From: Vulcanimicrobiota bacterium
Lineage (GTDB): Bacteria > Vulcanimicrobiota > Vulcanimicrobiia > Vulcanimicrobiales > Vulcanimicrobiaceae
Direction: 5' to 3'
DNA: 64,000 bases
NCBI GenBank assembly: GCA_963723515.1
Contig: CAVRQT010000001.1
Span: 64,001 to 128,000 of the forward strand
Below are positions 1 to 64,000 of this stretch, piece after piece (position 1 is the stretch's first letter; each line of letters begins with the position of its first letter). The position numbers were made by a program, and so were the translations under genes. Under the pieces are notes generated by a model. The model ran no database searches. It was not told the DNA's origin and worked only from the letters and a program-made list of their open reading frames with translations.

Positions 1-494
1 CGTCAACGCGCAAAATCATCTGCACGTGCATCCCACGATTCTTACGTCGATCATGCGGATCGGCGCCGGAGTACGGCATGCGCTCCGTGCGCGTGCCGCG
101 TGAGCCGTTCTTTGCATCCTGGTCGGCAAGCCATGACCGGCTCTGGCCGCGCTTTGCCAACGCGTTCTTTCTTTGGCCCTGGCTCACGCTAATGCACTGG
201 CGGCTAAAACGCGCGGGCCTGAAGACGAACGATTTTGTTTTCGGAATGAACGATAGCGGTCGAATGACATCCCAGCGCGTGCTCGCGTTTCTGGCCCATC
301 TCCCGCGCGGCATCTGCGAGATGTACTTTCATCCCGCGACCGAGCCGTGGCCGGACATCGAGCGCGCGATTGCGGAGTATCAATTCGGCGAGGAGCTGCG
401 CGCGCTGACGAGCCCCGACGTCGCTGCTGCGGTGCGCCGTTTGGGGCTGGTGCCCGTCGCATTCAGCGATGTCGTTGAGAAATATGCTGCGTAG
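1..494 (+). CDS. hpnK: Hopanoid biosynthesis-associated protein HpnK (YdjC family), 5' partial; apparent frameshift near 68
   Basis: VNAQNHLHVHPT and EMYFHPA motifs of the YdjC/HpnK family; directly upstream of an HpnI-like glycosyltransferase. Confidence 0.75.
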   Translation, partial: STRKIICTCIPRFLRRSCGSAPEYGMRSVRVPREPFFASWSASHDRLWPRFANAFFLWPWLTLMHWRLKRAGLKTNDFVFGMNDSGRMTSQRVLAFLAHLPRGICEMYFHPATEPWPDIERAIAEYQFGEELRALTSPDVAAAVRRLGLVPVAFSDVVEKYAA

Positions 495-1633
495 ATTGCT
501 GCGCGTTGCAGCGCTCGCCGCAAGCGTTACGGGGATCGGATACCTTGCGGTTGCGCGCCGCTGCGTTGCAGACTTTCAAGAGCGCTTGCCCGACTGCCGG
601 CGGCGCGCAGCCGCCGGTAACGATTTTCAAACCGCTGCGGGGCGACGAACCGGAGCTCTACGAAAACTTGCGCTCGTTCTGCGAACAGGATTATCACGAC
701 TTTCGCGTCATCTTCGGCGTCGCGGATGCGGGCGATCCGGCGCTTGCGATCGCTCAGCGCGTGCGCGATTCGCTGCCCGGCCGCGACATCGTCATCTCCG
801 TTGGCGCAGACACCTCGCCCAATCCGAAAGTCGCCAATCTCTCGCGCATGTCGGCGCAAGCTCGAGGCGACATCTTTGTGATCGCGGATAGCGATATGCG
901 CGTCGACCGGAGGTATCTCCGTGCGATCGTGGCGTCATTTGATGATGAGCGGATCGGCGCGGTGACATGCTTGTACCGTGCCGTTGCCTGCAATGGAGTC
1001 GCATCGACGCTCGGCGCAATGTACGTCAACGCCTACTTTGCGCCGTCGGTGCTGGTCGCGTGCAAATTGCAAGCGATCGGCTTTGCGCTCGGCGCCACGA
1101 TCGCGGTGCGCCGCAGCATCTTCGAAGCGTCCGGCGGCTTCGAAGCGCTTGGGTCGCATTTGGCGGATGATTACGAGCTCGGCCGGCGCACGCAAGAAGC
1201 GGGATACGAAGTGCGCCTCTCGCGCTATGTCGTCGAGAACGTTGTCGTGGAGCCGACATTGGGCGCATTAACGCACCATGAATTGCGGTGGGCGCGTACG
1301 ATCTCGGCAGTGCAGCCGATCGGTTATGCACTCTCCGGAATCACTTTTGCGTTCGCCTGGGCGCTGCTCTATCTGCTTCTTGGCGGAAATCGTCGTCGCG
1401 GGTTTCTCTTGGCGGCCGTTGCGCTTGCGTCACGTATCGCGCTGCAAAGGAACGCGTACGAGGCGCTGGGGTTGCAACGACAAGATCCACTTTGGCTGGC
1501 GCCGGCACGCGATGTGCTTGCGTTTGCGATTTGGGCGGCAAGTTTCATCGGACGTAAGGTGACTTGGCGCGAACAGACGCTCGAGCCGGATCGCCGCGGC
1601 CAACTGAAGACACCAGAACGCGCGCCAAGATGA
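484..1633 (+). CDS. hpnI: Bacteriohopanetetrol glucosamine biosynthesis glycosyltransferase HpnI (ceramide glucosyltransferase-like GT2); frameshift near 598
   Basis: PPVTIFKPLRG, NPKVANL, IADSDM, HLADDY and ELRWART motifs; N-terminal TM segment lies in the adjacent frame (ORF 469..891). Confidence 0.8.
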
Positions 1634-2829
1634 CGACCCTCCGCCCTTTCAGGCTGCGCAGAGCGACGCTCATCAACCTTTTCTGGATTCCGTTATCGCT
1701 GCAGGATGCCGCCGTCATGGCGATCGCGGTGCCTGCAAAATTGCTGCAACTTTCGCCGGTCAACTACCGTCACGATCTGGCGGTCATTGCCAGCGGCGTC
1801 GCGTTTGCCGCGATGGTCGTTCCCGCAGTTGCCGGCGCGCTCTCGGATTGGCTGCATCGCCGCGGCATCGACCGGCGCGGACTGATCCTTGCCGGCGCGC
1901 TCGTCGATGCGCCGGCACTCTGCCTCGCCGGTTTGACGAACTCGATGACCACGTTCATCGTGCTGCTCGTCATCTCGACGATCGGCTTCAACGTCAGCAT
2001 TGCGGCCTATCAGGCGGTGATCCCCGACGTCGTGCCGCGTCAGTCGTGGGGTCTTGTATCAGGCGTTCGCGGCGCTGCGGCGCTCGTGGGCACCATCATC
2101 GGACTTGCAATTGCCGGGACAACGAGTCCGCGGATCGCATTCTTGGCGATCGGCGTCTTGATCGGTGCCGGCGTCTTGACGTTGCTGCTGCTCGATGAAC
2201 GGCCGGCAACGGACCAAGAAGCGGCCGCTCGCGTCAAAGATTGGCACGATTTCATCCTCGTCTTCATCGCACGTGGTTTTGTCGTCTTCGGTCTGACGAT
2301 CCTGACGACGTTCGTGCTCTATTTCTTTCGCGACGTACTGCACAATGCGAATCCATCCGGCGGAACAGGACTCGTCGCCGGATGCTCGGTTTTTGGCGCG
2401 CTGCTCTCGAGCGTTTGGCTGGGTATCATCTCCGACCGAGCACCGCGCAAGCTCGTGGCCGCATTGTCATGCGTGCCGATGGCGATTGCTGGATTCGGCT
2501 TTGCGCTCGTTCCGTCGGAGAGCTGGATCCTGGCTTTCGGCGGACTCTTTGGCATTGGTTTCGGCGGCGCGCTTTCGACGGGATGGGCGCTCGGACTGGA
2601 AAGCGTTCCCCAGATGCGCGATGTTGCGCGTGATCTCGGTCTTTGGGGGATTGCATCGAATCTTCCGTCCGTTCTTGCGCCGCTGTGCGGTGGTTGGATT
2701 CTTGCACGAACCGGCGGTTCGTTGGAAGGGTATCGTTTCGTCTTTGCATCCGCGGGCGTGGCTTTCGCACTGGCGACTGGTGCAATTTTAGCAACGCGAG
2801 GAGCAGCATCGGTCGTGACGCGAACATAG
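1630..2829 (+). CDS. MFS transporter
   Basis: About 12 hydrophobic segments, GALSDW and GIISDRAPRK MFS loop motifs; ATGA overlap with hpnI. Confidence 0.8.
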   Translation: MTTLRPFRLRRATLINLFWIPLSLQDAAVMAIAVPAKLLQLSPVNYRHDLAVIASGVAFAAMVVPAVAGALSDWLHRRGIDRRGLILAGALVDAPALCLAGLTNSMTTFIVLLVISTIGFNVSIAAYQAVIPDVVPRQSWGLVSGVRGAAALVGTIIGLAIAGTTSPRIAFLAIGVLIGAGVLTLLLLDERPATDQEAAARVKDWHDFILVFIARGFVVFGLTILTTFVLYFFRDVLHNANPSGGTGLVAGCSVFGALLSSVWLGIISDRAPRKLVAALSCVPMAIAGFGFALVPSESWILAFGGLFGIGFGGALSTGWALGLESVPQMRDVARDLGLWGIASNLPSVLAPLCGGWILARTGGSLEGYRFVFASAGVAFALATGAILATRGAASVVTRT

Positions 2830-2835
2830 AAGTCC

Positions 2836-3360
2836 GTGAAAACGTCGCGGGCTTTATTTTTGTTGGTCCTCTTCGTGCTCGCGGCGATCGTTGCATGGGT
2901 CATCGTGCAACAGCACAACCGCACCGCGCTCAGCGAACGCATCACCGTGTACTATACGAAGCTTGACGGAACGACCGAAGTTCCGTGGACGATCACCGTG
3001 CGTCCGCAGGCGCCGGGTGAATCGGCGATTGAACGGTTGCACAACGTGGCGCTTTACGCGGCGGTGCAAGCCGTCGCCGGGCCGTCGAGCACGATCGATG
3101 CCATTCGGTTCCCACCTGGAACGCACGTGCGGTCGATTGTCGTTGATGGTTCAACGGCAGTCGTCGACCTCTCCGGCGAGGTCCGTTCAGCGGTCGGCGG
3201 CAGCCTTGGAGAATCCGGTGAATTTAAGTCGCTCGTTTGGACGTTGACCGGACTGCCGGGAATCAACGCGGTCGGTGTTCTTGTTAATGGGGAACGCCTC
3301 GATGCGTTGCCCGGAGGTCATCTTGCGCTCGATACGCCTTTGCGCCGTTCGGACTGGTAG
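2836..3360 (+). CDS. GerMN domain-containing protein
   Basis: N-terminal TM, FPPGTHV...AVVDLS, SLVWTLTGLPGINAVGVLVNG; adjacent to amidase and murI. Confidence 0.75.
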   Translation: MKTSRALFLLVLFVLAAIVAWVIVQQHNRTALSERITVYYTKLDGTTEVPWTITVRPQAPGESAIERLHNVALYAAVQAVAGPSSTIDAIRFPPGTHVRSIVVDGSTAVVDLSGEVRSAVGGSLGESGEFKSLVWTLTGLPGINAVGVLVNGERLDALPGGHLALDTPLRRSDW

Positions 3361-5221
3361 CGCGGCCCTGATCGCCGCGATGCTGGTGCTTGCTGCGGCG
3401 AATGTGGCTCGCGCAGCAGCGCCGGCACCGAGTTACTGGTTCGGCAAGCAACGGCTCACATTCACTCGGATCATCCCCCAGAAGAACGATGCAGCCATTG
3501 CGCTGCACGATGCGGCGTTGCAGGCCTTGCTTTCAAAGCTTGGCGTCGCCGTCGCGTGGAGTCCAGGTGAGCGCTACGTCTTGCTGACGACGCCTGAGCC
3601 GCGCATCATCAGCTTTTCAATCGGTGACCCGCGATACGATCTCGAGGACGTCTCGGCGCAAGCGCCGTTCGCGCCGTTCGTGCGTGACAACGACGTGTAT
3701 CTGCCGATGCAGACCCTGTTGCGCGCGCTGTATTTGGAACCGAAGAACGATCGCGGACAAATGGTGTTGCAACCACAGATCGCAGTCGCTGACATCCAGT
3801 CGACACGCGACGGCTCGCTGCTCGTCGTGCATGCGGCTCTTCCGCCCCACGCGAAAAAAGTGTCCGCGCCGCCGGGCCGCGTCATCTACGACTTTCCGGG
3901 TTTCGGCAGCACGCTGCAGCGCAGCCGTAAGATGCGCGATTCAGCGATTTCTGAACTGGACGTGCAGATGGGCGGAACGACGCGCGATCCCGACACGCGC
4001 GTCACGGTCGTGCTCGCGCCGCATGCGCGCGCCGACGACGGGCAAACCGGTCAGCATCTCGACTTCTCGCTTGCGCTGCACGGTGGTCCGCCGGCATTCC
4101 GATATCCCGCGCCGCCCTCACCACCGCCGCCGATAAGAGAGAGCACGCCGACGCCGGAGCCGACACCCCCGGAGGAGTCGCCCCAGCCAACTGCAGCCTC
4201 AATGGCAACGGTCACCGACGTCAACGCGCAGCCGGGCGAGGGCGAATTCAATCTGCAGATCGCCGTTGAGGGAAACGCGAACTATGAATGGCATCGTCTT
4301 CTCGACGACCGCTGGTATGTTGACATCCATCCGGCGCAATTGCGCAGCGGACCGCGAGACGAATCGCCGTCTTCGCCGCAAGTTGCGTCGCTGCGTGTGC
4401 ACCAACTGTCGAACGACACGGTTCGCGTCGCGCTCACGCTGAGCGGACAAAAAGAAGTCGACGTCGTGCCTTCGCAAAGCGGGCTTGCGATTTCGGTTAA
4501 AGATATGCCGGCTGATATCGCGACGCGCACCGGTTCGGGAACGATTGGTGAAGCAGCGGCCGCCGCGCCGTCCCCAGCGCCTTCGGGTTGGAAGTATGCT
4601 CCGACCAGCGGCCCATCGTCGGTGGCGACGAATCCGCGCTTGATCGTCATCGATCCGGGCCACGGCGGCAGCGACACGGGCGCTCAAAACAGCGGGCTCA
4701 TGGAAAAGCAAATCACGCTGGACATCTCATCGCGTTTGCGATCGATCTTGACGGTACGCGGCTGGGAAGTGCGCATGACGCGCGCGGGAGATTCCGACGT
4801 CTATGGCCCCGGCGCATCCGATCGCGATGAATTGCAAGCGCGCGTCGACGTCGCAAACAATGGCGGCGCCAGGCTCTTCGTGTCGATTCACGTCAATAGC
4901 TTCGGCAACAGTCGTCCAAGCGGGACGACGACGTATTACTACAAACCGGAAGACCTCGCGTTTGCAAGTGCAATCCACCATCGCCTAGTCTCCGAAGATC
5001 TCGGAACGAAGGACGACGGCGTCATCAAAGAGAGTCTCTACGTCGTGCACCACACGACGATGCCGGCGGTTCTCGTCGAAACCGCATTCCTTTCGAATCC
5101 TGACGATCGCGCGCTATTGCGCTCGCCGGATTGGTTGCAGAAAGTTGCCCGCGCGATAGCGGACGGCATCACGGATTTCGCCGGCGCACCACGCAGAAAT
5201 CAGCCGAGCGTTCAGCGGTAG
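3302..5221 (+). CDS. N-acetylmuramoyl-L-alanine amidase (AMIN-like domains plus Amidase_3); start uncertain
   Basis: IVIDPGHGGSD, EKQITL, FVSIHVNS and AVLVETAFLSN motifs; signal peptide; Pro-rich linker. Confidence 0.9.
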   Translation: MRCPEVILRSIRLCAVRTGSAALIAAMLVLAAANVARAAAPAPSYWFGKQRLTFTRIIPQKNDAAIALHDAALQALLSKLGVAVAWSPGERYVLLTTPEPRIISFSIGDPRYDLEDVSAQAPFAPFVRDNDVYLPMQTLLRALYLEPKNDRGQMVLQPQIAVADIQSTRDGSLLVVHAALPPHAKKVSAPPGRVIYDFPGFGSTLQRSRKMRDSAISELDVQMGGTTRDPDTRVTVVLAPHARADDGQTGQHLDFSLALHGGPPAFRYPAPPSPPPPIRESTPTPEPTPPEESPQPTAASMATVTDVNAQPGEGEFNLQIAVEGNANYEWHRLLDDRWYVDIHPAQLRSGPRDESPSSPQVASLRVHQLSNDTVRVALTLSGQKEVDVVPSQSGLAISVKDMPADIATRTGSGTIGEAAAAAPSPAPSGWKYAPTSGPSSVATNPRLIVIDPGHGGSDTGAQNSGLMEKQITLDISSRLRSILTVRGWEVRMTRAGDSDVYGPGASDRDELQARVDVANNGGARLFVSIHVNSFGNSRPSGTTTYYYKPEDLAFASAIHHRLVSEDLGTKDDGVIKESLYVVHHTTMPAVLVETAFLSNPDDRALLRSPDWLQKVARAIADGITDFAGAPRRNQPSVQR

Positions 5222-5237
5222 GCTAGTGGCGCACTAA

Positions 5238-6011
5238 GTGCTGGGCATATTTGATTCCGGGTTAGGCGGGCTCTCCGTCGTGCGCCGCCTCAAAGAGCGC
5301 TTGCCGCACCACGAGCTGCTCTTCTTTGCCGATCAAGCGCACGTGCCGTACGGCGATCGAGAGCCGAACGACCTCGCCGCGCTTCTTGGAAAAAACGTTC
5401 GTTTCCTGAATGATGCGGGGGCTTCGATGATTGTGGTCGGCTGCAACACATCGTGCGCGATCGCGCAGCGTTTCGGCTGGCCGCAGTCAAGAGCACCGAT
5501 CGTCGATCTGATCGAATCGGCGGCGCGGGCGGTCGCTCGCGAGCAGTTCGATCGCGTCGGCGTCGTGGCGACGAATGCAACGGTGAACGCGAAGGCCTAC
5601 ACACGTGCGATTCAGGCGCATCACGCCGGCGCGACGGTGGTCGAGGTCGCCGCTCCGGCACTCGTCCCGCTCGTCGAAGCCGGCAAAGCCGGCACGCAAG
5701 AAGCGCATGAAGCGGTCGCTGAAGTCTGCGCACAGTTGCCGCGCAATTTGGATGCGGTGATCTTGGCGTGCACGCATTATCCCATTTTGGATTTACACTT
5801 TGCGGATGCGCTCGGCGAGGATGTCGTTCGGATCGATCCGGCCATCGAACAAGCGGAGCGCGCCGCCGAGCTCGCCGTTGCAAACGGAATCGCTCGCGGC
5901 GTTGCGCCGACAAGTTACGTGACGAGCGGCGATGTAGAACGTTTTGGTATCGCGGTGCGCATGATCATGGGCGAATTTGAACCCAACGTGAGGTCGGTCG
6001 CGCTCGTTTAG
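5238..6011 (+). CDS. murI: Glutamate racemase
   Basis: GIFDSGLGGLSV, VPYG, GCNT and ACTHYP motifs. Confidence 0.95.
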   Translation: MLGIFDSGLGGLSVVRRLKERLPHHELLFFADQAHVPYGDREPNDLAALLGKNVRFLNDAGASMIVVGCNTSCAIAQRFGWPQSRAPIVDLIESAARAVAREQFDRVGVVATNATVNAKAYTRAIQAHHAGATVVEVAAPALVPLVEAGKAGTQEAHEAVAEVCAQLPRNLDAVILACTHYPILDLHFADALGEDVVRIDPAIEQAERAAELAVANGIARGVAPTSYVTSGDVERFGIAVRMIMGEFEPNVRSVALV

Positions 6012-6029
6012 CGACGACGTTCTACGCGG

Positions 6030-6701
6030 CTACAGCTTGGTCACATGGAACAGCTGGAAGAACAGGCCGACTGAGAACGTTGCGAGCGCTGCGCCGGCGA
6101 CGACCTGCATGATCGTGTGCGCGCGCAAATAGACGCGCGCCCAACACACCATCGGAATCAACACCAAGAACGGCAACGGCTCGCGCCCGTACAGCAAACA
6201 GAGGACGACGAGGGGCGCAGTGATGCCGAGAGCATGGGTGCTGATCTTCCAATACCGGGTGATGTATTGGACGACGATCGTGCTGAGCGTGTAACCGGCA
6301 AGCGTCGCGATCAACAGACGCGGTGAGTGCATCAACCACAGCACGGCCGTTCCGGCGATATAAAAGATCACCACCGCTCCGAAGATACGCTCGCGTTCCA
6401 AGCGATTCGACATCTCGAGATCGGTGATGCGATCCGTCGAGTACATCCAGAAGATGAAGAGCATCGGCCCGATCGACGTGAAGAACGCGGTGAGAAACGC
6501 GAGCCACCAAAATGAAAGCGTGCTCGTGCTCGCCAGGGCATGAGCGAGGATCACGCAGAGTGCGAGCGCGCACAAGAACGGATTGAAGATGGTCGAGAGA
6601 ATCCGTGCTAGGTCGCGCCAGACATCACGCCGCTTGCGCAACGCGACCGGGGCTGCGGAGCTTGTCCTGAGCGAAGTCGAAGGGCCGCCTGTCCGCTCCA
6701 T
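6030..6701 (-). CDS. PAP2-family membrane phosphatase-like protein with an in-frame REP-derived peptide near the N-terminus
   Basis: WKISTH and WARVYLRAHT..QVVAG motifs; ATG at 6701 preceded by GGGAGAG. Confidence 0.75.
   Translation of the reverse strand: MERTGGPSTSLRTSSAAPVALRKRRDVWRDLARILSTIFNPFLCALALCVILAHALASTSTLSFWWLAFLTAFFTSIGPMLFIFWMYSTDRITDLEMSNRLERERIFGAVVIFYIAGTAVLWLMHSPRLLIATLAGYTLSTIVVQYITRYWKISTHALGITAPLVVLCLLYGREPLPFLVLIPMVCWARVYLRAHTIMQVVAGAALATFSVGLFFQLFHVTKL
6660..6686 (-). repeat. REP-like hairpin copy, in-frame in PAP2 gene (GPSTSLRTS)
   Basis: ggcccttcgacttcgctcaggacaagc on minus strand; 26/27 identical to 28447..28473. Confidence 0.9.
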
Positions 6702-6795
6702 TGCGGCGTCTCTCCCAATCGCGGCAGGGAAATCCTCGCATTCGAGGCCTTCGGGCAACGGACGCGCCGCCGCCTGCGTCGAACGAGGGCGGCCA

Positions 6796-8676
6796 ATGAT
6801 TCTCGAACGCATCAACCGCCCCGCCGACGTCAAGAAACTCTCTCGTCCCGAACTCGATGAACTAGCCGCCGAAATTCGCGAGCAACTCGTTTCGGTTTGC
6901 TCGCGCAACGGCGGCCATCTTGCACCGAACCTGGGCGTCGTTGAATTGACCCTTGCGTTGCATCGGGTTCTCAACTTGCCAAGCGACAGGCTCGTCTGGG
7001 ACGTGAGCCACCAAACCTACGTCCATAAGTTGCTCACCGGCCGGCGCGATCGTTTCTCGACGATCCGCAAAGGCGGCGGCCTCTCCGGGTTCGCGATGCG
7101 AAGCGAGTCGGAATACGATCCGTTCGGCGCGGGACATGCGTCCACAGGCGTCTCGTCGGCGCTCGGTATGGCAACGGCGCGCGATCTGACGCAACAGCAA
7201 CACGCAGTCGTCGCGGTGTTAGGCGACGGCGCGTTGACCGGCGGCCTGGCGTATGAAGCGCTCAATAACGCGGGGCAGCTGAAGACGAACTTCATCGTCA
7301 TCCTCAATGACAACGAGATGTCGATCGCGCCTAACGTCGGGTCGATTGCCTCATATCTCTCCGTCCTGCGCAGCAAGCCGATCTTCAACGCGGCGCGCGA
7401 GGCGACCAAGGACGTTCTCGACCACATCCCCTTCGGAGGCACCGCGCGCAAGGCGCTCTCAAGCGCGGAAGTCGGCGCGATCCGTTTCTTTGCGCCTTCC
7501 GAAAAGGCGGCGGTGATTTTCGAAGAGCTCGGATTCCGCTACATGGGGCCGCTCGACGGCCACAATCTGGACGTGTTGATCGATGCGCTGGAGACGGCGC
7601 GCAACATCGAAGGTCCCGTGCTGATTCACATTCGCACGATCAAAGGCAAAGGCTATGCCGTAGCCGAGTCGGACTCGCGCACGTTCCACGGCTGTCCGCC
7701 GTTCGAGATTCAAAATGGAACGATTGAGAAGAAGCCTGGTGCGCGCCCTACATTCGCCGATGTTTTCGGGGACGCGATGAACGTGGTTGCCGAACGCGAC
7801 TCGCGCGTTATCGGCATCACCGCCGCGATGCCGGACGGCACGAAGCTCTCAAAATTTGCGAAGCGTTTTCCGGATCGCTATTTCGACGTCGGCATCGCCG
7901 AAGCGCATGCGGTCTGCTTTGCGGCCGGCGCTGCGACCGCCGGACTCAAACCGGTCTGCGCGATTTACTCGACGTTCTTGCAGCGCGCGTACGACCAAGT
8001 CGTCCACGATGTTGTCGTTCAGAATTTGCCGGTCGTCTTCTGCATGGACCGCGCGGGTTTCGTCGGCGACGACGGTCCAACGCACATGGGGCTGTACGAT
8101 ATCGCCTACCTGCGCACGCTGCCGAACATGACGATCATGGCGCCGCGCGACGAAGATGAGCTTCTGCCGATGCTCGAGCACGCGCTTTCCCTCGACGCGC
8201 CGGCTGCGATTCGATATCCGCGCGGCAGCACCGCCGGCTCGCATCAGGAGCCGCATGCGCCGATCGTGCACGGCCGCGCCGAAGTGCTGCGTAAAGGAAG
8301 CGGCGTCGCCGTTCTTGCGCTCGGCAACACGGTTGAAACGGCGCTCGACGCCTACGATCTGTTGCCTGAGGACGGGCCGCGTCCGACGATCGTCAACGCG
8401 CGCTTCGCAAAGCCGCTCGATGAGCCGCTGCTGATCGAACTTGCCGGCGACCACGAGCGTTTTCTTACCTTAGAAGAACACTCGCTCGCGGGGGGCTTCG
8501 GTTCGGCGGTCGCGGAGTTCGTTTCGGATCACGGCCTTGGCATCTCGATCGAACGGATCGGCGTGCCGAACGTGCTCGTGCAGCACGATAGCCAGCCAAA
8601 ACAACGTGCCCAGTTCGGGCTGCAGGCCGAGAGCCTGGCAGCGCGGTTGGCGCTCAGGACGGAGTCCAAAGTTTGA
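6796..8676 (+). CDS. dxs: 1-deoxy-D-xylulose-5-phosphate synthase
   Basis: GGHLAPNLGVVELT, GHASTG, GDGALTGG, GIAEAHAV and DGPTHMG motifs; true start MILERIN at 6796. Confidence 0.97.
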   Translation: MILERINRPADVKKLSRPELDELAAEIREQLVSVCSRNGGHLAPNLGVVELTLALHRVLNLPSDRLVWDVSHQTYVHKLLTGRRDRFSTIRKGGGLSGFAMRSESEYDPFGAGHASTGVSSALGMATARDLTQQQHAVVAVLGDGALTGGLAYEALNNAGQLKTNFIVILNDNEMSIAPNVGSIASYLSVLRSKPIFNAAREATKDVLDHIPFGGTARKALSSAEVGAIRFFAPSEKAAVIFEELGFRYMGPLDGHNLDVLIDALETARNIEGPVLIHIRTIKGKGYAVAESDSRTFHGCPPFEIQNGTIEKKPGARPTFADVFGDAMNVVAERDSRVIGITAAMPDGTKLSKFAKRFPDRYFDVGIAEAHAVCFAAGAATAGLKPVCAIYSTFLQRAYDQVVHDVVVQNLPVVFCMDRAGFVGDDGPTHMGLYDIAYLRTLPNMTIMAPRDEDELLPMLEHALSLDAPAAIRYPRGSTAGSHQEPHAPIVHGRAEVLRKGSGVAVLALGNTVETALDAYDLLPEDGPRPTIVNARFAKPLDEPLLIELAGDHERFLTLEEHSLAGGFGSAVAEFVSDHGLGISIERIGVPNVLVQHDSQPKQRAQFGLQAESLAARLALRTESKV

Positions 8677-9017
8677 TCGATCTTCTCTTGGCGGCAACCT
8701 CAGCGCCGCTTCTAACGCCGGCGCCTATCGCGCCGAATCTTACGCCGACTCAAGTTCCGCATTCGTGGGTCGCGCAGCATTTGCCGTGGGCGACGCACGC
8801 GTTTGCGGGCCTCGCAATCATCTTTGCGCTCGCGTTGATCTTCTTGCTGGCGATTCAAACGACGAAGCAAGAGGGACTTTCGGGAACGATCGGCGGTCGC
8901 GTGGAGTCTGCATACCGCGGCCGGCTCGGCATGGAGGAAAACCTAAAGCGGTTGACCGGCTTTGTGGCGGTGTGCCTAGTCGTCTTCTGGGCGATCCTCT
9001 CGCTGACGGGAATCTAG
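8673..9017 (+). CDS. secG: Preprotein translocase subunit SecG
   Basis: Two TM helices flanking LLAIQTTKQEGLSGTIGG...LKRLT. Confidence 0.8.
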   Translation: MIDLLLAATSAPLLTPAPIAPNLTPTQVPHSWVAQHLPWATHAFAGLAIIFALALIFLLAIQTTKQEGLSGTIGGRVESAYRGRLGMEENLKRLTGFVAVCLVVFWAILSLTGI

Positions 9018-9048
9018 AGCGATAGTTTTCAAGCGACGCATCATTATC

Positions 9049-9177
9049 TGTCACCCTGAGCCAGCCTGTGCTGAGCGGCGTCGAAGCATCGAAGTGCCAC
9101 AGATCATGCCTTCTGCGACGGGCAATCACTTTGATCGCGCAAGATAGCGGCTGATGCTTCGACGAGCTCAGCTGACA
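9049..9177. repeat. Intergenic inverted REP pair; left copy has a second copy nested inside it
   Basis: tgtcaccctgagc-cag-[cctgtgctgagcggcgtcgaagca]-tcgaagtgcc at 9049..9098; inverted tgcttcgacgagctcagctgaca at 9155..9177. Confidence 0.85.
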
Positions 9178-9220
9178 GGGAGCGGTCTGCGTCCGTCATT
9201 AGCAGCGGAGCGCCTTCTAA

Positions 9221-10279
9221 TTGGCACTCCTAGAAGTTAAGAATCTTCGCACGACGTTTTTGACCGAAGACGGCTTGGTGACCGCCGTTAACGGTCTCTC
9301 GTATGCGATCGACGCCGGTTCCACGCTTGGCATCGTCGGAGAATCGGGATCCGGCAAGTCCGTCAACGCGCTCTCGATCATGCGGTTGATCCAGCGGCCC
9401 GGCAAGATCGAAGCCGGCGAAGTGTATTTGAACGGCGAGAATCTCCTGAAGAAGAGCGAGAACGAGATGCGCCACATTCGCGGCAACGAGATCGCTATGA
9501 TCTTCCAGGACCCGATGACCTCGCTCAACCCGGTGCTCACGATCGGCGAACAGATCTCAGAGGCGATTCAATTGCATCTCGGCTACAACCGCAAAGAGGC
9601 GCTTGCGAAGACGATCGACATGCTGCGGCTCGTCCGCATTCCCGCTCCGGAGAAGCGCGTGAGAGATTATCCGCACCAATTTTCCGGCGGCATGCGGCAG
9701 CGCGTCATGATCGCGATGTCACTCTCCTGCGAGCCGAAAGTTTTGATCGCCGACGAGCCGACGACGGCACTCGACGTCACGATTCAGGCGCAGATTCTGG
9801 AATTGATGAATGAGATGCAGACTCGCACCGGCACAGCGATCATCCTCATCACGCACGACCTGGGAATCGTCGCTGAAGTCTGCGAGAACGTTCTGGTAAT
9901 GTACGGCGGCAACATGGTCGAGTATGGCACGGCGGAACAGATCTTCGATCATCCGAAGATGCCGTACACGCAAGGCCTGCTCAGCTCGTTGCCGCGACTC
10001 GATGCGACCAAACCGGAACGCCTCGTGCCGATCAAAGGGCAGCCACCCAATTTGCTGCGCTTGCCGCCGGGTTGTGCATTCGCTCCGCGATGCGCCTTCC
10101 GGATGCCGATCTGCGATGAGCCCGTGCCGCTGTACGATTTCCAAGACGGCCATGTCGCGCGCTGCTACCTCTATGACGATCGCGCCGTCGGACAGCGGCC
10201 GATCGAGGTTGAGACCGCTCCCCGCGTTTCGCTCGAACAAGTCGCGGCAACGCCGCAAGAATTGGCGCAGAAGGCCTGA
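9221..10279 (+). CDS. oppD: Oligopeptide/dipeptide ABC transporter ATP-binding protein (OppD-like)
   Basis: [24 protein letters not shown] and C-terminal GCAFAPRC oligopeptide domain. Confidence 0.9.
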
Positions 10280-11342
10280 TGGCGATCGCAGAAGCTGCGC
10301 CGCAAACGACGGTCGGCGAAGAGCTGCTCGGCGTCAAAGACCTTTACAAGTACTTCCCGATTCACGCCGGGCTGATGTCGCGGCACGTCGGCGACGTCAA
10401 GGCGGTTGACGGCGTCGATTTTTCGATTGCGCACGGTGAGACGCTGGGACTCGTCGGAGAGTCGGGCTCCGGCAAGACGACGATTGGGCGCGTCATTTTG
10501 CGGCTGCTGCCTGCAACGCGGCGGCGAGGTCTTATTCGAAGGTCAGAATGTCTTGGCGCTCAGCCGCAACGAGGTCCGGAAACTGCGCAAAGAGATGCAG
10601 ATCATCTTCCAAGATCCGTTCGCGTCGCTCAACCCGCGGATGACGGTGGGCGATATCGTCGGCGAGCCGCTAAAAATTCACGGAATCGCCTCCGGGCGTG
10701 CCGGCGATGAGCGCACGCAAGAACTCCTGCGGCTCGTCGGCTTGCAGCCGTACCACGCGAATCGTTATCCGCACGAATTTTCCGGCGGTCAACGGCAGCG
10801 TATCGGCATCGCACGGGCGCTCGCGGTCGATCCGAAATTCATCGTCTGCGATGAGCCCGTTTCCGCGCTCGACGTCTCGATTCAAGCGCAGGTCATCAAC
10901 TCTGCTCGAAGATTTGCAGGCCAAACTCCGCTTGACGTATCTCTTCATCGCGCACGATCTCTCGGTCGTGCGGCACATCTCGACCCGAGTCGCCGTCATG
11001 TATGTCGGCAAGCTCATGGAGCTGGCCGATCGCGATTCGCTCTACGAAAATCCGCTGCACCCGTACACGCAGGCGTTGCTTTCCGCCATTCCGATTCCCG
11101 ATCCGCGCGTCGAACGGCGCCGTAAACGGATTATCTTGATGGGCGATATCCCTTCGCCCGTGAATCCGCCGTCCGGCTGCCGTTTTCACACGCGCTGCCC
11201 CATTGCGTTCGATCGCTGCCGCGTGGAAATTCCGCCGTTCAATGAGTACAAACCGGGCCATTTTGCGGCGTGCCACTGGGTAGAAGAACACGGGGGCCAA
11301 GCGCCCGATTTAGCGGGCGACGCTGCAGCGAGCGCGGCCTAA
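10279..11342 (+). CDS. oppF: Oligopeptide ABC transporter ATP-binding protein (OppF-like); frameshifts near 10520 and 10900
   Basis: [16 protein letters not shown] and [16 protein letters not shown] spread over three overlapping ORFs. Confidence 0.88.
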
Positions 11343-11349
11343 AAAAATG

Positions 11350-11378
11350 AAAAACCGGCCAGTTTATGGCCGGTTTTT
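11350..11378. terminator. Bidirectional intrinsic terminator
   Basis: aaaaaccggcca-gtt(t)a-tggccggttttt hairpin with A and T tails between convergent genes. Confidence 0.85.
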
Positions 11379-11399
11379 CGCTGCTGTGCGGCGCTAGCG

Positions 11400-11786
11400 T
11401 TAGCTTTTCTTGCGGCCGCCCTTTTTGCGACGCCCGCCTTTACGGCCGGACGATTTCTTACGGCCACCGCTCGATTTCTTGCGGCCACCGCTCGATTTCT
11501 TACGGCCGCCTTTGCGCCCGCCCGATGATTTCTTACGGCCGCTTGATTTCTTGCGTCCGCTCGATTTCTTGCGTCCACCTTTGCGGCCGCCCGTTGATTT
11601 CTTACGCCCGCCGGTTGACTTCTTACGGCTGCCGGTTGATTTCTTACGGCCGCCGGTTGATTTCTTGCGGCCACCGCCGCCTTTTCTGCTACCCGAAGAT
11701 TTGCGACGGCCCGATGATTTTCTGCGTCCGCGACCGGACGTTTCCATGTCCATCGTTTCGCCGTTTTGCATCATGTCGGAATCCAT
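11400..11786 (-). CDS. Highly basic low-complexity protein with RKKS[ST]GG repeats (histone-tail/protamine-like)
   Basis: ATG at 11786 with GAGAGAGG RBS; synonymous third-position variation among repeats; terminator immediately downstream. Confidence 0.8.
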   Translation of the reverse strand: MDSDMMQNGETMDMETSGRGRRKSSGRRKSSGSRKGGGGRKKSTGGRKKSTGSRKKSTGGRKKSTGGRKGGRKKSSGRKKSSGRKKSSGGRKGGRKKSSGGRKKSSGGRKKSSGRKGGRRKKGGRKKS

Positions 11787-11871
11787 CGATGTCCTCTCTC
11801 GTCCCTTCGGACGAACATGATTGATATTGGGCGCGCCGATGTTCGGCGCTTGTGCGTGCATCGTACATTTT

Positions 11872-11889
11872 TTTGCAAGATATTGCAAA
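11872..11889. promoter_or_regulatory. Palindromic operator-like site TTTGCAA-gata-TTGCAAA
   Basis: 7-bp perfect inverted repeat in AT-rich divergent intergenic region. Confidence 0.4.
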
Positions 11890-11927
11890 TGATGAACGCG
11901 CGCGGGACGCGCGTCCGACACTCGAAA

Positions 11928-11958
11928 TTGACGGCGCCCTTGACGCTCGGTATATACT
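11928..11958 (+). promoter_or_regulatory. Sigma70-type promoter for topA, possibly leaderless
   Basis: TTGACG at 11928 followed by TATATACT at 11951..11958; GTG start 7 nt after TATACT; no RBS. Confidence 0.55.
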
Positions 11959-11965
11959 TAGCCCC

Positions 11966-14083
11966 GTGAAAAAGCCCCTGATCATCGTTGAGTCGCCGAC
12001 GAAAGCGCGTACGATCAAGAAGTTCTTGCCGCCGCGCTACACCGTTAAGGCGTCAGTGGGCCATGTCCGCGACCTTCCAAAGAGCACGCTGGGCGTCGAT
12101 ATCGAGCATGATTTCGAGCCGCGATACCTGACGATTAAAGGTAAGGGCGAGGTCATCAAAGACCTCAAGGGTGCGCTGAAAACAGCCGATGACGTGTACC
12201 TCGCGACCGATCCCGACCGCGAAGGTGAAGCGATCGCCTGGCATCTCGCGGAACTTCTGAAACTGCACGATCCGAAGCGGATCGAGCTGCACGAAATCAC
12301 CAAAGAAGCGGCCATGGCCGCGCTGCGTGCGCCGCATCGCATCGATCACAATCGCGTTAATGCGCAGCAGGCGCGGCGCATCCTCGACCGCATCGTGGGC
12401 TATAAGATCTCGCCGCTGCTCTGGTCGAAAATCCGTGGGGGTCTCTCAGCCGGACGCGTTCAGTCGGTGGCGGTCAAATTGATCGTCGAACGCGAGCGCG
12501 AGATCGAGCGTTTCGTCCCCCAAGAATATTGGTCGATTACCGCCTTTCTCTCGCCGCAAGATGACGACGGCGCACTTTTCCCCGCCGACTTGATCCTCGT
12601 TGACGGCGAGAAGATTCAAATTTCGAACGGCGGTCAATCTTCCGCAATCGTTTCGGACCTCGAAGGCGCGCGCTACGTTGTAGAAACCGTCAAACGGCGA
12701 GAGGCACGGCGCAATGCACCGCCGCCGTTCACGACCTCAACGCTGCAGCAAGAAGCGTCCAAGCGTTTAAAGCTGCGCGTTCGGCGCACAATGCAACTGG
12801 CGCAAGCGCTCTATGAGGGCATCGATCTCGGCGCTGAGGGGACGCAGGGCTTAATCACCTATATGCGCACCGATTCGACGCGCATCTCCGATTCGGCGCG
12901 GGAAGCGGCGCGCAACTACATCGTTCAGAAGTACGGCGCGCAGTATCACAGCGGACGGCGAACATCGCGTTCGTGAAGGTGCCCAAGACGCGCACGAAGC
13001 GCTGCGGCCGACATCCATTGAGCGCACGCCCGACACGCTGGCGAACGTGCTCAAGCGAGACGAGCTTCGCCTTTACACGTTAATCTGGCAGCGTTTCGTC
13101 GCCTCACAAATGTCGGCGGCGGTCTTCGATCAGACGACCGTCGATATTACGGCGCAACGTCCGCAAGCGCAGCACAAATACACATTTCGTGCGACCGGCA
13201 GCGTAATGAAGTTCGCGGGGTTCACGGAAGTCGTATAAGGAATAAGGAAGACGATGGGAGCAAGGCCGCGACTCACGGTCGCACGCTCTTGCCTGAAATG
13301 GCGGACGCACAGGCCCTGAGCTTTCACCGGCTCGAGTCGAAACAGCACTTCACCGAGCCGCCGCCGCGCTACACCGAAGCCTCGCTCGTCAAGGCACTCG
13401 AAGACAACGGCATTGGGCGTCCTTCGACGTACAGCACGATCGTCGAAACGATTCAGGCGCGCCAATACGTCACCCAAGAAGACCGCCGCTTCCATCCGAC
13501 GGAGATCGGTATTGCCGTCAACGATCTGCTCGCAGAGCATTTCCCCGACGTCGTCGATCTCGACTTCACCGCTTCAATGGAAAGCGATTTGGATCGCGTC
13601 GAGGACGGCCAAGAAGATTGGGTCTCGCTGCTCAAGCGTTTCTACGGACCCTTCAAAGCGGAGCTCGATCAAGCGCAACGCATGTTGCCGAAGGTTGAAT
13701 TCCGCGATGAGCCGACCGATGAAGTCTGTCCGAATTGCGGCCGCCCGATGGTGATCAAATCGGGGCGCTTCGGCCGCTTCGTCTCGTGCACCGGATATCC
13801 CGAATGCAAGACGACGCATCCCTTGATCGTCGACACCGGCGTGCGCTGCCCGGTCGACGGCGGAATCATCGCCGAACGCCGTTCGCGCAAAGGCCGGGTG
13901 TTCTACGGTTGCGTCAACTATCCGAAATGTGACTTCGTTCTCTGGGATCGTCCGCTGCCACAGGCGTGTCCGGTCTGTGGCGCGCTGGTTGTCGAAAAGA
14001 CGAAGCGCGGCGGCGTGACGCAAATCGAATGCAGCGCCGATCGCACGCATGAAGTCGGACCGGCGACGGCAGCGGTATCGTGA
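11966..14083 (+). CDS. topA: DNA topoisomerase I with C-terminal zinc ribbons; frameshifts near 12960 and 13233
   Basis: IVESPTKA, ATDPDREGE, GRVQS, ITYMRTDS, GAQDAHEA, GIGRPSTY and C4 zinc fingers. Confidence 0.95.
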
Positions 14084-15477
14084 GCGCGTGCATTACGGTC
14101 ATCGGCGGCGGTCTGGCCGGCTGCGAAGCGGCGTGGCAGGCAGCACGCAGCGGTGCGGATGTCGAGCTGATAGAAATGCGGCCGGCGCGGCGAGGTCCAG
14201 CGCATCATACTGCGGATCTTGCGGAGCTGGTTTGCAGCAATAGCTTTCGGGGCGCCGCGCTCGAGAATGCGGTCGGCCTCCTCAAAGAAGAGCTTGTGCA
14301 CCTCGATTCCATTATCATCAGCAGCGCGCGGGAATGTGCTGTCCCGGCCGGCGGCGCACTGGCGGTCGATCGAACACGCTTCTCGCAGTTCGTGCAAACG
14401 CGATTGCTGGAAGAACCGCGCGTGACCATCCGCCGAGAAGAAGCCACTCGTATTCCACGGGATCGGCCAGCGATCGTTGCCTGCGGGCCGCTTCCGAGCG
14501 AAGCGCTGATCGACGATATCGATGCGCTGCTGCAAGAAGCCGGTGCGCGCTCGCGGCTCCACTATTATGACGCCGCTTCACCGATTGTCGCCGCTGATTC
14601 GATCGACACGACGAAGATGTATGCGAAGGCGCGCTATGATAAAGGCAACGGCGACGACTATCTGAACATCCCGCTCGACGAAACGCAATACCGCGACTTC
14701 CTCGCCGACTTGCGATCTTTGCCGCAGCACGAACCCAAAGAATTTGAATGCGATGCTTCGGGTGGGCGGCGACCGTTCTTCGAGGGGTGCCTCCCGATCG
14801 AAGAGATGGCGTCTCGAGGCGACGACGTTCTCCGATTCGGTCCGTTAAAGCCGGTCGGTCTGCGCGATCCGCGCACCGGAAAAACGCCGTATGCCGTCGT
14901 TCAATTGCGCAAGGAGAACGCACAAGCAACCGCCTTGAATTTGGTCGGCTTTCAAACGCGCATGACGTGGCCGGCACAAAGGGAGGCATTTTGCAAACTG
15001 CCGGGGCTGCACGATGCGGAGTGGCTGCGGCTCGGCGTGATGCATCGCAACACGTTCATCGATTCGCCGCGGCTGCTAGATGAAGAGTTGCGATTGCGTG
15101 GCCCTTCGACAGGCTCAGGACAAGCGCTGCATTTTGCCGGCCAAATCACCGGCGCCGAAGGCTACGTCGAAGCCGCCGCATGCGGCGCAATCGCGGGAAT
15201 CGCCGCTGCGCGACGCGCGTTGCACCTGCCGGCGGTGCGCATTCCACGCGAGACCGCACTCGGCGCGGTGATTGCTCATTTGCAGAACGACGTCACGCCG
15301 GATTTTCAGCCCTCGAACGTGACGTGGGGCGACTTTCCGTCGCTCGATGGCGCGCCTAAGGACAAGAAGGCACGCCGTCGGCAAATGGCGCAACGCGCGC
15401 TCGAATCGCTTGTGCATTTCCGCAAGGCAATCGGGCGCGAGACGGCCGGTGGAACCTTGTTGGCACGCGTCGGGTAA
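14080..15477 (+). CDS. trmFO: tRNA (uracil-54)-methyltransferase TrmFO
   Basis: [33 protein letters not shown] and [11 protein letters not shown] motifs; follows topA. Confidence 0.95.
15100..15125 (+). repeat. REP-like copy in-frame within trmFO (GPSTGSGQA)
   Basis: ggcccttcgacaggctcaggacaagc between LRLR and LHFAGQ. Confidence 0.9.
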
Positions 15478-15488
15478 GTAGTCAAGGT

Positions 15489-16034
15489 ATGCGGCTCCAA
15501 TCGACGACGATCATCGCCGTGCGGCGCGATGGGCAACTTGCAATTGCGGGCGACGGCCAGGTGACCTTCGACAAGACGATCATGAAGCACGGTGCGCGTA
15601 AGGTGCGCCGTATTTCCGATGGCAAGGTGCTCGCGGGTTTCGCCGGTTCGGCAGCCGACGGCATCACGTTGCTCGAGAAGTTCGAGGGCAAACTCGGCGA
15701 GTATAAGGATAACATCGTTCGCGCCGCGGTCGAGCTCGCAAAAGACTGGCGCTCGGATCGTGCGCTTCGTCGCCTGGAAGCGCTGTTGATCGTCGGAACG
15801 CCGCAGCATCTCTTCGTGCTCAGCGGCAACGGCGACGTCATCGAGCCGGATGAAGGCGTCGTCGCGATCGGCAGTGGCGGCCCATACGCACAGGCCGCCG
15901 CAACGGCCCTCGTGCGCAACACGTCGCTCGATGCCGAGAAGATCGCGTGCACTGCGCTGGAGATCGCGGCCGACATCTGCATTTATACGAACAAGGATGT
16001 CGTCGTCGAGACGATGTCATCCAACGGACGATGA
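15489..16034 (+). CDS. hslV: ATP-dependent protease subunit HslV
   Basis: STTI N-terminus, [15 protein letters not shown] and AIGSGG motifs. Confidence 0.96.
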
Positions 16035-17458
16035 CCGACTCATTTGATTTGACGCCGCGTCAGATCGTGGCGGAGCTCGACAAATACATCGTCGGACAAG
16101 GCAAGGCGAAGCGCGCGGTCGCGATCGCAATGCGCAATCGCTATCGCCGGGAACGGGTGAGCGATGAGATGCGCGCCGACATCATGCCGAAGAACATCTT
16201 GATGATCGGTCCCACGGGGGTTGGAAAGACGGAAATCGCGCGACGGCTCGCGTCGCTTGCGGGGGCGCCCTTCGTCAAAGTTGAGGCGACGAAATATACC
16301 GAGGTCGGCTATGTCGGCCGCGACGTCGAGTCCATGATCAGAGATCTCGTCGAGGCTGCGGTGCGCATCGTGCAAGAGGAGCGGCGCGAAGAAGTAAGTG
16401 AGGCGGCCGAACATGCCGCGATCGACCGCATCATCGATGTGCTGCATCCGGAAACGCGCCCTCCATCATCCCAACCGGCGAACAATCCATTCGCAGCGAC
16501 GCTCGGTTCGATCTTTGGTGGAACGGGCACCCAGACGCAGACCGTAACGACGCCCACGACAACCTCGACGTCGCGCGACCAGTCGATGCGTACGCGTGAG
16601 ACCGCGCGTGCCGATATCGAACGCGGTTTCTACGACGTGCGCTTGATCGAAATCGAAGTGGAAGAGGCGCAAAGCCTGCCGATCGGCGTGATCGGAGGCG
16701 TCGACGCGGGCGGCGGCGCGGATTTAGGCGACATGCTCGGCGGCTTGCTTCCGAAGAAGAAGATGCGCAAGCGCGTCACCGTTCAGGAAGCGCGCCGCAT
16801 CTTCGCTCAGGAAGAATCGAACAAGCTAATCGACATGGACGCTGTCAAGCGCGAGGCGCTGCGGCGCGCCGGTGAAAACGGAATCGTCTTCATCGATGAG
16901 ATCGACAAAGTTGCCGGCAGCCAAGGTGGTCGCGGACCCGACGTTTCTCGTGAAGGAGTGCAGCGCGATATTTTGCCGATCGTTGAAGGCAGCACGGTCA
17001 ACACCAAACACGGACCGATCAAGACCGACCACGTGCTCTTCATCGCCGCCGGGGCATTTCACATGAGCAAGCCGTCGGATCTCATCCCAGAGCTCCAAGG
17101 ACGTTTTCCGATTCGTGTCGAGCTCGATTCCCTAACCGCTGAAGATTTCAAGACGATCTTGACGACGCCGCGCAATGCGCTTGTCGAGCAATATAAGGCG
17201 CTCCTCGGCGTTGAGGACGTCACGCTCCAATTTGACGATGATGCGATCGAGCAGATCGCGCAATTTGCGATGCAGGTCAACGACCAAAGCGAGAACATTG
17301 GCGCGCGGCGGCTGCATACCGTGATGGAGCGGCTGTTGGAAGATCTCAGCTATGGGGCACCGGAAGAAAAAGGCGCCGTGCGCATCGACGGTACGTACGT
17401 TCGCGAAAAGTTGGCGCAGATCATAAAGGACGCCGACCTGACGAACTTCATCCTCTAA
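16031..17458 (+). CDS. hslU: ATP-dependent protease ATPase subunit HslU
   Basis: [29 protein letters not shown] and GARRL motifs. Confidence 0.96.
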
Positions 17459-17998
17459 ATGCCGTACGTTCGCACGATCATCCACGATGGGCATCCGACG
17501 CTCCGTAAGGTTGCAAAGCGCGTTCGGGCTGAAGAAATCGCCGATCCGCTCTTTCAACAACTGATCGACGACATGTTCCTGACGATGTATGCCGCGCCGG
17601 GTATCGGGCTCGCGGCGCCGCAGATCAACGTTTCTAAGCGCGTCTTCACGATTGATCTGCACGATGACGATCCGGCGCATGGGCCGTTTGTCGTCCTGAA
17701 CCCGAAGCTGGTTGAAACGCGCGGCGATGCCGAAGCAGTCGAAGGATGTTTGTCCGTGCCGAGCTACGTCGGTGACATGAAGCGGTATGAGTTCGTCGCG
17801 GTGACCGGCCTCGACCGGTCGGGGAAAAAAATTCGGCTCGAAGGCGACGGACTGTTCGCCCGGTGCGTGCAGCACGAGATCGATCATTTGAATGGGGTGC
17901 TCTACATCGACAAAGCGCGTGATGTCCGGCTCGCGCGTGAAGAAGAAGAGCAAACCGAAGAAGTCGCGCCTGTACCGCAAGCAGAGAGCGTGGGGTAA
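17459..17998 (+). CDS. def: Peptide deformylase
   Basis: GIGLAAPQ, EGCLS and QHEIDH motifs. Confidence 0.96.
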   Translation: MPYVRTIIHDGHPTLRKVAKRVRAEEIADPLFQQLIDDMFLTMYAAPGIGLAAPQINVSKRVFTIDLHDDDPAHGPFVVLNPKLVETRGDAEAVEGCLSVPSYVGDMKRYEFVAVTGLDRSGKKIRLEGDGLFARCVQHEIDHLNGVLYIDKARDVRLAREEEEQTEEVAPVPQAESVG

Positions 17999-18016
17999 TC
18001 CGCGGCGCGTAAGCAG

Positions 18017-18919
18017 CTGCGAACGCTCTTCTTCGGTACGAGCGCGTTCGCGGTTCCCGCTCTCGCGGTTGTGGCTGAGAAGACGCTCTTGCGCGCGATC
18101 ATTACGCAGCCGGACCGCCCCGCCGGCCGCGGCCAACAATTACAGCCCAGCTCCGTCAAGCGTGCCGCCGCCGGCTACGACGTTCCGATTCTTGAACCAG
18201 TCACATTGAAGCGATTCGCGGGCGAACACACAGGTGACGCGTACGACCTCTTCATCGTTGCCTCGTACGGCCGTATTTTGCCGCGGACGCTTCTTGATGT
18301 GCCGCGCCTCGGCGCGCTCAACGTGCACCCGAGCTTGCTGCCGCGCTACCGCGGCGCCACGCCGATTCAATCCGCGCTGCGTAACGGCGACTCTCAAACC
18401 GGCGTTTCCATTATGTTGATGGATGAGGGAATGGATACCGGGCCGCTCGTCGTGCAAGAAACAGTCACCGTCGAGCCCGACGAAAATTACGGGCACCTGC
18501 ACGACCGTTTAGCGAACGTCGGAGCGCGATTACTTTCGCATGCCATCGATCTCGCGGCCGAGAATAATCTAGGCCCATTTCCACAAAGCGGCGATCCTTC
18601 GCTCACGAAGCCGGTTTCGAAGGATGACTTGCACGTCGATTGGCGATGGCCGGCGCGCAAGATCGTCAATACGATTCGTGCCTTCTCCCCGGAGCCGGCC
18701 GCACGCGCCCAAATCGGCGGCACAAATGTCAAACTGCTTAGCGCCGGCGCCCTCGCCGAAGATGTTCGTCCCAATCCCGGTAGCATTCTCGACCGCGGCG
18801 ATTCTCTATTGATCGCGTGTGGTGACGGCGCAATCCAAATCCACGAGCTCATTCCGGCGAGTCGCGCAAAGATGTCCGGGCGCCAATTCAAACAGTGGCT
18901 CAGAACGCAGCAAAAGTGA
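18017..18919 (+). CDS. fmt: Methionyl-tRNA formyltransferase; start uncertain (CTG at 18017)
   Basis: LRTLFFGTSAFA, TQPDRPAGRG, NVHPSLLPRYRGATP and MDEGMDTG motifs. Confidence 0.93.
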   Translation: MRTLFFGTSAFAVPALAVVAEKTLLRAIITQPDRPAGRGQQLQPSSVKRAAAGYDVPILEPVTLKRFAGEHTGDAYDLFIVASYGRILPRTLLDVPRLGALNVHPSLLPRYRGATPIQSALRNGDSQTGVSIMLMDEGMDTGPLVVQETVTVEPDENYGHLHDRLANVGARLLSHAIDLAAENNLGPFPQSGDPSLTKPVSKDDLHVDWRWPARKIVNTIRAFSPEPAARAQIGGTNVKLLSAGALAEDVRPNPGSILDRGDSLLIACGDGAIQIHELIPASRAKMSGRQFKQWLRTQQK

Positions 18920-20241
18920 GCGCACGGCGGGTTGCGCTGCATGTCGTTCGTGACGTCTTTGCGGAAGAGAAGCAGCAGCGCACCGCGCAAGAGTCGCTCG
19001 ATTTTCATTTGCGAAAAACCGGACTCCCCTCGCGCGATCGCGCGCTCGCGACGGAGCTAGCTTACGGAACGATCAAGATGCGGCGCCTGCTGGACTGGTA
19101 TCTTCGCCCATACATCGGCAAACGCGCGAAGTTGCCGCCGCCGGCAACGCTCGAAAGCTTGCGGCTCGGCGCATACGAATTGCTGTTTATGAGGTCGGCG
19201 CACCATGCCGTCGTGCACGACTGGGTCGGGCTTGCGAAGCTATTCGGCCATCGTGGGGTCGCGGGCTTAGTGAACGCCGTGCTGCGATCGCTCATTCGTG
19301 ACGAACCGGGACCTCCGGCCCCAAAAGATTTTGAAGACGCGGACGACTATCTCGGCACGCTCTTCTCGTTGCCGACGTGGATCGTCAAAGCGTGGCGCTC
19401 GCAATTTGGCGATGCGCAGCTCGAACCGATTCTTCAGAGCATCAACGAGCCGGCTCAGCCGGCGGTCGCCATCAATACGGCGCACAGCGGCATTGATGCG
19501 GCGCAAGTTTGGTTCGAAGAACAGGGGATGAAGGTGAGGCGATCGCCTCTCGTCGACGAGGTCTTACTGATCGAACGCAATGGGTTTGTACCGTATGAGC
19601 GGTTGACCAACGGTGGCGCATGGCATCCGCAGAGCGAAGCGGCCGCGATTCCGGTCGACGTCTTGAATCCACAGCCCGGTGAAACGGTGCTCGACGTCTG
19701 CAGCGGACGCGGTAATAAAGCGCTTCAAGCCGGAGCGCGCCTCGGCTCCGAAGGTGCGTTGACGTGCATCGAAAAGGACGCGCGCAAGGTGCGAGTGTTG
19801 GGGCAGCGGCTGCAAGAAGCTGGACTCACCGCCGCCATCGTGACTGGCGACGCGACAGAAGAACTGGTGCAGCGTTCGTTCGATCGCGTGGTTCTCGATG
19901 CGCCTTGCAGCGGCACCGGCGTCTTCGCTCGCTGTGCTGAGGCCAGGTGGCGCAAAGATCCGCACGACGGCGCTCGTTTGGGAGCGCTGCAGAGTGCTTT
20001 GCTCGAACGAGCTGCTGACCGCGTGGACCCCGGCGGCGTGCTGGTCTATTCGGTTTGCTCGACCGATCCGCGCGAAGGCCGTGAAATCGTCGATGCTTTC
20101 GTGCGAGCGCATCCCTTTGAGCGTGGACTTATTCCCGCACGCTACGCCTCGTTCTTGAGCGACGAAGGTGATATCCTGATCCCGCCCGGCATCGATGGGC
20201 GCGATGGGTTTTTCATCGCGCGTATGGAGCGCGCGGGATGA
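18916..20241 (+). CDS. rsmB: 16S rRNA m5C967 methyltransferase RsmB/Sun
   Basis: NusB-like N-terminus (ELAYG, VNAVLR), LDAPCSGTG and DGFFIAR motifs. Confidence 0.88.
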   Translation: MSARRVALHVVRDVFAEEKQQRTAQESLDFHLRKTGLPSRDRALATELAYGTIKMRRLLDWYLRPYIGKRAKLPPPATLESLRLGAYELLFMRSAHHAVVHDWVGLAKLFGHRGVAGLVNAVLRSLIRDEPGPPAPKDFEDADDYLGTLFSLPTWIVKAWRSQFGDAQLEPILQSINEPAQPAVAINTAHSGIDAAQVWFEEQGMKVRRSPLVDEVLLIERNGFVPYERLTNGGAWHPQSEAAAIPVDVLNPQPGETVLDVCSGRGNKALQAGARLGSEGALTCIEKDARKVRVLGQRLQEAGLTAAIVTGDATEELVQRSFDRVVLDAPCSGTGVFARCAEARWRKDPHDGARLGALQSALLERAADRVDPGGVLVYSVCSTDPREGREIVDAFVRAHPFERGLIPARYASFLSDEGDILIPPGIDGRDGFFIARMERAG

Positions 20242-20912
20242 GCCTCTTTTCCAGAATCGAAGAAGCGTGTGCGTCGCTGATCGAGCGCGCGTTCGCGCGC
20301 ACCTTTCCAAGCGATCTCGAACCCGCGCACATCGCCCGCAAACTGGTTGCCACGATGGAAGCGAAGGCATCGCACGAAGGGCAGACGATCGTAGCGCCTG
20401 GCACCTACACCGTTCGCGTCAGCCATGATGATTTCTCACGGCTGGCGGCCCACCGGCAGTATCTTGAACAAGAGTGGGCCGCCTTGATTGCCGAGGTTGC
20501 GCGTCGCGTATCGATCGAATTCAATGAGCCGCCGGATGTGATGCTCTCCGAAGATGCAAGCGTCGTAACAGGCGCCGTTGAGATCGACACGGCGTTTATC
20601 GAGTCGCAACCGACAAAGCGCTTTCGCCTGCGCGTCGTCAAAGGCGTTCCGCCGGATCGCGTCTTTCCGCTCGATCGAACGCTTGCCATTGGGCGCAGCA
20701 CGAGCAACGACGTCATCCTCACCGATCCGCGCATTTCACGCCGCCACGCACGCATCGAAGCCGGCAACGGTGATCCGATCCTAATCGATCTGGATTCGAC
20801 GAACGGCACGTTTGTTGACGGCAAACGCGTCACGGAGCCGTTGCACTTACGTGCGGGCAATGAGATTGCGCTCGGCAACACGACACTCGGGATCGAAGAA
20901 GAGGGCCTCTGA
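20238..20912 (+). CDS. fhaA: FhaA-like protein (DUF3662 plus FHA)
   Basis: IERAFARTFPSDLEPAHIARKL N-domain; IGRS...ISRRH...STNGT FHA domain. Confidence 0.85.
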   Translation: MSLFSRIEEACASLIERAFARTFPSDLEPAHIARKLVATMEAKASHEGQTIVAPGTYTVRVSHDDFSRLAAHRQYLEQEWAALIAEVARRVSIEFNEPPDVMLSEDASVVTGAVEIDTAFIESQPTKRFRLRVVKGVPPDRVFPLDRTLAIGRSTSNDVILTDPRISRRHARIEAGNGDPILIDLDSTNGTFVDGKRVTEPLHLRAGNEIALGNTTLGIEEEGL

Positions 20913-21067
20913 TTGAGTCGTCGTGGTTCAGCCTCGTGATGATTTTTCGTCGAGTTCGAGGCGCGAGGACGGACGCAATGCCGCAGCGCATTGTGGCCGC
21001 CGCAGTAACGATGAAATCGACAAAAAGCGTCCGAGGATCAACCTCGTGCGATTCAATCGGAGGCCCT
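20902..21067. mobile_element. MITE-like ~166-bp palindromic element
   Basis: Terminal inverted repeats agggcctctgattgagtcg / cgattcaatcggaggccct plus internal nested inverted segments. Confidence 0.6.
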
Positions 21068-21087
21068 TACACTAGAGGCCCTCTATC

Positions 21088-21519
21088 GTGACCTTCACCG
21101 CGCACATGCGCTTGGGATCTGTCGGCGCGCTCGTCGCGATGGCGGCGTTCGCCGTGGCGGCGTTTCGCACGCGGCGTCCATCCGCTGTTCTCGGAGTCGG
21201 CAGCGCTTCCGACATGACGATGAAAATCGAACTCGAGGTGATCGAGCGGGACGAGCGGCGGCGCGTCGAAGGGAGCTGTCCCTTTGTCGTGGGGCGGTCG
21301 TCAGACGCGGATCTGCTCCTCTGGGATCCGGAGGTCAGCCGGCGCCACGCACGGTTTGAAAATGATGGCACAACGGTCTTCGTTAGCGATCTGCATAGCA
21401 GCAACGGAACGTTCCTTAATGGGCGTGGCCTCACGGAAAGCGTTGAAGTGCGTCCAGGCGATCACATTGATGTCGGCACCGTGCGCTTAACGTTCATCGG
21501 AAGTCAGCCGTGCAGCTGA
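21088..21519 (+). CDS. Membrane-anchored FHA domain protein (FhaB-like)
   Basis: N-terminal TM; VGRS...VSRRH...SSNGT. Confidence 0.85.
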   Translation: MTFTAHMRLGSVGALVAMAAFAVAAFRTRRPSAVLGVGSASDMTMKIELEVIERDERRRVEGSCPFVVGRSSDADLLLWDPEVSRRHARFENDGTTVFVSDLHSSNGTFLNGRGLTESVEVRPGDHIDVGTVRLTFIGSQPCS

Positions 21520-22325
21520 CAATCAGGGGCCAGCGCCGCCGCTACCTGCAGTTGACGCTCGGATCGCAAACGCGCGCGTATGCGGTCTGCAATGGTTTCG
21601 GAACGATCGACGGTCAGCCGATTGAAGAGGCAACCTTGGGTGAGCTCCAGGCGACGCTGCAACGCCGATCGCGCGGCGCGCGCTTTGCCTACCAAATTGC
21701 GAAGCCCAAGGCGATGGCAGCCTTCCTCATCGCTGTCGTTTCGCACTTGAATGCGTACTTGTTCAAACGGAGTGCTGCACACGAAGATTACGTTACCAGC
21801 GGCGCCTCACTAACCTTGATCCTGATCTGCAAAGAACGAGCCTATCTTGCGCATGTCGGAACAACGGCGGCGTACGTCGTCCGTAGCGGCTACGTCGTGG
21901 CGTTAACGAAAGATGATTCGTGCTCGTTCGATGACGCTTCGACGGGCTCAGCGCAGGCTGATCAGCCGGCGCGCATTTTAACGCGCGCGCTGGGCATCGG
22001 TTCGCAGATGCAAATGAGCGTCTGCAGTTTTCGCGTCGCCTCAGGCGACACGCTGGTGCTGGCCAGCAAACGGCTCGCCACAGTCGAGGACCGCCGGGCG
22101 CTAGCAAGATGGATCATGCACCATGACGGTTCGTCGGCTGTCCCTTTGAGGACGCTTGTGCTGAGCGGCGTCGAAGCATCGAAGGGCGGCGAACACACCG
22201 TGGCCGCGGTGCCGATTCGGATGGCGCCGCTTGTTCCGGCGACGGTCGCATCTTCTGCTCGTTCGCCGCTCTGGTACGCGATGGTCGCGCTGCTCTTGAG
22301 TTTGCTTCTGATTATCTCCGCTTGA
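21510..22325 (+). CDS. PP2C/PPM-fold protein lacking catalytic aspartates, with C-terminal TM
   Basis: AYLAHVG, LTKD, LTRALG and GDTLVL scaffold motifs; occupies the pstP position between FHA genes and rodA. Confidence 0.7.
   Translation: MQLTIRGQRRRYLQLTLGSQTRAYAVCNGFGTIDGQPIEEATLGELQATLQRRSRGARFAYQIAKPKAMAAFLIAVVSHLNAYLFKRSAAHEDYVTSGASLTLILICKERAYLAHVGTTAAYVVRSGYVVALTKDDSCSFDDASTGSAQADQPARILTRALGIGSQMQMSVCSFRVASGDTLVLASKRLATVEDRRALARWIMHHDGSSAVPLRTLVLSGVEASKGGEHTVAAVPIRMAPLVPATVASSARSPLWYAMVALLLSLLLIISA
21936..21958 (+). repeat. REP-like copy in-frame in PP2C-like gene (ASTGSAQA)
   Basis: gcttcgacgggctcagcgcaggc. Confidence 0.8.
22140..22187 (+). repeat. Nested REP-in-REP, in-frame in PP2C-like gene (VPLRTLVLSGVEASKG)
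   Basis: tgtgctgagcggcgtcgaagcatcgaag is identical to 9067..9094. Confidence 0.85.
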
Positions 22326-23560
22326 TCGCGCTCTGGATACGCCGCTTAACGCCGCTTCTTGCGGCGTTTGCCATTGCGGCGATCCTCTTGAGCATGGCAC
22401 CGGCGGAAAATCTCGGCTCGGTCTGGGGCTTGCTTCTCTTAGCTGCGCTCGCGCTCGCCTGGGTGATCTTTCAACCGGCGGGCGCCATACGCGACGATTT
22501 TTTGCCGGCCAGCGCGGTCTTGATTTCCGCGGTTGGCTTATCGATGATCGCGCGGCTCTCCGGCGAGCTCGCGCGCAAGCAAGAGCTCTGGTTATTCGTT
22601 TCGCTGATGCTCGTGCTGATGCTCGGACCGGCATTTTCGCGCTTTCGCCGGCTCGCCGCATTCAAATATCTCTGGGTGATCGGGTCGATTGTCTTGTTCG
22701 GGCTGCTCGCAGTTTTCGGACAAGAAGTCAACGGTGCGCGACTCTGGATCCGCATCGGCAGCGTTCAATACGAGCCGATCGAGCTGATCAAACTCTTCAT
22801 CGTCTTTTTCCTTGCCGCGTATCTTGCGGAAACGGCCGATGTGATTGCCAACGCGCGGCCATGGTCGGTGCGTGCGAACCTCAAATACCTTGGGCCGCTC
22901 TTCATCGGCTGGGGCGCCTCAATGGCGATTTTAGTCTTGCAGCACGATCTCGGTATGGCCGTGTTGCTGCTCGTGACGTTCATTGCGGTGCTCTATGTTG
23001 CGACCCGTCGCATCGATTTGATCCTGGGGAGCTTGGCGACGTTCGGTGTCGTTGCGGCATGGGCCGCACATCACTTCTCCTACGTGCAAACGCGCATCGC
23101 GGTGTGGCGCAATCCGTTCGGGGATCCGCTCGGCGCCGGATTTCAATCGAGTCAGGGCTACTACTCGCTCGCTGCGGGCGGCTTGCTTGGAACGGGCTAC
23201 CGCTTAGGCCACCCCGGATTCATCCCCAACGTCGCGACCGACTACGTGTATGCAGCGTGGAGCGAAGAGTTCGGGCTCGTCGGCGCGGTCGTGCTTCTCT
23301 TGCTCTACTTAGCGATCGTTTGGCGTGCGCTCACGATAGCGCGCGCACAGCCGGACCTCTATACGCGTCTGCTGGCAGTCGGGCTCGCAGCGATCCTGGG
23401 CTTTCAAGTGCTGATCATCGTCGGCGGAGTGATCGGCCTCTTTCCGTTGACCGGCATTACCTTACCGTTCATGTCCTACGGCGGAAGCTCGCTCGTTGCA
23501 AACTTCCTCTTAATAGCATTGGTTTGGGCAATCAGCTCGAGAAGCTTTGCGGCGAAATAG
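22322..23560 (+). CDS. rodA: FtsW/RodA/SpoVE family SEDS protein
   Basis: NGARLWI, EPIELIK, TDYVY..WSEEFG and PLTGITLPFMSYGGSS motifs. Confidence 0.88.
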   Translation: MIALWIRRLTPLLAAFAIAAILLSMAPAENLGSVWGLLLLAALALAWVIFQPAGAIRDDFLPASAVLISAVGLSMIARLSGELARKQELWLFVSLMLVLMLGPAFSRFRRLAAFKYLWVIGSIVLFGLLAVFGQEVNGARLWIRIGSVQYEPIELIKLFIVFFLAAYLAETADVIANARPWSVRANLKYLGPLFIGWGASMAILVLQHDLGMAVLLLVTFIAVLYVATRRIDLILGSLATFGVVAAWAAHHFSYVQTRIAVWRNPFGDPLGAGFQSSQGYYSLAAGGLLGTGYRLGHPGFIPNVATDYVYAAWSEEFGLVGAVVLLLLYLAIVWRALTIARAQPDLYTRLLAVGLAAILGFQVLIIVGGVIGLFPLTGITLPFMSYGGSSLVANFLLIALVWAISSRSFAAK

Positions 23561-23629
23561 GGACGGGCCCGCAACCCGTATTCAGGTATCGCTGTCATAA
23601 TTTAAGACAAAAATGCGTTGCTTACTGTG

Positions 23630-24472
23630 ATGTCGTCTACATTACGCCGATTTTCGGCCGTCTTTTTCATCGCGGCTGCTTGCGTTGCCGCATCGGGCGC
23701 TAACGCCGCACAGTCGAAAGGCGACGCGCTGCTTCAGAAGATCAGGGTCGTCTTTCGATCGCATCGGCCGCCGCCGCCCTACATTACCTACACGCTCCAT
23801 CGCGAATCGATCACCGAGCAAGGCTACACGGATTACACCGCAACCTACACCTACCACATCTGGTGCCGGAGCTCCGATCGTGCCGCGCTGGGTCGCAAGG
23901 TGTTCCGGGATGAAGCGCGCGGGGACTTAGAGTTTCTGCGGCCGGAATTCAACCAGGATCGCGATCCCGGACCGCCTACCGCCGACGTCTTCGAGCGCGC
24001 GCCGGTCCATCCGCAGCCCGTTGAAGTTGCTCCGACGCCGGAGCCCGTTGCCGCTCCGGCCGTCATCGGTTCCGTCACGGCATACGGCGAGCTCGAGTAT
24101 CATGTGACGGCGGTGCAGACTGAGGGCGACCTTCTCCATTTGAGCGTCGTGCCGTTCCGCGATCCCGACCGGAATCGGCTGCGTGAGATTTACGTTGACA
24201 AGAAGACGCTGGAGCTCCGCAAATTGATCGCGACCGACAAGCTCTTCATCGGAAACGCTGAAATTCACCCGGTGCGATTTACGATCACGATGGCGATGCA
24301 GGATGGGCGACCGCTCGTAACCGCTATTCACGCTGAAACGACCGACGATTACAAGGGCGATAGCCATATCACGGACTACACGTTCACGGACATCAAATTC
24401 CCGAGCTCACTGCCGGATTGGTATTTCAACGCGCACTCCTATGCGATGCATACCGGCGAAGCGCCTTTGTAA
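23630..24472 (+). CDS. Hypothetical secreted protein, paralogue 1
   Basis: Signal peptide; high similarity to the next ORF. Confidence 0.75.
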   Translation: MSSTLRRFSAVFFIAAACVAASGANAAQSKGDALLQKIRVVFRSHRPPPPYITYTLHRESITEQGYTDYTATYTYHIWCRSSDRAALGRKVFRDEARGDLEFLRPEFNQDRDPGPPTADVFERAPVHPQPVEVAPTPEPVAAPAVIGSVTAYGELEYHVTAVQTEGDLLHLSVVPFRDPDRNRLREIYVDKKTLELRKLIATDKLFIGNAEIHPVRFTITMAMQDGRPLVTAIHAETTDDYKGDSHITDYTFTDIKFPSSLPDWYFNAHSYAMHTGEAPL

Positions 24473-25298
24473 TTTTCTCGCACTGCTTGCGGCGTTCGTT
24501 TTGAGCGCCGCGCCGTTGCCTTCGAACGCCGGTCTTTCGAAAGGTGACGAGCTGCTGCAGAAGATCCGCGCAGTCTTTCGTGCGCACCGTCCTCCGCCGC
24601 CGTACATCACGTACACGCTCGTGCGCGCGCAAGATACTGCGCAAGGGTATCCCGACTTCGAGTGGAGCTACACCTACCATATCTGGTGTCGCACATCCGA
24701 CCTGGCGGCGCTCGGCCGAAAAGTGTACCGCGGCGACGCGCGCGGCCCATTAGAATTCTTACGTCCGGAGTTCAATCAGGCACGCGACCCTGGTCCTCCG
24801 ACTGCAGATGTCTTCGAACGCGCGCCGGCACATCCACAATCGATTGACGTCGTGCCCACCCCTGAACCGAGCGGCATACCGGCGACGATCGGATCGGTTA
24901 CGAGCTATGGTGAGCTCGAATACCATGTAACCGCCGTCCGTACTGAAGGCGATCTTTTGCACTTGAGTTTGCGGCCCATCAGAGATCCGGACCGCAACCG
25001 GCTACGGGAAATCTACGCTGAGAGAACGAGCTTCGAGCTGAAGAAACTGATTGCGACGGATAAACTGTTCATCATGCCGTTTGACGAGGTCCATCCGCAG
25101 CTCTACACGATAACGATGGGAACGGTCGAAGGACGCCCCGTCGTCACGGCCATTCACGGCGTTACGACGGACGATTACAATGACGACGGCCGGGAAGTAG
25201 ACTACACGTTCAAAGATATCAAGTTTCCGAAGTCGCTGCCCGATTGGTATTTCGACGCGCATGTCTACGCGATGCACTCGAACGAAGCGCCGTTATGA
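24441..25298 (+). CDS. Hypothetical secreted protein, paralogue 2
   Basis: Shares HRPPPPYITYTL, YHIWCR, RDPGPPTADVFE and RDPDRNRLREIY with the previous ORF. Confidence 0.75.
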   Translation: MRCIPAKRLCNFLALLAAFVLSAAPLPSNAGLSKGDELLQKIRAVFRAHRPPPPYITYTLVRAQDTAQGYPDFEWSYTYHIWCRTSDLAALGRKVYRGDARGPLEFLRPEFNQARDPGPPTADVFERAPAHPQSIDVVPTPEPSGIPATIGSVTSYGELEYHVTAVRTEGDLLHLSLRPIRDPDRNRLREIYAERTSFELKKLIATDKLFIMPFDEVHPQLYTITMGTVEGRPVVTAIHGVTTDDYNDDGREVDYTFKDIKFPKSLPDWYFDAHVYAMHSNEAPL

Positions 25299-25868
25299 TT
25301 TCAAAAGCTCGATCGCGAAGAGCTCCTTGATGTAGTCGCTCATGCCGGCGTCGATGCGGCGCAGGCGCTCGCGCGTCGCATTGGGCCAGCAAGACGCCGG
25401 ATCGTTTGCTCCGACGTATGCCCGCATCGACTCGGCAAAGTATTCATCGATACCGGTCGCGGCATATGGCGTTACGAAATCGCGCGCGGTTTCGAAGAGC
25501 GAACGCAGATCCGGATCGACGCACGATCGGTAGATGCCGCTGCCCAGCGCACAATCCAACGCATGTCCAAACTCGTGCGCCACCGTCATCGGGCTGCGCG
25601 AACGAAGATAGACGGTTCGTTCTTCAACGACGAACAGACCGGCGGGGGGCGACGGCCAGCCGTCGATCGACGGGCACAATCGCCGTAATGCGCTGGACGC
25701 TTCTGCGTACGATTGCGAGCGGCGTAACGGAACGATGCGAATGCCGGCGCGGGCGGCGAAGTCGAGCGCCGGTTTACCGAAGAGCGCAAGCGTTCGGCCA
25801 ACGGCAGCACGGGACGACGGATGCGCATGAAGCAGCAGGGCGCCGAGCGGCGAATTATGGACACACAC
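25293..25868 (-). CDS. Zinc metallopeptidase, anthrax lethal factor/Pro-Pro endopeptidase-like
   Basis: AHEFGHALD followed by YAAT..DEYFAES. Confidence 0.65.
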   Translation of the reverse strand: MCVHNSPLGALLLHAHPSSRAAVGRTLALFGKPALDFAARAGIRIVPLRRSQSYAEASSALRRLCPSIDGWPSPPAGLFVVEERTVYLRSRSPMTVAHEFGHALDCALGSGIYRSCVDPDLRSLFETARDFVTPYAATGIDEYFAESMRAYVGANDPASCWPNATRERLRRIDAGMSDYIKELFAIELLKS

Positions 25869-25957
25869 CGCCCCACTCTCCGCGCCGCATATTGCAAGCG
25901 AATGTCGTCCGCGTGTCCGTTGGATGAACGCGCGCCGTTCGCGGAAGGGAGGACGTC

Positions 25958-27781
25958 ATGGCTCCGTATCAAGCGCCTCTGCGTGACATGCAGTTTGCGT
26001 TGCGCGAGCTTGCCGGTCTCGATCAGATCGTTGCGCTGCCGGAGTTTGAAGACAGTGGCGACGTCGTTGATGCGATCCTCGAGGAGGCGGCGACCTTTGC
26101 GAGCGAGGTGCTCGATCCGCTCAACCAATCCGGCGATAAGGAAGGGTGCACGTGGAACGCCGGTGAGGTAACGACCCCCAGCGGCTTCAAAGATGCGTAT
26201 GCGCGCTTCGCTCAATCGGGTTGGATTGGACTGCCCGTCCCATCCGAATACGGCGGACAAGGTTTACCGCAGTTGCTGCTCGGTCCGACGCTCGAGATGT
26301 GGAACGCCGCCAACGTCGGCTTCGCGAACGGACCGCTGCTCAATCAAGGCGCGATCGAAGCGATCGAGTTGGCCGGCTCCTCGCAACAGAAGGAACGCTA
26401 CATTCCGAAGCTTGTTTCGGGCGCATGGATGGGCACGATGTGTTTAACGGAGCCGCAAGCCGGGTCTGATTTGGCCGCGGTGCGCACCAAAGCGGTTCCG
26501 CAAAACGACCACTATCTGATCAGTGGTCAGAAGATCTTCATCACCTTCGGCGAGCACGACCTGGCGGAGAACATCGTGCATTTGGTGCTCGCGCGCCTGC
26601 CCGACGCGCCGGAAGGCACAAAGGGCATCTCGATGTTCATCGTCCCGAAATACGTCCCGAACGCCGATGGTTCGCTTGGAGAGCGCAACGACGTCTATTG
26701 CGCCGGCATCGAGCATAAGATGGGACTCAACGCGAATCCGACGTGCACGCTCAACTACGGGGAGCGCAAGGGCGGCGCCGTCGGCTATCTTGTCGGCGAG
26801 CCTAATCGCGGGCTGGAGTACATGTTCGTCATGATGAACGCGGCACGTTTTTCGGTCGGCGTTCAAGGCTACGCGATCGCGGACCGAGCGTACCAGCGCG
26901 CGCTCGAGTATGCCAAAGAACGCGTGCAAAGCCGCGACGTCGCATCAAGCAGTTATCAGGCGGTTCGCATTATCGAACATCCGGACGTGCGTCGAATGTT
27001 GATGACGATGAAAGCCCAAGTTGAGGCGATGCGCGCGCTCTCATACGTCGCAGCGGCGGCGCTCGATCTTTCGAACCGTCACCCCGACGCAGCGGTGCGC
27101 AAAGAGCGTAAAGCGTTCGTCGAGTTGATGATTCCGGTCGTCAAAGGTTGGTGCACGGAAACGGCCCAAGAAGTCACCTCAACGGCTCTGCAAGTTTTCG
27201 GCGGCATGGGCTACATCGAAGAGACGGGTGTCGCGCAGCAGTATCGTGACGTTCGGATCACAACAATCTATGAAGGCACGACGGGCATTCAGGCGCTCGA
27301 TCTGGTCGGCAGAAAATTGCTCCGCGACATGGGTGGAACGGCGACCGCGGTCATCGCAGAGATGAAGGCCTTCGCCGAAGCGCTCGATGGCACGCACGAC
27401 GCGGATCTCAAAGCGATTGCAACGTCCGTTCGCAACGGTGTCGGCATTTTGGCGGAAGTTTCGCAATGGATCGGCATGAATGCGATGGGGGATTTGCGCA
27501 AAGCCTTCGCCTGCTCCGTGCCCTATCTGCGGCTTTGGGGAATCGTGGCCGGGGGCTGGCAGATGGCGCGCGCGGCTCAGATTGCACGATCAAAGATCGA
27601 TGCGAACGATCCGGAGAGCGATTTTTATCGCGCGAAGCTGACGACCGCACGTTTTTACGCCGACCACATCTTAACGCAAGCCGCTTCTTTGCGTGCGCAA
27701 ATCGTCGACGGCTCAGCGGACGTCATGGCGATGCCTGAAGCGCACTTCGACCTGGATCGTACGACGGCCGCGCTCGTCTAA
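25958..27781 (+). CDS. Acyl-CoA dehydrogenase (long form)
   Basis: YQAPLRD, MCLTEPQAGSD, GQKIFIT, EHKMG and IYEGTTGIQA motifs. Confidence 0.93.
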   Translation: MAPYQAPLRDMQFALRELAGLDQIVALPEFEDSGDVVDAILEEAATFASEVLDPLNQSGDKEGCTWNAGEVTTPSGFKDAYARFAQSGWIGLPVPSEYGGQGLPQLLLGPTLEMWNAANVGFANGPLLNQGAIEAIELAGSSQQKERYIPKLVSGAWMGTMCLTEPQAGSDLAAVRTKAVPQNDHYLISGQKIFITFGEHDLAENIVHLVLARLPDAPEGTKGISMFIVPKYVPNADGSLGERNDVYCAGIEHKMGLNANPTCTLNYGERKGGAVGYLVGEPNRGLEYMFVMMNAARFSVGVQGYAIADRAYQRALEYAKERVQSRDVASSSYQAVRIIEHPDVRRMLMTMKAQVEAMRALSYVAAAALDLSNRHPDAAVRKERKAFVELMIPVVKGWCTETAQEVTSTALQVFGGMGYIEETGVAQQYRDVRITTIYEGTTGIQALDLVGRKLLRDMGGTATAVIAEMKAFAEALDGTHDADLKAIATSVRNGVGILAEVSQWIGMNAMGDLRKAFACSVPYLRLWGIVAGGWQMARAAQIARSKIDANDPESDFYRAKLTTARFYADHILTQAASLRAQIVDGSADVMAMPEAHFDLDRTTAALV

Positions 27782-27792
27782 GCCAAGGTAAC

Positions 27793-29967
27793 GTGCCCAA
27801 AATAGCGACTCGCGACCACGACGGCGTTCGAGTGCTGACACTCGACAATCCGCCGGTCAATGCATTGTCGTTTGCATTCTCAGCGATGTTGCTCGATGCG
27901 GTGAAGGCGGCCGAAGAGGATACGGCCGTTCGCGCCGTCGTCTTTGCCGGCGCAAATGGAATGTTTAGCGGCGGCGCGGACGTCAACGATTTCAACGCTC
28001 CGATCACGCCTGAGACGACTACGGTCCGGGATGTTATTGCGGCGATCGAGCTCGGACGAAAAACCTACATTGCTGCGATTGAAGGCACTGCTCTCGGCGG
28101 CGCGCTGGAAGTCGCGCTCGCCTGCGATTACCGGATCGCCGCACAGAATGCGAAGCTTGGCTTGCCGGAGATAAAACTTGGATTGATTCCGGGCGCAGGC
28201 GGAACGCAGCGCTTGCCGCGCTTGATCGGCGCACAACCCGCATTGCAGATGATGCTCAAAGGCGAGCGCGTCGATGCGGATGAGGCCCTGAGGCGCGGAA
28301 TCCTCGATGAAGTCGTTGCGCAAGACGTTGTCGATGCCGGAAGTGCGCTAGCGCGCCGCAATGTCGATGCGCATGCGCACGCAAAGCGACGCATCTCAGA
28401 GCTTCCCTCGGCGTTGCTCGGGACAGGCTCCGTTGAAATCGGCGCCGGCCCTTCGACATCGCTCAGGACAAGCGTCGCGGCCTTCGCATTGCCGTTCGTC
28501 GTCGCCGAGGCGCATAAGATGCTGCCGTCCGAAGAGCGTGGCGGTTTTGCGGCTCACAAACTCGTGGATGCGGTTCAGGCGTCGTTCGAGTTGCCGTTCC
28601 CGCGCGGCCTCGCGCGCGAGTTTCGGCTGTTCGAAGAATGCGCGCGCTCGCCGCAGTCGTTCGCACTGCGCCACCTTTTCTTCGCAGAACGGGAGCTTTC
28701 GAAGATCCCAGATTTAGAACCGGCGGAGGCTTTGCAAATCAAGACCGCCGGTGTCCTCGGTGGCGGCACGATGGGAACCGGAATTGCAATCACCTTTGCT
28801 AATGCCGGCATTCCGGTTACGGTCGTTGAGCCTGCCGAAGAACAGATCGCGCGCGCCAAGCAGATGATCTTCGGGATGTTCATGCATCAAGTGCAGCGCG
28901 GCCGGCTGACGCAAGAGGAGGCGTGGAATCGAGGCCGGACGATCGTCTTTACCGGCGATCGTGCCGCTTTGCGCGAATGCGACCTCGTGATCGAGGCCGT
29001 CTTTGAAAATCTCGACCTCAAGAAGCACGTCTTTGCGGAACTCGACGGCCTGCTTGAGCCCAATGCAATCCTCGCAACGAACACGTCGACGCTAGACATT
29101 GACGCGATGGCGGCCGTCACGAAGCGTCCGGATCGATTCTTGGGACTGCATTTCTTTGCGCCGGCGAATATCATGAAGCTGCTGGAAATCGTCCGTGGGG
29201 GCGCGACCTCGGCGCAGACGTTGACGACCGCATTGAAATTGAGCAAGACACTGCGCAAGATCGGCGTCGTCTCGGCGAACGCCTTCGGTTTCATCGGCAA
29301 TCGAATGCTCTTCGATTACGCGCGCGAGGCGGTGCGGCTCGCGGAAGAAGGCGTCGCACCGTATCGCGTGGATGCGGTCATCAGGGATTTCGGCTTTGCG
29401 ATGGGACCCTTCGCGATGTTCGACCTCTCCGGAATCGACGTTTTCCGGTACATACAACAGGCGTCGGGGCAACAGTTGGGGCGAACGGCGATTGTCGACC
29501 GGCTTTACGACGAAAAGCGGCTCGGTCAAAAAGCTGGACGCGGGTTCTATAAGTACGCGGCAGGCAGCCGCGATCCGGAACGGGATGACGACGTGGAGCG
29601 CATCTTCTCTGAGGAGGCACGCGCACTGGGCATTGCGGTGCGCGATCCGAGCGACGAAGAGATCACCAAGCGTTTGGTGTACGCGCTAATCAATCGCGGC
29701 GCCGAGTTGCTGCGCGAGGGAGTCGCGCTGCGACCTGGCGACATCGACATCGTGTACATCTATGGTTACGGCTTTCCGCCACATCACGGTGGCCCGATGT
29801 GGTACGCGGATGAAGTCGGCGTGCGCGACGTCTATGATGATGTCGTGCGTTTCGAACGTGACTTCGGAGAGCATTGGGCGCCTTCGCCGCTCTTGGCCGA
29901 GATCGCGCAATCGGGCGGCACGCTTGATACCCACGCGCCCACACGCAGAGAGCTTGCCCATGCGTGA
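27793..29967 (+). CDS. Bifunctional enoyl-CoA hydratase/3-hydroxyacyl-CoA dehydrogenase
   Basis: [36 protein letters not shown] and GLHFFAPA motifs. Confidence 0.93.
28405..28473 (+). repeat. Two in-frame REP-like copies (degenerate PSALLGTG; intact GPSTSLRTS)
   Basis: ccctcggcgttgctcgggacaggc at 28405..28428 and ggcccttcgacatcgctcaggacaagc at 28447..28473. Confidence 0.85.
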
Positions 29968-31177
29968 GGCCGCGGTCGTCGCCGTCGCTCGCACGCCGAT
30001 CGGACGCGCGTTTCGCGGCGCATTCAATCAAACGCACGGTGCGACGCTGGCGGGACATGTCATTAAAGCGGCGCTCGAACGCGCAAACCTGGACGGAGAA
30101 GAAGTCGAAGACGTCATTCTCGGATGTGGTCTGCCTGAAGGCGCGACCGGAAATAATTTAGGCCGCGTTGCCGCACTGCGCGCCGGTCTTCCCGTAACCG
30201 TTCCCGGCACGACGATCAATCGCTACTGTGCATCCGGCCTGCAAGCGATCTCAGTAGCTGCGCAGCGAATCATCGTTGACGGGATGCGCGTCGCGGTTGC
30301 GGGAGGTTGCGAATCGATCAGCATGGTGCAGAACGTCATGAACCTGCACGGCTTCACCGAAGAGTGGATGCTGCGCCACCAAGCCGACATCTATATGCCG
30401 ATGCTGCAGACGGCCGACGTCGTGGCGAAGAAATACGGTATCTCACGTGAAGCGCAAGATCGATACGCCCTGCAGAGTCAACAGCGAACGGCCGCGGCGC
30501 AAGTCGCCGGCAAATTCGATGATGAAACCGTGCCGCTGCAGACTTGGAAGTATCTCGAGGACAAGGAGAGCGGTACGATCAGTGAAGAGCAGGTCATGCT
30601 CTCAAAAGATGAAGGCAACCGCCCAGATACAACGCTCGAAGGCCTCTCCAAGCTCAAGGGTGTGCTCGATCCGAACTCGACCATCACGGCCGGCAATTCA
30701 TCCCAACTTTCCGATGGTGCAGCAGCGGTGGTCCTAATGGAGAGCGAGACCGCACGCACCCGCGGCCTAACGCCGCTTGGTTTCTATCGCGGGATGGTTG
30801 TACGGGGCTGTGAGCCCGGCGAGATGGGCATTGCGCCCGTTTTCGCGGTGCCGCAACTCTTGCAGCAGCATGCTCTCACGCTCGATGACATCGGTTTGTG
30901 GGAGCTCAATGAGGCGTTTGCCGTGCAGACGCTGTACTGTCGGGATCGGCTCAATATTCCGAATGAGATTTTCAACGTTGACGGCGGCGCGATCTCGATC
31001 GGCCATCCGTACGGCATGAGCGGCGCGCGTATGACCATGCATGCCCTGATCGAAGGGGCGCGTCGCAACGCAAAACATGTCATCGTGACGATGTGCATCG
31101 GCGGCGGAATGGGCGCCGCAGGCCTCTTTGAGGTGTATCGAAACGAAAAGAGCAAAAGAAGTCAAAGTGAAAAATAA
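29960..31177 (+). CDS. Acetyl-CoA C-acyltransferase (thiolase)
   Basis: [18 protein letters not shown] and MCIGGGMG motifs. Confidence 0.94.
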
Positions 31178-32608
31178 ATGACGATACACAAATTCTTGGC
31201 TGACGGTGCCAAAACGCGCACGGAAACCGACTCGATGGGCAAGATCGAGGTGCCCGCGGACAAATATTATGGCGCGCAAGCTGCCCGCTCGCTGATTCAC
31301 TTCAACATCGGAGACGGAGCGACAGCGCGCGACGTCATGCCGCTGCAAGTCATCAGGGCGATGGGCGTGCTCAAGAAAGCCTGTGCGCTCGTGAACAATG
31401 AACTCGGAAAGCTCGATCGGGAGAAGACGGACCTCATTGTGGCGGCGGCCGATGAAGTGATCGCCGGAAAATTGGATGCGCATTTTCCGTTGCGCGTTTG
31501 GCAAACCGGTTCGGGCACGCAGACGAACATGAACGTCAACGAAGTGATCTCGAACCGTGCGATTGAGATGGCGGGCGGAGAAATGGGTTCTAAACGCCCC
31601 ATCCATCCGAACGACGACGTCAACATGTCGCAGTCTTCGAACGACACCTTTCCGACCGCGATGCACATGGCGGCGTCGCAAGCCGTCGTCGAGATGCTTC
31701 CAGCGGTCGAGCAGCTGCGCGACGCTCTCGATGCGAAGGCGAAGCAGTGGCAACACATCGTCAAGGTCGGGCGAACGCATCTGCAAGACGCAACGCCGCT
31801 GACGCTCGGACAAGAATTCTCCGGCTACGTGACGCAACTCGACCGGGCAATCGACAGCTGCCGTGTCGCGCTCGACCGCCTCTACGATCTCGCGATCGGC
31901 GGCACGGCCGTCGGCACGGGTCTCAATGCGCATCCTGAGTTTGGCGAACGCGTTTCCAAACGCATCGCCGAGTTGACGGGCTTACCGTTCCGCTCCCATC
32001 CGAATAAATTTACTGCGCTCGCATCGCACGATGATTTCGTCTTCGCTTCGGGGGGCTTAAAGATGCTCGGCGCTGCTCTGATGAAGATTGCCAACGACAT
32101 TCGGTGGCTTGGCTCCGGGCCACGCGCCGGCATCGGTGAGCTCATTCTGCCGGAGAACGAACCGGGCAGCTCGATCATGCCGGGCAAAGTTAATCCGACG
32201 CAGTCCGAGGCGATGACGATGGTCGTCGTTCAGGTATACGGCAACGATCTGGCAATCAGTTTCGGCGCGTCGCAAGGCAATTTCGAACTGAACGTCTTCA
32301 ATCCGGTGATGATCTACAATTTTTTGCACTCGACGACGCTCTTGCGCGATGCGTGCACGATGTTTCGAGAGCACATGATCGAAGGGCTAAAGCCCAACGA
32401 AGGCGCGATTGCCAAATATGTGGACGACTCGCTGATGGTCGTTACGGCGCTCTCGCCGCACATTGGCTACGACAAGTCGGCAGAGATCGCGAAGAAAGCG
32501 CACAAGGACAAAAGCACGCTCAAGGATGCGGCTCTCGCGCTCGGCTATGTCAATGCGGAGGAATTCGATCGCTACGTCGTCCCGAGGGAGATGACGAAGC
32601 CAAAGTAA
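31178..32608 (+). CDS. fumC: Class II fumarate hydratase
   Basis: [20 protein letters not shown] and [11 protein letters not shown] motifs. Confidence 0.96.
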
Positions 32609-32705
32609 TCGTTGCGTTCGGCCGCGCGGTGTCGCGTGGTATACTAAACCAGCTCGGACGAATCTTATTTCGCTTCGGCCATGCTACTTTTGGAGCTCTA
32701 CGCAC

Positions 32706-33473
32706 ATGCAAGTAAATCATCAGCATCGCCCTGCCCACTACAACCGCCTTCTGCAGACGCTGCCGGCAGGTGAATTGTCAACGGTGATGCCCGACCTGCA
32801 ATTTACGCGGTGGGCTCTCAACGAAACGATCTATGACGCCGATGTGCCGTTGCGCGACGTCTACTTTCCGCTCACGTGCGTCTCATCAAATATCGTGCTC
32901 ATGGAAAGTGGCTCTGCAGTTGAGACGAGCACAATTGGACGCGAGGGAATGGTCGGTTCGCACGCCGCTCTGGGCTCGGACCCCTTTGGGACAAAGGTGA
33001 TCTGTCAGGTTCCGGGCGAGGTCGCACGCATGAGCGTGGACGACTTCAAACGGCACCGCCGCACGCTGCCCTCGTTCGAGGACCTCACAAAGCGCTTTAA
33101 TATTTTCCTTTTGAATGTGATCTCACAGACCGCGGCCTGCAATCGTCTGCATCAGGTGAACGAACGGCTTGCGCGCTGGCTGCTGATGACGCACGATCGC
33201 ATTTTGGGCGACGACCTCCCGTTGACGCAAGAACTTCTCTCAATCATGCTTGGCGTGCATCGCCCGGCGGTAACGATTGCCGCGGGCACCTTACAGGACG
33301 CCGGCCTCATCAGTCTTGGTCGCGGAATGATCACAATTCAAAATCGGCCGGGGCTGGAGAAAGCGTCATGCGAGTGCTATCACGTCGTCGCGAAAGAGCT
33401 GGACCGCTTCTTCCCCGACGGTATGGTGCGAAGTTTTAGCCGGGACGGGTCCGATGGTAAAGCAGCAGTCTGA
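32706..33473 (+). CDS. Crp/Fnr family transcriptional regulator
   Basis: IGREG, ACNRLH, ERLARWLL, LTQE..GVHRP and ASCECY motifs. Confidence 0.9.
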   Translation: MQVNHQHRPAHYNRLLQTLPAGELSTVMPDLQFTRWALNETIYDADVPLRDVYFPLTCVSSNIVLMESGSAVETSTIGREGMVGSHAALGSDPFGTKVICQVPGEVARMSVDDFKRHRRTLPSFEDLTKRFNIFLLNVISQTAACNRLHQVNERLARWLLMTHDRILGDDLPLTQELLSIMLGVHRPAVTIAAGTLQDAGLISLGRGMITIQNRPGLEKASCECYHVVAKELDRFFPDGMVRSFSRDGSDGKAAV

Positions 33474-33498
33474 CGCGACTTCTCTGCCGCGACAATAG

Positions 33499-33750
33499 TT
33501 ACTTAACTTTTGCAAGGCGAACGCCGTAATAGTTCGCCGCCTTTTGAATGTTCGCGAGCGCCACGTCGCGCTCGCGCCTTGAGACGCCTTCGACCTGATC
33601 GAACCGCGCGATCGCGCTGCGGACGTGTGCCGCATCCGTCAGCGGTTCTTTGCGTTCTTTAGGAAATGCGAAGACGCTATTTGGCAGTGCATCACGCGAA
33701 GGCAGCTTGCCGGCGGCGTCATATGGCTTCCACGTCGGTCGAATTGTCAT
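33499..33750 (-). CDS. DUF6582-like small protein
   Basis: LPNSVFAFPKERKEPLTDAAHVRSAIARFDQV. Confidence 0.7.
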   Translation of the reverse strand: MTIRPTWKPYDAAGKLPSRDALPNSVFAFPKERKEPLTDAAHVRSAIARFDQVEGVSRRERDVALANIQKAANYYGVRLAKVK

Positions 33751-33892
33751 CGTAAAGGTCGGCAGATGTGTTAGTGCCCGCCTAGCCTTGCGAGAGTGAC
33801 CAATGTTCGCTAGCGTACATTGCTCTGTCATGTAGCAGACAGTAGAGCGTATGCTTGCATGTTCAAAGAGCAAGACATTGAACTACTGGACG

Positions 33893-34658
33893 ATGGAGCT
33901 GCGCGATCGTGCTTTCGACAATCGAATGTTGCGCATGCTTCCGCGTGCTGAATTCACGCAATTAATCTCCGACATGCACTTCCTCCATTGGGACCTCAAC
34001 GACACGATCTATGATGTAGATGCGCCGTTCGACCACATCTATTTTCCGCTGAGCGCGGTCACTTCCAATATCGTGATGATGGAAAATGGCGGCGCCGTCG
34101 AGACCAGCACGGTCGGACGGGAGGGAGTCGTCGGCGGCCTTGCTGCGCTTGGCTCGGATCGTTCCGCCATAAAAGTGATCTGTCAGATTCCCGGCGATGC
34201 CGCTCGTCTCGGGTTAGACGACTTCAAGAAACATTTTGAAGCGCTGCCGCAATTTCAAGAATTGATCACGCGTTTTAACGCCTTACTACTCAATACGATT
34301 TCGCAAACCGCGGCATGCAACCGGCTGCATCACTTGAACGAGCGCCTCGCGCGCTGGCTGCTGATGACGCACGACCGCGTCTCGGGCGACACACTGTCCT
34401 TAACGCAAGACTTTCTCGCCGCCATGCTGGGCGTGAACCGGCCCTTCGGTGACGATTGCGGCCCGCGCGTTGCAGGAGGCCGGCTTGATCACCTACCGTC
34501 GGCGCATGATCACGGTCAAGAATCGCGCCGGACTCGAGGAAGCTTCCTGCACATGCTACGAGGTCGTTGCACGAGAATTGGAACGGCTGATCCCGGACGG
34601 CGCAGTGCACGGCTCATCGGATCGGGTCGCCAAGGAAATATCGGCTAAATCCCTGTAG
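33893..34658 (+). CDS. Crp/Fnr family regulator, paralogue; frameshift near 34445; start may be 33851
   Basis: Same motifs as 32706..33473; C-terminus continues in ORF 34449..34658. Confidence 0.87.
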
Positions 34659-34724
34659 CCACTGAAACCCACGGGCTTGCGGCCCGTATAGCGTAAGAAG
34701 TACTGGTAACTGGCGATCGACGAG

Positions 34725-36455
34725 GTGAGCATGCTTCTTCGGGCTTTTGTTTTTCTTTGTGTATGCGTCTCGAGCGCGACGTTGGCAATTTCCGCTGCCC
34801 CTGCCCATCCCGCAGGCGCGCAATTGCAGGCGCTCTACACCCAAGGCATCTTGCGCGAGCTCAAGAGCGTGCCCGAGCTTGCCACGTTTTTGGGCGATTA
34901 TCGCTACGACGCCTATTGGAGCAAGCCGGGCATGGCCGGCATCCGCCAAGGACAGGCGATGATGCGCGATTTCGCAGCGCGACTCAATCGCATCGATATG
35001 TCGCACGCGACGCTTCACGAACGTAACGACATGCGGCTGGCACGCGCCTTTGTCATCGCCCAGAAGCGCCAAGTTGCTGAAGCCGTAGAGGGTAAAGATC
35101 CGGGCGGTCCGCCGCTGCAAGTTGTCGGCATCTTCTTTACGATGCTCATGCACAAGGACGAGCAGAACCCCAACGTTTGGTGGGACCATGTGATCTCACG
35201 CATGGAGAAGGCGCCGGTGTGGCTTGCCGCATCGAAGCCGCTGATTACCCACCCCGGCAAATTGCAGGCCGAAGTCGCGCAAGAAGAGCTTGCGCAAGCG
35301 CCGGCCCTCTTCACATATGTCCTGACGCCGATTGCGAGCAAGGAGCTCTCAAAAGAGAAGCTGGCGCGTTTCACCAAAGCGCGCGACGCGCTTGTCACGT
35401 CATTGACTGCGTGGAACAAATGGCTCGCGGATAATGCATCGAGCTGGCCGGAAAATTTCGCAATGGGACGCGCCGCGTACAACAACATGCTGCGCGACGA
35501 GTTGCTCTTGCCCTACGATGCGGACGCGATCGTCCGAATCGGTCAGACGACTCTTGATGCAGCGATCGCCGACCAGACTGCAATTCTCGCCGAAGCAAAA
35601 GCTCGAGGGATCGATCTCACGAATGCTCGGCAAGCCGCGGCAGTCGGCGGTGGGCCGACGCCCACGAGCAAAGATGCGCAGTTTGCCTTCTTTCAAGCGC
35701 AACTCGATACGCTCCAGAACTTCATCCGCGACAAACATTTGGTCACGATTCCTGCGTATATGGGGCGAATGAAGATCGAGACGACGCCGCAGTTTTTGCA
35801 ACCGGTGTTGCCCGGTCCGTCGATGAATTCGCCGCCGCTTCTCTCCAAAGAACGCGATGGCGTCTACTTCGTTCCGCCGCCGAATCCGCAGATGGCAACC
35901 AATCCAAAATTCTTCGAAGATTTCGACCGTGATCGCGTGCTGATGACCAGCGGCCACGAAGGGTTTCCCGGCCACTTTTTGCAGCTTTCGATTGCGAAAC
36001 ATAATCCTGACGCGGTACGCAAGTTCAGTTTCGATAGCGTCTTTGCCGAAGGGTGGGCATTTTACGAAGAGTCGCTCCTTCGCCAGATGGGACTCTACGA
36101 CGACGATCTTGATGGACGGTATGCGGTCGCGCAATTCGAGCGGTTGCGCGGCGCACGCGCAATTGTGGACGCAAAGCTTGCAACAGGCGAATGGCCATTC
36201 GCGCAAGCGCTGCAGTGGTTCCAGCAGAATGCCGGCGTTGATGCGCAAACGGCGCGCGGCGAGGTGAGCCGCCATGCGCTTGGACCGGGACAGGCATTCG
36301 ATTATGCCGTCGGCCGTGCGCAGATCCTCGATTTACTCGCGAAGTACAAAGTGAAGAAAGGCGCCGCCTTCTCACTGCAGGCATTTCACGACGATCTGCT
36401 CTCGCACGGCACCGTGCCGGTAGTCATCGTTGCCAGCGAAATGCTCGCCGAGTAA
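34725..36455 (+). CDS. DUF885 family secreted protein
   Basis: HEGFPGHFLQ, FAEGWAFYEE, PGQAFDY and FHDDLLSHG motifs; signal peptide. Confidence 0.85.
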   Translation: MSMLLRAFVFLCVCVSSATLAISAAPAHPAGAQLQALYTQGILRELKSVPELATFLGDYRYDAYWSKPGMAGIRQGQAMMRDFAARLNRIDMSHATLHERNDMRLARAFVIAQKRQVAEAVEGKDPGGPPLQVVGIFFTMLMHKDEQNPNVWWDHVISRMEKAPVWLAASKPLITHPGKLQAEVAQEELAQAPALFTYVLTPIASKELSKEKLARFTKARDALVTSLTAWNKWLADNASSWPENFAMGRAAYNNMLRDELLLPYDADAIVRIGQTTLDAAIADQTAILAEAKARGIDLTNARQAAAVGGGPTPTSKDAQFAFFQAQLDTLQNFIRDKHLVTIPAYMGRMKIETTPQFLQPVLPGPSMNSPPLLSKERDGVYFVPPPNPQMATNPKFFEDFDRDRVLMTSGHEGFPGHFLQLSIAKHNPDAVRKFSFDSVFAEGWAFYEESLLRQMGLYDDDLDGRYAVAQFERLRGARAIVDAKLATGEWPFAQALQWFQQNAGVDAQTARGEVSRHALGPGQAFDYAVGRAQILDLLAKYKVKKGAAFSLQAFHDDLLSHGTVPVVIVASEMLAE

Positions 36456-36460
36456 GGCTA

Positions 36461-37087
36461 CTACGGGTTTACGTTCGGTTTGGCAACGATCGTTTTCTTA
36501 CCGCGCTCGGGTTCGCCGGCAACGAGGTAGAAAACCGCCGACAAGAAGTACAGCGCGATACTGAGGCGCGGTACAAGCGGAGCGATTGCGACGGCGATCA
36601 GGTAAAACACGATACCGATGCCGTAACGCAGCGATGCCTGCTTGACGTTTTGGGGCGAGATCAGCGCCGTATTTAAGTAACCGTAGCGCACGACGTACCA
36701 CCAAGTATAGTTGGCATAGATGGCGATCACGAGCAGCGTGATGCCGTAGAAAGTCACGGCCGAGGCCATATCTCCGTACGCCGTGATGATTGCGGTAGGA
36801 AACGGAATGAACGAAATCATCAGCAAGAGGATCAGGTTGCGCCAGACGATCGGACGGTCGACCCGCGCAAGATACTCAAAGACGGAGTGGTGGTTCAGCC
36901 AGTAAATGCCGATCACCAAAAAACTCGTGACATACGCTAAGAATTGCGGCCACAAAATGAAGAGTGCGTGCCAAAATGCCCCCGGGGTGTGGCTTCTCAA
37001 GAGCGGGACACGGATTTCGAGAACGAGCACGGTCGCCGCGATAGCGAAGACCGCATCACTATACGATTCGATCCGTGAAAGCTTCAA
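36461..37087 (-). CDS. TMEM175 family potassium channel
   Basis: RIESYSDAVFAIAATVLVL, YWLNHH and SFIPFPT motifs. Confidence 0.88.
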   Translation of the reverse strand: MKLSRIESYSDAVFAIAATVLVLEIRVPLLRSHTPGAFWHALFILWPQFLAYVTSFLVIGIYWLNHHSVFEYLARVDRPIVWRNLILLLMISFIPFPTAIITAYGDMASAVTFYGITLLVIAIYANYTWWYVVRYGYLNTALISPQNVKQASLRYGIGIVFYLIAVAIAPLVPRLSIALYFLSAVFYLVAGEPERGKKTIVAKPNVNP

Positions 37088-37096
37088 GGCGTGCTC

Positions 37097-37690
37097 CTAA
37101 AGTGCTGCGACGTGTTTGAGATCCGCAACGAACTTCGCCATCTCGCGATGACGCGTCTCGTCGTCCGGAGCGCGCAGGATTGACGACGGATGAACCGTCG
37201 CAAGCACGTTCGGGGCGAGCTCTAACGATGTGAAAACGTTTCCGCGATGCACCGTCAGGCGGAAATCGGCGCCGAAGAGCGACCGTGCCGCGGTCGCACC
37301 GAGTGCAACGAGGACGTCTGGCTTCACTTGTTTGATCTCCGCCTCCAGCCACGGACGGCAGGCGCGCAGCTCGATGACGCGCGGCGTTTGGTGGATGCGG
37401 CGCTTTCCGCGCACGATATACTTGAAATGCTTGACGGCGTTCGTGATATAGACGTCGTCCGGCTCGATACCGGCCTCTTCCATCGCGCGCCGCAATAGCT
37501 TGCCGGCTGGACCAACGAACGGATGTCCCGCGCGATCTTCACTGTCGCCGGGCTGCTCGCCGACGAACATGACCTTCGCGCGCGCCTTGCCTTCACCGAA
37601 GACCGTTTGCGTTGCATCTTTATACAGATCGCATCCGCGGCAATGCGCTGCCGCCTCGCGTAAACTCTTCAGCGAACGCTTCTCCGGCAT
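37097..37690 (-). CDS. udgX: UdgX-family uracil-DNA binding protein (family 4 UDG with R-loop)
   Basis: CRGC, GEQPG, NAVKHFK..RGKRRIH and HPSSILR motifs. Confidence 0.88.
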
Positions 37691-37720
37691 GAAATCGGCG
37701 GCGGAACGGTCATTCGCTCT

Positions 37721-38501
37721 TCATTGAACGACCGCATGGCGTGTTGAGAGCGCGCCGTTGATCGCGGTCGCGAAGTCTTTTAACGACCATGCACCACGAA
37801 CGCGCACGCGCGTCAGCTCAAAGCGATTTTCTGGCGGCACCACATTGCTCGCATCGGTTGTCACGGCTAACGGGATGCCTTCTTGGCGAACGATGCTGAG
37901 CGTCGTACGGTTGAAGCTGCCGGAGGGGTAGGCATACGAAAGAATCGGCGCATGTAAGAAGGTGCTTAAAATGTGAACAGAGTTGGCGATCTGGTACCGC
38001 TGCTGCGCTGCGTTCATTTGCGAGAGGTCATCATGCCGCACGCCGTGCGCGGCGATGTCGAATCCGTCGCGGGCCATCGTTTTGACCTGCGTCCACGTCA
38101 AGTGGCGTGGCTTGCCCAACTGGCCGGTAACGATGTAGAACGTCGCGCTCGGCACGGAACGTTCGCAGCAACGGTACGGCATAGTGATATTGGTCGGCAT
38201 ATCCATCGTCAAACGTTAAGACCACCGCGTGATCGAGCGCTCGGTGTCGTCGCAACCGCCGTTCGAGCTCCGCCATGCTGATTGCCGCGATGCCGCGTAC
38301 CTTTAAATAGTCGAGTTGGCCTTGCAGTTGCTGCGGCGAGATTGTGAGGTCACGACTGATCGTATCGCCCGGCGAAGCGACGTCGATGCGATGATACATC
38401 AGAATCGGCGGCGGCACGAACGTTTTCGGCGCGGAAGAAATGGCGCATAGTCCGACGGCGCAGATCAACAGAGCGCATCGCGCCAATGCCATGACGCGCA
38501 T
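37721..38501 (-). CDS. Polysaccharide deacetylase; frameshift near 38165
   Basis: [19 protein letters not shown] and AYPSG motifs split over two ORFs. Confidence 0.85.
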
Positions 38502-38568
38502 CTTATGAAGGCCGCGTGCGCGGCCCTTGCTCCAGGTTCGCCATCCTGGGACGCGAAAAGGCGGCGTC

Positions 38569-39115
38569 ATGGTACTGAGAAGTATCGCGATTTTCTTTGC
38601 GCTCATGCTGGTCGTCCCAAACATCGCCAGGGCCGCGTCGGCGCAAACGCTTTCGCGTTGGTTTCAAAGTGGGCGCTGTGCCGCATTCAACACGGCATAT
38701 TCAGCGAACGTCCCGTTTGCGCGCAACGATAGCGAAGAGTTGCTCTGGCTGGACCGCTTCTCGGCGCACTTTCAAGGCGGCGGCAATGCTGCGTACATCT
38801 ACGATGCGAAGCACGGCACCGTCTTTCGCAGCATCGGCGGCGACAGCACGGGATCGCATACCTGGCGTACAATCGGACCGCCGCCCGTGCACGTCACGCA
38901 GAGCGACTTGAGCCACCTTTCAACGACCTCCGGTATCAGGCTTGGGCACGCCGGCGGCGGTTGTCATTGAAAAGCTTGGCCGCCCGCGGATTCTGCGCGC
39001 GTGCGGTCTTGAGCGATATCAGTACATGATCGATCGCGAAGTCGGTGGCAATTCGCTGGAGTTCACGATCCAAAACGGACGGGTTATCGAGATCTTTCAA
39101 ACCTACGGCGATTAG
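38569..39115 (+). CDS. Hypothetical secreted protein; frameshift near 38946
   Basis: Signal peptide; continues as TPAAVVIEKLGRP...FQTYGD* in the adjacent frame. Confidence 0.6.
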
Positions 39116-39180
39116 GGAAGGAAAACGGCGGCAAGCAGCCGTACGCCTGAAGCCTCCGTTCTCCAAGAAAGGCGATCTAG

Positions 39181-39735
39181 ATGAAGCTTACCTCGTTTTA
39201 TGCGCTGGCGATTGCGGCATTGCTTGCGAGCAGTCTCGGAAGCACCGTTCAGGCCAACGCAGCCGCCGCGGCTCCGACTCCCGTTCCGTATACGATGCCA
39301 AATTTATCAGCCATGAAGATGTTCATGGGAACATGGCATTGCAGCTCTACCGCTGCGTGGAAAGACTCGCACAGATACCTCGACGACGACCATGGCGCTT
39401 GACGGACAATACATGATGACGCACGACGTTTCGCCGCCGTTCGACAAGTATCGCACGAGGCCGAATGTCATAGACATCCTATCAGACGTACAATCCGATA
39501 ACGAAGAAGTGGGTCAGCATCGGCGTCGATAACTTCGGCGGATACTTCGTTAACACATCACCCGGCTGGACCGGCAATACGATACGAACGACGACCGCGA
39601 TGTCCAACGATGGGACGACCGGCTACGATGTCCTGACGAAATTAAGTGAAACGCGGACGACAGATCATTTCGTAACCAAGGACCCAAAAGGCAAAGTCAC
39701 GACGGCGAACCGTCAGCTGCACGAAGGCAGGCTAG
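39181..39735 (+). CDS. Hypothetical secreted protein with several frameshifts; paralogue of 51022..51565
   Basis: Signal peptide, PTPVP..PNLS..MGTWHCS, FGGY..TSPGW and C-terminal CTK. Confidence 0.6.
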
Positions 39736-39755
39736 CGCTTAAGGAATCGATTCAC

Positions 39756-39785
39756 AAAAAGAGCCTGCGGCCTGCGGGCTCTTTT
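39756..39785. terminator. Bidirectional intrinsic terminator
   Basis: aaaagagcc...ggctctttt hairpin between convergent genes. Confidence 0.7.
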
Positions 39786-39806
39786 AACTTTGATACGGCT
39801 GCCCTG

Positions 39807-40400
39807 CTAATAAGGAACCGGTCCGGCGTCGCGCTGCGCCCGAAGGGCCTGCATATACCAGAGAAATTCTTTAAAGAAATCGTCATGGCGCTTGATGAAC
39901 TCCGGATCCGTCGGAGTACCCTCGTCATCGAAGGCGCTTCCAACTCGCGGAATCGGTAAGAGCGAGGGGATCGAGGGCATGCCGAGCTCTGCGAGCGTCA
40001 TGCGCAATTGCATTGCAGCGCGCACACCGCCAAAGTAGCCGCCGGAGTAACAGATGATGGCCGAAGGCCGCCAAAAATATTCTTCGAGGTAGTGGTCGAG
40101 TAAGTTTTTGAGCGCCGGCGGCATGCCGTGGTTGTACTCCGCCGAAACGATCGCGAACCCATCGGCTTGCGGATAGAGCTCGCCGAGTTTTCGCATCGGT
40201 TCGGGCGCACTATCGCCTTCAAATTCCGCATAGCGGCGATCGAGCAACGGTAATTTGTATTCCAGCGGATCGATGAGAATCGCGTTGCAGCCGCGCCGTT
40301 CGAGTTCTCGCGTCACAAACCGCGCCGCTTTGATGCCTTGCCGCTCCGTTCGCACGGAGCCGAAAATGACTGGAACGATAAAGCGGTCTCGCGGCTGCAT
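39807..40400 (-). CDS. NAD(P)H-dependent FMN reductase
   Basis: GSVRTERQG, AEYNHGMPPALKN and GGVRA motifs. Confidence 0.9.
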   Translation of the reverse strand: MQPRDRFIVPVIFGSVRTERQGIKAARFVTRELERRGCNAILIDPLEYKLPLLDRRYAEFEGDSAPEPMRKLGELYPQADGFAIVSAEYNHGMPPALKNLLDHYLEEYFWRPSAIICYSGGYFGGVRAAMQLRMTLAELGMPSIPSLLPIPRVGSAFDDEGTPTDPEFIKRHDDFFKEFLWYMQALRAQRDAGPVPY

Positions 40401-41136
40401 CTAAACGCAGCCGTTACTTGAGTTCGACCATTCCTTTTGCACGGTGTAGCCGTTCAGCGTTTTCGTCTGCCACGTCGGCACCGCGCAGAGATCGCCGATT
40501 TCATAGCCGCTCGCCGCATACCAGCCGTTCGCAAATGGATCGGTGATCGCTTCGCAGACTTCATGCGACACGACGGTGGTCAGCGACGCAAATGGTTGCA
40601 TGCCGCCAAGGCATCCGCTGCAGTCCGGGAACGGCACGACGGCGTACGCGATGTTCGAGACGGCCTCATGGTAGCCGCAAAAATCAACGCACGAACTTTG
40701 GCTGAACGCGGTGATCTTTACGTTCGGCGGCAGAAAGATCGGCCAAAGCGCGCTCGAGCCGAGATTCGGTTGGCTCGTCCAAAGCTTCGTCAGTTGCGCT
40801 TGCACGTCGGCGTCGGTGATTGTTGATGCAACGGTGCCGGCAATCGCCGCGGATCCGCTGATATGCGCCATGCGCGATTTGCTGCGTCGGCGTACTGTAT
40901 TCGGCGAGTTGGTCGATGAGCGGACTGCTGACGATCCACTGCAAGAATTTTTCGATTTGCGGCTTTTGTACGGTAGCTGACGGATCGCTGCTCCAAGCGT
41001 CGCCCCAAAAGACGGCTTTGATCTGAATCGACGTTAGAAGCGGCCCGCCATGATACTCAAGTTGCTGCGCGGGCGCAGCCATAATCGCGGCGTGATGCCT
41101 CGATGGAACGAGCGTTGGGACGATTTTGTGCGGCAT
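40401..41136 (-). CDS. Hypothetical Cys-rich protein resembling Phi-1/EXORDIUM-like family; frameshift near 40872
   Basis: YHGGPLL..VFWG, FCGYH, SHEVCEAITDP..NGWY and EIGDLC motifs. Confidence 0.6.
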
Positions 41137-41285
41137 GCGGCTATACTACCCGGCTCGATATCGCGCTTCTTGCGCCGGACTTGAAGCGGTCCACCATTCG
41201 CCAGCCTGCTTTCGACAGTGTTTAAGAGAAGCGCTTCTCAGGGAACGCTTCTTACACTTTTTGCTGTAGGTCCATATCGAGGATA

Positions 41286-42923
41286 ATGAAGGTACTCGGA
41301 ATCAACGCCGTTTTCCATGATTCAGCCGCGGCTCTTGTTGTTGACGGCAAAATCGTTGCGGCCGCTGAAGAGGAGCGTTTCTCCCGCCGCAAGCACGGCA
41401 AGGAATGTAATCCGTTCACGACCTGGGAGCTGCCGGCGCTCTCCGCGGCGTGGTGCCTCAAAGAAGCCGGCGTCACCGCTGAGCAAGTGGATGCGATCGC
41501 ATATTCTTACGACCCGACACTTGCGATGGCCACCAATGGCGACGTCACCGCAGCGGAGTGGGAAGGGTTGCGAACGCTTTATGTCCAGCATGCGGAAGCG
41601 TTTTTGCGTTCAATCTTTCCGGGGCTTCGGCAAAACGTCGTTCGGTACGTGCGGCACCACGTTGCCCATGCCGCGTCTGCATACTTAGCCGGACCGTATC
41701 GCACGTGCAGCGTCATCGTGGCCGACGGTCGCGGTGAGAATGCGTCGTTTCTCAGCGGACGCGTCACTGACGGAAATTTAAAAGTTCTCGCCGTCCAACA
41801 TCTGCCGCATTCACTCGGCTTGCGTTACGAAGAAGCAACGATGCAGTTGGGCTTCCGTCGGTCCTCGGATGAATACAAAGTGATGGGTCTTGCCGCGTAC
41901 GGTCAACCGATCCATCTCGACTACTTTCGCAAGAAATTCAGCGTCAACGGCAACGGCGGCTTCCATACCGATCCGATCGATTGGGACGCGCTCTGTCCCA
42001 AGCGCGAGAAAGATCAGCCGTTCACGCAGCAGCACGCGGATTTGGCGGCGAGCGTTCAAATTCGCCTGGAAGAGGTACTGCTCGAATTAGCGCAGCGGTT
42101 GCACGCGCAAACGCACGACAAAGTGCTCGTGATGGCGGGCGGCGTGGCCCTCAACTGCGTGGCAAACGCGCGGCTTGCGCGCGAGGGACCGTTCGAGCAG
42201 ATTTGGGTGCAACCGGCTGCCGGCGATGCCGGCACCGCGCTTGGGGCGGCCCTTTACGTCGCGCATGCGGCCGGCGATCGAATCGACTCGATGCGTAGTG
42301 CCGCGCTCGGCCGGCATTTTTCAGATGCTGAAATCGAGTCGTTCTTGGATGACGCACAGATCGCGTACGAGCGGCCGGCCAACATTGCCGATGCAGCGGC
42401 GGAGATCGTTGCTCGAGACGGCGTCGTTGCCTGGTTCCAAGGGAAGAGCGAGTACGGGCCGCGAGCGCTTGGCCATCGCAGCTTGCTCGCGCATCCGGGA
42501 TTTGCTGCCAATCTGGATCGCTTAAATCACATCAAAGGCCGTGAAGAGTTTCGTCCCGTCGCACCGATGGTGCTCAGCGATCGCGCCGGCGAGATTTTCG
42601 AGGGGCAACTGCCCAGCCCGTACATGCTCTTTACGCACCGCGTCAACAAAGATTGGCGCGAGCGTATCGCAGCGGCGGTCCACATTGATGGAACGGCGCG
42701 CGTGCAAACGGTTGATCGAAACGAGGAACCACTGGTCGCGGAGATGCTGCAAGCGTTCGAGCGCCGGACCGGCACGCCGGTGGTGATTAACACGAGTCTG
42801 AACACCTCGGGCCGGCCGATGGTCGACGAGCCGCGTGACGCGCTCGAATGCTTCGGCTCCTCGCCAATCGACGCGCTGGCGATCGGCCCGTTTCTTGTGC
42901 GCCGCAACGGAGCGGCGGCATGA
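41286..42923 (+). CDS. Carbamoyltransferase (NodU/CmcH family)
   Basis: HDSAAAL, EEERFSR, HHVAHAAS, EYKVMGLA, GPRALG and NTSLN motifs. Confidence 0.93.
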   Translation: MKVLGINAVFHDSAAALVVDGKIVAAAEEERFSRRKHGKECNPFTTWELPALSAAWCLKEAGVTAEQVDAIAYSYDPTLAMATNGDVTAAEWEGLRTLYVQHAEAFLRSIFPGLRQNVVRYVRHHVAHAASAYLAGPYRTCSVIVADGRGENASFLSGRVTDGNLKVLAVQHLPHSLGLRYEEATMQLGFRRSSDEYKVMGLAAYGQPIHLDYFRKKFSVNGNGGFHTDPIDWDALCPKREKDQPFTQQHADLAASVQIRLEEVLLELAQRLHAQTHDKVLVMAGGVALNCVANARLAREGPFEQIWVQPAAGDAGTALGAALYVAHAAGDRIDSMRSAALGRHFSDAEIESFLDDAQIAYERPANIADAAAEIVARDGVVAWFQGKSEYGPRALGHRSLLAHPGFAANLDRLNHIKGREEFRPVAPMVLSDRAGEIFEGQLPSPYMLFTHRVNKDWRERIAAAVHIDGTARVQTVDRNEEPLVAEMLQAFERRTGTPVVINTSLNTSGRPMVDEPRDALECFGSSPIDALAIGPFLVRRNGAAA

Positions 42924-43894
42924 TCCTCAATTACGACATCGTCGTTCCGACGATCGTGCGTCCGCATTTGACGCAACTGCTCACGTCAATTGCACACGCT
43001 GAAGGTCCGTTGCCCGGCCGCATCTTTCTGGTGGACGATCGCAAGACGCGCCGCAGCGCAATCTCATCCGCGGCGATTCCTTTACGCATCGCAAGCCGCG
43101 TTCGCGTGATCCCCGGAAAAGGCGCAGGGCCCGCGAGCGCACGCAACGTCGGCTGGCGCGCCTCAGATGCGGAGTGGATCGCGTTTCTCGACGACGACGT
43201 GATCGTAAGCCACGACTGGCCTGCGGAACTAGTGCGCGATCTTGCTATGCTCGACCACACCGTTGCCGGCTCGCAAGGCCGCGTGCGCGTCCCCTTGCCT
43301 CACGACCGAGCGCCGACGGATTGGGAACGCAACGTTGCCGGGCTGGAGAGTGCGCGCTGGATCACCGCGGATATGACCTACCGGCGCTCCGCGCTCGTCG
43401 AGCTCGGCGGTTTTGATGAACGCTTTCCACGCGCGTTTCGTGAGGACGCCGATCTTGCGCTGCGAGCATTACGCGCCGGCTTCCGTCTCGTGCAAGGTCA
43501 GCGCCGCGTCGAACATCCGGTGCGGGACGCGGACCCCTGGGTCAGCGTACGGTTGCAGCGCGGCAACGCTGATGATGCGTTGATGACCCACGTGCACGGC
43601 AGCGGCTGGCGCAATGCGGCGGGTGCGCCGGCCGGAACCTACCGGCGGCATCTTCTCGCAAGTGCCGCTGCTGCGGCTTCAGTAGCAGCGGCGCTGCTCG
43701 CGCGTCGGCAAGTCGCGATCGCGTCGGCGCTGACATTTACCGCGCTGACCGCTGACTTTGCCTGGCGACGCATCGCTCCCGGACCGAGAACCGCACCGGA
43801 GATCTTGACGATGGCCGCGACGAGTGCGGTGATTCCCCTCGCTGCGGTGTTCCATCGCAGCGCCGCCGCATTGCGACTGCGGTTTGGATTTTAG
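42920..43894 (+). CDS. Glycosyltransferase family 2
   Basis: GPASARN, AFLDDD and GGFDERF..REDAD motifs. Confidence 0.88.
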   Translation: MILNYDIVVPTIVRPHLTQLLTSIAHAEGPLPGRIFLVDDRKTRRSAISSAAIPLRIASRVRVIPGKGAGPASARNVGWRASDAEWIAFLDDDVIVSHDWPAELVRDLAMLDHTVAGSQGRVRVPLPHDRAPTDWERNVAGLESARWITADMTYRRSALVELGGFDERFPRAFREDADLALRALRAGFRLVQGQRRVEHPVRDADPWVSVRLQRGNADDALMTHVHGSGWRNAAGAPAGTYRRHLLASAAAAASVAAALLARRQVAIASALTFTALTADFAWRRIAPGPRTAPEILTMAATSAVIPLAAVFHRSAAALRLRFGF

Positions 43895-43897
43895 CTC

Positions 43898-44422
43898 ATG
43901 CGGCCCAAAGCTGTATTGCTTGATCGCGACGGTACGCTGATTTACGACCTGCCGGCCGCCGCCGATCCGCGCGATGTCGCGCTGATGCCGGGTGTTGCGC
44001 TTGCGCTCCAACGGTTGCGTTCCGCGGGCGTGCGCATCGCCGTGATTTCAAACCAATGCGGTGTGGGCGACGGCACGCTGCAAATCGAGCGAGTGCGCGC
44101 CATCAACGAGCGCATCGAGGAACTTGCTGGGCCGATGGACGGATGGTTTCTCTGCGTGCACGCGGGTGAAGATGAATGCGATTGCCGCAAGCCGCTTCCC
44201 GGCTTGATTTACCGCGCTGCGGAGGCGCTCGGCGTCGAGCCGCGTGATTGCGTGGTCATCGGCGATGTTGGAAGCGATATTGCGGCCGCTCGGGCCGCGG
44301 GCTGTCGCGCTATCCTGATCCCGACTGAGCAGACGCTCGCGACTGAGATTACCGCCGCGCCTGAGGTCGCGTTCGATATGCTCGAAGCGGTCGACTGGCT
44401 GGTCGACGTCGTGTATGTCTAA
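43898..44422 (+). CDS. HAD-IIIA hydrolase, GmhB-like sugar bisphosphate phosphatase
   Basis: DRDGTL, SNQ, CVH...CDCRKP and IGD..SD motifs. Confidence 0.85.
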   Translation: MRPKAVLLDRDGTLIYDLPAAADPRDVALMPGVALALQRLRSAGVRIAVISNQCGVGDGTLQIERVRAINERIEELAGPMDGWFLCVHAGEDECDCRKPLPGLIYRAAEALGVEPRDCVVIGDVGSDIAAARAAGCRAILIPTEQTLATEITAAPEVAFDMLEAVDWLVDVVYV

Positions 44423-45468
44423 GCACGTCTTGCTGGGGCGCCAGGACAACAACGGCGACGTTTTGTTGACCGGTCCGGCGGTGCGCGCAGTTGCCTCAGG
44501 CGCCTCATATGTTTCGTATCTGTGCGGCCCGCGGCGGTGCGAGTGCCGCGGCTGTGCTTCCCGGAGTCGATCAGGTGATCTGCGAACACGCGCCGTGGAT
44601 CGATGCGCATCCCGAACCCGTGAATCGCTCGAGCATCGATCGGTTCATCGATTCGATTGCGCGACTGCACGCTGACGAAGCGATCATCTTTACGTCGTTT
44701 CATCAGAGTCCGCTTCCGCTCGCGTTGTTGCTGCGGATGGCCGGAATACCGATGATCGCGGCAATCAGCGTGGACTACGCCGGCGCGTTGCTGGACGTGC
44801 GGCATCATGTTGACGATGATCTGCATGAAGTCGAACGCGCCTTATCGCTCGTTGCGACGCTGGGCTATTCGCTGCCGCCGCATGACTCGGGAAAATTGCG
44901 GATCAACTTGCCGGCGGCGCTTCCACGATTCGGTTGGCGCCGCTATGTCGTCGTGCATCCGGGCGCGACGATGCCGGCCCGTGCTCCTCGTCCCGCACTG
45001 AGCCGCGCCGTCGTCCAAAGATTGGCAGATGGAGGCGAGTACGTGGTTGTGACCGGCACGGGCGAGGAGCGTGAATTGTGCGAATTCGTTTGCGGCGCAA
45101 GTTCAAACGTCTACAATGCCGCCGGCGCGACAACGTTTGAAGAGTACGGCGTTCTGCTTCGCCACGCTGCAGCGGTCATTACCGGCAACACGGCAGCGGT
45201 GCATGTGGCCGCGGCGGTCGGTACACCGGTCGTTGAAATCTTTCCGCCGACGATTCCCTTCAATCGTTTCAAACCGTGGCAAGTGCCGTACCGAGTCTTG
45301 GGCGATCAGGAGATTGGATGCCGCGGCTGCCGCGCGCGGGTCTGCCCATTTGACGATCAGCCGTGTATCGGCAATATCACGCCTGATGACGTCATCGAGG
45401 CGCTCGATGATTTGCTGCGGACGGCTTCGCATTCGCGGCGTGCACGCTTAATCTTGGAGAACGTGTGA
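44415..45468 (+). CDS. Glycosyltransferase family 9; frameshift near 44532
   Basis: RQDNNGDVLL, VVHPGA and GNTAAVHVAAAVGTP motifs. Confidence 0.85.
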
Positions 45469-46704
45469 TGCGAATCGCAATGGTATCGGAACATGCAAGT
45501 CCGCTCGCCGTTCTGGGCGGAGCCGATGCGGGTGGCCAAAACGTCCATGTTGCGGCACTTGCGTCGGGTTTAAGCCGGCTGGGCGTCAGCGTAACGGTTT
45601 ACACGCGCCGTGAGGATCCAAAGATCCCGAAGCACGTGAAATTCATTGACGGCGTGACGGTCACGCATGTCGATGCCGGGCCTCCCGAATCAATCCCCAA
45701 AGACGATCTCTACCAGCACATGCCCGCGTTCGCGAAAGTTCTCGCGCATGAATGGGCCAACGAACCACCGGATCTCGTGCACTCACACTTTTGGATGTCC
45801 GGACTCGCTTCGATCGCAGCCGCACGCTTTGCACGCATTCCGGTCGTGCAGACATTTCACGCGTTGGGCGTTGAGAAGCGGCGCCATCAAGGCGCCAAGG
45901 ACACGAGCCCTAAACAGCGGCTCGCGGAAGAAAAAGGCATCGTGCGCGCAGCGCAGCGGATCTTGGCGACCGCGAGCGCAGAAGTTTTTGAATTGACGCG
46001 CATGGGCGCGGCTCCGGCGCAGGTTCAAGTGATCCCGTGCGGCGTCGATCTCAATCGCTTTTCACCCGACGGTGCGGTCGAAGAGCGCACTCCGGGGCGC
46101 TATCGGCTGCTGAGCGTCGGACGGATGGTGGAGCGCAAAGGCGTCGCAGAAGTGATCGAGTCGCTAACGCTCCTACCGAACACCGAATTGATCGTCATCG
46201 GCGGTCCGGCGCTCGACGAGTTACCGAACGATCCCGAGTATCTGCGCCTCTCTGCGATTGCGCGAGACGTCGGAGTTGCGGATCGCGTGCAGTTTCGCGG
46301 CCGCGTGCAGCACGTGCATGTTCCGGAAGTCATGCGTTCCGCCGACGTCGTGGTCTGCACGCCGTGGTACGAGCCGTTCGGGATCGTTCCGCTGGAGGCA
46401 ATGGCCTGTGCGATTCCCGTTGTTGCGTCGTCGGTCGGCGGCTTGATCGATACGGTTGTCGATGGAAGAACCGGTCGCCACGTGCCGCCGCGCTCGCCCG
46501 TGGCGCTCGCGGAAACGCTGCGTCGACTGCTGAGAAGACGAGCCGTTGCGCCGCGCGTTCGGCCGCGCCGGGCGCCGTCGTGCCGAACTGCGGTATGGCT
46601 GGAATCGTATCGCGAGCGAGACGCTGCGTAGCTACCAAGAAGTGATCGAGCAATATCAACAGCTGCCTCATCCGGCGATGCGGCCCAGGCGCTCAGGTGC
46701 ATGA
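45465..46704 (+). CDS. Glycosyltransferase family 4 (MshA-like); frameshift near 46533
   Basis: SEHASPLA..GGADAGGQNVHV, HFWMSG and YEPFGIVPLEAMA motifs. Confidence 0.88.
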
Positions 46705-47686
46705 CGCTCGTTGCGCTGCGCGCGCTCGGGCTCGGCGATTTTCTGACCGCCGTTCCGGCGTTTCGCGCGCTCGCGAGAGCTTTTCCCGAGCATCATAGAG
46801 TTCTCGCCGCGCCGAAGGCGCTGGCGCCTTTAGTTTCTCTAGCCGGCGCAATCGACGAAGTCGTTGATACCGCGCCGCTCGCGCCGCTTCGCGCCGAATT
46901 ACATCGGGCAGATATCGCCGTCGATCTTCATGGCAAAGGACCGGCCAGTCATCGCGTCTTGATCGCGTCGCGACCCGACGCGCCTGATCGCCTTCGAGCA
47001 CGACGCCGTTGCGGAAAGCAAAGGGCAGCCGCAATGGCTTGCGGAGGAGCATGAAGTCTATCGCTGGTGCCGACTCATGGCGGAGAATCACATCGCTGTC
47101 GACGCAAGCGATTTGCGTTTGAAGAAGCCGCAAGCGCAAATCGGTAAGCGCATGCGTGGCGCGACGCTGCTTCACCCGGGCGCGAAATCACGCGGTCGCC
47201 GATGGCCGGTTGAACGCTGGATCGAAAATTGCGCGGCATGAACGCAATCTCGGCCGTCAGGTCGTCCTCACCGGCAGCATTGCGGAACATGAAAGATGTA
47301 GCGCGATCGCATCGGAAGCCACCATTCCGATGAGAAATGTCTTCGCCGGAAAAACCGATGTGCTGCAATTGGCGTCGCTCGTCGCATATGCGGGGCGCGT
47401 TGTCTGTGGCGACACCGGCGTGGCGCACCTGGCGACCGCATTCAAAACGCCGAGCGTGTTGCTCTTCGGACCGACCGATCCGGCGCAGTGGGGGCCGACC
47501 ATCGACAGAGAGTTGCATCGCGTCATTTGGTACGGCCAAACCGGTGATCCGCACGGCGATGCGCTCGATTCATCGCTCTCGCGTATCACGGTCGAAGACG
47601 TGGTTGCTGAGCTTGAGATGCTCCCTCGTCACGCTGAGCTCAATTGTGCGGTGAGCCTTGTCACGCTGCCGAATTGTGCCACGTGA
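46701..47686 (+). CDS. Glycosyltransferase family 9; several frameshifts
   Basis: LRALGLGDFLT, LHPGA and GDTGVAHLATA..TPSVLLFGP motifs. Confidence 0.82.
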
Positions 47687-47911
47687 GCTCCCTCTGTCAC
47701 GCTGAGCTTGTCGAAGTGCCGTCGCAATCGGGATGGAGAGGTGGTCCCAGTGTCATGCTGAGCTTGTCGAAGCATGAAGCTTCGAAGCCATCGCGATTGA
47801 ACCGTGTCATCCTGAGCTTGTCGAAGGGCCACCGTACTGGTGGCTCATTTAAGTGAACGGAAGGGTCAGCCGTTCACGATAGCGTGGCGCTTCGACAAGC
47901 TCAGCGTGACA
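47628..47911. repeat. REP cluster: three direct copies, one inverted copy and upstream fragments
   Basis: tgtcaYSctgagcttgtcgaag at 47695, 47751 and 47805; inverted copy 47887..47911; fragments at 47628 and 47659. Confidence 0.9.
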
Positions 47912-47924
47912 CAAAAGCTCCGCG

Positions 47925-48863
47925 TTAAGCGGAGCCCAACAACGCGTCCCAGTCGTTGAGGAAACGCTGCAAACTATACCGTGAAAGCGCCGCCTCGCGG
48001 GCGCGTTTTCCGGCCTCTCGCGCAACCTCGGGCTGACCGATGAATTGCGCGACGGCGTCTTGCAGCGCGCGAACGTCCGTGTCGATGAAAGCCGGCGTCG
48101 CGCGGGACGGCGCGCACCGTTTCCGTCGTGGCCAGTGCCACGACCGGCATACCGAGGTGCATCGCTTCAATCAGCGAGAGACCGAGCGACGTCCACCGGA
48201 TCGGATGGATGTAGACGCGCCGCCGCGGCAGCTCTTCATGCAACGTCTCCTGCGGCAAGTTCTCGTGCACCGAAATGCGCGGACCAGCAAGCCCGCGATC
48301 TTCATTCCGAAAAGGTCGACTGGCGCAATCTCGGCAAAGCGCGGAATCAAATCCGTGCCCGTCACGCGCGCTCGGCGCAGCGGCTCGTTGACCACGATCG
48401 CACCATGCGTGATCTCGCCGGTGTAGCGGTATCCCGGGTCGAGGACGCCGTGCTCGATCACCGCTGTTCGGGCAGCGCCGCAGTCCCAGAATAGGTCGTT
48501 GAAGTGCGTCACGTGGACGACTGTAACGTTCGGATCGTCGGCAGCGGGATGGCGCATTTCGTTGATGCGCCCTTGTGGACAATTGTGCTCCACATAAAAG
48601 GTCCGCACGTTTTGTTTGCCATCGAACCAACGCCGCCGTAGGTCAAGGTACTCTTCCGGACGTTGGAAGATGATCGCATCGAGCTTCAGATGCTTGATCT
48701 GCTCCGGCGTTACCTCAACGGCGGATGGGGGCCAATCCCACGTTTGTGCCCGGCCGCGTCCGGCCGCCCCACGGTCGGGAACCACCGGCAAATAGTATTG
48801 ATGCTGACCCTGTACAAACGCCGTTGTCCAAGAGCCGTGAACATGCCATAAGAGGATGTTCAA
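47925..48863 (-). CDS. Glycosyltransferase (GT-B); frameshift near 48275
   Basis: LLWHVHGSW, VHVTHFN and TSLGLSLIEAMHLGMP motifs. Confidence 0.82.
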
Positions 48864-48958
48864 ATTGTTTGAAAACGCACCGTCAGAACCGCTGCCTCCA
48901 CCGTAGAATAAGATCGAGTAGACTGGTCTTAGGAGCAGACCGGCGAGGAATATGTGCC

Positions 48959-49246
48959 ATGCTCAATTCTATCAAGACAATAACTGAGCGACCTTCGAGG
49001 CCGATCAAAATCTTCGTGCGCCCGGAAGGCCGGCACTTTATCGCGTTGTGCGACCACCCGCAACTGATTGTCGAGGGGCGAACGGAGACCGAAGCGATCG
49101 AGAAGACGAAGACGCTGGCCATGCGCGCGCTTTCGCGCTTCGGAAACGAAGAGCCGTCGCGATTGAGCTTCTTGATTCGTGCGAAAGACCTCCAGGTGGA
49201 GACGGTGACGCTCGAAATCAACCGGGGAACGCGAAACACAACCTAA
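48959..49246 (+). CDS. Small hypothetical protein with HicB-like N-terminal pattern
   Basis: EGRHFIALC..PQLIVEGRTETEAIEK resembles the HicB G-x-T-x-x-E-A pattern; GAGG upstream. Confidence 0.5.
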   Translation: MLNSIKTITERPSRPIKIFVRPEGRHFIALCDHPQLIVEGRTETEAIEKTKTLAMRALSRFGNEEPSRLSFLIRAKDLQVETVTLEINRGTRNTT

Positions 49247-49338
49247 CAGCGTTCCCGAGACATCCGCCCTGCAGCGGGTCGAAGGCTTACCGCATCGAAG
49301 CGCCATCGAAATGTCTCTCAAGAGGACTGGCGCTTGGC

Positions 49339-50923
49339 ATGAGTTTGTTGCTCGTTGCCTGCACGCGGGTGCAAACCGGCGGAGCGCCGACCGGCGCTCA
49401 CGTGCTCAACATCGGCGCCGCGATCGCGCCAAATTCATTGAATCCGCTGCTCAATACTGAGGCAGTCGAAACGATGGTCGATCGCCTGATCTATGATCCG
49501 CTCGTCGTCACGAACGACAAAGGCAATCAATTGCCGGATTTGGCGGTGCAGGTGCCGTCTCAGCAAAACGGCGGCATCAGCCGCGACGGCCGAACGATCA
49601 CCTACAAACTTCGTCATGATGTCAAGTGGCAAGACGGCGTGCCGTTTACGAGTGAGGACGTGCGTTTCTCGTTCACTCAAGTCATGAATCCGAAGAACAA
49701 CATCTCGACCAGAACCGGCTACGATGTCGTCGATCGTGTGACGACACCCGACAAGTACACCGTCGTCTTTCATCTGCGCCGGCCGTACGCCCCGATCGTC
49801 ACGACGCTTTTCAGCAGTGGAAACGGGCCGGCGTTCGTCATCCCGGCGCATCTATTGCGCTCCTACCCCGACCTCAACAATGTTCCGTTCAATGCGAACC
49901 CCATCGGAACCGGGCCATACCGGATGACGCGTTGGCTGCGCGGCGACCACATCGAATTCGAAGCGAACGCCAATTACTTCTTAGGGAAGCCGAAGATTCC
50001 GACGATCGTCGTTCGTTTCATTCCGGATGAAAATACGATGGTCAATCAGCTGCGCACGCATGAGCTCGATTGGTTCTATTCAGCGAGCGAAGCATCGTAT
50101 AGCGAATTGAAAACGGTTCCCAACATTCGCAACGTCATCTCGATTCAAAATTCGTACCGCGGCATGCTGATTAACACGGAGAGTCCGCTCGTGAGCGATC
50201 GGCGCGTGCGCCAAGCTATTGACTATGCGATCGATAAAGAGGCGATCGTTCACAAAGCAACCTACGGTGCTGCGCACGCGGCAACCGAGGATCTTCCCTC
50301 GTTTATGTGGGCGTACGACCCGCAGGTCCGCCGCTACAGCTACGATCCCGCGAAGGCAAAACAGCTGCTCGCAGACGCCGGCTGGAAACCGGGTCCTGAC
50401 GGCGTGCTCGTCAAGGACGGCCGCCGCATGCAACTCGCCCTCGTGTTGCGGCAAGGCGCGGTGACCGACACCGCAATGTCGGTGCTCGTTCAATCGTACT
50501 TGCGCGCTGTCGGAATCGAGACGTCGATTAAAACGTATCAGGGCTCCATGCTTTTCGGTGGTGCGACGAGCGGCATCTTGAGCGGCGCTCACTACGATAT
50601 TGATTTAAGCGGCTTTGAATCGGGCGTTGATCCGGACAACTCCGCGCAATTCACGTGCGCCGCGCGGCCGCCGAACGGCTTTAACTGGTCGCGATACTGC
50701 ACTCCTGAGATGGATGCCGCGCAGCAGCAAGCGTTGAGCTCCGTACGATCGCGGCGTTCGCAAAGCGGCATATGCAAAGATCGAAAGCCTCTTGGCGCGC
50801 GACGTTCCGCAAATTTTCTTCTACTGGCAACCGGAGATCGACGCGGTCAGTCCGGCGTTACAGCACTTTACCGGCGGTCCGTTCTATCCGAATTGGAACG
50901 TGCAGCAGTGGGAGTTGCGCTAG
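49339..50923 (+). CDS. Peptide ABC transporter substrate-binding lipoprotein (family 5); frameshift near 50744; start approximate
   Basis: LVAC lipobox, VKWQDGVPFTSEDV, GTGPY and DRRVRQAI motifs. Confidence 0.88.
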
Positions 50924-51021
50924 CGAACCTCTCGAGGAGTTCTTCCGACGCGCGGTGTGAGGAGTCTTCCAGAACGAGCAAGTATTAGAGCCGCTACCGG
51001 CATCGCCGGAGAGGAGGTCTT

Positions 51022-51565
51022 ATGACAGCTTTTCGACTCGGTTTATTCGCTATTGCTTTTTTTGCATTCGGTTCGACGGCGTTCGCGCAAGTTGAAAGCA
51101 CGCCCGTTCCGGTTCAGCGCAAACCCGATTTCTCTAAGTTTATGACGGGCACGTTCACGTGCAGCGTGCGCAGCTCGAGACGTCCCGGCCCTTACGTCGT
51201 AACAAATACCGCGACCGTCGCCCCAGGCGGCTATTGGTTGGTCACGCGGTCGGTAACGCACAAAGCGTCGTGGATTCCCAATACCATCAGTGGAGAAGAT
51301 CGCATTACCTACGATCCGTCAACATCGCGCTGGCTTGATATGAGCTATGATGATGCAGGCGGATACAACGTTTCCACTTCGCCGGGCTGGCGAGGAAACT
51401 CAATCGTCTGGACCGACAGCTTGATTCAGAAAGCAAATAACACCGCCTCAACGAGCCCAACGACATGGACAAGCGGTCAGCGCGACCAAGCTGACACAAT
51501 CGAGCTCCTTCAAAGAACCGGGCGGCCGAGTGATCACCGTGAAGACGACCTGCACAAAAGGCTAA
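51022..51565 (+). CDS. Hypothetical secreted protein; frameshift near 51473
   Basis: GGAGG RBS, signal peptide, STPVP..KPDFS..GTFTCS, GGY..TSPGW and terminal CTKG. Confidence 0.65.
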
Positions 51566-51591
51566 GCCCGTAGCGCTCGCCGCCCTTCGCG

Positions 51592-51802
51592 ATGAACGGC
51601 TTATCAACGTTCGGTTTGGCGGCGGTCGGCGCGATGGCGCTTTTTTACGCGTTGGAAAATCGAGGGCCGGCGTTTACGCTGGCCTTCGCTCTTGCATGCA
51701 TTGCCGCATCGGTTTACGGGTTTCTCGCGGGCACCTGGCCTTTTGGAATCGTTGAAGCGCTCTGGGCGCTCTTAGCAGTCTATCGCTGGCGAAACCGCAT
51801 TA
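51592..51802 (+). CDS. Small membrane protein; 3' end uncertain
   Basis: Three hydrophobic segments, YGFLAGTWPFGIVEALW. Confidence 0.6.
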
Positions 51803-52346
51803 CTGCTGCCGCGGTCGGCTTGAGCGCTCTCAAGCGGAAGCTAAGGGCGATTTGCAAGAGTCCGAATACGATCGCATACGATGCGATCAGCCAAACAACA
51901 GCTAGTGCTCCGACTGCCGGATTGCGTAAAACGAGTGCTCCGAAGATGATCGATGCAATTCCGGCCAAGATGTACAGAATCTCGTCGGCGATGACGTGCC
52001 GAAAACGAATGCCGGCAACGATCTCGATGACGCCGGTCACGATCGCCCAAAAGGCGATGACATACACGAGCAGCGCGGCGCTATAGAGCGGATAGAGCCA
52101 GATCAAGATCCCTAAGATGATGCCGACCGCACCTTCGAAGATCAACCATCCGCGATGCGCCGCGCCGGCGTGTGAAAATGCTGCCACAAGCGCAAAGATC
52201 CCGTCCACGAGCGCATACGCGCCGATCAAAATGGCGAGCACCAGCAATGTGATGCCGGGCCACAAGAACGCCAAGACGCCGAATAAGACGCCGGCAATAC
52301 CGCGAACCAGAAATGCCCACCAATTGCGAGCCAACACATCAATCAC
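51780..52346 (-). CDS. HdeD/DUF308 family membrane protein
   Basis: NWWAFLVRGI, YALVDGI and WAIVTGVIEI motifs. Confidence 0.85.
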   Translation of the reverse strand: MIDVLARNWWAFLVRGIAGVLFGVLAFLWPGITLLVLAILIGAYALVDGIFALVAAFSHAGAAHRGWLIFEGAVGIILGILIWLYPLYSAALLVYVIAFWAIVTGVIEIVAGIRFRHVIADEILYILAGIASIIFGALVLRNPAVGALAVVWLIASYAIVFGLLQIALSFRLRALKPTAAAVMRFRQR

Positions 52347-52479
52347 GCGCTCTCTCCTCCAAGGGTCATTCTATCACGCGGCGTTTCGGCAGAATCTTGA
52401 TTTGGCTTTCGCAGGCGATGCAAGACTGATCCGCAATACGCGGTTCTTTCGCCTTTTGGCTAAGGAAGGAGCTTCTTTG

Positions 52480-52818
52480 ATGCGTCAATTCCTAGCAATG
52501 GTCGCCTTTTTCGCTTGCACCGCGGCCGCTGTTCAAGCGGCGACTTTAGAGATCCAGAATCAAACCGACTGGCAAATCGACAACGTCTATATTTCGCCGA
52601 GTTCGGCGACGCGCTTCGTGCCCTATGATTATCTGGGCGCAAGCGGCGTTATTCGGCCCGGCCAGACTCGCATGGTCGAATGGGTTGCCCGCGATACTTG
52701 CCTGTGGGACTTCCGCGTGCGCTTCCACGGCCGCCACAACTATGCGACGACATACAAGAACGACATGTGCAAGTTCAATCGTCCGATTTGGAAAATCGCG
52801 CCTTCGGATATTCGCTAA
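52480..52818 (+). CDS. Hypothetical secreted protein
   Basis: AAGGAG RBS, signal peptide, NQT..IDNVYISPS...DYLG...CLWD. Confidence 0.65.
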   Translation: MRQFLAMVAFFACTAAAVQAATLEIQNQTDWQIDNVYISPSSATRFVPYDYLGASGVIRPGQTRMVEWVARDTCLWDFRVRFHGRHNYATTYKNDMCKFNRPIWKIAPSDIR

Positions 52819-52840
52819 TATGGCGCAGCGCCACCGCTGA

Positions 52841-53620
52841 CTAAGAGATGCCGGCTAACGCGTGCGGCAGCCATACCGGATGCGCGACGATCAGCACCGC
52901 CCATACGATGAGCACAATACCGACGGCGGGCACGATCCGCTTGCCGTGCGCGCCGATCTTTTCGTAAACCATCAGCGCGGTGAGCGCAGCCATCCACCAC
53001 AGATTGGCAAAACCCGCCGCAAAACTGACCAACATCAGCGCCCAGCAGCAGCCGACGCAGAATAATCCGTGATCGCGGCCGAGCGCAAATGCCGCGGCGA
53101 CTCCGCGGCGGTAATGTTGCAGTAAGTACACGCCGGGAAGCCGGCACTTAGTCAAGCAGGCGTCTTTGAGTTTGGAGAATTGAAATGCGCCCGCAATCGC
53201 GAGCACGCCGGCGGCGATGAGCCAGGGATGCGCTGCCAGCCAACTCCACCGATCGACGAGGCGATGGACGACGATATCGCCGCAGAAAGCGGCAACGCCG
53301 AACCCCGTCCAGACCGCCACATAGCCGCCAAGAAACGCGGTCATTACCGTGCCGCGGTTAGGTTGAGTTGCCGATGTCGTCGCAAACATCCGCATCAGCG
53401 GAAGGCTTGAGGGCAGCATCATGGCGGCGATCATTGCTTGCCAGGCGAGCACGAACAGCAGAAGAGCGACCCAAATCGGCAGGCCGCCTTCGATCAGCGT
53501 ATCGTGGTGGACGAGTCTGCCGGAGCCGCTGATCTGCGCTACGATCGCCAGTGCCCAAGCCGCGGCGATCGCAGCGATGATCAGAGGAGAGATTCCGCCG
53601 ACGCGTGCCGCGCCGAGCAT
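52841..53620 (-). CDS. DUF2182 family metal-binding membrane protein
   Basis: AMMLPS, FQFSKLKDACL..CR and GLFCVGCCWALM motifs. Confidence 0.88.
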   Translation of the reverse strand: MLGAARVGGISPLIIAAIAAAWALAIVAQISGSGRLVHHDTLIEGGLPIWVALLLFVLAWQAMIAAMMLPSSLPLMRMFATTSATQPNRGTVMTAFLGGYVAVWTGFGVAAFCGDIVVHRLVDRWSWLAAHPWLIAAGVLAIAGAFQFSKLKDACLTKCRLPGVYLLQHYRRGVAAAFALGRDHGLFCVGCCWALMLVSFAAGFANLWWMAALTALMVYEKIGAHGKRIVPAVGIVLIVWAVLIVAHPVWLPHALAGIS

Positions 53621-53622
53621 CT

Positions 53623-54288
53623 CTAGCCCGAGTAGTTTATGACGTAATCGCCCTGGATCGCGTTGCGGTCTTTAAAGGACCACACCATCTTATGTTGCGG
53701 GATGTTGACTTCGTGCTTCTTCGCTTTCGCAACATATGCCGGCGAGCCGGGAATCGTCGAAAAGATCGAGTCGCGCAGCGTTGTGATGACGTTCTGTCCG
53801 GAACGATAGGGCTCCATGTCTGCTTCGATCATGTCGCCGACTTTGAGCGTGCCTTCGCCGCCGCGGACTTGATGCGAGATCGGCACTCGCTCGACGCCGA
53901 TTACTTCGCCGACCAGTTGCGCAAGATCCGCAAGCGGACCGCCGAGTTTTCCGGAGTACGCGTCTTGCAGCGCCTGCAGTTGCTCATCGGTCGCGTCGTC
54001 ATCGACGAGCATCAACACCTTCCAAGTGTGCGGCGCTAAAACGTTGCCGGGAATCTTGCAGACGTTGACCATCGAAAGTCCGCTGATGTCGACGCCGTTG
54101 ATCTTTCCTTTGTCAAAGTGGTACGCGACGAATGCGTCGCAGGTGCCCTTGTCCGGATCTTCGCCGATCCAACACGGGCAAAGCACGTTGCATGAACACG
54201 CTTCCAAGAGCGTCCCTTGAAGACTGTAGACGGTGCCCTCGGTTCCGGGTTTGACTTGCGTTGCAGTCGTGGATTGCGTGGTGGTCAT
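53623..54288 (-). CDS. DUF1326 domain protein
   Basis: EACSCNVLCPC...C motif; canonical partner of DUF2182. Confidence 0.88.
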   Translation of the reverse strand: MTTTQSTTATQVKPGTEGTVYSLQGTLLEACSCNVLCPCWIGEDPDKGTCDAFVAYHFDKGKINGVDISGLSMVNVCKIPGNVLAPHTWKVLMLVDDDATDEQLQALQDAYSGKLGGPLADLAQLVGEVIGVERVPISHQVRGGEGTLKVGDMIEADMEPYRSGQNVITTLRDSIFSTIPGSPAYVAKAKKHEVNIPQHKMVWSFKDRNAIQGDYVINYSG

Positions 54289-54432
54289 ATGCCTCTCGCT
54301 CCTCTCTAGAGCTGGACGAAACACGTAAAGTGAGTCGGAAATACGGGCTGCCCGAAAGCAGCCTGTGGAATGCTCGACTGTCCTCTGTCGGAGTATCATA
54401 GCACTCTTGAAGCATGGGGACGAGCCACCACG

Positions 54433-55617
54433 CTAGCGGCGGCCGCCGGCCATCTTCACCGCTTCCGGCCGCCGCCTCAACGCCAGCATCGAGCACGCGC
54501 CAAGCGCCGGGCCGATCGCCAAGAGCGCGAAGGCGTGCTGCCAGCCGAAGCGGATGTGGGCGACGCCGATCAGCCAAATCGTCGCCAGCGTAATCAAGAA
54601 ACCGACGCCCATCTGCAACGTCAGCGCGGTGCCGACGTACGCGCTTTCCGCGAGCTCGGTCACGGCCGCCGAAAATTGGGCGGAATCCGCGATGACCGAA
54701 AATCCCCAAATGACCAGCGCCGTGAACACGATCCACGGCGCCATCCCAAAGGTGAAGCCGATCGTCAGCGACAGCGTTCCGCTCACAATCATTGCGGCCG
54801 CCGCAACGGCCGCTCGCCCGAGTCGATCCGCGAGAATGCCGGCGATCGTGCATCCGATGGCGCCGACGACGCCGAAGGCGATGAAGATGTAGGGGCCGGC
54901 ATGCGCTTGCGATCCGAACGCAAGCAGACTGGCCTGAAAGAACACCGGCGCCCACGCCCACGCCGCATAGAGCTCCCACATATGGCCCCAATAGCCGCAG
55001 TCTGCAAGCAGTACGGCGCGATCGTTAAGAATGCGGGGGACGGCGTTCAGCTCGAACTTCGTTAATGGAAGTGCGACCGGCGGCCGCGGCAACAACGAGA
55101 TCAGCGGAATGCCGAATACGGCAAGCGCGCTCGAACCGATCATTACCGTCTGCCAATTGATCGCTGCGCCCGACAAGAGATGCGGTGAAAAGGAGCCGAG
55201 CGTCAATGCTCCGATGAGGATTCCCGTCGCAAGGCCGCGTTTTGTTGAAAACCATGCGCTGAGGAGTTTGACCGCCGGCGGATACACGATCGCCAAGCCA
55301 GCGCCCGTCAAGAAGCGCAACAAGAGCGCCGCCGGCAGCGAGTGCGTGAAGGTGATCAGCACGTTCGCGAGCGCAGCGATAAGCATGCCGAAACGCATGA
55401 GAGTCTTTGGCTGGATTACGTCGGGCAATGCGATGACCGAGCTGCCGATCGCGCCCGTTACAAAACCGAGCTGCACGGCAGAGGTGATCCATCCCTGATT
55501 TTGCGGCGCGATGTTGAAAGCAGCTGATACTTTGCCGATGACCGCGGTTGCCGAAAACCAGGTTGCCATCGCAAGAACATTTGCGCCCGCTATAATGGCG
55601 AGCGCTCGCCACCGCAT
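54433..55617 (-). CDS. MFS transporter
   Basis: WFSATAV, YPPAVKL, HMWELYA and IADSAQFSA motifs. Confidence 0.88.
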   Translation of the reverse strand: MRWRALAIIAGANVLAMATWFSATAVIGKVSAAFNIAPQNQGWITSAVQLGFVTGAIGSSVIALPDVIQPKTLMRFGMLIAALANVLITFTHSLPAALLLRFLTGAGLAIVYPPAVKLLSAWFSTKRGLATGILIGALTLGSFSPHLLSGAAINWQTVMIGSSALAVFGIPLISLLPRPPVALPLTKFELNAVPRILNDRAVLLADCGYWGHMWELYAAWAWAPVFFQASLLAFGSQAHAGPYIFIAFGVVGAIGCTIAGILADRLGRAAVAAAAMIVSGTLSLTIGFTFGMAPWIVFTALVIWGFSVIADSAQFSAAVTELAESAYVGTALTLQMGVGFLITLATIWLIGVAHIRFGWQHAFALLAIGPALGACSMLALRRRPEAVKMAGGRR

Positions 55618-55693
55618 TTAAGTTGCTCTCTATAGCCCTCTCTGAGTCGTTCCGAATGGAACGTGCGCCGGGGTTAACAGCGTCCATCCGCCG

Positions 55694-56593
55694 TTGCCAA
55701 TGGAAAGCAGCACGCGCTGCGCACTGGCTTCGGTCAGCAAGCAGTTCACATCCGCTGCGGCCTATCTGCTGCAGCAGCGCGGGAAACTCTCGCTGGACAA
55801 GCCGCTCGCAACCTATGTGCCGACCTACGTCCTCGGACCTCAAATGACGTTGCGTCAAGCGCTCACGATGCGCTCGGGCATGACTTCAAATGATGAAGCG
55901 TGTGAAGGGCCGATCGACGGCAAGATCGACGACGGAACCTTGATCGCCAATCTCAACAAACGGAAGCTCGATTTTCCGCCCGGCCGGTACTTTGCGTACA
56001 GCAACTGCGCGTACGACATGGTGGGCGCTGCAGTCGCTAACGTCGCGCAGATGAGCTACAAGCGCTTTATTGAGGAAAATTTCTTCCGGCCGCTCGGAAT
56101 GACATCATCCTACGTGCTGCGCTCCCGAAGTGATGCGAATTTCGCGCAAGGGTACGCGCCGCAAGGCAACGGCTGGAAGGCAGAACCCGCATCAGCGGCT
56201 GACGCGGCATTTGCCTCCGGAAATCTCGTTTCGACAGTAGGCGATGTGCAGCGGTGGAACCGATCGTTGCTCAACCATACGATCCTCACACCGCAAACGT
56301 TGGATGAGATCTTCAAGGTGCCGACCACGAGCGGTAGCGCACACATGCATTACGCGAGCGGCTGGTTTGTCGAACCGTCCGGATTGGCTTGGCATGGCGG
56401 AACGCTTGCGGGCTACGGTACCCTCAACATGCTCATTCGGTCAACGGGACACGCGATTACGCTGCTGAGCAACACGCCGGCGCAGAAGACCTGGAAGCCC
56501 GAAGAAGTGGGTCGCGCGATGTACAACGCCGCTGCACTCGGGCCGGCGCTGCCGCCGTTCTTGAAGCGCGCCCGCACGACGGCATCGCAGTAA
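55694..56593 (+). CDS. Serine hydrolase (beta-lactamase/class C-like), apparently N-terminally truncated
   Basis: ASVSK (SxxK) only about 11 aa after the start; YSN and HGG motifs. Confidence 0.7.
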   Translation: MPMESSTRCALASVSKQFTSAAAYLLQQRGKLSLDKPLATYVPTYVLGPQMTLRQALTMRSGMTSNDEACEGPIDGKIDDGTLIANLNKRKLDFPPGRYFAYSNCAYDMVGAAVANVAQMSYKRFIEENFFRPLGMTSSYVLRSRSDANFAQGYAPQGNGWKAEPASAADAAFASGNLVSTVGDVQRWNRSLLNHTILTPQTLDEIFKVPTTSGSAHMHYASGWFVEPSGLAWHGGTLAGYGTLNMLIRSTGHAITLLSNTPAQKTWKPEEVGRAMYNAAALGPALPPFLKRARTTASQ

Positions 56594-56607
56594 CGATTGA
56601 TTAAAAG

Positions 56608-57120
56608 ATGAAACTTCTTGTACCGCTGGCAGTGCTGATCGTCGCGGCCGCTGCGGCAGCGCTGGGCGCCACGCTTCCACAGAAAATCGTAATCTCGCGG
56701 ACGGTCGTGAATCGTTACTTTCCCGAAGTGACGCGCGTTGCGTTTACCGGCGCAAACTCGACGGCCGTCGGCAAAACAACGGCAACGCGCAGCGTCATCT
56801 ACGCGAACGGCAGTGCATCGAAGAAAGTTACGATTACGGTCGATCGGTACGCGTCGTCAGGCGACGCGATCTCCGCCTACGCGCAAGCGTTGAAGAAGAG
56901 CAATATCCCCGGTTTCAAGCCACTTTCCGTGCCGAGCATTGGGGAGCGGTCCTTCGGCGGCACCGTAAGCCGGGGTCAGGAAACGCACGTCGGCATCGGT
57001 TCGCTCGACGGTAAGCTGATTGTCGGAGCGACGATCGCGGGCTACGCCGCGACGCGAAGCAATATCACGAAGCTCGTTTCCATCCTTCGCGCCGAGCACG
57101 CAATCGCTAAAGCGCTATAA
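56608..57120 (+). CDS. Hypothetical secreted protein
   Basis: Signal peptide MKLLVPLAVLIVAAAAAALG. Confidence 0.6.
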   Translation: MKLLVPLAVLIVAAAAAALGATLPQKIVISRTVVNRYFPEVTRVAFTGANSTAVGKTTATRSVIYANGSASKKVTITVDRYASSGDAISAYAQALKKSNIPGFKPLSVPSIGERSFGGTVSRGQETHVGIGSLDGKLIVGATIAGYAATRSNITKLVSILRAEHAIAKAL

Positions 57121-58285
57121 TCCTTTCTTCGTCGTTTCGAACGGAACGTTTGTCGGGGTCATGATTCGCGCGATGTCGCGGAAGATCGCGTTTGCGACGC
57201 CGGGTGCAGGCGTACTTTTTTGCACGTCTACCCAGTCAACGATGAAGATGCGTTTGCTCGGAAAGTAATAATCGCCGGTATTGTAGCCGGGCAATCCACC
57301 TGTATAGCCGAACCAGCCGGCGCTACAGCCGAGACCTAATCCGAAAGCGAGATTTCCGTCACCGGTTGGAATGCAGTTCATCAGCGCGCGGTACGTCGCC
57401 GGCTTGCTGACTTTACCGGTCACGTAGTCGGTGATCCAGCGTTTGATGTCTGGCATATCCGAAATCATCGCGCCCGCGGCGCCCATCAGCGAAACGGGAA
57501 TCGTGCCGCTGACATCTTCCCAATTGCGGTTCTTATCAAGTCCATAACCGTGCGCCCAAGGACCGGGCATCGCTTGCGTGTCGGGATAGAACGTCTGATA
57601 GAGGCCTAACGGTTCGATCAATCGCTTGCGGATCTGGTTGCCCACGGTATCGTGCGTCAACCTCTCGATGATCAGCCCGAGAATCAGATAGTTGGTGTTG
57701 CTGTATTTGTACGCTTTGCCGGGCGCAAAATACGGCTTCTGCTGCACGGCCCAGCCGATCACGGTGCGCGGGTCGAACTTCATCTGCGGCGTGACGTTCA
57801 TCTTATTGAACTGCGGGGAATCATATGCTTCGAAGAGCCCACTGCGCATTTCGCAGAGTTCGCGGACGGTAATATGATTCGCGTTCGGAACTTTGACGCC
57901 GATCGGAAAACGCGAGAGCGGATCGTCGAGCTTCAGCTTTCCTTCGTCAACTAACTGCAGTATCGTCCCCACGACGAAGGTCTTTGTATTGCTGCCGATG
58001 CGAAAATGATCGTCCGAAGACAACGGTCGTTTCTTCGCCACATCTGCAAAACCGAACCCGTGGACGTATGAACGCCCGGTGCCGTCCCAAATCCCGATCA
58101 ACACGCCCGGAACCGGCGTGCGACCACCGTACAGTTTACGCTCTTTTTGAACCGCTGCGTCGATCGCGGATATCGTTGAAGCGCTCAATGTCGTCGCTGC
58201 CGGCGGCGTACTTGCACGTGACAACGCTCGATGAAGCAATTGCAGCCATCAGGAGAAGGCTGCCCATCAGGGCAAATAGTCTCAT
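57115..58285 (-). CDS. Serine hydrolase (D-Ala-D-Ala carboxypeptidase/beta-lactamase family); frameshift near 58215
   Basis: RIGSNTK, YSNTNY and GYTGGLPGY motifs; signal peptide in the adjacent frame. Confidence 0.87.
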
Positions 58286-58300
58286 GTAAGGTCTCCTATC

Positions 58301-59788
58301 TCATTTCGCGCGTGGCGTGAAGATCAGCGTCGCATGCGGATAATCGAAGTGAAGCTTGGCAAGTCCCTTCAAGAAGTCGTAGCCCAGCAGCGCGTCGTGT
58401 TCGGTTCCAAAAGACGCCGTGCACGCATTCGGCTTATCGTAAACGATCGGCCCGATGCTCATGTCGTCCAGCGTTCCGCATCCGCCCAGAACGCCGGCAG
58501 CGCTCATATGCAGACCATACTTGTTGACGAGATCCTCGGAGATCAGGACGAATCTTGGATCGCCGGTGTCAAGCGTAGCGTTGACCGTCGTGCTCTTCCC
58601 TTGCACGTACATTACAGTCGATGGCGTACCGTTGCTTAAATCGACGCCGATATGGACGCCGGCAACAGATGCGGTGTCCACGGTGCGCGGATCCTGAAGT
58701 TGCAGCGTCGTGTGTTCGAAGTCCAGCGTCGTGAATGCCGCGGCGAACAGTGTGTAACCGATGAGCCCATCCGGCCCTTCCATGTCCAGCGGCGGCTGTC
58801 CGAAATAGAGTTTGACGTCATGCAGTTCGTTGCCGCCAAGTTCCAACGTGCGCGCGGTTCCGACGTCGATCTTCTCGATGCCATGCAATGTCGTGCCTCG
58901 GAATGTCCAGTGGCTACTAAGCCGGCGCGGCGCGCGAATGCGCCGGTTAAGAAGATGCTGGCGGCGCCTGAATCGAGCACGAAGTTTCCGTCGGCGCCGT
59001 TGACCCGCGCATTGACGATCACACGCCGTAGCGTGAGCCGGATCGGGAACGGTTTGGGGTCCTTGAATTCCCAGCGAGCCGTTTGCGCCGGCGGATGCAA
59101 ATCCTGACCGGTAAGATGGGTGTTCAACTTGATGTCGGTGATCGCAGCAACACGCCGGCTCGAATCGAATTTCCAATGATTGATGAAACGCCGATTCCCA
59201 ACTGATTGGTAATCGATGACCTGAATCGCTCGCTCGCCCTCGCCTTTGGGGTCGATGACGAGTCCACCGTACGCGCCGCTCTCTGGATCGACATAGATTT
59301 CCATCGGAAATGAAGCCGGCTGCTCGACGCGGACCACGACATACGATTTGTCCCAGCGCCGCTCAGTACGAACGACGCTCCAGGGAAGTTGGGTCACGGC
59401 GTCCGTAAAGAAAAGATCTTCCGCGAGCAATCTCTTCGCGGCATTACCGATGATTGGAACCGTGAATCCATTTTCGTCGGAATACCAAAAGAGATTGCCG
59501 GTAAAGCCGGCGGCCGAATCAGTCCCCGCGCGCACGTCATGAGAATCGACTCGATAGAGCGCGCCGATGCGGCGAACGCGCTGCGTCACTTCAGTTGTGC
59601 CGTCGCGCGTGAAGGTCTGCGTCATTTCGGACACCGTTGTCTGTGGGTCGCCGAATTGCCAACCGATGTACGCTTTGTGCTTGGCAAGCAGCGACGACGC
59701 GTCGTCCGCTGCAGAAACGGCTGATACCGCCAACCGACAACGGTAAGGCGAAAAAACAGAAGAGGAGACGCCTCAAAAGTGGCTGCAT
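58301..59788 (-). CDS. Secreted two-domain retropepsin-like aspartyl protease; frameshifts near 59735 and 58895
   Basis: FVLDSGA...GLIG and ATLDTG...LLGYDF motifs. Confidence 0.75.
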
Positions 59789-59891
59789 CGGTGGCTGGAA
59801 TTCTTAGCAGCAGCCGGTCCGGCGACCCTCTCATCGAGTCTTAATCGACTCTCCGGATGTTGTCAGGAATCAGCCGTATTCTGATCCTGCC

Positions 59892-61518
59892 ATGATTAGA
59901 AACTTAGGTCTGCCGCAGCCGATTATCGCGTCGCTGCCGCGCTTTCCCGACCTCATCAACGCGATAAAACGCCATCGGATCATCGCAGGAGCGGTCGCCA
60001 TCCTGCTCGTTATCGCACTCCTATCCGGCATCATCGTTCGGGTGCGTTCAGGCGCATCGGCTGCGTATGTCACGCAACCGGTCGTGCAGGCGGATTTGAC
60101 GCAAACCGTGACCGCCTCGGGCACGGTCAACCCGCAAAATACGATCAACGTCGGCACGCAAGTTTCCGGAACGATCTCTGCGATCTATGTCGACTACAAC
60201 AGCCACGTGAAGAAAGGCCAAATTCTTGCGCGTCTGGATCCGGCGCAGTTACAGGCGCAGATGCAGCAGGCGCAAGCCGCGCTCGCTCAGGCGCAGGCGC
60301 AGGCCGACGCTGCCGGAGCGACGGCCGAGGGAAACGCAACGGCCATAACGGTCGCGCAGGAAAACGGTGCCGCACAGGCAGCCAACGCGCAAGCAGCGCA
60401 GGCCGCGATCGCGACAGCGGATGCCAACATCACGAAGTCACAGAGCGCACTGCAGGTCGCAAACCTCACCGTTCAGCGTGACAAAGCGCTCTTAGCGCAA
60501 GGCTACATCCCGCGCAGCCAGTACGATACGGACCAGTCGAGTGCCGTCGCCGCGCAAAGCGCCCTTGAATCAGCGAAAGCGGCAGTCACTCAGGCGCAGG
60601 CGCAAGCGAGCGCCGGCGCAAGTCAGGCTGCAGCAAGCGGTGCGCAAGCGATCCAAGCCGGATCGACTGCTGCGGGATCAGCAGACACCGCGCGTGCGGC
60701 GCAAGCTGCCGTCGGTGCCGCGCAAGCGCAAGTCGAACAGGCGCAATACAACTTAGATCGCAGCGTCATCACCTCGCCGGCGGACGGAACCGTCATCAAT
60801 CGCGGCATTTCTGTCGGGCAAACTGTCGCCGCGAGTTTCCAGACGCCCAACGCTGTTCACGATCGCGCAAGACGTCCGCAAAATGGAAGTCGACATCGCG
60901 GTCGGCGAGCCGGATATCGGCAATGTGCGGCCTGGAGATTCGGTCAGCTTTAACGTGCTGGCCTATCCAAATCAAACATTTCGCGGTGTCGTCTCGCAGG
61001 TACGTGAGAATCCGACAACCGTGCAGAACGTCGTGACGTACACCGTCATCACGCTGGTCAACAATCCGAAGAACCAATTGCTGCCCGGCATGACGGCCAA
61101 CGCCACGATCGGCGTCGCAACGGCGCACAATGCGCTCGTTGTGCCCACGCAAGCACTCGCGTTCCGGCCTGCCGGCCGCGGTACGACTCATCATGGCAAC
61201 TCCGCCGCTCACGTTGCATCAGGCGGTGCGGGTTCGCCGTGGGGGCAGACGGCCGCGAGTGCGGGCGGCAGCGCGGCTGCCGGCAACACCGGTGTCGTGT
61301 TCGTTCAGAACGGTCGTACGTTAACGCCGGTCCGTGTAAAGATCGGCCTCATTAGCGGCACGCAAGCGGCAGTCACACCGTTGCGCGGAACGCTGCAAGC
61401 CGGCGACAATGTCGTCATCGGCCAAGCGAATGCGCAAAGCACTGCATCGACGACGCGTACCGCCGGCGCTCCGGGAGGACCGGGCGGCATCGGCGGCATC
61501 GGAAGGGCGTTGCACTAA
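59892..61518 (+). CDS. Efflux periplasmic adaptor (MacA-like); frameshift near 60850
   Basis: TVTASGTVNP..VGTQVSG, Ala/Gln coiled coil, GQTVAASFQTP and LLPGMTA motifs. Confidence 0.88.
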
Positions 61519-62216
61519 TGGCTGTCGTCAATGTCGAAGGCCTGCAGAAGACGTACGAGCTGGGAACACAGCGCGTCAATGCACTGGCTGGAGTCAACTT
61601 ACAGATCGAGCCGGGCGAATTTGTCGCCGTCATGGGACCGTCCGGCTCCGGAAAATCAACCTTCATGCACATCGTCGGTTTGCTCGATGAGCCAAGCGCA
61701 GGCCGCTACATCTTTGAAGGCAACGACGTCTCGAAGTTGAGCGCCGACCAGCGCGCGGACATTCGCAGCCGCCGCCTCGGGTTCGTCTTCCAAGCCTACA
61801 ATCTGTTGCCACGCACGAGCGCCATCCAAAACGTCGAGCTGCCGATGGTGTATGCGGGAATACCTGAGCCGGAGCGGCAGCGCACTGCGATCGAGATGAT
61901 GGAGATCGTCGGCGTCGCGAATTTGCGCGATCACGCTCCGAATCAGATGTCGGGCGGACAACAGCAGCGCGTCGCGATTGCGCGAGCGCTCGTCAACGAC
62001 CCCGGCTTGATTCTCGCCGACGAACCGACAGGCGCGCTTGACACAAAGACGTCGCAAGACGTCATGCAGCTCTTTACCAAGCTGAACGAAGAGCGCGGCA
62101 TCACGATCTTGCTCGTGACGCACGAGCAAGATATCGCGGCCTACGCAAAGCGCATCGTCTCATTTCGTGATGGCCAGATCATCGGCGATCATAGCAGAGA
62201 GAAGGTGGCGGCATGA
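61518..62216 (+). CDS. ABC transporter ATP-binding protein (MacB/LolD-like)
   Basis: GPSGSGKS, MSGGQQQR and DEPTGALD motifs. Confidence 0.93.
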   Translation: MAVVNVEGLQKTYELGTQRVNALAGVNLQIEPGEFVAVMGPSGSGKSTFMHIVGLLDEPSAGRYIFEGNDVSKLSADQRADIRSRRLGFVFQAYNLLPRTSAIQNVELPMVYAGIPEPERQRTAIEMMEIVGVANLRDHAPNQMSGGQQQRVAIARALVNDPGLILADEPTGALDTKTSQDVMQLFTKLNEERGITILLVTHEQDIAAYAKRIVSFRDGQIIGDHSREKVAA

Positions 62217-63432
62217 AGTTGTCAGCCACGATCAAAGTCGCGCTCGATGCGCTCCTGCGTAATCGCGCGCGCTCGCTTCTGACGATGCTGGGCGTCATCA
62301 TCGGCGTCGGTGCGGTCATCGTAACGGTGGCGATCGGCGCGGGCGCGCGGATCTCCGTGCAAAATCAAATCAACAGTCTTGGGAGCAATATGGTGATCGT
62401 ACTTCCGGGAAGCACGACGCAGTATGGAGCACGCAGCGGCCTGGGCGGAGCATCAACGTTGACTCCGGACGACGGGATGGCAATCGCGAAACTGCCCGGC
62501 GTCGCGGCCGTTTCACCGGCGGTCACCGTGCGCTCGCAAGCGGTTTCCGGCGGCAACAACTGGCAAACGACGATTACCGGCGTCGCTCCAAGTTATACGT
62601 TCATTCGAAGCTGGCCGATGGCGTCGGGAGCATTCTTCACGCAAAACGATGTTCTGTCGGCCGCGAAGGTTGCGGTGCTCGGGCAAACGGTCGTTGACAA
62701 TCTCTTTCCCGACGGCTCATCGCCGCTAGGCCGCACGGTGATTATCAAAGGCGTCCCGTTCACAGTTGTTGGAACGCTGGCGCCGCTTGGACAAAGCGGA
62801 ATCGGTCAGGATCAAGACGATACGATCCTCATTCCGTACACTTCCGCGATGGAGCGGCTTAACCGCGCAGACAACCGTAAACTCTTTATCCGTCTCCGCG
62901 AGCAGATGCCCAAGACGTGCAAGCGGTTCAGAGCGCGGTAACGTCGCTTCTCGAAACGCGCCACCATATCGTGCCGCCGCAGCAAGATGATTTTCAGGTT
63001 CGCAACCTGCAAGATATCGCTGCCGCCGCCTCGTCAACAGGCGCGGTGATGGAGTTCTTACTTGCCGGCGTAGCGGCGGTCTCGCTGATCGTCGGCGGCA
63101 TCGGAATCATGAACATCATGCTGGTTTCGGTCACCGAACGCACGCGCGAGATCGGTTTGCGCATGGCGGTCGGAGCGCGCGCGGCGCTGATTCTTCGTCA
63201 GTTTCTCACCGAAGCGATCGTGCTCGCGAGCGCCGGCGGCGTGATCGGCATCATCCTCGGCATCATCGGAACCGAAGCCGTCGCATTGCTCGCCAAGTGG
63301 CCGATGGTCATTCCCCCGGCGTGGATTGCAAGTTCGCTGTTGTTCTCGGCGATGGTCGGTGTCTTCTTCGGCTACTACCCGGCGCGAAAAGCATCGCAGC
63401 TGCATCCGATCGAGGCCCTTCGATTCGAATGA
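62213..63432 (+). CDS. ABC transporter permease (MacB/FtsX-like); frameshifts near 62860-62915
   Basis: RSLLTMLGVIIGV, GGIGIMNIMLVSVTERTREIG and PIEALRFE motifs. Confidence 0.92.
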
Positions 63433-64000
63433 CCGCGCGCATCATGGTCGTGGATGACGAACGTCGTATTCGTGAGTTGCTTGAATTGAGTTTGAGCCAC
63501 CACGGGTACGACGTTCGCAGCGCATCTGATGGACAAGCCGCGCTTACATTAGCCAAAGATTGGGAGCCCGACGTGATCATTCTCGACGTCATGATGCCGA
63601 AGCTCGACGGCATCACGCTCCTGCCGATGTTGCGCCGCTTTACGGAGGCGCCCGTCATCATGCTCAGCGCGAAGGGAGAGATCGACGATAAAGTTGGCGG
63701 TTTGAGTGTCGGTGCCGACGATTATTTGAGCAAGCCGTTCGAGCTGCCCGAACTGCTGGCGCATGTGGACGCAAAGCTGCGTCGCCCGCGAATCGAGCAT
63801 CCCGAGCGTTTACAATACGCGGATCTCGGAGTAGACTGCGAAACTCGCACGGTAACGCGTTCGGGCAGGCCGCTTGACCTCTCGCCTCTCGAGTATAATT
63901 TGCTGCTGACATTCTTGCGCCGTCCGAAGCGCGTCTTCACGCGCGAGGAATTGCTCGATCTTGTCTGGGGCGACGAAGCGGAGGTTTCCGAAGGCGCGGT
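63429..64000 (+). CDS. OmpR/PhoB family response regulator, 3' partial
   Basis: My translation: MTARIMVVDDE...LDVMMPKLDG...GADDYLSKPF...FTREELLDLVWG. Confidence 0.92.
   Translation, partial: MTARIMVVDDERRIRELLELSLSHHGYDVRSASDGQAALTLAKDWEPDVIILDVMMPKLDGITLLPMLRRFTEAPVIMLSAKGEIDDKVGGLSVGADDYLSKPFELPELLAHVDAKLRRPRIEHPERLQYADLGVDCETRTVTRSGRPLDLSPLEYNLLLTFLRRPKRVFTREELLDLVWGDEAEVSEGA

Follow-up and report, generated by a model that had tools for sequence, protein, structure and literature searches.

Short hairpin repeats inserted in frame into unrelated proteins, and a GIY-YIG nuclease gene flanked by the same repeat

The closest described system is that of the Ssn proteins, GIY-YIG nucleases that act on single-stranded DNA and are accompanied by NTS/SRM repeats (Chenal et al. 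2025; PMC11893778). In its main text, cutting is what is demonstrated, the mobility of nuclease-plus-repeat units is offered as a hypothesis, and the NTS is said to lie rarely in genes (2%). That main text does not contain "nested", UPF0213, or cd10456, and the core words of our repeat are absent from the 12 supplements searched, of 14. CGTC-tagged REPs, including RPE-4 and RPE-6 of Rickettsia, are also similar (Di Nocera et al. 2013; PMC3733652). In the available text of that paper, no transposase is linked to CGTC repeats and their mode of movement is left open, but intragenic copies that encode short peptides are described. The first-pass annotation of our sequence had also named precedents for repeats entering reading frames. 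A literature search with literal motifs and peptides (subscription journals and figures lie outside its coverage) returned no description of the repeat itself. Searches for UPF0213 or YhbQ together with a repeat, and for in-frame palindromes in CPR genomes, found nothing; Slx1 with REP gave only an unrelated paper; and for GIY-YIG mobile elements from 2023 onwards, the Ssn paper alone was relevant.

The window, which is the whole 64-kb stretch of DNA that we analyzed, has six genic copies of the repeat in four unrelated genes, all with the reading frame kept (Table 1; genes were called with our own hexamer model). As the first-pass annotation had claimed, the motif lies within the coding sequence of these four genes (five of the six copies are exact and are where it placed them), the four reading frames are open and give the peptides it listed, and the copies in PAP2 and the dehydrogenase are identical at all but 1 of 27 bases.

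Table 1. Repeat copies in the window and the genes that contain them.
Feature	Position	Strand
PAP2-like gene	6030-6701	minus
Short copy, 3-nt loop, antisense in the PAP2-like gene, reads PSTSLRTS	6660..6684	+
Long TGTCA copy, intergenic, whose loop contains a nested short copy (9064-9088)	9049..9096	+
Inverted partner copy, variant tag, intergenic	9155..9178	-
trmFO	14080-15477	
Short copy, 2-nt loop, in trmFO	15102..15125	-
PP2C-like gene	21510-22325	
Short copy, 2-nt loop, PP2C-like site 1, ASTGSAQA	21935..21958	-
PP2C-like site 2, exact short copy (22154-22178) before the TCGAAG of an older, decayed host copy	22139..22187	+
Hydratase/dehydrogenase gene	27793-29967	
Decayed short copy in the hydratase/dehydrogenase gene, PSALLGTG, +8 aa	28404..28428	-
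Exact short copy in the hydratase/dehydrogenase gene, PSTSLRTS, +8 aa	28449..28473	-
Intergenic cluster of four long copies	47695..47911	47695, 47751, 47805 on +; 47888-47911 on -

All six genic copies are extra sequence relative to orthologs, and each has orthologs with an empty site. In the PAP2-like gene, the insert is an N-terminal extension of 8 amino acids relative to a genome of the same genus (G001), provided that the aligned ATG and GTG starts are correct. In trmFO, the net gain is 15 nt (5 amino acids), it is extra relative to 29 of 29 orthologs, and the junction shares microhomology with the empty site. A structure prediction places this insert in a putative coil (340-349), with confidence below that of its flanks. 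At PP2C-like site 1, the gain is exactly 24 nt relative to 7 of 7 close orthologs (65-86% identity); a counter-example is a distant relative (G013, 47% identity) with a loop of equal length. Site 2 gives a three-step series within one gene: four relatives (L237-L240) have no copy, another (L235) has a single copy, and the window has the nested pair. In the hydratase/dehydrogenase gene, where the inserts are positioned by Pfam boundaries only, the exact copy lies between the enoyl-CoA hydratase match (residues 9-196) and the dehydrogenase domain (319-494). The decayed copy scores 18.9 bits against a matrix trained on intergenic copies only. (G001, which is 77% complete, has no match to the PP2C-like or hydratase orthologs.) Apart from the equal-length loop in G013, the peptides are missing from orthologs, and the earlier claim that peptide had been added to protein loops and termini is borne out.

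The genome (G000; 2.1 Mb, 88% complete) contains 162 exact matches to the core, CTTCGAC-N2-3-GCTCAG. Eleven of these are in the window, compared to none in 100 shuffles (0 expected). The reversed genome has no match to the exact short or long pattern. The copies share one imperfect hairpin, YN-CTGAGC-N2/3-GTCGAAG-N'R', in two forms: a long form with a TGTCA tag (n=116) and a short form with a GCYTG tag (n=65), whose unit is 23-25 bases, or about 24. (The tag of the short form looks like the long form's loop region.) The outer pairs covary, and this 4-bp outer stem, which encloses a non-complementary interior, is the only general Watson-Crick pairing. The inner stem pair is Watson-Crick in 56 of 65 short and 100 of 116 long copies, compared to shuffle maxima of 34 and 63, with the caveat that the copies are kin. 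Five of six folds are no more stable than shuffles (best z of -1.3), so the case for a hairpin rests on covariation and on assumed G.A pairs. We rejected a strong palindrome. "REP-like mini-element" remains a good description, with the qualification that the short form is only weakly palindromic.

Inside other copies of the hairpin, the short form has one fixed insertion point, and it also lands at unrelated genic sites. In 33 of the 65 short copies, the unit is nested just before the TCGAAG of a host hairpin. The short subtype had been described as intragenic. This is true of internal insertions, but the subtype is not specific to genes, because 47 of the 65 copies are intergenic, 31 of them nested in another hairpin. 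Across GTDB, 109 of 127 nested-type matches have the host half-hairpin upstream, and they come from many phyla. Pairs of empty and filled sites have 0-2 junction bases in common and no target duplication. Beyond a G with Y/C after it, genic targets have little in common, and we rejected a strict target word. A universal leading A was also rejected, as the viral and GTDB sets do not conserve it.

Genome-wide, a matrix search gave 20 genic hits, about 3-4 of which are probably due to chance (there were 3 control hits at this threshold). The window holds 6 of the 20, compared to 0.6 expected. Nine of 13 genic short copies lie over 20 codons away from either end of the gene, compared to 0 of 7 long copies; the TGTCA form is never deep within genes, and internal insertions are of the short form. 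Across 863 genes compared with G001, the repeat accounts for 6 of the 41 gaps of at least 4 amino acids that are unique to our genome, and none of the 24 reciprocal gaps was flagged. Hence the "high density" suggested from the window does not extend to the genome. Recent activity had also been proposed. In support of this, exact copies occupy sites where G001 and close metagenomic relatives have none, but not all insertions are recent, as two sites are apparently common to both genomes. Among individual candidates, a gap in FakA (+8) was initially unflagged and joined the repeat set once its codons were read. We dropped a flagged gap at C3:329457 (+12 aa) because it is unlike the repeat, and a short-form hit at C3:352233 is probably chance. 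The copy at C2:583618 was rejected as an internal insert; it lies beyond the ancestral stop and is a C-terminal extension.

What keeps these copies in genes? Among short copies with a 3-nt loop, 27 of 30 intergenic copies have an extra leading A (net 25 bases), compared to 3 of 7 genic copies (p=0.015). We count this loss of the leading A as a frame filter on inserts. The peptides might instead be selected for a function, for instance as phosphorylatable Ser/Thr linkers: 11 of the 20 genic hits are in one frame, which gives a Ser/Thr/Gly-rich peptide, and six cluster in the window. But codon composition alone predicts about a third of hits in this frame (p=0.035), 36 viral copies in long open frames are spread across the five open frames (9, 8, 8, 7, and 4 times), older genic copies decay, and the host proteins are unrelated. 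With a frame bias that is marginal in this genome and absent in the viral set, we rejected it as a sign of selection, and we consider selected peptides extremely unlikely. On balance, we favor the reading that the peptides are in-frame insertions of the short form, likely spread by a nuclease and likely kept only where the net gain is divisible by three and the loop or terminus is tolerant.

The nuclease is suggested by a gene flanked by inverted long copies of the repeat, with 5 sense copies upstream and 4 antisense copies downstream. It lies at C3:290985-291284 and encodes a single-domain GIY-YIG protein of 100 amino acids (PF01541, above the cut-off) whose catalytic motifs are intact. Across 14 homologs, Y17, R27, and E65 are invariant and Y7 is nearly so. 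Copies lie on both sides of the gene at 11 of the 14 homologous loci, and 9 of the 14 have the inverted layout with the tags outermost. Within the family, at least 20 exact cores were found in 36 of 55 nuclease-positive genomes and in 3 of 19 nuclease-negative genomes (19 among those listed; 41 further negatives are outside this count), an association that is overstated because the genomes are kin. The other 19 nuclease-positive genomes have fewer than 20 cores, and in G001, at its 77% completeness, there are short copies and no match to the nuclease.

The first-pass annotation had suggested a search for flanking mobilizer genes, and it was the GIY-YIG kind that turned up, not a RAYT/Y1 transposase. 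A HUH transposase of the RAYT/IS200 type, which is the known route for GTAG REPs, could have been lost or could be missing from an assembly that is 88% complete. However, there is no PF01797 match in this genome, while the control was positive in 6 of 14 genomes; the gene flanked by the repeat is the GIY-YIG one; and the available text of PMC3733652 has CGTC repeats without a linked transposase. We consider this explanation very unlikely.

Alternatively, the host could spread the repeat by itself, through template switching or gene conversion between hairpins, with the nuclease gene as a passenger. Half of the short copies are inside homologous hairpins, the short tag's likeness to the long-form loop and the trmFO microhomology would fit, and three nuclease-negative genomes have 29-44 cores each. 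But there are clean insertions of 24 nt, into sequence that did not resemble the repeat beforehand, in PP2C-like site 1, a HAD hydrolase, and a GTPase. Also, the nuclease gene is repeatedly bracketed by inverted copies in unrelated contexts (no two of these loci have the same flanking gene), and a variant hairpin flanks each of two homologs that group as a pair in the tree. This explanation seems quite unlikely to us.

Is the nuclease simply an Ssn protein? This could be the published Ssn/SRM (CGTC-REP) system in a divergent form, with an ordinary Ssn and with in-gene copies as an already described by-product. The TGTC tag points this way, as does the C that follows the stem in 78 of 114 free long copies. 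So do the single-domain gene between oriented repeats, as in the published text, the nuclease's 40% identity (53.5 bits) to an SRM-flanked protein, and the intragenic CGTC REPs in the available text of PMC3733652. On the other hand, its similarity to YazA is about equal (35% identity, 50.4 bits), and its best matches in the PDB are UPF0213 proteins (1zg2 and 1ywl). The published SRM pattern is at background in our genome, with 9 sites compared to 10 in the reversed control (11 and 12 if the gaps are read differently). In Supplementary Data 4 of PMC11893778, two named genomes that have nested repeats show SRM enrichments of 0.62 and 0.48. Finally, in a tree of 44 rows, in which SRM-flanked proteins are proxies for Ssn and deep nodes are unresolved, the four SRM-flanked proteins branch together (100/100), and this nuclease's group lies outside that branch. 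The sampled YazA-type proteins form another branch (98/97), and 7 of their 8 loci lack a flanking core; our genome also has its own YazA-type gene. Overall, we view an ordinary Ssn system as rather doubtful.

By analogy to Ssn, the GIY-YIG enzyme would bind the hairpin as single-stranded DNA and nick it, or nick look-alike sites. Host repair might then copy or join the short unit into the break, which would leave an exact junction on the 3' side and one on the 5' side that shifts by a few bases. Genic copies would likely persist only if the net change in length is divisible by three and the site is a tolerant loop or terminus, and the peptides would be tolerated passengers rather than selected functions. 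More speculatively, GIY-YIG proteins of 100 residues, forming a clade beyond the characterized Ssn group, may mobilize the unit of about 24 bases. They would cut its hairpin at a defined point, so that units stack in sister copies and, at look-alike sites, write eight-residue peptides into proteins across many phyla and in phages.

The host proteins are probably little affected biologically. In practical terms, the repeat accounts for a recurring set of junk peptides ([16 protein letters not shown], LVLSxVEx, FDKLS, and ACPE) and for spurious N- and C-terminal extensions in annotations. At several sites, the three-step series in one gene among them, the change from empty to filled is known to the base. 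Together with the fixed insertion point, this is enough to define a cleavage site and to design a mobilization assay. Should the nuclease prove active, it would be a candidate single-strand cutter whose specificity was missed by the SRM search. If GIY-YIG proteins are the mobilizers, they would supply the missing mobilizer for CGTC-type REPs, and the unit would be among the smallest mobile DNAs known.

How does the repeat compare to known elements? In contrast to REPs with RAYTs, there is no flanked gene for a HUH Y1 transposase in this genome (88% complete), and in contrast to MITEs, which have terminal inverted repeats and target-site duplications, its empty and filled sites show no duplication. 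The nuclease is equal in size to UPF0213/YazA/YhbQ proteins, belongs to the same fold family, and is 35-40% identical to them. Like coding palindromic elements of the RPE type, the repeat is inserted in frame and is absent from orthologs. RPE-1 is about 150 bp long. It too places repeat-derived peptides in frame in unrelated proteins (available text of PMC3733652), but our unit is far shorter (8 codons) and unrelated in sequence, and it has a defined self-target and a linked nuclease gene. As described in the same text, CGTC REPs are oriented repeats of 20-40 nt with a TGTC tag that form dimers and clusters and lack a HUH transposase, all as seen here. However, their stem is 8-9 bp with a loop of 4-5 nt, compared to our 4-bp outer stem, and the form that invades genes here lacks the TGTCA tag (the 116 long copies have it; the 65 short copies have GCYTG instead). 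As for the unpaired CCA tail of CGTC REPs, the bases most often found after free long copies here are C, C, and A (78, 47, and 66 of 114). As in the published account of Ssn/SRM, a single-domain gene for a GIY-YIG protein of about 100 amino acids is flanked by oriented hairpin repeats that carry a C/TGTC tag, the dispersed copies number in the hundreds, and gene and repeat co-occur. Here, though, the stem is imperfect with internal G.A mismatches, the nuclease groups apart from the SRM-flanked proteins, and a derived short form inserts into genes and nests at a set position. The system works like Ssn/SRM, yet the published SRM motif misses its repeat. Coding insertions of REPs were already known.

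We counted 11 occurrences of the core CTTCGAC-N2-3-GCTCAG in the window (100 shuffles gave 0) and 162 in the whole source genome, G000 (2.11 Mb). To judge by similar matches in named genomes, the host probably belongs to Eremiobacterota. The first-pass annotation had placed this motif inside four unrelated open reading frames, and the sequence bears this out: all four frames are open and contain the reported repeat peptides. They encode a PAP2-like protein, TrmFO (above the NCBIfam cut-off), a PP2C-like protein (below the cut-off), and an enoyl-CoA hydratase/3-hydroxyacyl-CoA dehydrogenase. The annotation also proposed checking whether these peptides are gaps in orthologues. They are extra sequence in all four proteins; for the PAP2-like protein this means 8 more residues than in G001 (a genome of the same genus), measured from the aligned ATG/GTG starts to the conserved core, a count that depends on the start codon.

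Coordinates of genes, repeat copies, and related loci (window positions, or contig and position in G000, or stretches and proteins from relatives and databases)
Feature	Location	Remark
PAP2-like gene	6030-6701	
trmFO	14080-15477	
PP2C-like gene	21510-22325	
PP2C site 1	21935-21958	
PP2C site 2	22139-22187	nested copy
Hydratase/dehydrogenase gene	27793-29967	
Hydratase/dehydrogenase copies	28404-28428, 28449-28473	
Window cluster	6660-28473 (C1:70660-92473)	
Topoisomerase I-like gene	11966-14083	called ORFs 11966-12976, 13047-13238, 13298-14083
ABC-transporter ATPase region	9924-11342	second such region
Short copies with TGA as apparent stop codon	C2:479113, C2:663220, C3:142673	C2:479113 common to G001
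Composite repeat, four copies	C2:631459, C2:636880, C3:287093, C3:760877	
CCAAG-tagged repeats	C2:544536, C3:30527, C3:282206, C4:1174, C4:26539	
Nuclease genes running into downstream repeat	L031:1423-1725, P0002-P0007, L077-L085	ends HTSTSSV / PSTGSG
Further decorated proteins	L499, L501, L503-L507	RNase E/G; class-III aminotransferase +7 (vs. 4 of 4); 50S-binding GTPase +8; HAD hydrolase +8; FakA +8; methylmalonyl-CoA mutase +6; NuoL +4

TrmFO has 5 residues more than all 29 of its orthologues (two of which are from the unpublished genomes G020 and G022). The insert is also missing from the solved structure 3g5q (Thermus). The empty site reads G-F-E-A both in G001 and in a metagenome relative. 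We interpret the net gain of 15 bases as most likely an insertion that was accompanied by a short deletion across GCTT microhomology. The annotation expected such peptides in loops and termini, and in a predicted model (27 sequences), this insert lies in a coil (340-349) whose block has a pLDDT of 59, lower than that of the blocks on either side (83 and 69). In the hydratase/dehydrogenase, two 8-column stretches are filled by none of the 17 orthologue rows that cover the region, and the insert region is 16 residues longer than in a 70%-identical relative. At PP2C site 1, exactly eight codons are missing from all seven metagenome orthologues (65-86% identity). A contrary case is the distant relative G013, which has a loop of equal length but unrelated sequence. 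PP2C site 2 forms a series: the relatives L237-L240 have no copy, the relative L235 has one hairpin copy (VLSLSKG), and in G000, a decayed host copy has an exact short copy within it. No target duplication was seen when empty and filled sites were compared. Overall, it is well supported that the window peptides are in-frame insertions of a mobile repeat; that the peptides were themselves selected is hardly credible.

Elsewhere in the window, a topoisomerase I-like gene upstream of trmFO is apparently split into three called ORFs, with no repeat core within it, and the second ABC-transporter ATPase region is fragmented: its ORFs overlap and lie in different frames.

The repeat takes two main forms. 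Allowing up to one mismatch, G000 has 211 cores: 116 long (TGTCA tag), 65 short (GCYTG tag), and 30 other. Both forms have YN-CTGAGC-loop-GTCGAAG-N'R' in common, and at the inner flanking pair, Watson-Crick pairing is seen in 56 of 65 short and 100 of 116 long copies (shuffle means of 21 and 41), with three pair types used. Since pairing covaries yet energy models show no special stability, the hairpin is probably a short stem around G.A mismatches. The loop has 2 nt in 113/116 long copies and 3 nt in 38/65 short copies. Thirty-three of the 65 short copies lie directly before the TCGAAG of a host hairpin, and nesting reaches a depth of three beside the nuclease gene described below. Nested copies mostly add 24 bases if the loop is 2 nt and 25 if it is 3 nt, because a leading A comes along. 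Among copies with 3-nt loops, this A is present in 27/30 intergenic versus 3/7 genic copies, the pattern that filtering by reading frame would produce (the numbers are small). Short copies are more often genic than long ones (13/65 vs. 7/116, p = 0.006); all seven genic long copies are within 20 codons of one end of the gene, and 9/13 genic short copies are internal. At three sites, a called gene appears to take its stop codon from the TGA of a short copy. We also noticed a longer composite repeat (a GC-rich hairpin, then a short copy, then a conserved tail) and a third tag type, CCAAG, with the same hairpin core within a longer GC-rich inverted repeat.

We then compared G000 (2,212 genes from a self-trained caller) with 120 of about 230 contigs of G001 (899 kb). 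In 863 matched genes (median identity 83%), gaps of at least 4 residues gave 41 extras in G000 and 24 in G001, of which a motif filter picked out 6 and 0, respectively. Inspection of the codons confirmed five of the six, removed one, and brought in a decayed copy, which makes 6 of 41 repeat-derived. Three further copies were checked: the class-III aminotransferase copy is listed above; RNase E/G, an apparently older site, is longer than in three relatives and has the same length in G001, where a decayed look-alike sits; and the third is a C-terminal read-through. A matrix that was trained on the short copies outside genes had 85 matches in G000 (vs. 3 in the control). Because 6 of its 20 genic matches fall in the window, where 0.6 are expected, the high density that was claimed for these insertions is local and does not extend to the genome at large. 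The P value of the window cluster is 4e-5, uncorrected for there being some 33 windows and for this window having been chosen; our guesses as to its origin are local hopping or a single-stranded state specific to the region.

Which enzyme might move the repeat? The annotation suggested a RAYT/IS200-like HUH or GIY-YIG gene flanked by it, and only the second kind was found. Y1 transposase had no match in G000, and a HUH transposase that is now missing is very unlikely. G000 has three GIY-YIG genes, and one of them, encoding 100 aa on contig C3, lies between five upstream copies in the sense and four downstream copies in the antisense orientation. The catalytic motif residues of this nuclease are conserved in 14 homologues. 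Nine of their loci have the inverted layout of G000, two have the opposite layout, and three are incomplete (one locus, L077, is from the unpublished genome G022); no pair has a neighbouring gene in common. At least 20 cores are present in 36/55 nuclease-positive versus 3/19 listed nuclease-negative genomes (medians of 41 and 2), with 41 further negatives outside this listing and with the genomes being kin and hence non-independent. Copying by host processes only seems quite improbable.

At L081 (from G014), L086 (from G004), L083, L087, and L091, the hairpins that flank the nuclease homologue are variants whose loops are longer and branched. L081 and L086 form a pair in the tree and have the same variant, which suggests that enzyme and repeat co-vary. 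Some nuclease genes run into the downstream repeat.

Starting from the observed insertions, fixed nesting point, covariation, bracketing, and co-occurrence, we propose that, on single-stranded DNA, the candidate nuclease would recognise and nick the hairpin, that host repair would put the short unit into the break, and that selection would retain in-frame products in loops and termini. On balance, we consider this mechanism as a whole to be probable.

The nested pattern is present in at least 125 GTDB stretches. Among the matches listed, these include Proteobacteria, Bacteroidota, Chloroflexota, Planctomycetota, Actinomycetota, and other phyla, and 109/127 have the host half-hairpin upstream. 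The nesting junction shifts by a base or two between lineages. Genomes of the family commonly have the core (179/206 have a match, with a maximum of 465 copies), but the exact short form is much rarer (5/24 relatives). Viral contigs have the short form too, in at least 124 stretches (IMG/VR; L375-L498); among the matches listed, 36/112 viral copies with full flanks lie in a frame that stays open over 90 codons to each side.

The repeat and nuclease work like the Ssn/NTS system of PMC11893778, in which GIY-YIG nucleases act on single-stranded DNA. The repeat also resembles the CGTC-tagged REPs of PMC3733652. Membership in either group is not established, because the published SRM pattern is only at background level in G000; two named genomes with the nested repeat lack SRM enrichment in the PMC11893778 table; the stem is not 8-9 bp, unlike that described for CGTC REPs; and four SRM-flanked proteins and the YazA-type proteins branch separately from the nuclease, in a tree whose deep nodes are unresolved. 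(The nuclease is about equally distant from both.) An ordinary but divergent Ssn/SRM system is unlikely. A literature search found no description of the repeat or of its nesting. CGTC REPs already include intragenic copies and, in PMC3733652, are said to be without a dedicated transposase; new here are empty and filled sites defined to the base, a fixed point of insertion, and an identified candidate for the enzyme.
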